Shown here: positions 1 to 64,000 of the stretch, piece by piece | Layout of the letters: each line of letters begins with the position of its first letter | Numbering within the stretch: the first letter of the stretch is position 1 | Source of the DNA: Ophelia neglecta | Lineage: Eukaryota | NCBI GenBank assembly: GCA_965285935.1 | Contig: OZ260667.1 | Coordinates: 26,226,001-26,290,000 of the forward strand | Direction of reading: 5' to 3' | Length of the DNA stretch: 64,000 bases | The notes under the pieces: model-generated | Database searches by the model: none | Told to the model about the DNA's origin: nothing | What the model saw: only the letters and a program-made list of their open reading frames with translations | Program-made: the position numbers and the translations under genes

Positions 1-3000
1 TAATTAATGTTCTATTTCATTGTAGCATGTTATTTGCAGTGCAATACACCCAAATTAGCATACACCCAAATTAGCAAAAAACGACTATTAATAAGAACTT
101 GCAAAACCATCCTCCATTCAACAATCCAAAGGGAAGGAGGTTTCTCGTAAATCTTACTGTCAACTCAAGGATGGCAGTGATACGGTCAGAACGACAGTTG
201 TATCTTGACTATATACTGCTTATTCATTTTTTGGTCCACTGAGGAACAAGTGTCAACAACCCATTCTCCGGTGATTAAAAACCATTTAGTTCTTGCCAAC
301 ATGTTTCATATGTCAATGTGCCTATCTAATAAAGAACTGTCGGAGAGTGTGTAGTGTGCTCTTTCTTGTGCTCCCGAGTGAGCATCTCACCACTTTCGTA
401 TTCTAGGATAAATAGGCCTGGGTAGAAGAAGAGTTGTTAATGGGACTTTCTGCAAGCCGAATGGAGCAGTAAATATCGGAGTATTCGTATTGTTAATTTC
501 AATTGGTTCCCATACAAGATCTTATCATTATAATACACTATCCTCTCAGGACAGTGAAATCTAGCCTGGTTCAAAGTGCCAGTCGTTTATCTTTCTTCGT
601 CTAGGAGAGTGAGACAGAACGAAAAGGAAAGAGGGGAAACATGTGCATGTGTTTATGAGTAAGGCAAAAGGCATGGCAAGGGAATCAGCTACTGAGCAAA
701 AAAAGAGGTGAACATAGATGATTTCACATTTAAAACAGGCTGCATATTATTCTTTGTAGAAGGGAACGTAGTTTTACAAACCACTCTGTATAGTCCATGG
801 GGTCGAATAGAAGTGCGTGCGGTTTACCAATCGCCCGTGTAGTAAAATTGCTTTGTCATTTTCAACAAAAGGTTATTCAAAACATTGTTCCTTTGCAGAA
901 CACGAATTTACAGTCAGGTATCATAGATAGGCGTAGGTGTTTTAGTTACACCAATGCGACCGTTAGAAGGCACAACTGTTTGATGTTACACCAAGTAAAG
1001 GAAACCCTTAGGTTAGACAGCGTAAAAGTAGACAATGAACAAAAATATAACAATCACTCAGGTTCGATATGTTATCATTTTCTTTGCACAAAAAGCTATG
1101 ATGTATATTTGACGTCACATCAGACTACTGTTTTACTTCTTAACTTGCACTTGCCTTCTCGCTCCATGCATTTCTTTGTGCATTTCTTTGTGCTTTAGAA
1201 CCTCAGTCCAATACGAATATTCTGGATTCTTTTGGCAAAGAGCAACACTACACATTCCATTTCTTTTAATCAATAGACAAACTTTCGGCAAGTTACTAAA
1301 GTAGAACATCTGAAGAAAACACATTGCTTGTCATAAATATCCACTAAAAATGTAAAGTGTCTAAGGTTGAAAATGCTTCAGATCAGGAGAATGATATGTT
1401 TGATATTGATCAAATGCTGCAATTTCTATGAGTTCCTGTATCTTTTTTCTTGGTGGATATACAAGTGAATCTGTTTTTACGTTTGTTCAAAGTTTAGGCA
1501 CGCAATATGTAAACCTTTCAAGCCACTGTATAAACAATCGCCGTCCATTCACTGCTAGCATTCCCGCAGGAGATGGCATTAGGGGAGACCACCTACACTG
1601 CATCACTATACCCAAAACATATGATAAACACAGGGAGACCGCATTGGATATTAAGGCTGGTACAAAGACAGTTAATCCGCTTCTGTGATAATATATTATA
1701 TAACAAAAAGTGAAGCTTTTATAGTTAAAATGATGTCCTTAAGGTTGGTCTTGTACTGATTGAGGAAGTAAAAAAGTATTCAAGATAATATTTCCAATGC
1801 TAAGTTCCTATCTCGGCTAAACTTTTCCATTACTCTATACAATGTTTAATGCTAGAATAGTAACACCATTCAGAAAAACAATTCATTGTGAACATTTTAT
1901 CCACCCAATTGATGGTTTCTTCAGAGAAAAAAGTCAGATTAGATCATTCGTGGTACACTCTAGTCATAGAAAACTAAGCATCCGTTACATCACAACCTAA
2001 CAAGATAATCTTATCAAATACCCGAATCACGGTAAGCATGCTCCATAGACCCCCCCCCCCCCCCCCCTAAGAACATCCGTCACATGATTCAAACAAATCA
2101 CTGTGCTATACTAAAATCGCACAAATATCGAGCACTCGATCTGCTTACTCTTGTTCCAGGTTCTGCAATCGGGAGAAGTTGCTGAGTCGTCATCCGGAGA
2201 AGCCTAGCAGTGTGTGATTCCTCAAAACAGGTAAGAGAGTATTTCGTAAAATAACTATTGACATTGTAGATGCTTATTGCCATCGTTTTTTTTCGTGGTG
2301 TGCATTTGATGTAGATAGTGTCGAAAATGACTGTAAAACGATCGAAAGAGAGAATTGCTTGTACTAATAACTTACAAGTGAACTTTGCATAAGGTTGGTA
2401 CTCTGTATACTGATGAGATGTAGACAGTTGGTACACCTAATCGTGAAGCCGATTATCAAATCGGACACATTGATATAAACAAAATAATAATGTGGACGCA
2501 TGTAGGGAATACCTAGGTATATGATGTAAGAATATAATTGGGTTTCCAAAGAAGTTAAGCTCAAAATACATTTTGGAAGGCAGATACAATACAACAGTTA
2601 AGAATTCTATTCTTTTGATTTTAATGCAAGCTGATTGTTTTATTCTTCTTTTGTGTTAGCTATCAGTAACTAAATACGATATTTCCTGAAGGCCGCAATC
2701 GCTGTAGTCTGAAAACTATCTACAAGTCAGCACATTCCTCTGGGCGTCTTACTCATTGGCCGCCTAACTCAACAAACTGGGCCGCGTTTAGTGGCAAATG
2801 TCTTGTTTCCATACGGTTGTTGGACAAAAACATCCGCCGAGTCTGGTATGTGGCAATGGTTAAGATTACTAACTGTAATTACCGGAGTAAAGGAGATCGG
2901 TAGTTGGTCGGAAATTACTTCAAGGTTACCCCTCGGCTCTCAATCAGGTATATCGTAAGAACGCATCTGGCAATCCCCTGATATGTGGTGTAAAAAGAGT

Positions 3001-5889
3001 TGCAACCTTCGCAAAAACAGACATGATAGAAGGAATAAATACGCTATCTAATCAACAGATACCAAGTGATGGCAGCAAATGTTCTGGAAAACGTACATTT
3101 TTCCTGCTTTCTATGTCGTAGGTCAAGTATATAAGGCTAATGAATTGAGAAATCAAATGGCACCAAGACATGTCTATTTTAATTTACGCTTTTGGCCGAT
3201 ACGGCTAACATATATAGGATATATGGAAATGGTATGTCCAGCTTAAAAGAGATTTCTTCAACTAGCAAGCCAATATAACAGTAGCCCCAAAGAAGTAGGG
3301 CCTTGTCATAATAAGATGTCATGCTATCCAATAGGAATGATTTATGTAAACAGTCTTTATAGGTCGTACATTGCTTTGTACTCGTACTTTGCCGTTGTCT
3401 ATCAATTAAAAGTAAAAGCAATATACATGTACAGGAGACCTCATCGACTTTTGAAGCTGTTTCAGACACCGGGTTATTAATGACTCTCATGTTCCCTTCG
3501 CGACCAGTCTTCGAAAATACATAACTTATATATATAGGAGCCTGGTTTGAACGGGATTCGTCGATACGGGAGACTTGAGTAACATGCGTTGTGGCTTAAA
3601 CATATCTAGAGATAAGGAGTGGTGCTGTATTAAGAAGAGCCACGTTCTATGAACGCCGCAGGGTACTGGTAATATTAAACGAGTTGCAGACCCACAAGTA
3701 TTAAAACTTCAGGGTCTTGTTGGTTCGTCGGTAGGATGCCACAAGATATTTTGAGTCTTCTGCTCTGCTCTAAAAATAGGTCATCTTAACTTCCTGTAAA
3801 ATAGGAAACATGATCAGGTAAATGGACAAGCCTGACATACTCTCGGTCTGGGTGGAAACGACACGTCAACATTCCTAGAGGTATCAATAAAGTCATGAAA
3901 TTTGCATTTTTGTCAGGTGTAGCATCATTATTTATCTAAACTTTAAAGTTAACGTTCGTCATACGAGTAAATTCCAATTCACCAAACCTGGATGGACTGG
4001 GGGGCTACATTCCACTGTTAGTACAAATATTGCCAATGTTTTAGAGCTGAAATTAATGATAAGTACCTTAGATGTAGGGCGTACATGACCGGAATGTGGC
4101 TCTCTCCCAGTTTCCACTGCCTGAATCTACTGATAACCGAATGCGCAAAATAAATTCTCAACAGGTTCCAACAGTGGGAAAAAACGGGAGTTGATAGCGG
4201 CAGTAAAAAGCAAAACATAAATCAATAATAGTCCCTTAAATTGTTAGGAAATCATGCCGAAACGTCAGCCGCCGATCCGCAGAAAACAAACATCAAAATC
4301 ATGTTCCAAACTGTAAATAAGCTTTTAGGGACTTCATAAATCGATGTCACTTTCAATTAAAGTAGGCCTACTTAACAGTTGTAAATGAAGCGAGTCAGAG
4401 AACAACAAAAAACGAGTCAGTGGTGAAATTATGACAGGGATGAAATATGCCCTAGATGAGTCTCTGATGAAGGGAGACTCTACACGCGGGACAGGAATTC
4501 CAATTGGAAAAAGGTGAGCTTTTCAAAGCATTAGTGGTGTCTGAGCTGTACGCGAATGTCCGCAGACTACCAATTTGAGTAGGTAGGCCAAGATTTGTAT
4601 GAACTGGATTCAGAGCTATTCTCCAGACATGGGATTACAAAATCAGAACTTGCATGTTTCAATTCGTTTTGGCTTCCGAGTCTAACTATGGGCCACGAGC
4701 TTCCTGCTAACTGTTAATGCCATGACAACGTCTGCCGGGCTTCTTTGGATCTATTTTGGATGAAAATCGCATACATGAAGCTTTCCAACGTTTCGCAAGG
4801 CAAAAAACTATAAATCAATATGCATTACGCATGAAGAAAGCAACATAAACCAGGCGGAAATTCGTTCGCAGAAAATGAAAACTTAACTGTTAAACTGTTT
4901 AAAAAAAGTTTTCGTGCGAAGCCTAGGAGGCATGTAGCGTACGCTCCAGATGACGTAGACCTGGTAATTTCCATACAGGCATCGCACAAACTTAACTTAG
5001 GCAGTATTATCCGCGGTTCTCGATCAATCCTTAACTTTCCGGTTGTGTTCTTTGGTGTATATGAAAACCGTTTGTATTTAACAGGTGAATTTTTCCAACA
5101 AAGAATAAGCTCGTATGAGACTAAACCGTTTTCCTGCTAAAATCAATAAAAATTGTTCTCTAATAAGACTCCTGCATATATTTTTCTATCCGAATTGGAA
5201 GCAAACTGTAGGAACAGATATACTTCAGCTTTACTTTAAAAAAAATCGACAAAGAATACTTAACCATGTGGCTTCTTACGGTAGTTTTCGAGAGAACCAC
5301 ATATTTTTTCTAATTTGTTTACCCGCAATCCGGATATGTTGAATATCTAGACGTGCTTTTATGAGGAAATCTATTGTTAATTAGGCTAAAGCTGTAAATA
5401 TTTGTGCTCAAAGAACTAATAATAATGGTTTCTGGCATATATTTATATTACTGAGATATATACTGCGTTATAAAGGAACAGGAAAGTAAAAAGCGGGTCT
5501 ATTTGTGTCAGCTAATAGTTTATTTTATCATACTGCCATATTGGCACTCTTCATAAATAAAACCGGAATCATTTGTATCGAACTGGTTATTGGTAATTTC
5601 ACATTTTTTCATAACTGTCTGAGGACTTGCTTCGTAAATGAATTTATGCAACAAAAGCAGCGCCACCGAGAATATATACTGCCATGCTGTCGGCAATAGC
5701 TGTAAAGCTAAGGTACAAAACGTCGAGAGCATGCCCGAGAGGCAATATTGGCTTTTTCGAAATGCAATCGATACTAACAGCGAAAGCGTCGTTCTAATAT
5801 TCGACATTGATATATCAACTAGACTAACAAGTAGGTTTTCTCTAGGTAATCCCCATTCATTGCTGAATGTTTTTAATAATTATTTGCAG

Positions 5890-6018
5890 CCACGATGCCT
5901 GGCCGTCCCGCACCGAAGATCAAATCCAACAAAGATGGATCCATCGCCATCGAGTATGTTCCCCAACTGCCAGGCGTCCACGAGATGGCGCTCAGCTACA
6001 ATGAGCACAGTGTTGACG
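5890..6018 (+). CDS. Filamin first coding exon (MPGRPAPKIKSNKDGSIAIEYVPQLPGVHEMALSYNEHSVD-G)
   Basis: tttgcag acceptor, ATG at 5895 in ccacgATG context, G|gtaagt donor; resembles the MPSGK...DNKDGT...GLHEM half of Ig16. Confidence 0.9.
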
Positions 6019-9000
6019 GTAAGTGTAGCAAATTATGGTGTCTAGTGTACCATTAATAGTATCATAAATCGCTCAATGTTTGTTATACGTGTACATCAAA
6101 GGGCTCGACCATGGATTCAATGATAGATCATACGACTCAGATAAAGTATGGATCCATGGATGGATCAAATGACCCAGAAAGGCAATGGATCCATGTATAT
6201 ATCAAACGACTCAGATATACCATGGATCCAAGGATAGGTCACATGACTCAGCAGTACCATGGATCCATGGATAGAGCAAGGATCATCAAATATATCAATC
6301 GTCTCAGATGCACCATGGTCCCATGGATATACCAAACGACTCAGATTCACATGGATCCATGCATGAATATATCAAACGACTCGGAAAGACCATTCACTCG
6401 TGAATAGACCTTTGATCAGATCGCCCCGTCAAGAAATTACACACAGGAATGCAAAAATTAAATCCGTCATGTAGCAAATCCTTTGCACATAACAGTTTCT
6501 ACACCAAGTCTTAATTTATACGTTCAATATATTTGCTAAGGAATTATTTTTGCTTTCTGTGGAGCGTAAAGAAGCGGTCAGATCAGAGACCAGGTAAACA
6601 GCCCCACATCAGTAATCAATAATTGTACATTAAATTCGTCCGAATTTACGGGATTCCCATAAACAGACAACCCTCAAATATAGATGACTAATTCGACATG
6701 TTTTTAGTAAGGCTACGAAGAACAAATGAGTCCAAGATACAGTGGCAACATAGGACAACGATGAGTATACTCTCCGAAATAGACTGAGTTATCATAAATG
6801 TGAGATTAAAGATGGATTTATCTCGATATACACGATACAAAGAAGGATCTACATGGTCTTACATTCACCCATTCACCAATATGATAACTATCTAAGAGTC
6901 GCCGATTTTTAGTTTAAACATATTTATATATACTGGTTCCATCCAATAGCTGTAACCTAATTGTGGGAGGTCAACAGTCTGTATTTACAAAAATCAACTT
7001 ATTTACAATTTATCATATATCATAGTAATAATATCATAGATTTTTATACTGGCATTCCTCGAGCCGGATGGATCATTTGTATGATTCGACAAGTCCTCAT
7101 GGTGTGTATTTTACTCAGATAAATTGTTAGAATATTGACACCGGGCGGAAAAGCGCATTATCTTAAAGATCTCGAAGTACACATCCAGATACTGTGGTTA
7201 TCTGAATTTGGATATAAAGAAATGTGAAGTTTACTAGTCGAATATCAAAATTGTCTTTTTGACATCAACCTAATTAAAAAACGATACTATTGTCTTTAAG
7301 AGAGCTGCATCCTAATCAGAAACCATCGGGGCTGTTAGTGGCACCCGAGTTCCAGTTCTACCAAAATAGATGTATACACGTCCCTAATATATTGCCTGAA
7401 ATATTTCTGAACATTGAACATGAAAAAATCACAAAAATACTGAAATGCTATGATATGGATCTTTTCTGGATATTTGCAACTTCCTTTCCTTTAGCAAATA
7501 AGTCATAATTAGTCATTCGAATTAATAGTCGAATAACCATAACTTAGTATGCGACCAATGGAACACAGTTGTTTCACTTTGATGATAGAACCAGGCAAAT
7601 TACACTTTTCATATTTAAACTGAATAAAAAGGTTATTTCAGGAACTCCCTTCCGTTGCGTGGTGGACAGCAAGGGCAGCGGATACATTACAGCTTATGGC
7701 CCTGGACTTATGATGGCGGCCAGTGGAGAAGAAACTCAATTCCACGTCATCGGCGGTTAGTTTTAATGGCTGATCAGCTATGGTTCCGTTATATTTGAAT
7801 CGTGTATGCATCCGATGCTTCGATAAAGATAATAGGTAAAAACAGCTGTTATTGCCCGGCATAGAGAACAATTATTCTTATCAATAAGTAATTAACACTT
7901 TCTGGAATAATTCATTTAGTCTATCTAAAAAATGAAAGGACAATTTATTTTCAAAACCATGGGGCACCACCTAGTCCCACTTGGCTATTAGCATTGGAAT
8001 ATTCTCGAACGAGAAATCCGAATTTAAATATCTCGTAAATAGCCACCTGCTTAAGCAGGGTAAAATGCTCAAACGTGTTTGTATATGAAGTATCAAGATA
8101 TTCGCCAATTTAAACTAAACAGGTAATGCGGACGTCACTATGGACGGACCTTCCAAGGTAGACCTGAAGAAGGAGAAGCATGGGGACGATATGGTTTGTA
8201 AATACCTTCCCCTCAGCCCCGGTGAGTACAGCGTCTCCATCAAGTCCGGTGGCAAACACATCCACGGCTCCCCCTTCAGCGTCAAAGTCTCAGGTAAGTT
8301 CAGGGTCAAACGCACCAAACGAACTCACATTTTAATAAAAGGTCAATACCATAATTACTTGCATCTGCAAGGTTAAACATGAATTTTTTTAACGAGGTCC
8401 AAGCGTCATGCCGGTATTTAATTACTTTGGTAATCACCGGACTAAATGGCAGAATTTCAGTTACATTTGCTGCAGGATACCAAGATCTTGATACATACTT
8501 GTTTAAATTGCTGTCACCGAAAATAATTGTTTCGAAAATGAGAATAAGATATACAACAATTTCATGAATTGGTTGCAAACTATATCCTTAGAATTGTACA
8601 ATCCTTTCAAAATTGTTCACGATTGCAACAATACTTGTTATCAAGTTCATCTTGTGAACTTTATTATTTTTCACATAATTGCGAAATATGATGACATTAT
8701 TCCGTAATTAGAATAAGCTTCTGTCAATTTCATATTAATGGTACCAATAATGACAATAAGTGCTCAACGTTTATACTAATGTATTATGTTAAATATAGTT
8801 CGCTGAAATAATGACGTCACTTTACGTGCACTGTTGTATACATGACACATGTACTAATTCGATGTTTTCTGTTAATTAAGTTTTTCAGTTGGTATATGTT
8901 GTTCATCATCCTATATCTTTTACACCAATATTTTTAGATACGCAGAACTTTTACCAACGTCGCTACGTTTTCAAATCATCATGTTTAAAACTTCACGTTC

Positions 9001-12000
9001 GCCCTACCATTTCATCGAAACACGTTTCATGGCAATACGTTTACTGGTTTTTCCCTTCCTTTGCAAATTAAACGTAGTACTGTCATACTCACGGGTAAAT
9101 TGATTAAAAGTGTGTCGGGAACTCTTCTGGGTGCATAGACAAGTCTCTGACTATAACGCCACAAAAGAGTGTCGTTAAATCCATTTACCCTGCTAAGAGT
9201 CGAGACGGAATGAACATTAATATTTTTCCAATGAGGAGTTCCCGATGCAAAGTTTGTCATTTGTGCCCGAGGGTGAATTGTGTTGTTATAGCTTAGCTTG
9301 AGTGAAATATTTAAACCAGATTGATTTGTGCCGGAAATATTTGTAAGGGGTTTATAACCCGTAATATCATGGTTCATCTCAACATGTATCATGCTCACAT
9401 TTCAGTCTTGGTTTTATACATATGGAGATTTGAGCGTACTCGTATCTAAAATATTGGTTTGCCGAGCCTGTCGCCTGAAACACGCCTGTTGGCATGTCTG
9501 AAACACTAGCTCTTGTACAGGAAAAGTACCTTGCTGTTGTTACCTTTATGTTGTTCGTACTATTTACGTTATTACAGTGAAACCTGTCTAATCAGGTCAG
9601 TCAAGGGAATGGAAAAAACTGACCACATGATTTAGGTGACTTCAATAGGTAGGTCAGTTAACACAGGCTTAAAAGGGGATCGGGCTTTCATTTTGTGACA
9701 TTTGTGGGCAGGTGACCTTATTACACAGACACCCACAAACACAGGTTCCACTGTAGTACATATATATGTTTTAACAAAACTGTGTTTTTCTTGGTACCTA
9801 TAAATTCACTGTGCAGTGAAACTAATCCAGTGGCCTTTATTAAATCCAGCAAAGATGCATGCTTTTGTTTCCTGTTTGCCTTTCAAACAAAGATGATCTT
9901 GGATGAACAGATCCCGGAGATGTCGGTACGTTATCCCTTTTTCTTTTTACCACTACATTTCAATTTCCTTCCCTGTGAATTGGGTTTTAAACAAAAGCAA
10001 TATTAGTCCACACGCGTTCTGGTGTTCTTACAGGCTGCATTTAGCCTTTCGAAGTTTGCTTAATCAAATTTTGCTTTAGTTTTGTCCTATAGAGAAGATA
10101 AATATCTCGAGATAAGTTATATCCTCGAAGTGGTTTGCTAAAGGAATGCTGGCTTTTAAGTATTAATAATAGTTTAATTTGGATGAGTATGTTTATTTCA
10201 AGCATTTGATAATACTTCCTTAATAGGCATTACCACTGTGGCCATTATTAGAGTCGATTTCAGAAAATCGAGACTTTCACAGGTCATTTGCACGGTACCA
10301 TTAAAGTAGATTAGATATGGCTCGCAAAAGAAAGTATCTTGGTTTCAGTCAATCTTTCCACACTTAGTCCCAAAACAAAGGGTGATAATGAAATATTGGG
10401 TCGGTTTTTCCGAAAGATTGGCTTAAAGCAAAGTGACCTTCATTTTTGGCCAGCAATCATATAGGATATAATGTCGGTGGTTTGCCTTTTTTATTCGATA
10501 AAATAGCAATGGTTGATTGGGTTTTTTTCCACTGATAAGTCTATCCTGTAGACTAAGTGCTCCAAATCCAACCCTGCGGAATGCCCCATTTTGTCTAAAA
10601 TGCATGTGTGTCCGATTATGTGCGTCGTTAATTAATTGATTCACCGCAATATATCACGTTCTAATTTTAAGCGCTAACACTGCTGAGAGCTGTGGATGTA
10701 CCTGGCAGTGCTGTGCTTAACCCGTTACCCTCTTCTCTGGTAGCTAGCTGCACATGACTTAGAATAGAGAAGATGTTGTTAACCCTTTATTATCTCTCAT
10801 TCTCTTTCTTTCTCTGTCTCTCTCCCTCTCTCTCTCTCCTTCCTGATTTGACTTGATGTTTTCTTCCTCTCCAGCTGGAGGTAAGTGTTACCCGGCCCAT
10901 GTCACCATCTTGCGGTAAGACACAGAGCGTTTATTTCAAGTCTGGTTGTAGGTAAGGCATTCTAGCTTGGCCCAAGGGCCGTGTCTGCTACACGCGTAGG
11001 AGCTGACAGCTAGGCCAGATAATTCGGTATTCGGTTCTTCAATTCCGCTATCCGAATATCAGTCTAAATTGAAGGTAACATATAGAAATAGTGCTTGCGA
11101 AGATCTAGTCAATCTAACATAACCATCGAGTGTCCTGCAGCTGGTTAAGATAATCGGAATAACTTGTTCCGTTTGCATGAAAAATGTCACGTCCGGTTCA
11201 CGGCGCATGCCAAGTGACCAACACGCATTCACTTAATTACATTATATATTTTGTTTTCTGTTAACCTTTGCCATTCACCATTTCATAACTTTCATCATAC
11301 CATCCATATCCCTGCATCATTATTCTATTTCTTTCTAACTAAAAGGGATTCTTCGGGCAGGCAATTCTTTTATAATTTGCGATAGGCTTTAAGTAGTACC
11401 TTTCTAGCAAGCAACTACGCCTTCTATCTACTTTGCTTTTTATGCAGGTGACAGAATGAAGCTTGCAAAGTAACGATAATGTGCCTAATACCATTTTCTA
11501 TTTTGTTTTGGGGCTGATATTGGACGACTTGGTACGCTGGATGGCAAACAATAATATTTAGTTCGTTAAAAATCCTAAAATTTGTCACCCAAAATGTCAT
11601 TTAGAAATATATTTAACTTGTTCCTATTGTTTCAGAAATGTATGAATTTTTTTCATTAGTCTCCTTTCTTGTACACTCTCATTTCCTCTACTTCTCATAT
11701 GTCGCTGAAATCATACTTCAGACTGCATACCCAACGTTCAACTCATGTGGCTGATGCTAGTTTGACGGCTTTCGTTCGATATGTGTCCAGTACGTTGGGT
11801 GTTATTTGGGCCCTTGTAACCAGATCTGTTTCCATTTGATAGGTGAGGGTAGAAAGAGGTCACAGGTCTCCATCGCAGCTACATGCGAATCCGCGCTGAA
11901 CTCCAAAGAGGTTGACCTTGCCAACATGGTAGCCAGCATCAAAAGTCCAGGCGGAACCGAGGAACCTTGTCTACTCAAGAAAATGCCAGATGGGAAACTC

Positions 12001-15000
12001 GGTTAGTTTGACAACAATTGATCTCCAGTTCCTCGTTTAAAGCTCAAGTGAAAATCGCCATCGTTTTGAATTATTCATTCAAACTCTGAGCAGATATCTG
12101 TGCTGAATAAGTGTATATTAGTTTGTTTTTTTTTTTGTTTTAGGTATGGCTTGCTTTCAGCCCAAGTCATCAGGCATGTATACTGTAACCGTGAAGCTGA
12201 ACGACAAACAAATCAGCGGAAGTCCCTTCAAAGTAGCTGTCGGTGACAGAGAGGTAACTTGGAATTTAATGATATAGTAAATATATATAATTATTTTTGC
12301 AGAAGGCGATTTAGATTAGTATCACATGCGAGCGAATTTGGCTGGCAAACCTTTCTGTTTAACCCGGCAAGCCCTCAATCTGCAAGCAATATTAGAAGCA
12401 AGAAGTTGTCTTTCGGCAAAACAATTAATATCCTTATACTATACAATTCATAAAGGGAAAGATAGGGCGGATAATAACTGTACACGGATGTATTTGCAGG
12501 TGTGCAAAGCCGATAAGGTCAAGCTGAGTGGAGTAGGCCTCAAGAATCCCACGTCCCAAAAATGGAACCCAATTGACGTAAATATTCAGGAAGCGGGTTT
12601 AGGTGCTCTGGCCGTATCTGTGGAAGGCCCCCACAGGTCCGACTTGGAGCAGAAACAAACCGGTCCAGGACAATTCGTCATCCAATTCAGACCCCATGAA
12701 CCCGGAGTATATATGATCAACGTTCGCTTTGGAGATGACCATTGCCACGGTAGGTGGTGCTATAATACTAACCTCGATTAAGTTATAAGTGGCTATAATT
12801 CGGAATCGATTTGATACCCGGAAGACAAACTAGAAACATCGATGAAGTATAATCAATCAAATTTTTCCTAATTAAATCGGGAACCTTAAGCTACAGACGA
12901 ACAAACATTAACTCCTAGTCCCCCACCTAAACAATAACAGCAGAATAACTCTATGCACTCGAAGAGTCTTTGATAAACTTTTCTCTCGCAATATGCAATA
13001 TTGTGCGACTGTTGATGGATTTATATCGCTAAGCCGTGATACCACAAGGAACTGGGTTGTATGCACTATATGTATAAAATTAACAGGTTTCAGGATTTTG
13101 CCATAAAACGAGTGCAACAAGATATTATTAGATTGTTCGGATGTTGACCTTGATTATCATTACACTTAGAAGGAAGTTTTTATTAGGAACACTGTACCAA
13201 ATCCTTATAATATGCGTGTATGTGATGTCACTCAGCTTCTGACTCTTGAGCGGGGGAGCTGTCCCGATGTGTCTAAAGGCAGTGCATTTTAATCTATTCT
13301 TCTTTTTATTGTGTGTTGTTTTTCTTTACTCTAGGAAGTCCATTCATGGTAAATGTTGGAGGAGAATCGTCCGGACGTGTCCGTGAGACGGTCACCAAGA
13401 CAATAGGATCCATCGAAGCGGCTGCTCCCGGCAGCAAGTGCGAATTCCAACTCGTAATCCCAGGTAGGTTCATTGTAAATATTTACGACTGCTCGCATTC
13501 AGAATTATGACAAGCAGAAGTTTTCTTCTTAAATTTGGTATTGAAGCCTATTGATGCAATATTGTTTGTTCATAATGTAAATTGTTTTCTCCAAATTATG
13601 TATACCAAATGTATTGGGTTTTATAAAATGTCAAATAGCCATGCTCCACCCTCAACGGAAATTCATTTTCTATTTGAATTTTGACATGTCTTTTCATTTA
13701 TATCTATTACACCATGATACGTATCGGCCATTAATTAAGGAATAATAAACACTTCATGGTAAACAAATATTGAGGTCTGTGATTTTGACGTTGCTAAATC
13801 CTGCTATCTTCAATAGGAACTGACCCTCTGGATATGGAAGCAGCCCTCACCTCCCCTAGCGGCAAAACGGAGCTTTGTGAGATCAGAGACTTGGCTGAGC
13901 ACCTTTACGACATCAAGTTTGTCCCAGAAGAAGAAGGTGTACATACCGTCAGTCTCAAATACAAGGGACTGCATATTTCTGGTATGATTTAATAAATGGA
14001 ATTGGAATGGACCTGGTTATGATGCATGCTAACATGCCCAAGTTTTTTTAATAACAACTTTTATGAACAAGATTGGCTGTCATTTGAAACATTTGGAAAA
14101 TATTCCACTTTAATATGTATAAACAATATCAATGAGCCAAAAATATAGTGATTTTCTGTGCCAAGTAGTCAAGGGCGTCAGATTTTCTTCATTATATCTT
14201 TGCTGTTTGTGAATGTTGATGTTGATTCTTGCCTCTGTATTTTCTGTTACTGCTAACGCAACTGACTTATAACTATGTGATTATAATGTGCAACTAACAA
14301 TGTTCACATTATTATTATAACATGAATTTCCAAAAATACTTTTGTTTACCGGGTTGTTTAGAAATACACATTTACCGTGTCAATGGTTGCAACAATATAA
14401 GTGGAGGTCTGGTCTCGAGACGAACGCCTGAAATGAACACGATGTTCCTTTCTTATAGTAAACTTGCAATGATAATTAGTGCGTTCCGAAAAGGAGAAAA
14501 TATTGCCGTAGGATTGATTCGTGTGTTTTTTATTTGATCTTCCAACGTTGTGTTAAATTGCAGGCATTCTTTTTCCATATACTGTCCTTTGGAAGTTAGA
14601 ATCCGACAAGCAAAGGCCTTAAACCGACTGCAACACAATATACAATGTTGCTAGTTGAGATCAAATCGAATGTTCATTGAATACAGCCCTTGTCATCCAA
14701 AAATACAACCTTGAGTGAATGCCCTTCTAGTTTCGACCTTGTTCGTCCCAGTGCACATTAGAGACTCTTACTTTTTAAAAACGGTGATGTGCATGCACTT
14801 CTCCAGAAACCAGTTTTTCAGTACGACTCCAATGGGTTTGCAACATTGGTCCGAACAGCATGCATATAATTGTCCAGTGTAGAGCTGGAAAGAGTCTGCT
14901 GCTTAACATCGTCTTCTTTTCCAAGTAAATATATTTATGTCACCCTCAAATAACAATCGAACAACCCTTGGCACCCTTCACACAGGGTAGGGCCTCTGAC

Positions 15001-18000
15001 CAAAATGTTGCAGAAGAAGTCTTATTTAGTTTGTGGTCTAGAGAAGATCTAGTGTCAGAATTGAATAGGTCCTTGCAAGTTGGGTAATGTGCACTCATCT
15101 TCATTGCAATGTGTCTGTTTGGCATTAGGTCAATTAGATATAGAATCTGTTTGTAGTAGTAAAACCATGCTATGAGAAATCAGATGGATGTCTTAGGTAA
15201 TTTCATTATCTACCTGTTATTAATTACAGAGTAGATACTTTTAAATCGCTTGAACAGATCTTAGCAAATCGATATTCTCGATCTTCTAACTTTTGCGGAT
15301 TAATAGAATATGGAGACTTATATTCTGGTAATGATTTATTTGGCTAAACCTGGTTGAGTAAGCGTCAGGATTTGATAAAGGTACGAAGCGTTCACCAACT
15401 GACACTGACTTAAATGAAAAATTGTTTCATTTAAAAATTAAATATACATTTTAATACATTATAAAGTAAGGGCGAAATAAGCACTTTCGCATTTTACACA
15501 TCGCCAAAACAATAATATGCCAATTGTTTGTGCTCAAAACTTAAAACACTCACCTGTAATGGTGTTTGATTGGCTTCCACTGTAGTCATGTGATTCCATG
15601 CACATTTTCTGATTGGTTGATATCATGGTTACAGGGAGCCCTTTCCAGTACACGGTCGGTGGAAGTCCATCAGGAGGCACTCACAAGGTCGAAATCGGTG
15701 GCATCGGTCTGGAGAAAGGAGAGGTCGGAATAAAGAGTAAGTGTGACAAAGTTGGTACAATCGCAATTTCATACATAATTGCAAAAGAATTTACTAGATC
15801 TATCTTAAATAAGATAGATTTCAATCATTAGCATTGAATATGATTTCAAATATGATTTTATTCTAGACATGTTTAACATCTACACACGCGAGGCGGGACC
15901 AGGTTCCTTGGCCGTTTCAGTTGAGGGACCATCCAAGGCAGTTTTAGATGTTCAGGACCGCGGCAACGGCTATACCACCGTCGGGTACAAAGTTACTGAA
16001 GCGGGTAAGTGTTGCAGACAACAAGGAACTCCGTTTATGTTCCGTTCAGCTCTCCAGACCGTGAATTGTCTACAAGAAATTATAAGAAGTAATCATATAT
16101 ATATATATGTGGCATATGATAGCAACATTGTTATCAAGTGCCCAAACCATGTGGTCACGTGTTTAAATAAACTAAAGCTGTACTGTTTTAAAGCTGTTTT
16201 TAAAGATTTGTTTTTGATTTTGTTTCAGGCGATTACGGTATTCACGTGAAGTATGATGATGCTCACGTCCCTGACTCCCCCCAAATGGTCTACATCACCC
16301 CCGAATCAGCTGACGCCAAGAAATGTTGCATCAGTGGATTCCGCGATAGGGGTTTGGAGGTAAAACTTGAATAATTACGGTTAAAGTTAAAACTTGAATA
16401 ATTACGGTTAAAGTTACAGATAATTTTCCCTATTTGTCCAGCCTCAACTGTAACAACGGACAAAATTATCTACATGGTTTTCTAAAGATCGAACAAACGA
16501 AACAAGTTGACAATTATGTATGCAACGATGATTATGCCTCAGTGGTATTATTTGATATTGTCATTGTTTTAACAGGTTGGAAAGATGGCCAACATGAACG
16601 TAGAGTTGAACGGCGCCAAAGGCGAGATAAAGGCCCATCTAGATACTCCGTCTAGCTCGGAGATTGATGTGTTTGTCCAGGAGTTGGATTCCGATCTCAC
16701 TAGGTAAATCATTATCGGTATAAGAACAAAACGCATTGCACTTGTACTTGGATTACGAAGCAGTTCAATGAATTTTTAGAATGAACCATGGGAAAAAATT
16801 GTATTATTAACAAGACGGAAAAATGAATAATAACAATATTAATATATTTATAATTGATTAAGAGTTTCAATAATAATTATTATGTGGTAATGTAAGCAAG
16901 GAATATGGTATATCTCGATACGCCCCATCGTTGGTCCTTGAAGGTTTTTTTTCTTTTATTTTATAGTTTGCGTTTCGTACCCAAGGAGAATGGAGTCTAT
17001 TACATGCACATCAAGCTGAAGGAGGCCCACATCCCGGGCAGCCCTTTCGCCATGCTGGTCGGCAAGATACACGCGGACGTCGCCTTGGTAACGGCTAAGG
17101 GAGATGGCTTGAGTACAGCAACATCTGGTGCGAAAAATGGCTGAGTTGATGTCTGAGTCTGATATAAGCTATTCTAACTGTTAAGAGAAAGAGAGAGCAC
17201 ACTCATTCGCAGAATTATTTCTCTGCCTTGCATTTATTTCAATACCCCGTTCAATATAAGCAACTTTTCAGAAGCAATGTTTTCCTATTTCACGGAGATA
17301 TTACAACATGATTCGAACACTTGTAATTTATAAATAACGGCACATTTTTTATATTGGGTGAATAAATGAATAATGTTCTATCGATGTGGAACCATTATTT
17401 ATTTTCTCAGGCTGAAGGACATAGGCAATAACATTATTTTTCAATTTGTAGGCAAATCTGCCAAGTTCACTGTGGTTACAACCAATTCTGGAGAAGGAAC
17501 GCTGTGTGTTAACTTTGAGGGACCTTCAAAGTGTGCCATCGTCTGCAACGAGGTAGATGAAGGCTATGAGTTCACTTGGACCCCAATGGCCCCAGGAGAA
17601 TACCTCATTAACATCAAATACAGCAACGTCACTATCGCTGGATGCCCAACCAAAGCAGTAGTGGATGGTAGGTCATATTTACATCAAAGATTTGTGAAGA
17701 AGGTACCTGTATACCTAACAATAGGATTGATAAAAGATTGAAAATACAATAGCAATGACAAATATAAAAAAACACTTCTTTCGTCCACCACGGATGTGCT
17801 GTATTCAATCTTTCGATTGTCCTTTGTGTCCATAGCTGGATTTATTTGAAGATACTCTCGGTGATCGAGTATATAAAAGGGTTTTTTCTTCTGTCTTCTT
17901 CTAGGTAAGGGTAAGCCTTCCCAGTTCCGTGAAACCTCTACTCTGGCGGTGGAGACTGTGGCCAAGAAACCTGGTGCCCCTCCTGCCAAGAAGTTCCTTG

Positions 18001-18530
18001 GAGACGCCTCCAAGGTCATTATTAAGGGTCCTGGTCTGAAGAGCTGCTTCGCTGGCCGCCCGGCCACATTCACTGTGGACGTAAAGGACGCCGGTAAGTC
18101 ATCAAATATGTCTTGGGAAAAGGTGGGCCAAGGAAAAAATCCGGGGTTATTTAAGAAACAGGAAAGTACGAAATAGCTTCGTTATCTAAGCATACATCCT
18201 TATATGAAACTGTTCAAACTACATGTACGTTGGAGCAGGGCCTGGTTCCATACACAGGTATACCGCATCCCCGATGATTCAATCTCGAGATGGCTCCATC
18301 ATACCAAATTAGACTAACCTTTCCACATTGTATTTCAAGGAAACGGTCTCCTGATGGTCGGTCTGATTGACCCGAAGGGTAATCCAGTAGACGAGTGCTC
18401 TTACAAAAAAATGAGAGGCACCTGCTACCAGTGCACATACAGAACTTCGGCCAAGGGTGAAAACCTGCTGACGGTACGATGGGGTAACGAGGATGTTCCC
18501 GGCAGTCCTTTCCACATTTTACTCAAGTAA
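5895..18530 (+). CDS. Short filamin-like protein (second half of Ig16 through Ig24 in FLNA numbering), 16 coding exons, about 825 aa
   Basis: Manually spliced exons 5895-6018, 7642-7755, 8123-8293, 11843-12001, 12144-12253, 12500-12749, 13335-13463, 13817-13981, 15635-15736, 15867-16004, 16229-16359, 16576-16703, 16967-17127, 17452-17667, 17905-18093, 18340-18530. All introns are GT-AG with compatible phases and sum to 2478 nt of open frame. Filamin motifs recur (AYGPGL, EGPSK, GSPF, EEPCLLK, TSPSGK, TREAG, RFVPKENGVY, TPMAPGEY, DASKV, VRWGNEDVPGSPF-end). Confidence 0.95.
6104..6385. repeat. Degenerate minisatellite, about 36-bp unit with palindromic CCATGGATCCATGG core
   Basis: Repeated atatatcaaacgactcagat...ccatggatcca units in the first filamin coding intron. 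Confidence 0.85.
7642..7755 (+). CDS. Filamin exon (TPFRCVVDSKGSGYITAYGPGL...)
   Basis: tttcag acceptor, G|gttagt donor, AYGPGL motif. Confidence 0.92.
8123..8293 (+). CDS. Filamin exon (Ig17-like: DGPSK...PGEYSVSIK...HGSPFSVKVS)
   Basis: aaacag acceptor, G|gtaagt donor, filamin motifs. Confidence 0.92.
9575..9753. mobile_element. Tc1/mariner (pogo/Tigger-like) MITE in a filamin intron
   Basis: Terminal inverted repeats CAGTGAAACCTGT ... ACAGGTTCCACTG (12 of 13 match), TA on both sides as target-site duplication, 179 bp, non-coding. Confidence 0.75.
10792..10842 (+). repeat. CT-rich tract upstream of the microexon acceptor
   Basis: Nearly pure pyrimidine (TC)n-like run. Confidence 0.8.
10875..10880 (+). 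CDS. Candidate 6-nt alternative microexon (CTGGAG) adding Ala-Gly
   Basis: Long CT-rich tract, then ttttcttcctctccag|CTGGAG|gtaagt. Phase 1-1 matches the flanking exons and preserves frame. Confidence 0.7.
11843..12001 (+). CDS. Filamin exon (Ig18-like N half: EGRKRSQVS...EEPCLLKKMPDGKL)
   Basis: gatag acceptor, G|gttagt donor. Confidence 0.93.
12144..12253 (+). CDS. Filamin exon (MACFQPKSSG...SGSPFKVAVGDRE)
   Basis: Poly-T tract plus tag acceptor, GAG|gtaact donor. Confidence 0.92.
12500..12749 (+). CDS. Filamin exon (Ig19-like)
   Basis: tttgcag acceptor, G|gtaggt donor; encodes EAGLGALAVSVEGPH...EPGVYMINVRFGDDH. Confidence 0.93.
13335..13463 (+). CDS. Filamin exon (Ig20-like N part: GRVRETVTK...GSKCEF)
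   Basis: ctctag acceptor, G|gtaggt donor. Confidence 0.92.
13817..13981 (+). CDS. Filamin exon (DMEAALTSPSGKTELCEI...GVHTVSLKYKGLHIS)
   Basis: caatag acceptor, G|gtatga donor. Absent from the ORF track but clearly filamin. Confidence 0.93.
15635..15736 (+). CDS. Filamin exon (SPFQYTVG...GGTHKVEIGGIGLEKGE)
   Basis: ttacag acceptor, A|gtaagt donor. Confidence 0.93.
15867..16004 (+). CDS. Filamin exon (Ig21-like: FNIYTREAGPGSLAVSVEGPSKA)
   Basis: ttctag acceptor, G|gtaagt donor. Confidence 0.94.
16229..16359 (+). CDS. Filamin exon (DYGIHVKYDDAHVPDSP...)
   Basis: tttcag acceptor, GAG|gtaaaa donor. Confidence 0.92.
16361..16415. repeat. Exact 27-bp tandem duplication at an intron start
   Basis: taaaacttgaataattacggttaaagt present twice. 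Confidence 0.9.
16576..16703 (+). CDS. Filamin exon (Ig22-like: LNGAKGEIKAHLDTPS)
   Basis: taacag acceptor, AG|gtaaat donor (phase 2). Confidence 0.92.
16967..17127 (+). CDS. Filamin exon (LRFVPKENGVYY...HIPGSPF)
   Basis: ttatag acceptor, G|gtgcga donor. Confidence 0.92.
17452..17667 (+). CDS. Filamin exon (Ig23-like: EGPSK...TPMAPGEYLINIKY)
   Basis: ttgtag acceptor, G|gtaggt donor. Confidence 0.93.
17905..18093 (+). CDS. Filamin exon (hinge-2 region and start of Ig24: ETSTLAVETV...GDASKVIIKGPGL)
   Basis: ttctag acceptor, G|gtaagt donor. Confidence 0.93.
18340..18530 (+). CDS. Filamin terminal coding exon (Ig24 dimerisation-type repeat, ...VRWGNEDVPGSPFHILLK*)
   Basis: actaac branch-point-like motif, tttcaag acceptor, TAA at 18528-18530. 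Confidence 0.92.
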
Positions 18531-18913
18531 AGTGCGTCTCTCCAGAAGGATACACCACAATCACTGCCATATAGCCTTCTTATTCCGCCCTCTTACTCCT
18601 CAACTAAAAACATCCCGCCACGAGTTGATACAATCGCATGGCAGTGCCACTGTGACTGTCCTAACGACCGAAGCCATTATAACTGCTGAAACAACGGGAT
18701 GTCTGCTTCGTTGCGTTTAACGTTTTGTTGCTGATAGCTGATTTACCTTCTCAAGTTAATGAAAAGCTTTAATTTGAGAATATACACTTTCCCGAATCAA
18801 GTGAAACCGAAGTTCATAGAAGTAGTATCCTAGTCCGACTACTACTACGACCATCATCCTCATCTGTGATCACGGTAGTAGTTAAGGGATTTAGAGGAGC
18901 AAAAAATAACACT

Positions 18914-19026
18914 GCTAGTAGTGTGAACTACAGTTGGACCAAACTGCAACGCAGGTACAGCATTCGAGGACGAGATGCTGTGCTTGCGTTGTAGTATTGG
19001 CTTAACGAGGCATTTGGACTACTAGT
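18914..19026 (+). other. Long RNA stem-loop in the filamin 3' UTR
   Basis: 18933-19006 folds into a stem of about 33 bp with several G-U pairs. An outer helix ctagtagt/actactag pairs 18915-18922 with 19018-19025. Confidence 0.6.
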
Positions 19027-19868
19027 CTAAGCTGAGACGTTTACAATTTACATCTGGCTAAAAGGTGTCTGAACTGAGAGCGTTTTGACAAAAATATCCA
19101 AAGTGTTTATTTCTGTATGGATTTGTAGTGATATTCGACCAACTGCAGGTTTGATATGAGAATCGATTTTAATTTTATATAGATACATCTACACGTTTCG
19201 TGGATGCATATTGGCAATAGAAAACACAAGGAGGCGACACCTTGTGTCAGCTTATAGAAGCTTCAAATGTAGTCCCTAAGGATGGTACATTTGTGAATTT
19301 TTTTGAACTTGTGCAATGCATTAGGGCCATAGATGCTTTATTAATTCAGTTTGGTATTTAAACAATTAACTTGTTCTAAGGTTTCTTTCACACTTTTAAT
19401 CCCCACGGATTTATGTCTGTGAAGTGCTTTCTGAATGTTGAATGCAATGTCTATGTTGCGGTCTTCGTTTAAACACTTGCGTTGGTCATATCCTTTTTAT
19501 ATGTGACACCAGGAGCTTAATTGGCCATATCCCTTTTATATGTGACATCATAAGCTTAATAACTTAGTGAGCATTTACTAGCTTTCACTTTGACCTTTAG
19601 TGGCAACCCCATTGATCGACTCCCTCCCCTCATGGCAGGTAATAGTTATGACTTCTAGGCTTTAAGAAGTCGGCTAAGCGTTTGGCAGTGGCAGTAGTAC
19701 CGTAGTTAGTGAGAACGAGACTAGGCATGCCTCCTTTTTGCGCACCTTACCTCGTTCTCGTAAGGTTTTCCACTTTGGGCAATAGCCTGTTGCACAAGTT
19801 GACCATATATTTAAGTTGACCATGTATTGAAGTTGCGTTCAGATGTATATACAGTATTGTCAAGTGTG

Positions 19869-19874
19869 AATAAA
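19869..19874 (+). terminator. Likely polyadenylation signal of the filamin gene
   Basis: AATAAA about 1.3 kb after the stop codon, followed by GT/T-rich sequence. Confidence 0.55.
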
Positions 19875-22800
19875 ACGGTGGATATTTCAACTGATTTACC
19901 GAACCGTGTTTCGTTGTTAAAGCCTTGTTAATGGTCCATGTCCTTGATTATGCTAGGTAGTATAAATAGTAGCCAACTAAGTAATCAATACAATTTTAAG
20001 AATTTGTTTGCTTTTCTGCAAGATATAAGGGTAAGTGTCCTAGTAGATTGTTTGTGAGAACGGCTAGATATGTTAGAGCAATATAGCATTCATAAACTAA
20101 CGGAAGTTAACGTTTCATTCGAAAACAATTAATAAACCATACTGTTTAATACATTTTTCTAGCTGTCTGTATCAATGTCTCAACTGTTCAAATAATGAAG
20201 GGACCTCTCCGTTATCATGGACGTTTAAAGATAGATAAACATCATCCTTATTATCGTTGGGAATTTGAATGACAATCTGCTGTGATTTCTCAATCAGAGC
20301 AAACTTAATTCATACATGACTATGAGTCAATGTTTGTGATGGGCAGAAAAGGTGCTCTCAAACGAGAAACATGCTATTCAAAGTTGCCTTAAAATAACTT
20401 TTGATGCCCACTTTTCAGTAACACACATACCAAGGACTGTAAATGTGCTCTTGTGGGAGACACTCGTTGGGCATTTTTGAAAAGGAAACACTTACTGTTA
20501 ACTGCTTGTATTTTGGTTCGTCGGATTAAATGTGTTTTTCCCGTTCATCCTGTATTTTCTGTTTCATATAATGCACAATAAATCAAGTGTCCCGAAAATA
20601 CCCTTATTCGTCTATACCAGACAATCTTCAAATGTCCTCATTGGTATTCCTCAAATGTTTTGGCACATGGTCAGGCTATCGAAAAAGGAATAAAATAAAA
20701 ACTTTTCGAAAAAGTTTTCCGGCCATCTACGTATATCTTACTATAAGTCTTAATGAAAGTGTGCCGGATAAATAGTATGCCATGGGTTTCATGATAACTC
20801 CGGATTAAGAAATTTGACGATACGTACATATTTTATACTTTCTGCAACCGGTACGTAAAATTAATAAGCTATTAATTGGAGGAGTGGATGACAGCTATTG
20901 CTTAGCAACCCAATTAATGAGATTTTGATATCGCAATCAATTTGCTAAGATGTCTGGTGTTTGCCCGATTAATCAGTGTGTTATTTTAAATGCCTTATGC
21001 ATTGTTTGAGATATCGATTTCCAATTATGTAAAATCCAAATTGCTGCTTTTCTGTTCAAGTGCCAAAACACATGAGCACAGGAATACAAATGAGCGCATC
21101 TGAAGATTGTCTGGTATTATATTATAGACATGGTCATACCAATTATAAGTTTATCTCTTAAACACCATATAAAGATATAAATTCCCACACAATACAAAAG
21201 TAACCTTGTTTTAATACTACTTGTTAATTATATACACACGTCCCCTTGCTAAAATAGAGGAAAGTATAAGAGCGAAAACTTTAAGCGTTGGCAGAGTTAA
21301 CAATAACTCTTCTATTGTTGATCAATTGATCACCCAACTTTGGTGCTACGATATAATAGTTTCATTACACTCTGCTAATATATCTTTTGAACATTAACTT
21401 TAGCTGATCCAATTTTTCCAAAATAGTAAAGGCCATTATTAGATCTTACTATTTACATAATTATAGGTTTGATTCGTAGTGTACCTCCCTTCTTTATTGA
21501 ATCAGTTAGGAAACTAAATTGGATTTCTTTTGGTTCGATCGTGAATGACGATAATTAGTGAGAGCAACAGAGCCGCGTGGTCCGCAGCCGAATCACTGTC
21601 CGATCCTTCCACACGGAGCTGCCGGACGGATAACATCGCTGTCTTAAACCCACAGGGAATCCAATTCAGTTAACTTTACCATTGTCCCCAAAACCTAGCT
21701 CGTTACGCCGTACACTGGCCAGTTCACCTAACCCAATTTCAAATGTAAGACATAGTTTTATGTCCGCAACTACGCGTTATCCCACATAATCCTTGGTAAA
21801 ATTGAAACCCTAACACGATGGAAGAAACGTTACTACTCAGTTAAAGAGGGCCAAGTAGGGCAGGGCGGACTGTGAAACAGTGATTAGACAATATGTTTGG
21901 TTGCAATCGGAGATGCTTCGGTTAAAAAAATTGCGGGCAGCAATATATAAATTGCTTTACGCCAAAGGGCTGAGACATGATTACAATGCACTGGGGATGT
22001 TTGCCCAATGTGTATAGCAGGTTTATTCAAAATTGATTGTAGGCAATGAACTAATGATTACTAAAAACCACTTTAATAAATCAGAAATGTAATTGGAAAC
22101 ATAAAGCAAAGAAGGGAAGGAATAGTTTCAATAATGATTTCAAGAGGTTGCGGCTTAAAGTTTAATAAAATATCCAGGTTGTTTTGCTGTTCGTTCAGAG
22201 ATAATAATACCCAGGAAAGACAGTACTTTCTCAGTTTCTGGTTATAATGCCGACTGGGTGTGGAACCAGGAGCATGGGATATACTCATTCACGCTCAAAA
22301 GTAAAGACTTTTAACTTTTTCTCTGACACATTATGTAATTCTACTGAAACTATATGGCAAACAATTGAACAAGAATGAGCGAATGTAATCTTGTTGCAAC
22401 CAGCACTAGTATTAATTGAGCCTCTGCCGCTAGCCATTGCCGGTTGCAGTAGAGACGTCAACACTTGATCAAACGGAGTTGGTTTATCCTCTGTCTCAGC
22501 TGTCACCCGCCTGCAGGCTTATTGGCAAATACCCGCGGGAGACACGATGATTGATTTTAATGGAAACAGTCTACCCGGCCAACACAAATATTATTGATTT
22601 GCGTGGCTATTGGAGTTGGCCCGAAACGGTGGTCGTTCCTGCTCACTGGAGCATGCAGAGCCCCAACTCGAACCCTCCAAATCCATGCGAAATTTGCTCC
22701 AATTGCTTCGACATTTAAGTGGGCTGAGCTCAAGTGTGGCGGTAGTACTGATACTTAATTCAGTGGAAACATGGAAGGAGGTAACCCTAACTTCCACCGG

Positions 22801-23969
22801 GGTGCAAAAAGGCAAACCGGACTATTAATCATTTTTGCATGCCCAAAGGCACAGTGTTGATCTTCCCAGGCTATGAATTTGACAAATATAGAGCTAAAGC
22901 CTTAGTCGTTTTTATGTAAAATTAATCAGTATGTATTACGATCAATAACAACACATTTCACATGCAAAATGAGATTATATTCTGTTATTTGATTGTGCGC
23001 CGTAACGGCAATGGCAAGGGAGATTACATGGTTGCTGTAACTCAACATCACAGTGCCTCATTTGTTGTTGGTAACGCGCGTTACCCTTATAATGGGCGTC
23101 GCACAAATGATGCTCAAAAATGTTTTCTGCCTTCTGGTGTATATGGCCAACTATGAAACTGGATATTTTCATCAAGCATGGCTAGGGTAATCCTACTTCA
23201 AGCAAACTAGTTTAACTAGAAAAACAAAGCAGTTGAAGGCGGGGTGGGTTACAGTAAATATCAAGGTATATAGGTAACGCATCGCATACTACTTCACCAC
23301 TTTACCTGATCATGGGTTTCGCGTTATCTATATACCTTGTTATTTTATGTGAGCCACTGTGAGTGACTTCAAACGCTTATTTTTCCAGTAACACTGATGG
23401 ACTTGAAACAGCATTAGCATAGGGTTACCTGCTTTGCTTCGAATAACCATTTCCACACGTGGCCATAAACACTTGAACAGTGATTGTATTTGTGATCACA
23501 ATTTGTGCGACGGCCATTTTTCCTACTGATAACTCGCGTTACCTTCATCCGATAATGCACTGTGGACATTTTATTGTCGAATCCCTTAAAGGTTTTATGC
23601 AGTACTCTATTCTCAAAGCTCAACTGTCGATACTTAAGAGTCTAACTTGAGCAGCACAACGGCCCCTTTTCATTGTTTGAATTCATTGACCGATATCGAG
23701 AGGACCAGCTGCCTGTCAAAACAGGGCTTAGTGTCCCTATCTCTGTGGTCGTATTTGGTCTAATCAACATGTTTAGCTTTGGTTAGGGTAACCCGGTTGC
23801 TTGTTTGTGGAAACTTGCCTTAAATTTACGGCTTGCTTCGTAAGGCTATCCATGGTTGATGTATGCATGATGTAAAATATGTATTAAACCTTCAGAAAAT
23901 TGTTCATGTGTATTACTGCATATGTATAATTCCTTCAGAGCTTTATGATAATGATAATAAAAGAATACA

Positions 23970-23975
23970 TTTATT
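23970..23975 (-). terminator. Candidate polyadenylation signal of the minus-strand gene (alternatives at 24079-24084 and 24585-24590)
   Basis: AATAAA on the minus strand downstream of the TGA; the site actually used cannot be determined. Confidence 0.3.
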
Positions 23976-24902
23976 GCAAATAGATGTCAACAATTCATGA
24001 ATGCTTTCAATTTCATGATGATTAATTAAATAGTGTAACATTATAATTAATTTTGAGTTATCAACATAATGATAACGCTTTATTATAAAGGTGAACGTGT
24101 ATCACGTTTTTATCCCGCACGATCGATAAGTGACTTTAAAAAGTAGTCAGAAGAAAACAACAAAGGAACTAACGCCTTATCCCCAGCCTACATCCATTAA
24201 TTTAAAAGGAGACAATGCAATATGATGAACAAATTTAAATGTGCAACACAATATTGTTTTTTTTTTAAATCAAAAGATACCCATCATGCGGGTATTTCAT
24301 ATTAAACTATGAAACAGCATATAAGTTTTTTTTTATGAATAAAAACACAAACACATATAACTGTACATATCATTGATGCAGACCAGATATCATAGCTATC
24401 AACAGCAATGTAAAGAGGTCCGCGGGGTAGACATTCCGGAAAAAAATGTCACTCGACTGTCTAAACATGACCTCCGTAGAGTGAATTTACACCTAGTTCC
24501 GTCTTCAGCCAAAATCTGAACAATGAACCGTAAACCGGAAGCCAACTTTACATTGCTGCTATAAACCGCAAACACAGACAGGTGTTTATTTTTAGACTCA
24601 CGCGAAATAGAACGTATTTTATAAGAAAGAAGGAACCTGCCCTTTAAGTAGGCTACATATAGATAGATGTTTTAATGTGTGTTAAGGCCTAGAATAAGCG
24701 CGAATCAAGGCATATTTGGCACAGGTGCAAGTGTTAAATAGCATATATGCATACAGGTGGGCTAAGGGCAAACTTAAGTGTGTTGGGTATGATAAGGCAT
24801 TTGACACTTGTGCCTGTGATGGTTTGACTTAAATGTAATGCAGATAAATGTACGAAATGGATATATCAGTAACTAAAAAGGAAATGCACTCGGAGTGTAC
24901 GG

Positions 24903-25467
24903 TCAGGAAAACTCTTTAAGGCACCAACTGGTCATTGTTAAAATGAACAGGGCAAATAAACGGTTGGACGGAAATAAGGCAAAGCCACTGAAATCGAACG
25001 AGAGCTCTAGATGTGCGCCCCACATTGTTAGAAGACGGTTATGCAAACCGCGGACCCCGCTGGAAGACGAATAATTACATGCTCCCATCTGTCCGTATAC
25101 TGCCAGTGTAAAATCAAGTAAAATGCCGTTAGGTGAGCCACATGAGCTGATGGCGATGTACCATTGACGGACCTTGTCCGACTTGATTATACGGCCTCCA
25201 TGACAATGGATCTGCCGCTCCCCATTTTGTGTTACATTGCTGGTACAGCCACTAGAAGGCTGGCTGGGCGATAAGGTGATGACTTGAGGCCCAAGTGGAT
25301 CCACCACGCTCTGTTTCTGAATACAGTTCATGCGCGCTCTCAAGAAATTCGTCTGCTCTTCCATGTATAAAATTAATTTGATGCAGCACCGTTGCTCAGG
25401 ATAGTGGATTTTGTAGTAAAACTTGGCACCGTTGGCACGCAGACGAAATTCACCAAGATAACCATAC
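24903..25467 (-). CDS. Constant terminal exon: TMEM145/GPR180-type luminal (GOLD-like) domain plus hydrophobic GPI-signal-like tail
   Basis: ctttccag acceptor before 25467. The motifs YPEQRCC-LILY, NCIQKQSVV, QVITLS, SGC, HCHGGR, RQWYIAISSC and GILLDF parallel TMEM145 motifs recalled from memory (YPEAKCC-ILLY, DCLAKESVI, QVINLT, SGC, SCSSGR, RWWYIALSKC, GLQLEY). TGA at 24905-24903. Confidence 0.85.
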
Positions 25468-25611
25468 CTGGAAAGATATATTATGATGATTCTATGTAAT
25501 ATCATCAGCATAAGAAGCGTTATAAGCGAAATAAGACGTAGACAATAATTATCTGGATTTCAAAATGGAACCGAGACTGAATATAAAATGTATGATTATA
25601 TGATATCTTAC

Positions 25612-25752
25612 CAATTTTTGGAGATATCAAGTCGACCACTGGCTTCACAGGGGCCGGGATGTTCATATTCGTTTTCTGGACTCGCCTGAGAGTCGTCCCC
25701 GCCCAATGGGTCTGTCCCATTTACGATAAAGGTACATTGGTCTACGTGGGCA
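25612..25752 (-). CDS. Constant middle exon (AHVDQCTFIVNGTDPLGGDDSQASPENEYEHPGPCEASGRLDISKN-W)
   Basis: ccatttcag acceptor, TG|gtaagat donor, 141 nt, phase 2-2. Joins the terminal exon in frame (KNW|YGYLGEF), resembling TMEM145 G.L.SKEDWVFL. Confidence 0.85.
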
Positions 25753-27953
25753 CTGAAATGGAGAAAAGTTAAAAATGGCGTACGGATTTGACTAAAAACC
25801 TTTTGCCTATTCTGATTATTGCACTAGATTAGAGTATTATCTAAGTCTAAAGTGAGCGCTTTGTACTCGATCAACTAATATAACTTTTTTACAATTATAA
25901 CACAATGCAGGGCCGCTGTCTGCACCCCAACCCAACCCCCGCCCAAGAATGAAAAATAAAAACAACTGTAATGGTAAACTAAATGATATTGCCTGATCTA
26001 TCTTCTGCATATCACTAAATAGGCTATATTTCTAGGAAAAAAGATATATAAACTCTCAGTGCACAGTTTGCAAGAACCTGAATGTAGACGACGCAGGGGA
26101 CAACGTTATTTTTTATACGGAGGCCTTTGATTTATCGATGATAGCGGAAAATAAGTCAACCTTTTAGAGTGGGATTTGTAATGAGATTAGTTGACATTAG
26201 CCTAGCCTAACATGGTAACCGATTGCGAATCCCCGTTTTCATCAAACAGGAGTGTTTGTAAGCCTTAAATTGGAAGCTCATTTGCAATTCTAACGGCCAG
26301 AAGGCGTTTAATCCTATATGGAATACGAAGGGCATGTTGTTTTAGGACTGCCTATAGATGCCGTGGGTTTCCTTGAGGAACCAATTTTCAAAAATGCTAA
26401 GCTGCTTATTTGTGCTGATAAACGCCGATCTAAATTCTATACTCGACGTTTTATAATACTCGGCGCCGACACACATTGGCAAAAATAACAATAAGTCTGG
26501 AATTTGAATTTAGTGCCAGTGTAAAATAAGGTAAAAAACGACAGTGGCTCTCCTTCCCAAGTAGGTTATTTTAGAGATAAACATTGTTTGAATCAATAAA
26601 CATGTTTCCAATTTGTTTTCTTATAGGTAGGCTAAGCTGTTTTTTTGTCTACATTTTAAATGAAAGCATTCTTCGAAGGTGAATGCGTCGCCTTCATCAA
26701 CTGAATAAAACTAGTTGGTGTTACAGTTAGACTGGGTTAGCTTGTGCGGTGGCTGGGGGCTGGATTAAATCAGTGCCTAATACATCATGCTGCTGATTCG
26801 AGCCTTAAGGCTACCACCCGAGGAAAGCCGTCTTGGGTATGATGAGGTACTAACAATGACCGATGTACCTTCCCTGTGGTCTGAAATGCCGTGTTGAGGC
26901 AAAAACTTCCTCCTAGTACTCCTCGGGCCTTAACATTCCTAGAAAGATAGCAATACACGATGTGCTAATCGGGTTTTTGGTTATACTGTTTAGGGTAAAG
27001 TGTCGTTTATCTTTCTATACAGACTTAACGGGTATTTTTCTTGGCATGATATTTCGCTATTCCAATGGTTCCCATTTTGGCCTCTCGTAACTGGAGCGAT
27101 CTATAAACTTTGAGGTTTTTCTCTGCATCGATGGAGGAGGCGTGGCTTGCACGACACTCAATTAAAAAACTCCATGTGCAGCCATGTTTGAAAAGGAATT
27201 TGGACAGAAGACTTGCATTTGATTGACCAATAAATCACAGAGCGTCATGTAAACGTCCCGGTGATTATCACGGCCTGCTTTCATGTAAATACATCGCAGA
27301 ACCTTCCACCTTGAAGACGGCTGTCAGAAGCTATCATGGTCAACTATGTGCATTAAGTTAACTTGATAGTTGTCATAGCTGCAAGAATTGGAAATGGCGC
27401 ACACACTGCTTTTTCGAATAGGGTATGACATTTGCCATCATAAAAATGAGGTCTAATTATGTAGATGAGTCGATAAGGAGGCCGTAATCCGTCCGATAAA
27501 TCAAATAACTTGATTTTAACGCTGCTTCGCAGAACACGTGCAGCAACTTTTCTTCGAAACAACGAGTCCATGTTCTTCGTCTACTGTACATTCCCACAGT
27601 ATTATTGTGCTACTGGACTCTTAAGACTTCCTGGATATATCCAGCTATAGCCCACATAATCTAATGGACACTGTCTAGCATCGTGCTCTGATTTGGTTTA
27701 ACTCATAGTGTATAGCTGTGAAATTAGGATCTTACTTAACCGAAGCGGGTATTTGCAAGCAAAACACTCACCTTTTTACGTTGGTTTAAAAACTTTAACT
27801 GTGACACACCAAAAGCTGAGGTACATGAAAAAAACATAACCAAGTCACTAATTGAGACTTCAGACATATAAGCGGATCAACAATTATAGGAAAAAAACTG
27901 CAGTACATACCCGACAGACAAAGACAAATCATCATGATGAATAGACCATTATA

Positions 27954-27997
27954 TACAATACAATACAATACAATAAAATACAATACAATACAATACA
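27954..27997. repeat. (CAATA)n pentanucleotide microsatellite
   Basis: tacaatacaatacaatacaataaaatacaatacaatacaataca. Confidence 0.9.
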
Positions 27998-30900
27998 TTG
28001 TATAGACAATGCCATTGATGAATATACATTTTCCCGCTACACAGGGTATACGCCAAATTAAATCGGCCAGGAACTCATCAAGAACCGTTGGTTTGAATCA
28101 GATCAGCGACAGGAAAATTGGAACTTGTGTGAAATACAGTCGGAGCTACACTTGCCCAGAGCAAGTTTAATGATAAAATCAGGTTATCAATCATAAGCTA
28201 CAAACCTTCTAAAATCCAACTAACATAGCTTCAAAATGTAATGTACGAGATTTTAACCTGCAGAGAAAACTTGTCTTGTGCTATTTTAGATTCAATATTG
28301 GCAATTCGCCTTTAGCTAGCGAGGCCTGTGTACGCAAGGAGTCTCGTTTCTGTTTGAAAGGTTCCAAAAATTGAGGGAACCAGGTGCGACTTATCACCGC
28401 CCGTTCCTTATCTCCATGGTTAAATGGAATGAATAATGGACGAAACTATTGGACAATTCAGTTTCCTTCCTGAGGTACTAAACCTCAGATTTGAATTAAA
28501 GCGGTCCATGATTCATTTGTCTTTAGTTTCAAATAAAATCATGCGCTCCAACATATACAATGTGTAATAATAGTTGTTAATAACTTTCTGTTGGTCAATT
28601 TCTAAGAAATCTTGTAATAAGGACATGAAGAAGTTGGTTATTCGTGGATGCACATTTTATCTCTTACTGGTTATAATAGTCAGGTTATCCAATAAGGACT
28701 TACATCGTGGCCAATTAGATTTCATGTAGCGAAACTGTAATCACCACTGGTCCAGGTAAACATAATAAGTGGATTGTAAAAATATAGAAAATCGACTGAA
28801 CAAATTTGCTTCAACTAATGCAACAGTCCCTGTATGCACGAGAGCTATCCTATTCATTGTCATATTCTGCGGACCATTCCCATTATTATCTATAGTAATT
28901 TTAGTCACTGGATGTATGAAAAACGAAGAAACTATGCATAACACCTGTTTATATTTGGAAATTAAAAATTTCAGAACAAGTTTCCATTTATTTGGCTAGA
29001 ACAGCTTTACCCGCCAATAGTATAGCAAGTACTAATTCAAGATACGGAATGCGAAAGTTTGTCTATAATAATGTTGCCATGTCTATCTCCTTGGTGAAGT
29101 TACAATTGATCGACCATGTGGAATTATGGCTAAGGCGTGTCAGTAATTGATCCCCACTTTACAAACCACCCACCAGGGAGAAACATGGTAATCCAAAAAA
29201 GCCTCTGCTTATTATAGTAATCGACGTAAACTGAAATAATTATTGCGGTTAATGGGATCCGTCTTATGGTGCATCAGTAAATACACCAAAGTACATGTGA
29301 GTACTAAGCACTGATGTGTGCGCCATATTTTCTTTAATCCTGAATTGACATTTATCCATTACTCTGATATGAAATATCCTTGTAGTGTATTCCATGAAAT
29401 AGTTCACCATTAAGGCTGGATATGTAAGGCAATGCATAGGCAAAGAAGGAAACCATGGATATCTCTACAACCAATACAAGAATTTGAGGCTAAATCTGCT
29501 TGAAAATAGTTTCTTTTTGCAAGAATAGTGGCTGCCTAATATGAGCCAATGAATATAATTTGGATAAGTAAAATAGCTTTCCTTTGAGCAGAGAATTTGT
29601 AATAGTTGTACGTATAATCATCAATCTATAGAACTTGCTAAGGGAATGCAGCTATGTACCATGACCCTTATAGCTTATCCCTTACTACAGTGGAAAGCAG
29701 TACTGTATTTCCCAATTATATTCTTCTGTCACATTGTTTTTCTCTTATGACTTGTCAAAATAATAAAACTATTTGGGATTTCCATAATATTAAGAACATT
29801 ATCAACAGGTTATCAACTTTCCAAATGGTAAAAGTAACTTTGTCACATGTCCAAACAGAAAATTGGCAAACGCCAAAATGATTTGGAACTGATAAAACCT
29901 TCCGAATTTAAATCTGTTTTCAATTTGTTGATTCATGACAGCATATTGAACTGTACCATTTTATTTCTTCATTCATATATTCAAGGGCTTTCAGTCGAGG
30001 TCGTAGCAATATTCTTCACAATAAATCGATTTTCGTCTTATATAATCATGGTGAAAGAACCTCTCATACAACAGGTATCCACTCAAATCCCACACCGGGC
30101 CTTTCCTATATAAAGCAGAGGGAAAGGTTAATGGTTTGGACCTGGTTGGAAATCTAGAAGGGAATTGAAGCTGGCTATTATCATTCAGTACAATCATTTT
30201 TGACAGGCAGTAGTGGCATCTGTGAAAAAAAAGAACCCTCCCCTAACTTATGCAATCACTCTTTCCTAAACGAAGTATGACTGATTTCGACAAGGGTATT
30301 TTACTCCCGGGTGCATCAGTATTAATATTGCTATGTTCAAGGAAAAAAGCCATTTTTCAAGTATGGCCCTTGGGTGAATACTCAAGTTCATTGCGACGGT
30401 ACAAAATATATTGAAGTACGTGCTTGTTGATACCATAGCGGAGTAAGGTCCTGAAAAAAGTAACATTTCTACCATTTGATAACGGAAAATGAAACACAGT
30501 CTCTAAATGAAGACAATGATATCGATCATGTTTATAGAGAGCTGTTGTTGGTCGAAGTGCACACAGCTGGTATTAGGAAATGAATTACAATAATACAATC
30601 GGTGCAGTTACAATTGGAAAATGTTTAGCATTCCATTATCAATAAAAGATTTGGAGAGTTGTGATATAAACGTCGATATCAAGGGCTTGCGGCTCAATGC
30701 GTATTATATCCCACCTAGCATATTTCATTGGCCCAGTGTTCTATAGAGACACTGCCGATGCAGAACATATGGAAAGCTTGTTTTTCAGCAACATTTTGCT
30801 CGATACAAAGATCCCCGGAGACACACATACTAAGTTGAAACAGGCAGAGGTAGCGGAGCGAATTTTCCCAATTGCGAACTAATTGCAGAATCACATTCAA

Positions 30901-33900
30901 AGCCAAATAGCATGACGTGGTTTCAGTGTTTAAATCCATCAGAAGAATGATAAATATGAGGTAATTTTATCGACTTTCGAAGCCATCACTGAAACACACC
31001 AATTTGTCTACATACAATTCAACCACCATTTTTCATTTGATTTGCCTCATTTTTAATGACAAGATTACCATTTGGAGATAATTAAGTAATTATTTGTAAC
31101 GTTATATCATGACCAACACTTGCTTCAATACCATTTGCGGCAGAAATCCAATTATATCACTCGTAGTCGAGCTGAGCAGGGGAGTCTCGAAATCTATCAA
31201 AGCAGGACCAATCACGATAACATATTGCTACACATAAAATCATCTTACTATTAAACAGCCATACCAATAAAACTATTTGAATTGACTGCCTTATTTTATA
31301 AGGCATGTTACTGCTCTTACTGTACGTCTACATAACATCACTTAAGTCAAATAGCACGTCTACCCTCTATGGCTGTATCGTTCCGGAACAGCAACAAACG
31401 CCGTTCAGACAGCTGGGTACATTCACAATGCTTCTCAACCCGAACGAAACCAAATAGGTATAATGTGGCACAATGAAGTGCTTTCGGGTGATGGCATATT
31501 AGCCTGGTAGCAATTAGTTGTCTTGTGTTCTGAGAGGGGCAGCGAGGGATAAGAGGGATGGGAAAGATAAATGGATTCCATTACCACTGACCACATTTGC
31601 CAATCCAGAGAACAATATAGAGATAAGGGCATGGCTTCATCGCTGCAGTTCCTTATGCGGCCGTAGCGTCATTAAACTGGTGTTTCCATTACGTTTTAGA
31701 GAAATCAACTATGATAAAAGCCTATAAAGCAGAAAAAGCCAGGACCAGTTTGTCCAAATATTTTACCCACACGAAATATGGTTACACAGGTCAATTTGCC
31801 AATATTGCGAAACCCAATAGCTTTCTTTTATCTACTACAATGAATGTGATCCATTAAATAGTGACAAACTTATGGGTATTATTCTATTATGTTTTCACAT
31901 GTATCGGCCAATTATAATACACTTCAATTTTTTGATATTGTCATTTTTAGGTGGTACAGAAACTACTATGTAATTTGTAAAATTGCGAGACGTTTTTCCA
32001 ATTTACTTTTGGTCCCTGGACAGTATCATATCTTGACTCCCGGGTTTATTCGGGTAGATAAAGGATAGATCAACTCACATCAAGAATAAAACTCAAACCC
32101 CTTTCTCATTTATATACTGAGTCTTGAATTAGATATCGGCCTGAAGGGCTGTTGAAGACGCGCATCATGACACTCGGCATTCTCCGCGAATATAACGGTA
32201 ATTTACGGTAGTCTCCGGCACTGGCTGTTCTAGGAAATTCACATAGAACTGCCAAAGGGTCGCATTCTGTGTTTTAAATGTGAATTGAGACTTTTCGATG
32301 CCAAAAGAAGTATACGTTAACAAAGCTGCATGCAGTTGTTATTTTTTCTATGCCTTAATAAAGTAAACAAGAAGTGGACATCCGGCAGACAAATCAAAAT
32401 CATTAGCCAGGAAAAGTCCATTAAATTGGTGCGAAAACACTAAGAACCAGGCGATTCAGGCTGTAACCAGCACTGTGATTGGCAGGTAATTCCGAAGCAA
32501 TATTCGACTGAACGGTCGATGACTAAAACCATAGTTTTACTTCAGATATGTAAACGAATAAGATAAAGCACAGGGTGTGGTAGCACGTAAATTTGTCCTG
32601 GGGATAGATAAAGAATGAGACTAGCAGGCACCTTTAATTTGAATATTGTATAATTAATCAAATTAAATTACAATTCCAGTCAATTCGCATATCTAAAATG
32701 TGCATTTATAACGTTAGCAGCTTCCTTTTTTGTATCCCTGGCCCTTTTTTAAAAATCGGATTTGACCTGGACAACAGTCAACGAACCTGACCAAATGGAC
32801 TAGTTTTGGCTACAGAATTCTAGGATCTTTTCTTATAGAATGACTATAAAATAAATAATTTCGCTCCATTTGAGGAGACATGAAGCGTATACAAACGTCC
32901 AGTTGGTCGGCTACTGGTTTCTACATACCGGTCAGATACAGCGAAAAACAAAGTTAAGCTAGTACTAGCCTCCGGCTGCTGATAAATGTTACATAAAAAT
33001 CAAATTCAAAGGTTTCGTTACCGTGTCATGTGGCAGTTTAGGGAGAAATCGCTATAGTGAATTAGGTGACAGTTGAGTAAGAAAAGCAATGATCGCCAGC
33101 AAATGATCAGATTGATCACCTTATCAGATTAATCTGACATGCTTGCAGGCAAAGTCTAACATATCAAGTAACTAGCACGAAGAATCCGAGCAGTCCATCT
33201 TACAGTTGTTCTAATATGATCAAACATATCAATACTTTGCTCCTGTCGAGCATACAACTTTGCGTGTCATGGATAAATCAGGGCAAGAAAGCATTAATAA
33301 TTTCTGCAAAATTATCAAAAAACTAATCAGAGGAAGGAATCTCATGGACACGAGGGAGAGAACCCCACTATGTTCAAAGAGTGGAAGTCATTAATCGATG
33401 AGGAAAACATTATGCCGATATAGATTTTTCTTGTCTAAGCTATCATCCGTTAAGCTTTTTGGTACTGTCCAGTGACTTAATTATCATGATGTTCAGGGTC
33501 CGTATATCCGTTCTTCCTGGTAACAGCACAATTGCATTATCAACCTAAAACAGACTCTAGGCGAATCTATACAAATGTAAATTGAAACTCAATAGAAGCA
33601 GACGGCAAGGCAATGCATTTCAACCCATGTTGTTCTCTTTGCAACAAAACAGGATTACCGGCGAAATTGTGGGAATGGATCAGTACCGTGGCAGATAAAC
33701 GTATCGATGTGCAACAAATCACTATGTTATTTACAGTACATGTAGAACTATAAGATACCACTGAGTCATATCACCGGAAACATCAACAGGTGAACGGGGA
33801 AACACAGTGAATCAGAAAAAGCGAAAAATTTAATTAATTTTCCACTAATTAATATCTATCCAGGTGGAAGGAATTCTGTGAAAAATGACATTCATTCAGT

Positions 33901-35903
33901 AAATAAATAAATGGATGGATAGATGGTCGGATGGATAAATGAAAAGTTTCATATTATGCTCATGGCATTTAAATGAAACAATCGTCAAAATGAATGTCAT
34001 ACACAGTATTTACTTGACTTCCTTTTTACACGTTTATCTCGAGCCATTAAGTAAATATTTGCGCTGAAATTTCACTTCTCAGTATCACTTTGACAGGTGG
34101 TCAAGAGCAATCATTACGTTGCTCGTTAACCGAATATATAGTAATGGTAAAAAAAGTCACCTGTAGAATCCTGACATATGTCATTCTGTGAGGTGTCAAT
34201 GTATACTATATGCCTATCAGGCACCGTTCAGTAAATATAATAAGTGGAGAAATCAGTGGTCTGAATTTGATCTGGAAAAAGGTCAAACCCAAATTCAGAT
34301 TCATCATTAGGTTCCTTGTACATGGCTTCTGTATATTTTTATGCCTTTCTAGCACCATTAAGAGTTTACCATTCTACAGTCAAACATTGCAGGACTCTGG
34401 TGGCCCATTTTCTGAAATGTCTTCATTTACAAATCTCTACACGGATTTTGCGTACTATATGCATCCATTACATAAAACCGTTATGTTGGTATCGCGAAAC
34501 ATAGGAATTACAATACCATGACCGTTGTTGACATTATATTTCTAGAACGTAGTCATAGACTTTCCAGATCTTGATCGCATTATGTCTCATGCAGTGGTAA
34601 AGGTGCATGGATATTGGTGAAGAGGTTTAGCTATTACAGAGTAACAAAATGCAGCTGAAACCGAGGACGCCGACGGACACACGAGGATAGAGGTACATCC
34701 CAACATATGTTTGGCTCTGTCGCCTTAATGCATATGATAGTCTTTCTAACAAATTGTCGTTTTCATGGTACATGTTTAATGTTCCAATTAGCCTTCAATG
34801 CGTCGAAAGACCGTAAATGGTAAATCATGCGGAGAACATAAGTGTCAACTTTTTAAGATACGATAAAAATACATCAACCAAGCATATAATACCAAGAAAC
34901 ACAAAAAATCGAAGCAATCGGGTTAAAAACGGCTGGTGTGTGTATTTAATAAGTCTAAGAGGATGCCATGACATTAACATGAAATAGACCACCCAAACCA
35001 AGAGGGAAAAATAAGAATTACGGAATTTGTTGCATAAACAGGAGAGATTTATGCGTTTCAGATTTTTATGATGGGGATGTTGCTGGAGACGAAACTGGGC
35101 CCATTGTGTTGAGATTCCATAAATTCGATGAACGGCTAGACATGAATATTTCATATTTGTTTTGGTGTCCAGTTTATCCAATTAAATTATCTAGTCTACC
35201 ACCTAAATATTCTCTTACGTGACTGAAGTCATTAATGCCTTCAAAATCTTTTAAGACCCTTTCCAATATCTAACTTGGTAGCTTTCATCGCTTTATGTAC
35301 ACTCGAGACGCATTGAACATTAATTTTATGACAAATCTACCTGTCACAATTTGCCTAACACAGCCCAGTGCACTCTGAGGTTATCGGCACGCCTACTTTC
35401 AAAATATCAGCGTCCGTATTGGCCATGAACTAGCCATATTAGGTTATAGGTTAACATATTTGTGCATACCAAATGTCATTTCCACTGTCTGTTTAATGCA
35501 AAATTCACAAGAAAGGTTAATCCCACGCGTGTTGTATTACATTAACAATACAACACTGCGGCTGATATCAATTTTATACCCCGTTATGCGTATTCACGCA
35601 TTTATATATGAATATATGTATATATATATATTCTAGATCAAAGAACAAAAACGACTATTTGTTATCGGTGTTCGCATTTCTGGCACCTTTGAGAAGTACG
35701 AATACAATGCCCATGTTGACAGAAAAGCCCTGTTACGAGGTAAGCAGGAATACGCAGTTGAAAAACAAAACATATTACGATATTGTGGTGTATACTTACC
35801 AAACATATCAATGAAAAAAGTAGTTAAAACGGGAGATGTGAATATGTTACAACATTATAAGTAATTCGGTAATATTATTATACGTAAGTTTCAACGCACT
35901 TAC

Positions 35904-36100
35904 CAGGGGAACTCAGTGCCGGAGGACCAGTAAGAGAAGCCTTCTGGTTCTGGCATAATTCCTATTGAGTTGTTTTCTGGTTTGGACTGAGAGAGAACCC
36001 CGTCGAATGTCAAACTTAAAATAACAGCCGTGAAAACCAAAATAGGTGAAAATCGCATAAGATGTTGTAACAACATTGGGTATCCAACCAGGTTTTGCAT
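35904..36100 (-). CDS. Variable signal-peptide exon V1 (MQNL...ILVFTAVILSLTFDGVLS/Q...EPEGFSYWSSGTEFP-C)
   Basis: Hydrophobic signal peptide, shared EPxGFxYWxxGTxFP motif, phase-2 TG|gtaagt donor compatible with the exon at 25752. Confidence 0.8.
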
Positions 36101-37613
36101 TATGGATTGAGGAGAGATAGACACAGCAGTGAGGCGCTGCAAGGACCTTTCACTCAACGTTCTTATCACATAGCGTGCGGATAGCACGGACAGTCCACAC
36201 TATGTCCTTTGTTAATCACAGATGCTCTTGCTGAATTTCTTTGCTAAACATATTTCCAACCGCTTGTACTAGTTTCCCTGTAAATGACATTAATCGGTAT
36301 GGCATGTTCAACAATATGACAATGTAAACCGACGGATCGGCTACAAAGATACTCTGACTGCTAAAACAAACTATCATAGAAACTGTTACCAGATATCGTG
36401 TAATAAGCACAACAGTAGGCCTATCATATGTCCCTATAATACTAGACTCATATAATTATAATAGAAATAGGCCTAATGAATATCCGTTATTATAACATAG
36501 AAATAAAAGGATTTTCCGACAAGCTACCACTGTTTGTGCCTTTCCTACTAATTGAAACTCTGGTATCGGTCTTATCGCCACCAATGCCTCCCCTGGTGGT
36601 GATGGCAGCTGTCGACGCCCGTCGGTTATCTACGGCTGGTGAGGAATTCAGATCGATTGATGATTGGCGCGGCAAGTGCCGCAAAAAACACAGTTATGAT
36701 TTTATGCCACACAATCCATCTTTCAATCAGAAACTAGCTTGGGATTGATCGAGGTCTGGCAGCAGGTGGTGATTTATGGTACGTTTTGTTCAAATAATCC
36801 AGAAAAATGTTTAAGTAACGTAGCAATCGGGCGCTTAAGGACTAAAAACAATGTTTTCGCAATTAATTAACTAATGTCTAGCTATCAAGCTATACCTTTC
36901 AGGGTTCAATTTTAATTTGGGGAAGAAGCATTCTGTTGAGGAATCATCGATGTTCCATGGATCGGTGGGAGGGGGGGGGGGATGAAGGAACATCAGTAGC
37001 ATATGCGACCATATCTTCAACGAAATTTGGTCAAGAAAAGAGTGTGTAGATAGTATTCTTTTAGCAGAACAATCCATCCTTTCAAAGTCGAACACAATTT
37101 AGGTTGAACATAACTGTGTGACCAACACAGCTTTATAACACTCGTATTACATATGTACCTAAGTCGTGCCAGAATCGACAGTGTACATTTTACACGGTAT
37201 GTATATTATCAGCTGCCGTAATTAAACCTTGTTTTTTCTTATATATATCTACTATACTATCTTTCGCTCTACGACACACGTTCCCACTGAGGCATGCTGC
37301 AGGTGGCAGCTTCACAAAGTGTACTGGCTGTGGTTAAATCGGTCGGCGTACATGTTCATATTAATACGTCAATAGATTAGTTTAAATCCCTTCCGAGAAT
37401 GTTTAATGGGGCATGGGTTCTACATATGTAAAAGTGAATTCAAATAATTAGAGAACTAAAGAGAAACTTAAACCCATATTCTCTTGACACTATTAAACCT
37501 GACAGTCTTTCAATTGTTTCCATGGGCCATTGAACAAGCAAAATACAAGGCTATTTGGAATTAATTGATATAATTATGACTTGACAGCGACATAATCTTA
37601 CTCTGTCACTTAC

Positions 37614-37813
37614 CAAGGGAACGCTGTCCCGGCGACCCAGTAAGGAAAGCCTGTGGGTTCCGCAGGGAAACTCATCGAAGAATTATCTGTTGATGACATG
37701 GTTTGGGCGCCAACCGTGTTCATCGCTACTGATAATATATTGAAAACTGCAGCACAGGCGACAATGAAAAGCGGTTCAAACATCATTATATAATCTCGAA
37801 CCATTACTCTCAT
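37614..37813 (-). CDS. Variable signal-peptide exon V2 (MRVMVRD...VGA/Q...EPTGFPYWVAGTAFP-C)
   Basis: Same motif and same phase-2 TG|gtaagt donor as V1 and V3. Confidence 0.82.
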
Positions 37814-38215
37814 CTAATCCAATTCAGGACACGTACGCGGGAAAAGGTAACAGCCACTTCTAGGCTAGGAGCAGCACTCTGATAACAAGTGACCTTATAG
37901 TAATCCTAATGTCGTTGGAAAAATACCTTGTCAGTGTTATATCTTAACTACTCCACCAATGAAAACTTGTCAATACATTGGTAAAATTTTGTTCCCTTGT
38001 AGCATTCGCTTTTTTGAAGACAGTGGAGCCGATCTACCTCATAGCAGGCCAAATTTCGGACCATACTTCTATCATATAAGTTCCCTCCGTTCTGTCGTGT
38101 GATTTGGTCGATTTTTATCCTCATTACGGACAAAAATAAGCTATTAAGGCCGTCATGTGTATCCGATGTCACGCTCCCACAATGGGCCAGACCATCCACT
38201 AGCATTCAACCCTTT

Positions 38216-38330
38216 GAGTGAGGACGATTGCTCGCGCCGGTAGGGATGCCTTTACACGACGACGGCAGATCGATAGCTGATTAGCGCTCACACCAGGACT
38301 ACAGAAGGAACCCATTTATATATCTACAGC
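38216..38330 (-). promoter_or_regulatory. Putative proximal regulatory block of V2 (related blocks at about 52708-52825 and 36640-36675)
   Basis: V2 and V3 share gagtgag..cgattgc....gccg, gcagatc(g/a)ata and cacaccag in the same order. V1 has cagatcgattgatgattggcgc at a similar distance from its donor. Confidence 0.45.
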
Positions 38331-41300
38331 ATCATCGACCAAACCTGGCTACTTATGAATCAAATGTTACCTGAATCATAATTCTTTTCAATTAGAACAG
38401 CCTTACTCACGTTTCTCAACAATTCGTGCATGATTTTGTTTTGTATGCACTGTATCGGACTTCAAATGGGATATTTCTCTCGGTAAAAACTTAACCACAG
38501 CAGATAAAGGTCAAGGTGAAGCATTGGGCCGCTCCTGGACCTGGAGAGTCTAAATTTAGCTGTAAGGGAGAAAACCTATCAAGGATATATCTAAGTCATG
38601 CAGAATCCCCAAAAATATGTGAAGAAGCGTCATTTTTAATTACAAAAGTAATGACCTGTACGATTACTGCGTAGGAAAACATCTTTAACTGTAGATTGTG
38701 GTAGAAAAAATAAAGGTCTGTCTGCACCCCAACTAAACTAAGCGATAATGCCCCCGGGAAAACAAAATCTGATTGTCTCGTCTTAACATGTACATCCAAT
38801 TATTGATTACCCCTTTTAGTATAAACATTGAGAAGAGACAAACCAGGGTTTCGGTTCAGCACAAGGAAGGTCTGGATACTCACATGCTACTGCCAAAGAA
38901 ATAATGAAACCATTGTGAGCCCCTAGTTTTATGTCCCTTCCTATAATCTACTGTTAGGTAAATTATACCTAAAATTTTAGCATACTCGTTGTTTATCTAA
39001 AATATTGAAATGGATATAGCTGCGAAATAGTCAAGACCCTTGCTATCCGCTGAAACCACCTAGTTCTTGATGATGGTATGGTGTGCTTATTATACAGATA
39101 GAGAGTAGTGTATATTTAGGCACTAGCGGGAAACTACGGAATGAACAAAACTAAAAAAAGCTCAATGCTTCGCACTTCACCAAACGTTAAAACAAGGAAG
39201 CATATAAGTTGCAGGAGGCCATTTTATGTAAAAAAAATTCTCAACAAATGATCGCATCTTCTTTACGGGCTCTGGTAAAGAGAAATTTACTGGACATGTT
39301 AATAAGCGCGGTTTCGTGGTTGTTTTGAAGTTTAATTGGGTAGTAATTCGAACTTTTTACAGTTTGAAGTTGAATGGTTGAAGCTTTTTTAATGGAGTTG
39401 CCAATAATTTATATGTTTTACAAAATATATGGATAGGGATGGGTCCTACTATTCCTTAAAACAAAGCCACAATTTGGCGCCACAATATTAACAGACACCA
39501 CAAGAGACAATGGACGAATAAAAGTATAGTGTGATAAAACAATAAATTTTACAACAATTTGAACTGGGGATCCATACCTGGACAGACCCTTGAATTGTAA
39601 ATATGGATATGATTGTGGTATGTTATATTTGAAAAGCACAAATTTTTAAATAAACATAACGCGTCATTTACTTATCCCATTATAACAAGGTATGCACAAA
39701 CAGCATATCTTTTTAAAATAGCCTTAACACGTGACATACAATGTAGGCCATTTGTCAATAACATAGCGGTTCATACATTATGAAAGTGAAGCAGTCATAA
39801 CGACGCACGGTTTGGTCGTAATCGTTCCTTCACCGATCCATCATGTCGCCTTTACCTAAGAGGGGTTGCCAAAATAACCCCTTTTATCGACCTTAGCTTT
39901 CTGCAATATCCTATAGAGGGAATGAACGTGACCTCAAGCTGGGTTTGGTAGACGCATGCGATGATTAGCCCCAAGGCCCGGATTCTCATCGAGAAAATAC
40001 CAGTTGAAGACATAGATTTAATAGTCCACGAACGCGTTTAGTTCTTTCCTGTCTGTCTTCGTTCATCGGAATAGTGTTCTTGGCACATTGCCTTCATACA
40101 TTTTAGAAGAATGTTGTAAAGCGTTAAAGGAATATATATTGTTCTGTCGAATAATAAGAACGCGGTTTTTCAACGTTGCATCAGTGTCGGGAGCTTTCTC
40201 GTGGTTAAGTTAATACATCTGTAGCCTGAAGAATCATGTTTGGCTAGGTCATTCCAATTAAATTATAAAATTCTACTTGTTGAAGTCCTGAAGTGAACAG
40301 TAAAATTCTGCGAGATTATGAGGGTTTTTCTCCCTCTTCAAATTTACCTTTTTGTTTTTTAAACCTCAGCCATCTTCACCTTCTCTTTACTGTGATTTCG
40401 CCCACCCTATATTGATATGCTTTTAAAATCAGTTGAATGTATTGATTTTTTGACCTGATAAAATATTTCTGCATTATACTAGACTCACGAAATTCTACAC
40501 ATTTCTCCCTGTTATACAAAGCAAAATTCAAACGTCCTGGTACAATTGTGTCGATCGCTTGATGAATGCGTTGGTCTCTTTCAGAAAATGAATCAAAAAG
40601 GCTGCCTTAATCCTGATGGAACACAGGTAACCCGAAATGACCCCGTCCGTCCATATATTTTAAGGAATGCAATTGAAATATCTACAAGATGTTTATCAAT
40701 CGGTACGATAATATGCTATTATTCTGGAGGCGTGGGATTATTCAAGCACGTTGATTCATGCCCCACAAATGGCTTGTCTATATGTTCGGCATAGAAACGG
40801 AACAATGACATGGTATTGCCTTTAATGAAACATTTTTGTAAGATGAAACTTGAATCAACCTAATGAAATGCTAACTTGCGATCTAAAGGCTTCATTTGTT
40901 GTTCAGTTTTTATTGCCAAAAGACAACTGCATTTTGACTGGTCATTTGTTAAGGAAAAGTATCAGATTTATCCAAATAACACAGTTTTGGAACCACTTAC
41001 AACGACGGTGGCTTATAGTCATATGTAGCTACATAAAATCGGTCAATCACTGCCGAAAATAGATATGTGTATATAAGGAGATTCTACATAATAATCACAT
41101 AGTTATGTCTTTAAAATTTGCAAGTGTCATAAGCGTGGTAGTCATAATCCATATAGAAGTATCGTTATTAAGTCTAATGAAATAATTCGGATAACACGAT
41201 TTGATACTCTATATCGGAAATCGAAACATATCGTTTATTTTTCGGAACTATCTATTTGATTTGTCGGTTTTCAACGGTGCCTATGCCTTCACGGAAATTT

Positions 41301-41688
41301 GCTTATTTCATACTTTCTCGAATATAATTTCTTGACCTTAATGAAGATGACAAGTCCTAAAGCAATAAAGACGGATACAAACTCGGACTGAGTTAAATTT
41401 TAGATCTGAATGAAGATATATTAGTTATATATTAATGAACGGCAAATTTGGTTTAATAGGATATGATTTCCATCAACTGAATCCGGGAAATTTGCAACAT
41501 TACCTAGAGATTATTTGTTCCGTATCGTTAATATACTCAAACAATGCTATTCACAAGTTTAGGGTGTATATAGTATGCTCTTTTTGTGAAGCACACTTTT
41601 GAAGCATTTGGCTGTTTTCCAAGCACTTCTTGCAATCTTGTGCTAGCTTGCTCATTGACTACTCAAGCACAACGAGGAGAACAGTAAT

Positions 41689-41866
41689 GGCCGTTTTCAG
41701 GTTAATACCGGAGGACAGTGTCCACGATCGATCTCATGGATAATTTGATCGTGCTCAACTTAGTTACCGCTGTCGAGTTAATATCGTCGGTAAACTTGGA
41801 TTGTCGGAACTACTCATTTTATCAGGGTTGCTTTATCGCACCCGGCAGAGCACAGAGTATCAATCT
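41689..41866. promoter_or_regulatory. Conserved non-coding element, copy 1 (about 3.9 kb upstream of V2)
   Basis: Gap-free 178-bp alignment to 56037-56214 with about 40 mismatches; no reading frame is open in both copies. Confidence 0.7.
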
Positions 41867-44325
41867 CCTGAGGGCGTTCTCTGAAAATAACAAAGTAAAT
41901 GTGGACCTTGGCTCCGAAGACTAACCGGACAAAACTCCCTGCAAAGCAAAAATCTGATACGAAGTCAATGTAGCACATCAATTAATAATGCAAATGATGC
42001 GATGGTTGCATATACTTCACTTCTGGATAAGCAGATAACCGTTTATCAACTCCAGGGGATGCCAATGATAAAAGTCTTAGTATGAAAATGGCCTGGTGGG
42101 TTTCCTTTAATTCAAATGTCACAAAATCTTGTGCACTTAATCAGACCCATTGTCTTAAACAGCCTACCTGAAATAACACTTCACACTTAGTAAGGGATAA
42201 TGGCCTCAAAGCGATCAGAAACATGCTACATGCGGGTATCATATACCGAGGAGTTGCCGACAAACTTTGTATTTATTTGCTTGATCCCAACATCTACCAC
42301 TAGCTCTCTACGACACGGGAGATACAGAAAGTGAGCAACTGCAGGTGGATATTAAACTTGATTAATGAATATACTTTGTCCTTCGCATTCCCCTCTCGTT
42401 TTATTTATCTTTTCGATCACTATATGATATGAGAGTGTGACGTTCTCACATTTTCCCAATTGACAACCGATTTGTTCAATCGACGGAAAGTGTGTGTATC
42501 ACTGCTATAAGGGAATTTTCAACTGCTCCTTTAGTCGCATGTGTACTGAGACTAGTGTATGTTGTGGTATTTGTATTCTTATGTCATCTTCATAGGAGCT
42601 ATATCCTAATTATTCTCAACGAGGATCAAATACAACCTCGTCCTACACTGACCAACAACTCAGGAATGGCACACATCGTGGAATTATGACGACTGTCACT
42701 GATTACATTTAAATCTCGTTTATATTTCGTCCTCCATGTATAGTTTTTATATGATGAGCAAAACTTTGCAATTGACGTTCCCGGTATATACGTTTCTAAG
42801 TTACCCTGGCTGCAAAGTTCCCCAAATCAAAACTCTAGCAAACGAGACACATATAATTAACTATTGGTTTCCGACCAGGGAACGTTATAATCCAGAGTTT
42901 TCATACCGGATTCCTGCACATACTAAGATTTCTAAATCGATGGACTTTAAATATTAGTGTTCTAAGTCCGGGGTACTCTTGGGTTGAGATTAGTAAATTC
43001 AGACCAATGAGACCTCCCACGGGACTGCCAACCAAATACAGGTACTGTGTATCGAAGAAATAAAAATATTTGTATTGTCTCTCGGATACTTATAAATGTT
43101 TATTTTTATTAAACTTGGGCAAGCAAGCCTTGATAGTAGATACCAAATCGAATATTACTGTCAAGTTTTGTTTGAAGGAAATTGGCTAGACAGATAATTC
43201 CCTCAATTATTGGATGTTTCAATATCATATCATCTCATTTAAAGTTTTTTCTGTCGAGATTTTATTGTAAAATAAACTTCCGAAAAAGCATTCAACTTTC
43301 TGTTGTAAACACTGCAGAGACACACTGCAGTGATCAAGCATGAAAAATGGTCCAAATAGATTGCCGCTTACAAAAAAGGTTAATAACAAGTGGCTTCAAC
43401 GGCGCTCGTCATTTATTATCCAATTATATAACTTGATTGGATGGACAAGATATGGGAGACTGGGTACAATGTGAGAGTCGACAACTGAGATAGGAACGTG
43501 TACTCAAAGGACAATTGTCCGCCTCGATGAGCTATTTGTATCCTTTGTTGTTTTCTTCATCACAATTGATATTTGAGAATTACCATTATGTCCCCGGCAA
43601 CTCGCCCCAAATACAAATAAGCACACCGACCCACAATCTTTGCTTCTATGGTGCGCAATGAAATAAACTGTATTATCCTCTGCATCATTTATTTTATGAA
43701 AAAACAAGTCACTATAATAAACTTACTAAAAATAATGAATATATAAATGACGATCTCGAGTACAACAGACATGATTTCGCTGTTGTTACGTTAAAATGGC
43801 TGTGCGCGGCTTGTAGGAGGGTCTTGGGGTCGGGGGGGGGGGGGGTGCTAGAAGAGATGCCCAAGACTTTCATTTGAAGCAATTATACTTCCAACACTCA
43901 GTTGGAGGTTCCTGATGAACTGATTTAATACTATGAGGCAGAAAAGCACATGCTCTTACATGTGCCCACACAACTTCTGTTCATGACTTACGCAGAGCGT
44001 TTAAAAATAGCTTAGTGTCCATGACAAAAAGTAAATGTCTCCCAAATTGAAACCGATAAGTGTTGAAAGCCAGGTAAAACCCCAAACAACAACAACAACG
44101 ACCAAATTATTATTACTTACAAAATAATATTCACAAAATAGATTGACAGATCAAATAAACATCAGCTCAGTGTGATCAAAATTTACAAACCATCGTATAT
44201 TATTAGAACTCAACAAATACCCGCATGAATGACACTAACCAAAATGAAATTGCTCCAATCGTAAGTCAATTCAACTCAACAAGGGCCAAACATGCATCGC
44301 TATCAAAAAAGGATATATTGAATAT

Positions 44326-45400
44326 ATCATTATTATTATTTGTTTATTTTCCTCAAATGAATGAGAGCATACATAGGTATAACGGTAAGTAAGGATAATC
44401 AAAATAGTAATAGGTTAATAATAGAATACTATTTACCATATCAAACAAGTGTTCATCGTTCACGGTGACTTCATACTATCTAAATAGATTTATATATACG
44501 AGGTAGTATACATCGTGCGGGCATATGGTCCAAATGCACACACAACTACTACGATGAGTTCCTCATAGTTTTTTTCAATTTGTACTAAGTTTGTGCCTAA
44601 CAGGTTTGGTATTAAATCAGGATCGTCACTCAAAGTCTACAATTTTACAAAATCCTTTGTGGACAATAAATTCACTAAAATTATCCCTGACATCAAATAA
44701 ACAGAAACAGCCGGAATCAAAGAACAGGTGAGCTAAAGGGTTGATTATGTTTTTTTGACAAAGTAAACATGAAACATTAAAACATGGATTGTATAGACTG
44801 ATTTGGGGCCTTTTCTTTGCAATCCCATAAAAAGACAAAGCTTGATTGGGAGATTCTTGGTGGACATTAAGAAATGTAGTTAGCCCTGGTTTTGAAAAGC
44901 GACCATCGTCTAATAACAAGGTCTCATGTTTAACCATTGAGGTCCGCACGGTCTGCTTCCACTGTTGTTTAGTAGGTAAGATAGGGAATTGGTTCTGCCG
45001 AGACTGTTCCCAATAGGATGATAGTTCATATTTACTGATCAACCTCTTAATATCGGGTACAAAAAAAACCAATGCGCTCGGCGCTGCATATGTTTCTACG
45101 AGACGGTGTTGAAATATGCGTCCCGCAAGGTGTCTATTTGGATCCAATTAACACAGTTTATGAAAAAACATCAGCTTTTTATAGTCGATCTGTGTTTCTA
45201 AGTGAGTCCAGCCAAGAGCGCCTAGTGCGATCTCTGAATGTGTTCTGGGGACAAAGCCTGAATATTCTTTGCCACATAACGGTGAAGGGCTCCTAGTTCT
45301 TGAATTTCAGACTGGGTAAGGTTCGTCCATAATTATATACTGCAAGGGTAATTTTTTCTTTCAAATTCTTAATAGTTTCATTTGGTTGTATACTTGGATT
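44326..45400 (-). mobile_element. Decayed 5'-truncated non-LTR retrotransposon 3' end (RTE-X-like)
   Basis: Minus-strand translation with a frameshift and stops gives LWTNLTQSEIQEL...KNIQ / RTHSEIALGALGW..LETQIDYKKLMFFHKLC ... PTKQQWK ... CLLC...HLFF..C, typical post-RT and zinc-knuckle sequence. It ends in AATAAA followed by (AAT)n. Confidence 0.7.
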
Positions 45401-48400
45401 AATACGTAAACGGCAACATTCCATGGTATCTGGAGAGTAATGGCGAAGTTCATTATTAATAGTGACCCCCTTTTAATGTTTTGCATTTCATTCCTTTCCG
45501 GATACCACACACGTTGTCCTGTTCCTTCATTGGTTAGATATGCATGTAAACCCACCCGCTACCCGTTCTTAATCAGCCACAAATCCGTGTTACCACAATT
45601 TGACTAACATGATTGAATATCCAGACTTGCCATGTGATATTGCGTGTGAATGGCTAACAGGATCAGGTATCGGGCACTTTGTTCAGCTGTGGCGGAAATT
45701 ACGTATGAATCACATACTTGAAGTATTCGTAGTCAACACGCAGGAAACATTTAAAGGACAAGGTCTATAAATGAGAGTAGCTTCAGTTTATAGCATGGTA
45801 AAACCTGGGCCGTAATCCACACTATATCATCGGCAAACCAGCCAAATGTTGCTGTCCAAATACGTTGTTTTTAAGGGCTGCAGCAGACCCTCGGGTCAGA
45901 GGAATCTGACTTGTGATCAATGATATTGTTCTACCTGACGGGTGTATTTCTTCCCATTTTGGAGAGGACAAAACTGAAATTTTCCATGTTGATCACTTTG
46001 TCTGAACAACCCATCAAGGGATAAGTTCATGTTTGACGCACGCGGTTAACAAATGTTTCTCAACAGACAAACAAATCCATTATACAACAGTATATTTGAC
46101 TAGACAGCTTATCTTTCTCTTTCTCTTCTGCCCGATCGCTGGACATTCACTCTAACCCTTTATTCACAGATAACAAAAGATTGTCGAATGGCGGATTCAA
46201 TAGGAAAAAATTAATGGTACAGTGCGAATCTTATACCAGCTTTTGCTAACATACGTTTATTTCCATATCTTAGAAGAAAGCAAGTGAGAGCCACGACACC
46301 ACGAACATGTCCCCAGTGCGATGGATACACGGATATAAATTAAGAAAAGTGCATAATATGCTTTGTGTAGCAACAAGATTGCAGGCATTGGAGCAGGGTG
46401 CTTCCCAAGAACAACAATTTTGGACAAGAATGGCCAATTTCATCTGACTTCTAAGGTTGAAACGATCAGGAATCATAGCACTGCGATGACTTAACTCTTT
46501 TTCCTTCAACTTTAATGCCTGTTCTTTCAGCTCAGGTGTGAAAGGCTAGATGTCCTACGGGCAGACTCAGTGTCTATATGGACAATCTGTGCTTAAAAAA
46601 GTTGTGGATACGATGTCATATGACTCTTGAGCCTGGACTGACTGTCCGTAGGAAATTTACATCGTCCTCGCCACCTAGAATGATTTTTTTGCTTCTTATC
46701 AATTGGAGCTTAGATATCCGCAAAAGACAGTCGATTGGAACGGAAACTACAACGGAACGATCCCAGACGTATTACACTCGAACGATTACTGAGACATGCG
46801 TCCCATAGAATAAAGATATGATAAGAAGTGTTCGATGACCATTTCCCCCCGATCTTATTCAATGTGTCTTAGAAAAACAGATAATTTTGCTCAGTAACAG
46901 CAGTGACTGTGTTATGGAGATTCAAAGCCAAGTTTAACAACAGTTTCATTTAAACTTTGTCCTTTAACGGGTTCTAGATAACCGGTAGACAAACCAAACT
47001 GCTGATCAAGAAGAATCAATTAAATCGGTCCTAAAAGAGTTAATATATTTAGAAAACGATGATTCATTGTCAAACAACGTTTGACTGTCTCTCGCTGCAT
47101 AGCGCAATTGGTCGATATATTTAAAGGGTCGGACTTGATGTGTTGATCGGTAGTTACTCCAAGAAACTGAATCGACCTCTGGCAATGTGCATTTGACCTG
47201 CTACAATTAACCCGTCGAATGTGTCGAGAGTGTTTCATTGATGGGACGAACAAGTCATTGCATAATTATTATTCAAATTGTACCCCCCCCCCCCCCCCCC
47301 CCCGACCGTATAGGATATAATGATAATCTGGTCGAATATATGTGTGGCACAGTGTGAATAACAGAATAAAACTAGAACAAATGAGACCACCATGGACTGG
47401 ATAAACAGTCAGTTTATGGAGGTACTATTGCCGCTTAATATGAAAACGAAGGCAACCCAACACCTTTACTGATTAAGCAAAACTATTCTACTCTAAATTC
47501 CTAACAACAGTGAAATGGTGCAGTTGCATCTGACTGATTCCAAAGAGGCACGTGATATTGCGTGTGCTTCCAACGCCACGTTGAAAATATGACGTTGATT
47601 AATTATATGATCAGACGCTTTAGGTAAAATTGGACTAAACCGCTTTGTAGAAAGAATTTCAGTACCTCTTTGGAACAATCAGATCTTACGAAACGTCTCT
47701 ATTTTGATACCAAGCCAATTGAATTAACGTAGAAATTATTAGACGAAAGTATTGTTGTGGGACAGAGAGTCCCGGGAAGAGATACGGGAAATACGGATGA
47801 AATGCGTGCAAACATCGTACATTGCTTCTTGCAAATAATTACTACTTTCAAACTACTGAGTCCTTATAGGCCAGTTGGGAACACTGAACAAGGAACAATG
47901 GTATGATGTTAGTAATTAGTCTGATTTGAATCCAATCCTATTTTAGCTTTTTCTAATATGCGCCCGGGCGAACACTGGGGTTCCCGTGCAGTTAACATGA
48001 AGTGCCTGGCTTTACTGTTCACATCAATGCAGTCATGTGTATAAACTCCAAAAGGTAAATAAAAAAACATTTAGAATATAGAAAATGTTAGGGGTCGTAT
48101 CTGCTGGTTTTTTCGTATTACGCAAGATTTAAGGCGTAATACGTTGGAAAAGCATCGGAATAAAAGCCAAAGTCGAATATAATTAGATTGAATGAGTAAG
48201 TAAGAGCCTTTTTTGGGCAGCTTATATGTTATGGAATTGATTAAATAGCATTTTTTTATTTAGCGTTCGCCAATGCTTGATAAAATGTTGAGTTACTTTA
48301 AGGAAGAATTTGTCCCAAATGACTCATTTTTAGATACGGAACACTTAATAAGTTACCAGGTGACCGTTTCTGTTGATTATTAAACCACACCTCGCCCTGC

Positions 48401-51400
48401 TCATATCCCCAGGGTTTCTTATGTGCAGTGAGCTGACGCATAGTCGGGAAAGCTGTTACCATTAGTAACAATTCACCAGATGAAAAGGGCCCCTGAGTCG
48501 CTTACTCTATTTCTACTGAACTGAAAATGCAACGGTGGAGCAATCGTTTTAAACTGACGAAGGGCTGCAGACCGGATGGTTGAGCACGGGCCTTCATGAC
48601 ATCACCTTAGGGCAAATCCCTTGTCGCGAAAATTCAGACACGGGCAACTTCAGCATCATTTTTCACTTCCAGTTGCGTGCAGCTTTTCTGCCAGACTATT
48701 TCGTTAGAATACAGGTTCTTAAAAACCGGCGTTTTGAGCCTCATTTCAAATAAATTAACTCTGAAATAGTCAACAAAATTCTGTATGCTATATATGAAAT
48801 CAAAGGCGTTGGTTACGTGCTCGGGGCTGATTATTCGGTCAATTATGATGCTAAAATATTTCCAAGGAGCCAATAGATTGAGATGTTTCGTGCCAAAAAA
48901 TGCACTTTTCCAAACCTAGGAAAATTAAATTGCATCTAGCAGTGTATACAATACTTCATAAATCCGAATGACTACAGAAACAACGTCACGTCATTTATAT
49001 CATAGCTGAACAGTTATTACATTGTATTTTGTATTTTAAGTAAATGGTAATGGGATAACATGGGAATGCAATGAAAAGGTAAAATCTCTTTTACTAATCC
49101 TAATCCTCATTTCAAAGAAACGACAAGGTTGTGGTTTTAATTGATAAACTATTAATGATATCCATTAATTGTATCCTAAATTTCTTGGCCTTAAACATGA
49201 CACGGACAAGCAAGTTCGGGGTCATAGTAAAACTGCCCTCAAAGCAATAAGATAAGGTGTATGACAGGGGACTGCCCTTCACCGTTTATTCACAAGCGTA
49301 TTTCGTATAAAGCACCGATGATTGAGTGATTTGTAGAGAAAGGCTTTTTTTTCATTTTTACAAGTGAAAAGGGTGAAACCAAACAAATATACAAAACCAA
49401 ACTTAACTTACAGCTGCAACCTCGAATTGCATTGTCGTCTCATCTATGACATTAGATAAAAACCTGCCATCCTCCCAAACGTGTCTGTTTGAAGAAGCGT
49501 TACAGTGTTTGGAGTATATATTAACTAAATATTTATGTTGAGGTATCGATTAAGACGTTCGGGTATCATGAACGTGTTATTTACTTATATCTTTAGCTTG
49601 AAGATTTAAAAATGTCGGTAATCTCACACCTTTGTGGATTAACTTTTTAACACAAATGTTCACGCTGGGTGGTGTCTGTCACAGAAACAATCCATGTATC
49701 ACAATCGTCAATGTAAATTATATTAATCTCATTGTGGACACACACCTGATCTATTACTATGTTTTAGCTCGTGAAATACAACTGGGGCCTGAAAGTGAAA
49801 TTACAGGAAACAGGTTGCAATTTAGAAGACAACTATGATTGATACATTAAAAAACCATTCTTAGCTTTAAGTACACGTCATTCAGATGAAAGACAGCACT
49901 AAAATTAGGATGGAGGACAGCCTTCTCTACCCACCAACTGAAAGATGACAGATCACATGCATACTGTTCTTGACCCAGACTTGCATTGAGCCAGCTCATA
50001 CACAGTAAGAGCAAAAAAGGCCGGCGTATAACTGAAGTTCGGCTACTTGACCTTTCAGGAACGCCAACAGACTAATTAGTATGCCCAGCTTTATCCTCTA
50101 ACTCTTACCAATTCATAGTTTTGGTGCTCTTTCGAAAGACCAATGTAATTTCTGTCCAAAATGGTAATTGATTGGCTGACTGATTTCAGCGGGTAAGCTT
50201 GTTTCTTCAAATATTTTCATGATGAATGCGCAAATAATTGTCTACACATCTTACCGCTTATTCCGCTAAGCAAAATGTTTGTTGCTCTCATTGTACTCAA
50301 AATATTGTTCTTTAGTTGCATAGAGCTTTGCTATGAAGCTTACAAGAGGTCACGATAGTTCAGTAACAGAATACCGAGGTACAGAAACAAAGCTTGAACC
50401 TAATGTGCCAAGCATCGTGTCGACAAAATGTTCGATCAAATTTCATATTTGCTTTGTTGCCGGTGTGGTATTATTATGAAAATCTTTCTCATAATACCGA
50501 ATCGGAGTTGAACTCAAAGAATATATATGATTTATAACTTATCCACTTCCTGCTGCTGGCCTGCTGATTGAGACACCACCTATCATGCGTGTTTACCTCG
50601 ATGACTGTCCTCCTAGTGGTTGCAGCCAAACAAGTCTGTTTGATAATAAGTGGCTGTCAAGGATTTAAGGTCGATTGATGAAGGGTACATTGATCCCAAC
50701 AAAAAATGGCTAATGCTTCAGAGCACACAAAAACATCTACCAACCACAAGCAGACTACCGAACTGATTGCTCAATCGAAAGAGGAGTAGGAGGTTTTTCA
50801 ATGTATCCCTTACTGCCTCAAAGGGTCATTGGTGTAATTCAACTCAAGAATTTTTTCTCAAAGCAAAGAAATCATGATACTTATTTAAATGTATTTGGCT
50901 TGATTTATTAATTCAAACAATAATCTTTTTGCTTCTTTCATGAGCAATTGCTATTAGACCAAACAGCATCCATTTTAAGACTAAAGTGTCTGTGGTTTGG
51001 AAGATGATCGTTTGCTGTATAGTATAAACATATTATAACTGGTGCACTTAAATAGATATAAGGTTATTCATTAAGGTCACCACCTTAATAGAATGATGAA
51101 TTAAGAGTGTTTATATTGTCAGCAGGTAAATTTAGAATCCACAAATACTAGGATAAGGTTGGTGTGTGAATGTGCCATGAAACGCAGTAGTCAGTGAATA
51201 ATATTGACTTAGGGTGATGGCTGACTGAGGGCCAAAACAATTCCTGAGGCAAAAACCTGAGGCCAAAACAATTCGATAATGCTATGTACTGACCAACAAC
51301 TTTCCTGTCAGAACAAGTAGTATCTGTAGGTTGAACCCTGTGAAGGGATAGGTTTGTACATAGTACGGTTATTTCGTCTTGTAGTGTTGAGGAATACCGG

Positions 51401-52041
51401 GAGGGAGTTCAAACAACATACGCATAAATGTATCTCCGTTATATATTAAGTTGCTTGACCTGCTGGTGCCGTTATAACCGCCTGGCATCTTTACCAATTT
51501 TACCCTATCCATAATACGATAGCCTTTCTAAACGCACAATGGAAATGGCAAAATATAAATGTGCAGTATAACTGATAATAGACCTATAGATATTGTAGTG
51601 ATTTACATGTTTATAGGTGAACTCAAGCACACTGGTGAGAAGTTAACCCCATGAGAAACCCATTCGGTTACTCCATTGTGTCCTTCCCTAATAGTGATTA
51701 GAGTGACATTAAATCATACGTTAGACACTCTCTCGTGTACCCACGAGCAATGAGATGTGGCAATTGACAGCGAGAGAGCCCTCATTAAACTGGTTGAGCT
51801 ACACACAAGCGGCCGGGGAATTGTTTCATCTGCCTCGTGTGCTAATGAAGACAAACAAGGGACCAGACGATAAACTATCTCTCCAAATCTACTTGTTCAC
51901 GACAAATGACTATTTACTGTGGTGAAATGATTACGGCGCTTGGTTAGCAGGATTTATTGCAACATTAATTGCACGGTTTGGCAAAGGCTTTCAGTCATAT
52001 GAACTGAAGACCGGTGATAATGGACAATTTAGGAAACTTAC

Positions 52042-52232
52042 CAAGGGAATGCTGTACCAGCGACCCAGTAAGGAAAGCCTGCTGGCTCGGCCTGAAATCC
52101 CATCGACGAGTTCTCCGAAGGTGACATCGACTGTCCGTCCACTGCGGTTATGGTAAACGACAGAACCTTAAATACGACGGCCGAGGCGACTATAAGCAAC
52201 GGTTTAAACATCCGTGCATATTTCTGAAGCAT
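52042..52232 (-). CDS. Variable signal-peptide exon V3 (MLQKYARMF...VDG/Q...EPAGFPYWVAGTAFP-C)
   Basis: 38 of 63 aa identical to V2 without gaps. The terminal 12-aa motif differs from V2 only at synonymous sites. TG|gtaagt donor. Confidence 0.82.
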
Positions 52233-53699
52233 ATTGTTACTGGATTCCAACGACGTTTACGAGGAAAAAAGTGTTTCGGCCAAGTATAACAATAGAATAT
52301 CAGAAGACTGTCAGAACCCTTAATCAATAAATCTTGTGCAGTCGACCAAAAACTGCCGCAAAACAGAACGTCGTATATGAGGAAAAATTAACCATCTGCC
52401 ATCATTATCATGTCCCCCACTACTGTGAATTACTAGATATATGTCAACATTAGTCGGCTAATTATTCGGCGATACCCCACAGCCGGACGGGGCACACATG
52501 CCGATATATCTGACATCCCAGCACAGTCCAGGTGAACGCGTTGTAGTTACTCCTAAGTTTATCCTTTATTCTGCGTAAACCAACACACATGTAAGCGATC
52601 AACTTGACCAATACAAACTGAGCAGAAACTAGCTCTCTATATAATAAAAACCACTGAGTACTTCTGCCTCTAATTGAATCTTGCTGTCCACGGTAGCAGT
52701 TCGCTCAGAGTGAGAGCGATTGCCGGAGCCGTTGTCTTATACTGCAATGGGGTGCAGATCAATATACGATGGACGGAGACACACCAGTAGCACGTTACAC
52801 AGGACGACCCCTACTATCACAGCTAAATCTTCAACTCGTGCATTCGCCCAAATGTATGACACATATGATGATCATCTATAGAATGATTTTTTGTTATGTT
52901 TCATTGAAACCGTACTTATGATGTTCAGGGTAGGATAAAATGCTATCCCAGCATTAAGTCGTAGATTATTCCAATGAGAAACAACGTAATAGCTCAAAGT
53001 GCTTCAACGTTATAATAATCCATTTTTGAAACAAGCAGGTATGCCATTTCGAAAGGACGATGGAAGATGTACATAAAATGCCTATTTTATACAAGTGAAA
53101 GCGGTGGAGATTTGAAATGAAACATCTCACCCTGCAGCCGGCGAGCATTTGTTTTCATTGCCCGGGCTTCAGGGATACACCACCCAAATACGCAACAACT
53201 GATCACTTGGCATTATTTACCCCACAAGAAAGATATGTTTTATAGGGAACAAAAACAATTCTAGAATATAAATGTATAAGCCAGTGTTCTTGTTTATGCC
53301 ACTTGTAGGATATCGTTCAAATTATTTCAAAGCATGTTATTGCATTTCGGTCTTCTGCCAACTTGTAAATTATATCCCATCGTAATATCAGGCGAGTAAT
53401 GGCAGTCGATTGATGAGGAATGGTGGATGAAGTGGTGGTTTTCCCATCTCTGACAGGCTAATTGGAAACAACACATATAATAGTGTTAGTACCATGATTA
53501 TGTTGCATTACGACTCATTTGTCATTAGTAACGGCATTGATTACCGCAATAAATGACAGTTGATATCCTGAAGACAAACGAGGCCCAACTCTATATAATG
53601 AGGGACGACGATGGGAATATCCCCGTCTGAAACAAGTGTGGCCAGCAATTCCAGTAGAATGTAAGAATAATATACCTTACACGCATGCTTTTTTATCTA

Positions 53700-54360
53700 C
53701 ACACACGATGAACGGAGACCACCAGTGTCTTGGATAGACATTAAACATGACATAATGACCGGAAGATACGGAAGTCCCTGGACAGGCAGACCCATGACAT
53801 AATGCAAAGACGCTGGAGAGAAAAACTCGTGACATAATGAACGGACGGAATGAAAGACTTGGAGACACATAAACATGACATAGTGAACGGCTCATACAAT
53901 AGTCTCTGGACAGACATAAATTTAAGATAATGAATAGAAAATACGAAAGTTGCTGGACGGACATAATCATTACATAACAAACGAAGAATACGAAAAGCCT
54001 GGAGAGACAGAAGGCTGATATAATGAACGGATAATACGAAAGTCCCTGGACAGATATAAACATAAGAAAATGAATGGAAAATACGAACGTCCTCGGATGG
54101 ACATAAACATGACACAACAAACGAAGAATACGAAAGGCCTGGAGAGACATTAGAATGACATAATGAACGGCTAATACCAAAGTCCCTGGACAGAAATGTC
54201 CATGACACAATGAACGGGGGATAGGAAAGTCACTGAACAGGGATGACATACTAAACGGGGATACGAAAGTCGCCGGATAGACATGAACTTGACAACAAGA
54301 ACGAAGGAAACAAATGTCCTGAGTACCCATAAAGGGATAAAACGAACGGAGGATACGACA
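53700..54360. repeat. Degenerate tandem repeat, about 40-47-bp unit (atgacataatgaacgg..aatacgaaagtccctggacagacataaac)
   Basis: More than ten diverged copies; explains the overlapping 248-aa and 155-aa ORFs. Confidence 0.88.
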
Positions 54361-55313
54361 GTTTCTACACCCGCTTAAACAGTAAACAGCAATTGTGACG
54401 CAAATGTATATCGGTATATTCAATGAAGCTAGTGATAGGTTGATACCAGAATGTATGACAATTTCAGAAATTAAATAATCCTTCTATTTACAACGCCGGA
54501 CTGTTGCCCATTAAAAAAAGTGTAAATTGGAGTGAAAACGTTTTTTTAATTTATATAGTTCTTTGGGATAAATTTTGGAAGCAAATGGTCGTGATACCTA
54601 AACAGTTTATCAGTTGGGTGTCTATATTAACCAGATACATTTTCTAATTGATATGAGTGACAACATTGAATTGAACTATCAATCATGAATTATTCATCAA
54701 TCATCAATTAAGCCAGAGTGTCGCTCAACTACGTGGTCCTTTAAATAACAACAAATGGTCTAGAGTAACTAAATCTTGAATGAGTAATATATACAGAATT
54801 TAGTGATCCGACGCTTGAAGCTTACATGTTCACAATATCAAAGTATCCGCTTCGGAACTAATCATGGTAATGCCATTTCTTGACATACAATCTGTAGGCG
54901 GAAACATCCAACAGATGCTAGTCCATCTAGATGTGTACATAGATGATATTGAAACGGTCAATACATGCTTTCAGATCATAGTAGCCTTTCCTAATAAGTT
55001 TGAAAGAAAGATGAATATCCTAATATAATTATTCATCGATAATATCTGTTCTAGTGACTTTGAAGATATTTTCAATATCAAAAAAGTTGTCATGACTAGA
55101 ATGTTTTCCAATCCACATCCAGGGGGGAGCTGTAGCAAGTTGAATGAATTTGATTACGTTCCAAAGAAAAAACAGAATTCCTTGTAATATGACTCTGTTA
55201 CTAAAACCCAATATGTAGAGTAACATACAAAGTCATGTGGAAAATAAACACTTCGAGATTCGTTGGCGGGTGAGAATTTCCAGTGGTTTACAAGGTTCTA
55301 TCTAAGGGATAAT

Positions 55314-55396
55314 GCACGACTTTTGAGGCTATTCAAAAAGGTACAAACGAGCCGCAGGAGACTATTTTTTATCAATGAGTAGCCCAGAAACCGTGC
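55314..55396. repeat. Imperfect palindromic element, possibly a non-autonomous transposon remnant
   Basis: gcacg...ggctattca pairs with tgagtagcc...cgtgc around a central cgagccgcagg. Confidence 0.35.
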
Positions 55397-56036
55397 TTTT
55401 AACACATTAAACTCCACCCGAACTATATTTGCTCTATAATTCCCCTTTCTTAAATCATCAGAGAGATCAAGTACATTTTGGGTTTGACAGTGGATTCGTC
55501 ATTGAACACATCTGTCCACGTTTAAATATTTCAAAGCTGTCTCTCCAATAAGCAATTGTTCTTTGATAAAAATAAAACATGTTCATTCCATTGACACAAG
55601 AATGAATTCGATTGGCCTTGACAAAGAAAAGGTTCTTTCGAACAAGGTCAAATAAATGCCGAGAGATGTTCTACTGATAACCCCTCCCAGTCGGACGTCT
55701 TGGCGGACCACAGAGGAAGCAGACAATCTGAGATAAGCTGCAGATTAAAGGCCGGGAGCATGAACCAGAAACAAATAGAGCCAAAGATAAACCACCGACC
55801 AAAAGGGGTGGTATGGATCTAAACAAAATGAAAGGAAATCAATTCCTCGAACAAAAACACTTCGGGGATGTCATACACGTCAGAGGTTTTATCCGAAAAC
55901 AAAATACGAAGAAAAAATTTCAAAGGCTTCTGAATGTTTATAATCAATTTCAAACATTTTCCATTAAACAATCCTTTCAATTTAATCATCATTCCGGTAT
56001 GTTCGTTTGTCATACATTACAGGGTGGTCCACTACT

Positions 56037-56214
56037 GGCTGTTATCACATTAATGCTGGAAGCCAGTGTTCTAGATCAATCTCTAGGATAATTTGATCGA
56101 GGTTAACATAGTTACAGCTGTGCAGATAATTGTGTCGGTAAACCTTTATTGTCGGAACTGGGCATTTTATCACAGATGCTCCATCGGAACCTGCAGAGCA
56201 CAGAGGATCAATCT
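56037..56214. promoter_or_regulatory. Conserved non-coding element, copy 2 (about 3.8 kb upstream of V3)
   Basis: Paralog of 41689-41866. Its offset of 14348 bp nearly equals the V2-V3 offset of 14428 bp. Confidence 0.7.
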
Positions 56215-59200
56215 TTGAAAAGGCTAGAAACACTGTGAAACAGCAGCTAAACCAAGGCTTGATCCTTTGGTTTTCGTGGTCTCCGTGTCCATCTGGTTTC
56301 GTGCGTGGCATGTTATTCGAGAACCTCATATCTTAGTGAAAGCCTGCATGTAAAACATTGTAACAACTGAGAAGTCTTGTCTTACGATGAGGATAAATGC
56401 GGCAACTTTATTCTAAAAGTTAACGCTTCTCAGTTTTAACGAGGGCGTTATTTTTAATCTGCGAAAAAGCAAGATATTTCAACGGGAACTAATGCAGGTT
56501 CCTTTCTTCATATCGTATTGCAGGCAAAAACAAAAGAGATTTGTCGTATCCCTGGATGGCCGATTAGACAAGAAATAAGGTGTTTTAGTATTGCCCAAAA
56601 ATACACACAAACAACAAAGTACCTTAAGGATCAAAGGTAGCATTCGGATGGGCCAATGTCGTTCATCCATTTTATATTTATCAGAATGAAAAACTGGACA
56701 CTGGGCAGGGAAATCGTGAAGGCACCCAATAGAATATCAGAGAACACAGACACATTCTGTTGGCTTGGAATGAGGAAAACCTTGGTGGGAAGAACACTGT
56801 CTGGACTATACACCCCACCAGCAAAAAATTAGAAAAAGAGTGAAGCGATGACGCAAAACAAGAAATGACAACAAAAACTAAATGGGAATGGTGTAATTAT
56901 CAGGAGACACTGCCACTATCAAATGATGTACGCAGAGAAGTCACAGGAGCAAGGGACTAAAAATAAATAAAAGCCTGCTAACCCCAGAATTATAATGGCG
57001 CCTTTGGTCGATTTAACAGAATGACCAAGGGAGATTTGGTAGTAAGGTCACTTGGTGATTGGCAGGAAACAACGAAGTGATTAAGTCAGGGAGAGGGAGG
57101 GCGAGAATGAACATCAGGATGTATTGATAAATCATGCATGCTGGCTCCTACTAACAGAGGAAACATGCACAAGAGGAGTAGGGTATTTGACTAAGTATCG
57201 TTTAACAAATAACACTCAACCGGTTTGTGATATATCTTGCTAACTAGAGGGAGCGGGGGTTGTTTAACGGTAAGCGAGAGTATTCCTCACATTTTAAACG
57301 TTTAAAATATATAGGATTTTATGTATTTGAAAAATGGACACAATTGGTAGGCAAAATTGAGAGAAATTCAGAGTACAAAATGTGACGAAGCAATCAAAAA
57401 AACAAAGTCAGACCCCTTTGTTTACAACACGAACGAGTTGGCTGCCCAGTGTCCACCGGTATCAACTATAGAAACCAGTAGTCTCGAGGCTAGTTACGTT
57501 TGCAAGGCTTAAAAGTGGAAAGAAACAAAGTTCTACTGGGTGATATTTCGATCGAGCCATTTTAGGAGACGATGACACATGGAACAGCCATCAACCTAAA
57601 CTTTCCTTAAAACAACACAGATCGCCATGCTTCAAATGATGGATCTAAACTCTTCCGCGACATTATTGCCAGTTGTCAAATCATGAAGAGATTTATTATA
57701 GAAGACCTTGAAGAAAGATCCCGAGCTCAGTGTCGAAGAATCGAAGCCTGATACAACAGACGCCATGTTAACTGATCGATGTTAACTGCACGAGACCATG
57801 CAGCCTCCAGTGACTCATGGGCACGAAAGGAATTCATTGTCTCAGCTTCAATAAAAAAACCCACCTGATTTGCAATAATAGGCTTCTCATGTGTTTAGAC
57901 TATATGCCAGAGTATCGATCCCCATGCCAGAATAAGTATATACGTCTTTTAGGTGATTAGGCGCACACTTAATACAATTAAACGTCTTCCTATTTGAACC
58001 TGCTTGTGCGGGACACCGCAAAAAACTTAATTTATGTTAACCCACCGTGATCCACCAATTGGAAGAAAAACTTGTCAATATTAAGATTCTAACGAGCAAC
58101 AAACGCATTCTTTTCCAACTTTTGCACAACAGGACTAGCGCCGCAAATCGGCATGGTCTTTTGGCATTGTCCTCAGACATAACCTGAAAGTACTGGCAGC
58201 GTTTAGACTGGGCAGTTATTATCTGTGGAACGAGACCGGTATCTGAGTGCCTGTGTAGTGTATGCCCGGATCCGGAGGAAGACTAACATGGGCTACTAGA
58301 GTGTTCGGTAAATATATTATAACCGCCTACATAAAAAGTGATGAGTTTCGCGTTAGACCAAGAATGGTAAATGCCATCCTGAAAGTAATGACCAGCACAC
58401 AGCACACCAAGGACACTAATGACCCAAGTCCGATGATTGGATGGAGAGAGAAGAGAGTGGGTGGGCGGGTTTGATGGTGAAAGGGAAAGGGCACTCGGGT
58501 ATAAATGGATAACCAGATATAAAAATCGAAATCCTCTGAAATGGAAATTCTTCCGTTAAAGAAATGGAGTGTGAAGTTAACTGTTACATTGATTTACCAA
58601 ACTTCTAGAATTTGCTAAACGATGCGCAATCTACATTTCCTTGCACCTTACTACACCCATCATCACCTACGCGCAATACTATTTTCCAGCACGCTTACCA
58701 TACTTTTGTTTACTCGATGAAACACTTAAAGCCTCCTGCGACCATGCATGGCCATGATCTATATGGGAATGAATAATACGCCCCACGATCAGAATTACGC
58801 TTAGTCCGAATAAGCACGGCATGCCATGAATATTAAGATTTCCAGTTGAATAAAATCCAATTGTGAATCCATACGATTTGAGGCAAATATACAGTTCATG
58901 CCCTGAATGAGGATGCTCACTTACAAAACCAATGTATTTTCATCGGACCAGGGTTGAATACAAAAACTGTCTACGGGGATTTATGCATTTCGTGTCAAGA
59001 AGGCAAGGCAATAGCATGCTAGAGGGAGACACGAAATAAACTTGCTTATTGACTTACTATGGGCTCCAAGAGATTGCGTTGACCTTTTGTTGATAAATGT
59101 GAAGGTTGGGTGCTCTGGTGTATCAAAGGACATCAATTTTTATGACTTACAGCATTGTATGCCCCCTCACCGATTTTCGAACATGGACAATAGTATATCG

Positions 59201-62200
59201 GGGCTTAACTTTAGAAATGGACAGTTTGCTAAATACACGATTGATCTGTTGTGCAAAATAAACTCAACTACATTTTTTTGTGGAACGAGTCACCAAATTT
59301 CTGGTAATAAAAATGAGACAGATAATGGCAGAGTTAATAAAATGTACCCTTGTATCACATATTGCTGATAAAAAAATCTTAGGTCTTCCACAGCTATAGA
59401 AGTTATATCATGCAGAGTATAATTATACAAAAAAGAGATTAGTGAAAAAAAGTTGCATTTGTTTCAAATTAACCAAGTATACCGTAATAATTATTTTCGC
59501 ATGCGCAAAAATCTCGCGCAGAAACGTCAGAAGCACTTGCATTTGAAATCTGAATTGGAAAGTTTCAATCGATTTTCCTTTTAATTAAAAAAATTGAAAT
59601 TTAATAAATCGATTTTTTGTCGATCTCTTTAAACCACATATAACATAGGACTAGCTTGTTTTGTGGAAAAAGGGCATTTTCCAAATTCACAGATCAATAT
59701 TCAACCAATTCATCCAAGCTAACACACGCCTCGGGGACTTGAGGAAACCTTTAAAGGATTCCCTTAGGCTCAAGGGGAGTCAATATAAGATCGATGAATC
59801 TCTTTTGTACTATTCATGTTAAGGTCCTAGTTGCCATTGTTTTAACACGTAAGGAGTCAAAGACTTCAATAGCTTTGCGTGATATGTTCCGATCATCCCA
59901 AGACGTCATGTACATCTGCTTCATACTGATATAACATCATATGTTCCAGATGCACGTGTTCTGTCTCAATAAAGCGTGACTAGCTCACTTTACAAAGTTT
60001 AAATTAATGCACTATCGGGGAAATTTAATGCCAAAATTTCACGAAAATGGCCAAAAAAAGTTGCCAAAGTTGAAATTATGTCCAGTCTTTAGACATTTTA
60101 GGACATTGTGCTACGGGGTTATCTCTGTAGGTCCCCAAATACGCATGTAAAATGTTCTCAGCAACGTAATTCTGTTTAAAAATTGGTATCGTATGTTTTT
60201 CAAAATGACTGTAATCATAAGCGTAAGTTTGATTTTCAGCACTTGAAATCTCATATTAATATGCTGCATTGTTTTTAATGTTCGTAGTAAAAACCAAAAT
60301 GTGGGGATCTTTAATTAAGCACTTTTACCTACTTAAAATTCGTTTTAATAATTTCTTGGTCAAAAGAGCCTTTGCCGAGTCCAGAAAGTTGCAAAATATT
60401 TCTATGTTTCCATTAAGCATATAGTTCACTAGAAATATAGTTCACTGTGCGAAATTGTCAATTTTTCATTTAGAGACACAGGCCTATATGCTTGTTTTTA
60501 CATTGTTCATGAGCTATTCGAACGAAATGTGACTTTGATTATGCTGTGCATCGCCTTAGGCGTCATTTAAAAAAGTCAAATGTTCTTTTATTGAACCAGG
60601 CCAAAGCGACGGATTTATCAACAAGCTGGGGGCAGGTCCTAGCAGCGGCCTTATATATCAAAACAAACTCTTGCCGCAAGAATACATGCGTGCCCAGTCG
60701 GAAGAGATTATTTTGATCATACACTGATGAAGAATTAACAACAATCGGAATTCGTTGTGCACAATATATTCAATATTTAGCAATTGGTGGACTGCTAACA
60801 AAATATGCTCTTTGGTAAACTGACTGTCGTTATCTACAACACGCAAATGTGTCGTTTATAGAATAATTTATAACACTGATTCTAATGAGCACATGGCATG
60901 TATACATCAAGATTCTAACAAACACAATCAGTTCATCAAATATTATACGATTCACTTCTAAAGGCGAAAATCTACATCCAAGTATATGTCCTTGCTTAGC
61001 TTTTCGTAAACAAGAATTAACTACAATCAATACAATTGATATTGGGAATTTAATGGCAGTTTAAAGTAGAATATAATTACCCTTAAATCGAGAATTAGCG
61101 AAGGTTGAAGGGAGATTTCAGATAAATATTACTTGATGCCATGATAGATTTCGAGTTTACTTGGAAAGCTGATGGTCAGTGGAATGTGAAAAACAGTACT
61201 AGTAGTAAGAGCAGAACGACGTCTTCCGGCAAAAGGTCATCATAACGACCAGTGAGATTTTTCGTGTCAGCAGCCAATCAGTAGGGCCTTTGATTGCCCT
61301 GCCACCATTCTAGAAACCCCGCTGAACTATGTGGCATTAAGATCTCATTGATTGACACATCAAATTTATCTGTAGATAAGCGAGAAGAATGCTGACAATT
61401 TATGACCTGCGCCCAAATCGCATTATAATATATGAATCATGATGTTCGCGAGTTGTTTGCATTGGCTTTCATTGGTTTGATAGCCATTTTCTTTCTAAAC
61501 GTAATAACTTATAAAGCTGAAAAAGGTCGAAAAATTGAAGTCGATCTGAGAGAGGCTTAGGATCAAATCCGAACCAAACCATTGCCAAAGAGTAGAAAAC
61601 AGGAATATGAAAAAGTGCATTTAAACAAGTGAGATCCCTTCATAGGAGCCGGCTGGTATATCTGATTGACTAGAAAGGTGAAACAAGCCTCACGGAAGTG
61701 GAAAGCAAATGTAACACTCTCAAAAATAAAATCACGCTTAGCATGAGAAAATTCATACGTAAAGTTAATGTGAATTAAAGTATCATGTAATCGACTGCGG
61801 TTCGTAATGACACCAGCCTATCCTCTTCCCAAAATCAAGCTAAAGACGCCATAACGTTGGGATGAACACCGCGGGAGTTAGTCGGTTCGTATTGAATGTT
61901 ATCAGGTATGTGCTCAAGGTTACGGAATCGATCTCTGGTGACGATACATTCAGCTTAACACAGTTATCTACGTCGGTAAAATAGTAATAGGTATCTCTGA
62001 TAGCCGAAGTCAGTCATTTCATTAAACTAACTCAAACCAGAAACTTTCCAGTAAAAGGTCATCGATTTCCATAGGCATCATGAAATCCTAACCAATGACG
62101 GAAACTACTGAATCAAGTTCACATTTTGTTAAGATATTAATGACATTTACTTAGGCGTGCATAGGGCAGATTGGGGCAAAATGTGACTCTAGGCAATACG

Positions 62201-62931
62201 CGGTAATCAATATTTTGCAATTTAGATGTGTCTCAGTTTATCTCAATTTACCGTGACGGTTGCATATTAGTGCAAAAAGTCAAAGGCGAGCGGTTGTTCC
62301 TCGTGAGCAAATTCATTTAAGTATAATTTGAGTTGGAAAGATGTATAAACAAGTATAATTACACTTCTAAAACTTCATAAAATAACAATGAATCAATTTG
62401 AAAAGCGGACGTGATCAATATATCTGGATAGATCGGTAGACTAATATTTACAGTTAAGCAGACGTTGTTGTATGAATGAATAAAATTGGTAAAATGCGAA
62501 GGACCCAATCGAGACGTCTCCGAAGGATGTTCCAGAAAGGTCATTGTGTATATATATGCTTTAATGATTCCTGGACTATTTCTATCATTTTTGGTGGGTG
62601 GTTGTTTTTTTAAGTAGGTTTGTTAAAGAGCGGAGAAGCCGCTATAAAGCCTGTACTTTTAGGAAATTTATCAATGGCTTGATAGGGTTAACAGTAAAGG
62701 TAAACCACAAAATCAAGCTTTTTAAGACTTTAAAAACTTTACTCTAGCGATAGTTTGGGATGATCTGAAGTTAAACATCGAGCGGTCATCTCTAACCCAT
62801 ACTATCTTATAAATGACTAATTTATCTTTGCATATTATCTATTAATTGCCTAGCGTTTAAAAAAAAGAAGTAAAATACACCTCTGGCATTGAATTACTGG
62901 TTTATTATATTCTCTTGCATGGGTTTTTCAC

Positions 62932-63052
62932 TTGGAATATCCTGGAATGTATGGCCACTGTAAAATAACAATTGTAATAGGATCTTAGATTTATGACCAT
63001 TGTCAAACAACAATTGGAATATCCTGGAATATATGACCATTGTAAAATAACA
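62932..63052. repeat. Short imperfect tandem repeat (ttggaatatcctggaat.tatg.cca.tgtaaaata)
   Basis: Two near-identical copies with a more diverged unit between them. Confidence 0.7.
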
Positions 63053-63793
63053 ACTCTTCGACAAGCGGGTGTTCGTCGGCAGTGCATGGAATTGAGCTCT
63101 AGCATGCTTAAATTACTTTACTAGCTTCTATATATTCAAGAAAAACACTTAATGGCAAATAAGCATAATTGTTTTGGGCGCAAGAACAATCAGAACTTGG
63201 GCGCCTTGCGACTTACTTTTACTAGCAATGGGATTCAGCAGAACTAAATAATTTTAGAAAAGAAACCGACAACACAATGAATCAACTTAATAAAAGCCCT
63301 GTTTTGTCAAAAGTGATTTTAGAGGTCTTAGATTAAATTGAAACGTTGCCAGTAATTTCACATGCCAGTCAAGATCAACAGAAGAATATTGACAAGAAAT
63401 GCAGCGAAATACCCAGCGTTCCTGTAGCTTGTTTCAGCACAAGATCAACTGTTGGAAGACTAAAATGTGCCATTCAATTTAATCAAGGCAGTTCCCGACT
63501 ACGAAGCTAAAATTGCCTGTCTCTTTGGAAGGCAATACCTTCCAAATACCCTTATTAATTGTTTTGTGGATGAAAGTCGATAGTGGGAGTTGTTCTATAG
63601 GATACAATGACACAAACGTAATATATCTCTTCCGTTGTCAATTTTAAGCAGTTTGGATTGATTTGTGCGGCCTGCGAGTCGTGAAATAGATCTCAGTGTT
63701 GCTGCGAGGATAGTTGATATGACCTACTGGCTATCCAGACGCTATGTTTGAGATTAAAAAATGTGATTGTCATTTTTTACTATTCACTTGTAG

Positions 63794-64000
63794 TACCAAG
63801 AGTTCTCCTGCGTACCAGTGCTGTGACGATGGGCTATTTTGTCAAGAACGCACTGCAATGCAATGGAAATGGTCCAAGTAACACCAGCTGCTGCAAGCGA
63901 GTGAATTTGTCGCCCGGGAAGGCATCAAGTCGTGTTCTTGTGCGACATGGCCCGGGAGTGATGTCTATATTGCATCCTAATACCCACTTCTACGTCCTCC
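63794..64000 (+). CDS. Possible exon of a further plus-strand gene running off the window
   Basis: Pyrimidine-rich acceptor (ttttttactattcacttgtag), higher GC, and one frame open to the window end (...MGYFVKNALQCNGNGPSNTSCCKRV...). No family recognised. Confidence 0.2.

Follow-up and report, generated by a model that had tools for sequence, protein, structure and literature searches.

The window, which here means the whole stretch of 64,000 nucleotides that was analysed, lies on contig C12 of a 762 Mb genome. On its minus strand we found what is almost certainly a real gene encoding a TMEM145-type GOLD domain without the seven-transmembrane (7TM) module. The features of its constant part were as follows:

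25612..25752 (minus): constant exon, with a CT[FY].[VI]NG motif, an acidic linker and the first GOLD strand with the N-terminal cysteine (25649-25647)
25468..25611 (minus): GT-AG intron of 144 nt
25077..25467 (minus): first part of the terminal exon, the remaining TMEM145_N GOLD domain up to the added C-terminal cysteine (25079-25077)
25062..25076 (minus): small-residue run past the domain, at the position of the omega-like sites of relatives; cleavage here would take off 52-56 residues
24984..24995 (minus): other omega candidates if the rule is relaxed, at residues 158 and 161 of the terminal-exon protein P0001; cleavage would remove 29 or 26 residues
24918..24959 (minus): hydrophobic end of 14 residues, with a best 12-residue mean hydropathy of 1.84; a helix in the model
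24903..24905 (minus): stop codon TGA

The motifs on which the original prediction was based (YP..CC, C..K.SV, QVI.L, SGC, C..GR, R.WYIA.S.C and G..L.(F/Y)) were all present in the minus-strand frame 25466-24903. Re-reading of this frame confirmed that LAVYG is followed by the small-residue run NYSSSSG, a spacer, the hydrophobic end LFALFILTMTSWCL, four residues and the TGA. The content of the terminal exon was as predicted, while its start was corrected to 25467, directly after the AG at 25469-25468. The exon 25752-25612, which has AG as acceptor and GTAAG as donor, contributes the domain's first strand and matched the family profile with an hhalign probability of 93% (E 2.5e-7). Candidate poly(A) signals were located past the stop (ATTAAA at 24676 and AATAAA at 24590). 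The 3' part of a filamin gene was found at 8119-18530 on the plus strand, in convergent orientation, and ends about 6.4 kb downstream of the gene studied. Among the differences listed from three DNA runs of one sample, the only one inside the terminal exon was a single substitution at 24913; the runs were contigs spanning the introns without splice joints and have no bearing on expression.

Three candidate first coding exons and two copies of a non-coding element were found upstream:

52042..52232 (minus): candidate first coding exon V3, with an ATG, a signal-peptide-like stretch, a linker ending in FP and a phase-2 GTAAG donor
37614..37804 (minus): candidate first coding exon V2, its protein 60% identical to that of V3; donor and phase as in V3
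35904..36100 (minus): candidate first coding exon V1, with the ATG at 36100 or 36076; donor and phase as in V3
56030..56214 (minus): non-coding element, 77% identical to 41682-41866 and about 3.8 kb upstream of V3
41682..41866 (minus): second copy of the non-coding element, about 3.9 kb upstream of V2

The hydrophobic cores of V1, V2 and V3, assessed by hydropathy alone, reached 12-residue values of 2.55-2.6. In the inferred splice forms, each V exon joined the constant exons in frame and created a cysteine at the junction, giving predicted products of 292-300 residues with four N-glycosylation sequons. A genome search recovered exactly these three V exons. Neither that search nor one of the window extended by 20 kb upstream revealed a fourth V exon or another copy of the constant exons. 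Between V2 and V3, dN was 0.25 and dS about 2.2 over 63 codons, the latter being near saturation. V2 also carried a polymorphic in-frame three-base deletion in the DNA runs. The V exons leave all but the signal peptide and about 35 residues unchanged, so it is more likely that they serve separate promoters than that they change the binding domain. The two 185-bp elements, the only copies recovered by a genome search, were offset by 14.4 kb, equal to the offset between V2 and V3. Their presence upstream of V2 and V3 only is as expected if a unit of promoter plus exon was duplicated, and the element is possibly a promoter or an untranslated first exon. A weak third match to it was seen at 61890-62024 on the minus strand (E 0.005), with no V exon found beside it.

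To identify the domain, the terminal-exon protein was compared with profiles and structures. Its sole Pfam match at E <= 1 was PF21892 (TMEM145_N), which covered profile positions 13-130 of 131 at E 4.2e-22, its 79.3 bits lying above the cut-off of 28.1. An AlphaFold model, computed for the terminal exon from a 25-row alignment (mean pLDDT 82.7), consisted of a beta-sandwich at residues 1-130, a low-confidence linker and a 21-residue C-terminal helix. In Foldseek the model matched nothing at E <= 0.001, and the GPR180 N-terminal domain stood at rank 5 (E 0.047, probability 1.00). The model of a Capitella relative likewise gave nothing at E <= 0.001, with the same domain at rank 13. When the top 1000 chains were re-aligned, the GPR180 N-terminal domain came first, with a Z of 9.2 and an rmsd of 2.6 over 103 residues, followed by the SEC14L GOLD (Z 7.1-7.3) and p24 GOLD (6.0-6.5) domains. 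Sequence searches of solved structures returned nothing relevant and no match to GPR180, while the feature matches in the ESM Atlas, all <= 0.80, serve as leads only. The claimed identity with the TMEM145/GPR180 luminal domain, and with it the GOLD fold, is thus supported by the PF21892 match and by the first place of GPR180 after re-alignment, the Foldseek E-value itself not being significant.

The best structural match, the GPR180 N-terminal domain (PDB 9FOW), was 14% identical, and natural GPR180 is a 7TM protein, whereas the window's protein has no 7TM. The p24/TMED cargo receptors are characterised by a coiled coil, a transmembrane helix and a cytosolic sorting tail. They have the GOLD fold (Z 6.0-6.5) and a single membrane attachment in common with the window's protein, but showed no Pfam match here, and the window's protein ends four residues past its hydrophobic stretch, with neither a coiled coil nor a cytosolic sorting tail.

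GOST proteins are defined by the fusion of GOLD and 7TM, and in all members the GOLD domain leads directly into the 7TM bundle, according to PMC12716839. In the gene studied the frame stops at 24903 and no 7TM frame was found in the window, so that by the defining fusion its protein is not a GOST member. To search for downstream multi-pass exons, a 7TM profile was built from 12 canonical 7TM regions, and the genome's own TMEM145 region on C7 was used as the control. At E <= 1e-6 this profile picked up eight frames in the control, whereas nothing in the window scored better than E 0.29. An exon-by-exon search with PF10192, the Pfam 7TM profile, gave at least seven matches in the genome, on C1, C2 and C7, and none on C12. 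The absence of multi-pass exons downstream, as originally reported, was therefore borne out in the window by the 7TM profile and on C12 by PF10192. A normal TMEM145, complete with GOLD and 7TM exons, is present on C7, so that the gene in the window is an extra paralogue.

The full-length TMEM145 at C7:13,864,400-13,884,050 (minus) contained tandem duplicated exons. The second half of its GOLD domain was present three times, each copy matching PF21892 positions 60-125, and a late transmembrane exon four times; a second copy of an earlier GOLD exon was less certain. These duplicates are likely to be spliced in a mutually exclusive way, with 12 to 24 predicted isoforms. The other PF10192 matches, at C1:117.688-117.690 Mb and C2:10.42 Mb, probably belong to GPR180-type genes, and PF21892 did not match their N-terminal domains.

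Relatives of the protein were collected by a sequence search of 1.84 billion representatives, which gave 162 matches at E <= 0.001. Word-indexed searches gave 1 and 7 matches and missed most of the relatives. The best 60 of the 162 matches all carried PF21892, and 8/60 carried PF10192; among the best 41 relatives, some of them single-exon fragments, the latter was found in 0/41. Many relatives were frames called on genomic DNA. No longer fused relatives (556-2000 residues) were seen among 6005 candidates, which is weak evidence. Most of the 30 proteins looked up had no name. The named forms without 7TM comprised a single-domain protein of Capitella teleta (ELU03865.1), tandem-domain proteins of Dimorphilus gyrociliatus and Intoshia linei, single-pass proteins of Biomphalaria and Liolophura, a short protein of Sepia from a third cluster, and short proteins of Acropora and Haliotis. 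The coral and abalone forms look as if they arose independently. The same domain without 7TM, which the original prediction had proposed to look for in other invertebrates, was thus found in annelids, molluscs and coral.

Phylogenetic trees were then built from the aligned domains. GPR180 domains were absent from them, and the trees are therefore unrooted, without an outgroup; the group labels were set after the sequences had been seen. In a quick tree of 92 domains, 17 single-domain rows fell on one branch (99). A more careful tree retained 60 of the 92 domains, 32 having been dropped as long branches or as near-redundant. Here 12 single-domain rows grouped together with support of 100/99, and were joined by the first domains of the tandem proteins at 96/88. 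A split supported by 96/91 separated 40 domains without 7TM from 16 fused to 7TM plus 4 other domains without 7TM. The pattern is most simply explained by a single old loss of the 7TM module, with further independent losses in Acropora, in Haliotis and in a Ly6 fusion. Loss is preferred to gain because the fused form is spread widely in eukaryotes, as stated in PMC12716839. The uncoupling is no local event at this locus; the gene belongs to an old invertebrate branch without 7TM, of which this genome contains two further members.

The cysteines separated the same groups. Four were common to all aligned domains (92/92). An added cysteine just past the last strand was present in 62/64 domains of the main group without 7TM, compared with 0/24 of the 7TM-fused domains and 1/4 of the others, while the second-strand [FY]C cysteine showed the reverse distribution (0/64, 24/24 and 3/4, respectively). 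The pattern was similar but less clean for a cysteine that opens the first strand, e.g., 13/13, 16/16 and 15/15 versus 4/21. The first and last strands (1 and 8) of the GPR180 domain are adjacent in the structure according to PMC11605061, which makes it likely that a disulfide between the first and last cysteines would close the domain without 7TM. TMEM145, a GOST protein with PF21892 and PF10192, has a signal peptide and a homologous N-terminal GOLD domain with the four conserved cysteines. Compared with it, the window's protein lacks the 7TM bundle, the cytoplasmic tail and the [FY]C, and has the added C-terminal cysteine and a GPI-like tail.

Capitella ELU03865.1 has the same architecture and falls in the same clade (100/99). 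Its tail of 28 residues passes the strict omega rule, unlike that of the window's protein, and its N-terminus gave no alignment with the V3 exon. UniRef lists it as "GPR180-like N-terminal domain-containing protein", an automatic name only. The databases file proteins of this kind under TMEM145-like or GPR180-like receptor names even though the receptor part is missing, which is a naming error.

Other architectures were also observed. The two paralogues without 7TM in the genome, at C5:34,127,985-34,129,244 (L001:787-2046, minus) and C5:56,707,484-56,708,611 (L007:1363-2490, minus), are intronless and encode a signal peptide, two TMEM145_N domains and a hydrophobic end. The first domain of L007 is too diverged for Pfam, and L001 continues for about 20 polar residues past the hydrophobic stretch. 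The mollusc single-pass forms P0038, P0040, P0041, P0044, P0073 and P0074 consist of GOLD, one membrane helix and a cytoplasmic tail, with a PPPPY motif (in the four sequences inspected) and a C-terminal ET[ST]A, which resembles a PDZ ligand. Some of them carry the wrong names "midnolin homolog" or "rho GTPase-activating protein gacZ". One unnamed record, P0098, combines a TMEM145_N domain of the 7TM-type branch with a Ly6/uPAR-like domain (E 5e-5, just under the cut-off) and a GPI-like tail. The tandem form also occurs in the orthonectid Intoshia linei (OAF70446.1, P0037), a parasite whose gene set is much reduced.

To evaluate the C-terminal tails, a simple GPI-like rule was applied to 44 proteins picked from the matches and the genome's paralogues, leaving out fragments and the tandem protein P0015 with its long extra tail. 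A hydrophobic end was present in 24/27 single-domain and 16/17 tandem proteins, compared with 85/545 random stop-terminated frames of the window, and the full rule was passed by 15/27, 13/17 and 20/545, respectively. The window's protein passed the hydropathy test narrowly, with 1.84 against a threshold of 1.8 and 6 residues past the best window, and P0001 contained no 17-residue membrane window. Both the window's protein and its closest relative, P0002, failed the strict omega rule. Its tail was 57 residues long against a median of 37, and bore no significant likeness to that of P0002 (165/2000 shuffles were as good). Under the relaxed omega rule, likewise a simple one, it passed at residues 158 and 161, 29 and 26 residues from the end, and the serine run offered further sites 52-56 residues from the end. 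The predicted GPI-anchored surface protein is in keeping with the tails of the family, while the window protein's own tail is atypical in its length and its failure of the strict rule. Judged by these sequence features, GPI anchoring is quite probable for the family and somewhat less so, at rather better than even odds, for the window's protein.

The explanation that we favour, with a probability of about 0.5, is by analogy: a TMEM145-type GOLD domain without 7TM, likely secreted and GPI-anchored, would serve as a surface tether or co-receptor for an extracellular protein. A TMEM145 construct without the 7TM still binds stereocilin, while tubby requires the 7TM (PMC12789471), and worm TMEM145 is located in sensory cilia (10.1101/2023.03.31.535034). 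A protein of about 292-300 residues would arise by splicing one of the three signal-peptide exons to both constant exons. A disulfide between its added N- and C-terminal cysteines would then close the domain and replace the link to the 7TM bundle, and the tail would be swapped for a GPI anchor. In the proposed GOST model, GOLD and 7TM both grip one cargo (PMC9711517). A GOLD domain on a lipid anchor would keep the outer binding half and lose every cytosolic contact, which is why we favour a tether or co-receptor. With no cytosolic part, coat proteins and tubby would not be recruited, and the partner would be held at the surface, with neither cargo carriage nor signalling by the protein alone. 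By analogy with TMEM145, the likeliest site may be sensory cilia or microvilli.

Uncoupled receptor ectodomains that are secreted or GPI-anchored are known from sFRP, GFR-alpha, T-cadherin and DcR1, although the analogy is one of design only and the folds are unrelated. Among these, sFRP acts as a decoy for Frizzled. In the same manner, the anchored or shed domain might take the ligand of the full-length TMEM145 encoded in the same genome and limit its action. This would agree with the ligand binding retained by the isolated TMEM145 GOLD domain (PMC12789471). However, its identity to the 7TM-fused domains is only about 30% for the window's domain, which lies on a separate old branch, so that a shared ligand is not expected, and the tandem and single-pass forms, the latter with cytoplasmic motifs of their own, suggest independent roles. 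We consider a decoy unlikely.

Similarly doubtful is a luminal trafficking adaptor, which would bind secreted cargo in the ER and exit with it, the GPI anchor acting as the export signal. In its favour, it is reported that p24 GOLD domains recognise cargo and that GOST proteins are proposed trafficking chaperones (PMC9711517), that TMEM145 promotes stereocilin secretion (PMC12789471), and that GPR180 is found in intracellular vesicles (PMC11605061). But the secretion activity is known for full-length TMEM145 only, and the window's protein has no cytosolic retrieval tail, so it could not cycle.

There is also a small chance that the surface role is as we propose while the hydrophobic end stays in place as an uncleaved membrane anchor instead of GPI. 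The failed strict omega rule, the long tail and the 21-residue C-terminal helix of the model point in this direction, as does the true transmembrane helix of the mollusc relatives. The hydrophobic core is weak, however, at 14 residues with no 17-residue window at the membrane threshold, and the relaxed omega sites would give signals of the usual length, 26 or 29 residues. That the tail is intron read-through, or the gene a broken TMEM145 duplicate or one with unseen downstream exons, is very improbable. In its favour is a weak possible donor at 25078, which scored 1.8 on a frequency table, compared with 3.6-6.6 for the four assumed donors. Against it, 57 further open codons would arise by chance in 4% of cases, the closest relative shares the long hydrophobic end, no 7TM exons were found in the window or on C12, the end of the convergent filamin gene lies about 6.4 kb downstream, named relatives share the architecture, and the V exons have dN far below dS.

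TMEM145 has recently been tied to hearing, for which it is needed in mice, and to sensory cilia. The gene described here, which we favour as a surface tether or co-receptor, is a conserved variant of a known domain family without 7TM. It is apparently undescribed, although the architecture is already in databases under automatic names. In the literature covered, which included few subscription papers, no report of TMEM145 domains without 7TM and no mention of PF21892 was found. Since a conserved natural family consists of GOLD alone, the domain must have a job without the bundle, and these proteins provide small, likely disulfide-closed GOLD versions for ligand hunts and structure work. A much bolder proposal, which we regard as speculative and improbable as a whole, is that the TMEM145 GOLD domain was freed early in animals and became a surface recognition family with GPI-anchored single, GPI-anchored tandem, single-pass and Ly6-fused forms. 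It would have been diversified in this genome by alternative first exons at this locus and by the duplicated GOLD and transmembrane exons of TMEM145. The outcome would be a cell-type code linking sensory cilia or microvilli to the extracellular matrix, which in invertebrates would correspond to the attachment crown of hair cells.

Repeats were observed elsewhere in the window. At about 44050-44100 and 44300-45300, a very high-copy short repeat lies beside a moderately repeated element. The bin depth of the short repeat exceeded 30,000, compared with about 30 elsewhere, and the adjoining element was skipped in some contigs. Furthermore, degenerate tandem repeats at 53700-54360 and 6110-6390 gave rise to long spurious open frames.

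Follow-up and report, generated by a model that had tools for sequence, protein, structure and literature searches.

The locus of Ophelia neglecta described here raises the question of whether three related exons, each with its own start codon, serve as alternative beginnings of one gene. It lies in a 64,000-nucleotide stretch of contig OZ260667.1, referred to as the window, whose numbering is used throughout. The exons, called V (variable) and C (constant), and the candidate polyadenylation signals are located as follows, with a caret marking the splice border:

52042-52232, minus strand: V3, candidate distal variable first coding exon, with ATG, signal peptide, NSS sequon, EPAGFPYWVAGTAFP motif and phase-2 donor TG^GTAAGT
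37614-37813, minus strand: V2, candidate middle variable first coding exon, with donor and phase as in V3 and 60% protein identity to V3
35904-36100, minus strand: V1, candidate proximal variable first coding exon, sharing motif, donor and phase with V2 and V3, with 35-44% identity to these two
25612-25752, minus strand: C1, first constant exon, single-copy, whose acceptor ...tttcag^T completes a Cys codon; 72% identity to an orthologue with the same splice sites
24903-25467, minus strand: C2, last coding exon, in which a TMEM145_N/GOLD domain (residues 3-118) is followed by a disordered linker and a hydrophobic C-terminal helix, with the stop codon at 24905-24903
24585-24676, minus strand: two polyadenylation signal candidates past the stop, ATTAAA at 226 nt and AATAAA at 312 nt

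Three variable exons precede one pair of constant exons

The V exons are about 190 nt in size, and each codes for a signal peptide and about 28-30 mature residues. The hydrophobic cores of the three signal peptides reach Kyte-Doolittle maxima of 2.6-2.9 over 11 residues, an N-x-S sequon is found in every exon (NNS, NSS, NSS), and all three encode EPxGFxYWxxGTxFP. The mature segments of V2 and V3 are almost identical. At their 3' ends the exons read ...CC(C/T) TG^GTAAGT in phase 2, with a 6/6 consensus donor on V2 and V3, and all of them combine their own ATG with a phase-2 donor that fits the acceptor of C1. Going downstream, V2 is followed after 1.5 kb by V1, from which C1 is 10.15 kb away; V3 is separated from C1 by 26 kb. 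The original prediction had described three minus-strand exons with these start codons, signal-peptide-like stretches, sequons and motif, and every detail of it was correct; the common phase-2 donor could be read directly from the sequence.

A six-frame search of the 762 Mb genome was used to count V-like exons beyond the window, as had been proposed, and returned exactly three, all of them inside it. C1 was found once in the whole genome by the same kind of search. Only self matches were obtained when C1 and C2 were compared with the window by tblastn, and no further copies were detected behind V2 or V3, neither in the window at E values up to 50 nor genome-wide. Both constant exons are single-copy across the 762 Mb, and the TMEM145_N domain was located once on the chromosome that carries the locus. 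The window and whole-genome searches thus agree with the single set of downstream exons that had been predicted, and the layout of three V exons over one constant pair holds genome-wide.

The 5' end of C1 reads cag^T GCC, in which the T finishes the TGT (Cys) codon begun by the V exon. Frame and length were calculated on the joined exons, whereas homology searches and fold prediction were made exon by exon. The joined frames run for 300, 301 and 298 codons (V1, V2 and V3, respectively) to the stop at 24905-24903, and the earlier claims of a completed Cys codon and of in-frame products of about 298-301 aa are hence borne out.

The constant part encodes a TMEM145/GPR180-type GOLD domain

C2 was matched by the Pfam family TMEM145_N (PF21892) with an E value of 4e-22 and a score of 79.3 bits, the cut-off being 28.1. 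The structural model of C2 came closest to the GPR180 N-terminal domain as solved by crystallography (9fow_C; 98 residues, rmsd 2.6 Å, Z 8.3), with the GOLD domains of SEC14L and p24 proteins next, and the GOLD domain is wholly within this constant exon. TMEM145 and GPR180 are GOLD-domain seven-transmembrane (GOST) proteins (PMC11605061, PMC9711517, PMC12789471), with which the Ophelia protein shares a GOLD-like domain at the N-terminus, luminal or extracellular in position. It differs from them in two respects. The seven-helix domain PF10192 of TMEM145 and GPR180 is replaced by a single hydrophobic helix, and no match to PF10192 was found near the window on the chromosome of the locus. In addition, the V and C1 exons would supply an N-terminal extension that is absent from vertebrate TMEM145 and GPR180.

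The stop codon follows about 60 residues past the GOLD domain, and the orthologue and the Capitella homologue (see below) end alike. A C-terminal hydrophobic helix was predicted at C2 residues 168-186, and hydrophobic tails terminate family members too. This tail probably serves for GPI attachment or as a tail anchor, and the GOLD-domain protein would be anchored to the membrane. The Pfam match, the fold of the GPR180-N type and the lack of a seven-transmembrane domain nearby bear out the TMEM145-like surface or secreted protein that had been proposed.

Signature of selection on the variable exons

When alignments of the V exon pairs were scored against shuffled sequences, z values of 9.2-21.8 were obtained for the exons and below 2 for the flanks, with 200 nt on either side scoring under 1. 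The similarity ends at the exon borders: V copies are 66-73% identical in DNA, and their flanks are unalignable. For V2 and V3, dN was 0.25 with saturated dS (at least 2.2), which corresponds to an omega of about 0.1 and marks the copies as old and constrained. An omega of about 0.5-0.6, with saturation, was estimated for V1 and V2. In the 12-codon motif GFPYWVAGTAFP, all three codon differences between V2 and V3 are synonymous, as had been predicted for the terminal motif, and the last 16 codons hold six synonymous changes and one replacement. Recent gene conversion and neutral decay of V2 and V3 were both ruled out by the dN and dS values of this pair and by the synonymous-only differences in the motif. 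The original prediction had taken the motif as a sign of selection on V2 and V3, and the exon-limited similarity together with the omega of about 0.1 argues the same. Judged from these alignments and substitution patterns, all three V exons carry the signature of long-term purifying selection.

Putative duplication of the 5' segment

Comparison of the surroundings of V3 and V2 revealed further collinear blocks, listed here with no strand assigned:

56030-56214: E_B, conserved and non-coding, at 3.8 kb upstream of V3, 77% identity to E_A
41682-41866: E_A, conserved and non-coding, at 3.9 kb upstream of V2; the orthologous contig has one such element, with 76% identity to E_A, at 5.2 kb upstream of C1
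46977-47036: weak third collinear block of a 14.4 kb unit, 72% identity over 61 nt to its partner at an offset of 14.6 kb
32377-32437: partner of the preceding block, from the same collinear comparison

The 185-nt E element has only two copies in the genome, E_A and E_B. It was rejected as a coding exon, as it shows no third-position or codon-position bias and one copy contains a stop. No Rfam family was matched in the window, and the consensus fold of the element was weak with little covariation. The collinear blocks (E, V and the third block) are offset by 14.35-14.6 kb, and the duplication unit stops before C1. These offsets indicate that the V3 and V2 units derive from a tandem duplication of about 14.4 kb that took in the 5' segment only (E, a V exon and intron sequence, with C1 and C2 excluded), the E element being carried along. 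An older local duplication would have separated V1 from the ancestor of V2 and V3 before this step.

Related genes in other genomes

A homologue of the same subfamily is present in Capitella teleta (ELU03865.1, 266 aa; 'GPR180-like N-terminal domain-containing protein' in UniRef), the two GOLD domains being 51% identical (E = 1.2e-37). Its exon 1 encodes a signal peptide and N-glycosylation sequons and ends in ...P + TG^gtgagt like the V exons, its exon 2 starts with cag^T GCC and completes the Cys codon as C1 does, and, like the Ophelia protein, it lacks a seven-transmembrane part and ends in a hydrophobic tail. It differs in its single first exon, in an intron of 1.8 kb and in the fusion of C1 and C2 into one exon. 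All features of the ELU03865.1 type, namely a signal-peptide exon, a phase-2 split Cys codon, the TMEM145_N domain and a hydrophobic tail, were found at the Ophelia locus. The annotated intron 1 of ELU03865.1 lies at the split-Cys TG^T phase-2 junction, which recurs in the orthologous contig and in a third relative. Homology between exon 1 of ELU03865.1 and the V exons was rejected, as the hhalign comparison was not significant and only an FPY-x-V fragment is common to them; the agreement is in position, phase and content only.

The survey of V exons in related genomes that had been suggested yielded one each in two relatives, Capitella and one other. In the nearest relative, the contig with the orthologue contains C1 and C2 as well as the E element, and the placement of E relative to V differs from that in Ophelia. 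Neither tblastn nor a motif regular expression, a donor-anchored ORF scan or an nhmmer DNA profile detected a V exon between C1 and the upstream end of this contig, a distance of 15.4 kb. A word-indexed search with the V alignment gave no match among proteins of 35-110 aa, the size range that it covered.

Proposed alternative first exons and competing explanations

On the sequence evidence, we consider it likely, with some reserve, that a single gene is present at the locus, whose three 5' coding exons serve as alternatives and are joined to the shared C1 and C2. Each V exon would bring a start codon, a signal peptide, one N-glycosylation sequon and the short conserved motif, and V3, V2 or V1 would be spliced to C1, the sole compatible acceptor in the genome, which finishes the Cys codon. 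The likeliest use is that of alternative promoters, in which the cap-proximal V donor would be joined to C1 and any V exons further downstream would be removed as intron; separate promoters and splicing of each V exon to C1 are what this arrangement would entail. The products would be three secreted-pathway isoforms of about 300 residues, consisting of a Cys-containing N-terminal extension, the GOLD domain and the hydrophobic tail. Signal-peptide cleavage was predicted before an invariant Gln, and differences between the cleaved isoforms would then be confined to the first 28-30 residues. The principal effect is therefore probably separate transcriptional control with slight variation of the N-terminus.

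An unlikely alternative, which the original prediction had already raised, is that the V exons are internal and mutually exclusive, transcribed from one promoter with a non-coding leader upstream of V3 and entered at an AG before the ATG, before splicing to C1. Dscam1 and many ion-channel genes contain mutually exclusive clusters of tandem exons, which the V exons resemble in being paralogous, identical in phase and subject to one productive choice. AGs do occur 0, 7 and 36 nt upstream of the ATGs of V2, V3 and V1, with no upstream ATG, and the canonical TMEM145 gene of the same genome also has tandem exon triplets. Inclusion of two V exons would shift the frame, and V2 joined to the upstream AG of V1 would run into a stop after 12 codons; such transcripts would therefore be non-productive, as where mRNA decay enforces exclusivity. 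Exons of the Dscam1 type, however, are internal with strong acceptors, whereas the V exons carry a start codon and signal peptide behind weak AGs. The AGs noted before V2 and V3 are real, but the pyrimidine tracts ascribed to them are poor: the pyrimidine fraction of the candidate acceptors is 0.41-0.53, against 0.65-0.82 at the C1 and C2 acceptors. The likeness of the V2 and V3 upstream flanks is not significant (p about 0.09), no shared leader exon was identified upstream, no conserved donor was found on the 3' side of the E elements, and a V-type exon is the annotated first exon in Capitella.

Alternative first exons of a single gene also have to be weighed against readings in which the V exons do not share C1. 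It is distinctly improbable that V2, V3 or both are first exons of separate genes, spliced to unrecognised exons unrelated to C1 and C2. The distance between V3 and C1 leaves room for such exons in much unannotated sequence, and the orthologue, with an E element and no V exon before C1, points to a fluid local organisation. Against this, comparison of the V3-to-C1 interval with the orthologous contig revealed no conserved coding block, the non-coding E element alone being conserved. The sole long open frame in the interval (44626-45147) was rejected as a downstream exon of V3, as it represents a repeat fragment, with at least 150 copies of the repeat in the genome. Moreover, the conserved motif at the end of the V exons adjoins the split Cys codon, whose last base comes from C1, as is seen in Capitella. 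The chance that a single V exon is used, most likely the proximal V1, and that V2 and V3 are unused relics of duplication seems slighter still. Relatives get by with a single V exon, yet V2 and V3 form the best-conserved pair, with low omega at saturated synonymous sites, and both have retained ATG, open frame, motif and 6/6 donor amid random flanks, which neutral relics of this age would not. That the additional V copies were produced by faulty assembly, through uncollapsed haplotypes or a mis-join, is scarcely credible. Allelic divergence at the locus is about 1% according to independent DNA contigs, far below the divergence of the V copies with their unalignable flanks; the duplicated unit contains three collinear diverged blocks, and the assembly is chromosome-scale (223 contigs). 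Derived from three runs of a single sample, the independent contigs are collinear with C1, intron and C2 (region 24500-26100), the part of the locus to which this check was confined. They are genomic, with the C1-C2 intron retained and no exon joints.

Comparison with known variable-exon systems

Clusters that have several variable first exons are known from UGT1A, the clustered protocadherins and GCNT2 (PMC1885805, PMC3325998, PMC3333863). The Ophelia locus is like them in its tandem paralogous 5' exons with their own starts and same-phase donors, in its one set of constant exons, and in an array that would have been born when the 5' part of the gene was duplicated in tandem. GCNT2 has three first exons and two shared exons, a scale that is matched here by three variable and two constant exons. 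In the known systems the variable exon codes for the domain that determines specificity, whereas the V exons do not and the folded GOLD domain is constant. The comparison with protocadherins and UGT1A made in the original prediction accordingly applies to the gene layout and fails for function, since a V exon contributes a signal peptide and some 28-30 residues. A further difference is that the protocadherin promoter element is close to each exon, whereas the E elements are about 3.8 kb upstream and belong to two of the three V exons only.

The locus is a new, if small, instance of the multiple-variable-first-exon layout known from other genes. The design principle is already well known, and the finding adds to the catalogue without opening a new question. 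Its practical value is mainly in annotation, gene predictors being prone to report V1 alone or to fragment the locus. If the V exons are used as inferred, this would be a compact case of a tandem duplication of the 5' part alone creating alternative promoters and signal-peptide exons. A more far-reaching version, which we regard as a long shot, is an independent invertebrate variable-first-exon cluster whose units, with E_A and E_B as their own control elements, would be selected by promoter according to cell or stage and would give a GPI-anchored GOLD surface protein with short N-terminal tags. If true, it would be a minimal and tractable non-vertebrate analogue of promoter choice of the protocadherin and UGT1A type. 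Beyond the question of exon choice, the locus points to a little-described subfamily in annelid-like genomes, in which a GOLD domain of the TMEM145/GPR180 type occurs without the seven-helix part and is apparently anchored at the surface.

Exon anatomy of the V/C gene

The assembly (762 Mb, 223 contigs) contributes a window of 38% G+C with no N runs. Reading and translating the minus strand reproduced the coordinates, features and shared donor of the three predicted V exons. The coding exons are listed below (a slash marks the exon boundary).

Exons of the V/C gene (window positions)
36100-35904, minus strand: V1, ATG start, donor TG/GTAAGT
37813-37614, minus strand: V2, ATG start, donor TG/GTAAGT
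52232-52042, minus strand: V3, ATG start, donor TG/GTAAGT
25752-25612, minus strand: C1, acceptor tttcag/T GCC, donor TG/gtaaga
25467-24903, minus strand: C2, last coding exon, stop 24905-24903

Each V exon encodes a hydrophobic core (Kyte-Doolittle maxima 2.6-2.9), and all three peptides carry an N-x-S sequon, the motif EPxGFxYWxxGTxFP and an invariant Gln preceded by a small-residue site; 20 positions are invariant in their alignment. The first C1 base, T, completes the TGT codon begun by the TG of the V exon, and frame arithmetic on the joined exons gives 300, 301 and 298 codons for the V1, V2 and V3 forms, in agreement with the proposed in-frame proteins of about 298-301 aa. Candidate polyadenylation signals follow the stop at distances of 226 and 312 nt.

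At 24913, three codons before the C2 stop, all three DNA runs have a base other than that of the assembly (minus-strand GAG to GGG, Glu to Gly). Just below 24502 their contigs part from the assembly, so a structural or indel polymorphism may lie about 400 nt past the stop. In one run ~1% of sites differ, including 25609, where the C1 donor changes from gtaaga to the still valid gtgaga.

Copy number, origin and age of the V exons

With each exon searched individually, C1 and C2 match only themselves in the window (tblastn), C1 occurs once in the whole genome, and the Pfam TMEM145_N profile has a single match site on the chromosome, namely C2. The view that only one copy of the downstream exons exists therefore holds across the assembly, and neither V2 nor V3 has downstream copies of its own in it. 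A profile built from the three V exons recovers exactly those three genome-wide (E 1e-27 to 1e-37), with no credible further match that could be a fourth; the genome-wide count is three, all inside the window.

When the V3 unit was compared with the V2/V1 unit by sensitive blastn, three blocks appeared in collinear order, offset by 14.35-14.6 kb.

Collinear blocks (window positions)
56030-56214 (E_B) and 41682-41866 (E_A): block 1, copies of the 185-nt element E, 77% identity
V3 and V2 exons: block 2
47036-46977 and 32437-32377: block 3, weak, 61 nt

The duplicated unit spans ~56.2 to 41.9 kb and is repeated from 41.9 to ~27.5 kb. Since it ends short of C1, the duplication took in the 5' segment of the gene rather than a whole gene with later loss of the C exons.

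The interval between V3 and V2 also contains a 173-codon minus-strand open frame (44626-45147) without a Pfam match. It is a fragment of a dispersed repeat that the genome carries in at least 150 copies; open frames of ~1170 codons in the intact copies point to a probable retroelement. A minisatellite at 53742-54225 comprises three units of ~140 nt that are 66-74% identical and each consist of diverged sub-repeats (~47 and 93 nt); it produces a spurious 248-codon minus-strand open frame.

Global alignments of V exon pairs gave z = 9.2-21.8, against z < 1 for the 200 nt on either side, and similarity is lost immediately after GTAAGT. For V2 and V3, dN is 0.25, omega ~0.1 and dS saturated at >= 2.2; this saturation of silent sites excludes recent gene conversion. 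In the GFPYWVAGTAFP codons they differ by three changes, none of which alters the amino acid; together with the low omega, this upholds the selection originally proposed for V2 and V3. V1 against V2 is likewise saturated (omega ~0.5); V1 is more diverged yet equally intact. On these alignments, the V copies are old and constrained. Neutral relics were rejected for V2 and V3, as an ATG, open frame, motif and 6/6 donor would not survive such an age.

A conserved non-coding element

Element E has only two copies in the genome, located 3.8-3.9 kb upstream of V3 and V2; V1, 1.5 kb below V2, has none. GATCGAT-like motifs stand at both ends, with an imperfect palindrome in the centre. The closest relative has one such element in its orthologue (L030:8661-8781), located 5.2 kb upstream of C1 and 76% identical to E, a conservation equal to that of the coding exons. 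Coding analysis rejected E as coding sequence, Rfam returned no matching family, and no convincing conserved RNA fold was obtained. E is a candidate regulatory element.

Encoded protein and its family

Residues 3-118 of C2 match PF21892 (Pfam TMEM145_N; E = 4.2e-22). The AlphaFold model of C2 (15 homologues, mean pLDDT 82.7) is a beta-sandwich whose closest solved structure is the GPR180 N-terminal domain (9fow_C; Z 8.3, rmsd 2.6 Å, 98 residues), followed by SEC14L, supernatant protein factor and p24 GOLD domains (Z 5.5-6.4). Profile and fold together bear out the TMEM145-like identity. Both GPR180 and TMEM145 belong to the GOLD-domain seven-helix (GOST) proteins (PMC11605061, PMC9711517, PMC12789471). 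The V/C gene has the GOLD domain in common with them but not the seven-helix part, no PF10192 domain being found anywhere near it. Beyond the GOLD domain, C2 encodes a disordered linker and one hydrophobic helix (residues 168-186) before the protein ends. Exhaustive HMMER searching found a family of GOLD-only proteins, all with hydrophobic tails, for which a GPI signal or tail anchor would be the natural reading. This GOLD-only subfamily is so far undescribed.

Intronless-looking paralogues lie elsewhere in the genome (G000:C5:34128168-34129097 and C5:56707622-56708020); in one of them, one open frame of 420 codons encodes a tandem pair of TMEM145_N domains and matches a set of two-domain database proteins (P0009, P0012, P0013). 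The genome also holds, outside the window, a canonical TMEM145/GPR180-type gene with 7TM exons at C7:13864443-13870082. Three tandem paralogous exons of this gene (L003, L005, L006) lie within 2.1 kb (G000:C7:13877011-13879117), encode profile positions 58-127, the latter half of the GOLD domain, and all keep the core ...SGC...SRSFRSSRERWW...; within the same protein family, they are candidates for mutually exclusive use.

The V-to-C1 junction in relatives

The nearest named homologue is from the annelid Capitella teleta. Exon 1 of ELU03865.1 encodes a signal peptide and N-x-T sequons and ends ...FPYDVTKSP + TG/gtgagt; exon 2, with C1 and C2 fused, begins aaacag/T GCC GAT... In the closest relative, the orthologous contig (ENA ERZ25069296, from a long-read metagenome at 3x; identity 72% for C1, 66% for C2) reads ttacag/T GCC CAG at the C1 acceptor and shares the intron between C1 and C2. 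At the locus of a third relative (L032), the acceptor is gcag/C TCC and one plausible signal-peptide exon, ending TG/GTACGT, lies 7.5 kb upstream. We read the V-to-C1 junction as ancestral. Judged by these junctions, the first exon in this subfamily normally encodes the signal peptide and stops after the first two bases of a Cys codon; Ophelia neglecta has three such exons.

ERZ25069296 contains E, C1 and C2, and no V-like exon was found over the 15.4 kb to the contig end. Either the first exon of that species is located upstream of E or it cannot be recognised, and long-range splicing across E is thus probably ancestral. The multi-V state is known from Ophelia neglecta alone, with the orthologous contig ending 15.4 kb upstream of C1. 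Because genes on that contig were called with TGA = Trp, the ends of the orthologue's database protein P0001 (L021:10001-10654) are artefactual: under the standard code, 8 residues at the N-terminus and 11 at the C-terminus drop out, and the protein actually ends ...GLILALFS.

A filamin-repeat gene (window 8119-18536, plus strand; Pfam Filamin E = 1.8e-11) is convergent to the GOLD-domain gene, and its exons reach 87% protein identity to the orthologous contig. There the filamin gene has the same convergent position, indicating conserved synteny.

Use of the V exons

The V exons could be alternative first exons or, as the original prediction also allowed, mutually exclusive internal second exons. 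AGs do occur 0-36 nt upstream of the V ATGs, as internal exons would need, but the tracts preceding them are poor in pyrimidines (0.41-0.53, compared with 0.65 for C2 and 0.82 for C1). The upstream flanks of V2 and V3 share just a 15-nt pyrimidine-rich block (p ~0.09), and the equivalent Capitella exon is annotated as first. Mutually exclusive second exons are therefore improbable, and we lean towards alternative first exons. Joining the V2 donor to the AG before V1 gives a stop after 12 codons; under either reading, only one V exon would be productively usable per transcript.

Comparison with known clusters

Clusters of multiple variable first exons are known from UGT1, GCNT2 and the clustered protocadherins (PMC1885805, PMC3325998, PMC3333863). 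The V/C gene shares their layout. In scale, its 3 + 2 exons come closest to GCNT2. The predicted likeness to UGT1A and the protocadherins stands for gene layout and fails for the specificity domain, which the classical clusters place in the variable exon, whereas the V exons encode a signal peptide and 28-30 mature residues. With V-to-C1 splicing as predicted, the V/C gene would belong to an already known cluster layout. The variable part is short and the mature segments of V2 and V3 are nearly alike; the benefit of the array is therefore likely to be separate regulation more than protein diversity.

Follow-up and report, generated by a model that had tools for sequence, protein, structure and literature searches.

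Two copies of a 185-bp non-coding element, E1 and E2, lie in the 64,000-nucleotide stretch of Ophelia neglecta DNA analysed here (the window), and we read them, with a probability of about 0.6, as distal enhancers that would serve two alternative first exons of a TMEM145/GPR180-type gene. In this reading E1 would belong to promoter-like block P2 and exon V2, E2 to P3 and V3, a CUT/ONECUT-class factor with partners would act at both, and two further blocks, F1 and F2, would be older and looser sister modules. F1 and F2 (at 47.1 and 61.9 kb) and the four promoter-like blocks P1, P1b, P2 and P3 are new here. The features are collected in Table 1.

Table 1. Features of the locus, in window coordinates (E values refer to the amount of DNA searched, where given)
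Feature	Position	Strand	Description
C2	24903-25467	-	last constant exon; PF21892 TMEM145_N, E 2.5e-22; hydrophobic tail, no seven-helix part
C1	25612-25752	-	constant exon, phase 2-2; hmmsearch E 4e-13 with homologue N-termini
V1	35904-36100	-	alternative first coding exon; hydrophobic, signal-peptide-like N-terminus; phase-2 donor
P1	36560-36700	-	predicted promoter-like block upstream of V1; retrieved with the P2/P3 profile at E 0.027 (214 kb)
V2	37614-37813	-	alternative first coding exon; phase-2 donor
P2	38172-38340	-	predicted promoter-like block upstream of V2; ATCGAT, Inr-like TCACT
E1	41682-41866	.	first copy of the conserved non-coding element; Inr-like site of P2 ~3.46 kb downstream
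F1	47126-47277	.	gapped partner of F2 in the duplication (offset 14758); E 0.021 in 814 kb
P1b	50556-50705	-	second copy of P1 at offset 14018; query P1 finds it at E 1.5e-4 in 814 kb
V3	52042-52232	-	alternative first coding exon; phase-2 donor
P3	52664-52835	-	predicted promoter-like block upstream of V3; ATTGAT, TATAAG, Inr-like TCACT
E2	56030-56214	.	second copy of the conserved non-coding element; Inr-like site of P3 ~3.32 kb downstream
F2 (E3)	61884-62068	.	candidate distant E paralogue; nhmmer 13.0 bits, E 0.025 in 814 kb

The sequence-only reading had reported that 41689-41866 and 56037-56214 align without indels at about 78% identity, and a direct count agrees (138 of 178 positions identical, 40 mismatches, no gaps). 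The alignment grows to 185 bp at 77.3% identity, still without a gap (BLAST E 6e-35). Every invariant block quoted for the pair was found in the sequence, and the flanks are unalignable as described: 1-kb flanks of E1 and E2 score in the shuffle range both on the left (30.5 against 31.3 ± 3.2) and on the right (33.5 against 28.7 ± 3.1, shuffle maximum 36). These invariant blocks are not more clustered than 42 randomly placed mismatches would leave them (p 0.28-0.41), and the invariant columns have neither a 3-bp nor a 10.5-bp periodicity (p 0.96 and 0.73, respectively). One contig covering E1 carries 7 differences in 1877 bp and none within the element, where about 0.7 would be expected, so that the comparison has no power. 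Contigs assembled from three sequencing runs of one sample contain no skip joint at E1.

E is non-coding. All six reading frames are stopped in both copies over the 185 bp, which goes further than the earlier claim that each frame has stops in at least one copy, and pS is close to pN in each of the six frames. Mismatches between E1 and E2 fall on the three codon phases as 17/13/12, compared with 14/4/1 in the V2/V3 core, and the columns invariant among E1, E2 and F2 are divided 16/15/14. Translated searches with E returned nothing beyond its own two copies, and a Pfam search with the open frame of E2 gave no match over the cut-off. A short minus-strand peptide in E that recalls the serine-rich part of the V exons was rejected, the serine codon families being different.

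The two copies belong to a larger, old duplication. The near-equality of the E offset (14348) and the V2/V3 offset (14428) had been pointed out from the sequence, and the collinear offsets of P1/P1b (14018), P2/P3 (14492) and F1/F2 (14758) extend it, so that the proposal of an old tandem duplication of ~14.4 kb is upheld by collinear blocks together with a pS of 0.74 between V2 and V3. The duplication spans at least 36.5-47.3 kb against 50.5-62.0 kb, and the duplicated unit includes promoter-like blocks as well as E and V. In a banded scan E scored 186, V 142, F 54.5 and P1 46.5, with a control maximum of 48 among 1200 scores, and P2/P3 fell below threshold; P1 and P1b are 62-70% identical with gaps. 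Because these five pairs lie in the same order at similar offsets, E and V would appear to have been duplicated in one event. A further 60-bp block (32377-32437 against 46977-47036, offset 14600, score 51 relative to the same control maximum of 48) hints that the duplication extends further or had an earlier round, and no F-like module follows it.

This shared history provides a yardstick for the element. E is likely to be under purifying selection, because the synonymous sites of V2 and V3 are saturated (pS 0.74, with four-fold sites identical in 10 of 20) while E differs at only 42 of 185 positions (23%); comparing E with these two measures gives p 7e-10 (Fisher) and 0.007. That E is conserved beyond the neutral sites of V2/V3 holds if the two were duplicated together, which the five collinear offsets support. 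No other non-coding block of the duplication is kept as well as E (F1/F2 are ~53% alike with five gaps, P1/P1b 62-70% with gaps), and the earlier suggestion of a non-coding element under constraint is supported both by this contrast and by the lack of codon bias. An additional argument for saturation, from transitions and transversions, was dropped, since the transition share of E (14 of 42) was matched by 20% of 89 control pieces.

Whether E is a dispersed high-copy repeat was addressed by a genome-wide search. DNA searches with either copy matched two places in 762 Mb, and so did a pattern search of the same 762 Mb with a 21-base pattern of E allowing up to two mismatches; both counts are lower bounds. 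A match to the pattern in a metagenome, on a contig of 63% GC with only ~29 bp matched, was judged to be chance. A MITE or other DNA transposon was rejected as well: the best end-to-end inverted match is 5-7 bp and is not shared by the copies, there is no terminal inverted repeat, and there are two copies. Profile scans covered 814 kb, made up of 214 kb around the locus and 60 control stretches. The E profile found nothing above 10.8 bits in 600 kb of sampled control DNA, and no E-like element above 10.8 bits occurs within 200 kb around three other TMEM145_N loci. TMEM145_N loci elsewhere in the genome lie at C5:34.13 Mb, C5:56.71 Mb and C7:13.88 Mb; one is an open frame with two tandem domains, one matches a single domain, and one is spliced and has the domain in several exons.

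Besides the two close copies there are two distant candidate paralogues in the locus, F1 and F2. In the 814 kb, F2 scored 13.0 bits with nhmmer and the next match 10.8. It has a 105-bp gap-free core with 52% identity to E1 and to E2 each, and a gapless scan over these 105 columns gave 26.2 bits at best against 13.7 for the next. F1 was located with F2 as query; it retains the first ATCGA core and is ~53% alike to F2 with five gaps. A profile of F1 and F2 has E1 as its best outside match (E 0.32). We regard F1 and F2 tentatively as older paralogues of E; the matches are individually weak, and the assignment draws partly on position and orientation.

The V exons appear to have promoters of their own. 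P1, P2 and P3 lie ~0.45-0.57 kb upstream of the starts of V1-V3, and we infer that the P blocks are core promoters, although their mutual homology is weak. A search with P3 retrieves P2 (E 0.027 in 214 kb, a score equalled in 3 of 290 real-sequence controls), the P2/P3 homology drops to a weak E of 0.09-0.16 in 814 kb, and the P2/P3 profile retrieves P1 at the position expected. The blocks align on an ATCGA/ATTGA core with an initiator-like CAC ~40-47 nt downstream, and P3 has TATAAG ~30 nt before TCACT; the TATA and Inr labels follow what we take to be the consensus. No recognisable signal-peptide exon lies below P1b. In that place, where a duplicate of V1 would be expected (50292-50108, minus strand), a phase-2 GTAAGA donor occurs at ~50108 with only two codons between ATG and donor; this could be an isoform exon without a signal peptide, or a decayed exon.

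One motif recurs in the promoter-like and the distal blocks alike. ATCRAT occurs in E1 at 41727 and 41859 and in E2 at 56075 and 56207; E1, E2 and F2 have two sites each, 132-134 bp apart (132 in E1 and E2), against a background of 0.23 per 189 bp. P1-P3 have one site each, F1 and P1b retain ATCGA, and the ATCRA core, of CUT/ONECUT type, is thus common to all eight blocks (E1, E2, F1, F2, P1, P1b, P2 and P3). The only degenerate 6-mers common to E1, E2, F2 and P1-P3 are six overlapping GATCRA/ATCRAT words; the motif was picked after the fact and is present in 16% of random 160-bp blocks. In C. elegans, the CUT-factor site that was mutated in pan-neuronal genes reads ATCGAT, as given in the part of that study drawn on here (10.1101/2021.12.10.472091). 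Of the factor classes proposed from the sequence, CUT-class sites are supported. Fox sites are poorly supported, the full RTAAAYA being present in none of the copies, and so are Sox sites, for which there is only the 5-mer ACAAT in E1 and E2, missing from F2. WGATAR occurs once in E1 and three times each in E2 and F2 (background 0.53), and a palindromic YAAC-NNN-GTTA is retained in all three.

Taken together, E is best read as a distal enhancer because promoters apparently already stand beside the V exons. E1 and E2 would each act on the promoter-like block ~3.3-3.5 kb away that fronts V2 or V3. A CUT/ONECUT-class factor would bind both ATCRAT sites of E, which are separated by 132 bp, as well as the one site of each P block, with GATA-type sites as its partners. 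In some cell type, E would increase initiation from the promoter next to it. The target of E1 is assigned from position only, since E1 also lies within the predicted intron of V3. Invariant islands, with mismatches clustered between them, are expected of many enhancers, and we count the unclustered mismatches of E1 and E2 against the enhancer reading.

The sequence-only reading had also called the element spacing-constrained, and the support for this is weak. A gap-free pair is uncommon here: of 92 pieces that span 185 columns and are 72-82% identical, three have no gap, E being one of them, and the mean is 4.6 gaps. The 105-bp core is gap-free to F2 as well, with the second CUT site moved by 2 bp in F2, and F1 is gapped. 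Against the claim, the mismatches show no clustering, and 22 of 117 alignments within a dispersed repeat family of ~185 bp are likewise gap-free, 77% pairs included. We take rigid spacing in E to be no more than suggested. The family itself is abundant and MITE-like (for example at L051:1724-1908, L076:9540-9725 and many control loci), and its copies are often gap-free at 72-82%.

Several other explanations were weighed against the distal enhancer. It is unlikely, in our estimation, that E is instead an upstream promoter with a non-coding leader exon spliced to the V exon ~3.8 kb downstream. Some details would suit such an arrangement: E1 and E2 share, column for column, a minus-strand GT (GTAACT, at 41767) and an ATG in an AAAATG context, a similar pyrimidine tract and AG come right before the ATG of V2 and of V3, and several upstream ATGs in the 5′ region of P2 hint at a 5′-UTR intron. 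The donors are weak, however (GCG|GTAACT and GCT|GTAACT), and missing in F2, and by eye E has no TATA/Inr arrangement of the kind seen in P3. Gap-free alignment rarely survives synonymous saturation in non-coding leaders, which we also count against this reading, and a leader is less needed because a promoter-like block lies nearer to each V exon. A similarly low probability goes to E as a neutral relic, that is, a later small local copy, a gene-conversion tract or a fragment of a low-copy mobile element that has had less time to diverge than V2/V3. The uniform mismatches would fit this, as would a transition share within the control range and the dispersed family that yields gap-free 77% pairs of the same length. 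Yet the order, orientation and ~14.4-kb offset of E match those of four other duplicated blocks, the older paralogues F1 and F2 retain the same motif columns, just 2 of 91 other control pieces are gap-free, and E has neither terminal repeats nor dispersed copies.

We see only a slim chance that E acts as RNA, either as a structured non-coding RNA or as a selector in an intron that would govern first-exon choice by pairing with a docking site. The position of E1 within the predicted V3 intron is compatible with a selector, and in a 9-bp hairpin on the plus strand 23 of 27 cells are paired, with three two-sided changes among E1, E2 and F2. This hairpin was chosen after folding, though, is equalled by 36 of 500 shuffles and amounts to two inverted ATCRA sites. 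The consensus fold is no better than column shuffles on the plus strand (-19.0 against -18.8 ± 4.2) or the minus strand (-12.6 against -15.5 ± 3.2), the three-way fold has z of about -1.3, and Rfam gave no hit at the gathering score in the window (three weak ones lie near but outside E). The structured RNA offered as an alternative from the sequence thus finds neither a conserved fold nor an Rfam family over E. As to docking, the best shared ungapped pairing, in the V1-C1 intron, is inside the range of 20 control stretches (23 against 20-28, and 24 against 20-30). An Sm-site or SL-RNA reading was discarded, the site being missing from F2 and buried in the hairpin. Least probable is that part of E (41830-41768, minus strand) is a short coding cassette exon of 63 nt and phase 2-2, inserted between V and C1. 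AG and GT do fall in the same columns of both copies with an open frame between them, but the variable positions of E are not third codon positions, the acceptors are purine-rich (AAG, GAG), conservation runs well past these sites and none of 13 aligned homologue N-termini indicates such an insert.

The gene that E would serve lies on the minus strand. V1-V3 start with hydrophobic, signal-peptide-like sequence and end in phase-2 GTAAGT donors with which the phase-2 acceptor of C1 is compatible in every case, and the predicted V-C1 junction resembles a Capitella protein; V1-V3 would be spliced to C1-C2, which both phases and homologues fit. The PF21892 TMEM145_N domain is 51% identical over the matched stretch to Capitella teleta ELU03865.1, and the one homologue cluster with a name among ten looked up is a Capitella teleta protein. 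The predicted product would be a GOLD-domain-only relative of TMEM145/GPR180 whose hydrophobic tail is predicted to be a GPI or single-helix anchor, and C1 as a query brought up no homologues of greater length. TMEM145 and GPR180 are described as GOST proteins, and TMEM145 as required in mice for hair-cell link structures, in the portion of the literature consulted (PMC12789471; on GOST proteins also PMC11605061). Unlike those proteins, the host product has a GOLD domain only, between a signal-peptide-like start and the hydrophobic tail, with no seven-helix part. Differences among the V exons are confined to the signal peptide and ~30 further residues, so that the main effect of duplicating them would be more expression patterns, and not new protein specificity. 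Literature searches found no publications on TMEM145 in annelids and, at listing level, none on this locus or element.

Among known systems, E is closest to duplicated conserved non-coding elements, or paralogous enhancers, which are non-coding, of low copy number, retained beside paralogous coding sequence and conserved far beyond synonymous sites. E is likewise non-coding, low in copy number and better conserved than the synonymous sites of V2/V3. The usual paralogous enhancers are shared between whole paralogous genes, whereas E was copied by local tandem duplication inside one gene with alternative first exons. It is likely, on this comparison, that E is a known kind of element (a duplicated conserved enhancer) in a mildly unusual gene. 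The high conservation and unchanged spacing of E1 and E2, and the 105-bp gap-free core shared with F2, are reminiscent of the IFNB1 enhanceosome as outlined in PMC8051032; in contrast to the system outlined there, 23% of the bases of E vary without clustering, F1 tolerates small gaps, and gap-free pairs are not unique to E in this genome.

Clustered protocadherin genes offer a second parallel. Each variable-exon promoter there has a ~22-bp CSE bound by CTCF, with the distal enhancers HS5-1 and HS7 in addition, and SSE-CSE activity depends on spacing, according to the sections of PMC3333863 used here. At the sequence level the locus resembles the arrangement given in that source in its tandem first exons with their own promoter-like blocks, in same-phase donors to constant exons and in one motif common to promoter blocks and distal elements. 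It differs in having only three intact V exons that encode little past the signal peptide, in a motif that is CUT-like rather than CTCF-like as judged by shared 6-mers, and in a distal element duplicated along with the exons in place of one shared enhancer beyond the constant region. The selectors of chelicerate sDscam, as far as PMC9258826 was drawn on, also go with alternative promoters, variable 5′ cassettes and conserved sequences that recur in introns; E departs from them in having no docking complement above controls, a length of ~185 bp and a position upstream of the co-duplicated exon.

A more speculative and improbable version would make the locus a miniature, CTCF-independent case of protocadherin-like promoter choice, in which P1, P2, P1b and P3 would be paired one-to-one with the related distal modules E1, F1, E2 and F2, all of them sharing a CUT/ONECUT site. 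The rigid 185-bp E would be a platform of fixed geometry that picks the first exon of a cell-surface GOLD-domain protein in each cell, possibly a sensory neuron. If such one-to-one pairing of modules and promoters were true, the locus would be a compact model of promoter specificity in duplicated enhancers. Enhancers of non-model invertebrates are hard to find without the genomes of relatives. Here a duplication inside the locus takes the place of such a comparison and points to a testable 185-bp candidate, its likely promoters and a candidate class of factor, and E would offer a first handle on a GOLD-domain-only TMEM145 relative.

Some smaller observations concern the surroundings. Just outside the window, at the equivalent of positions 70261-70209 on the minus strand, a short V-like exon (profile E 0.1 in 214 kb) has an ATG and a phase-2 GTAAGT donor, lacks a signal peptide and carries an in-frame TAG at the tryptophan of V1-V3; it is probably a decayed fourth V exon. 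A weak match of 9.6 bits to the middle of the V profile at 40018-39976 (minus strand) is a possible V remnant. Contigs of two sequencing runs have an in-frame 3-bp deletion at 37732, in the signal-peptide region of V2. The last exons of a filamin gene (PF00630 homologues) occupy ~12300-18530 on the plus strand, and the gene ends near 18.5 kb, tail-to-tail with the TMEM145-like gene. A repeat of very high depth lies near 44.05-44.1 kb with more repeat DNA up to 45.3 kb, and a degenerate tandem array lies at 53700-54360 between V3 and E2.
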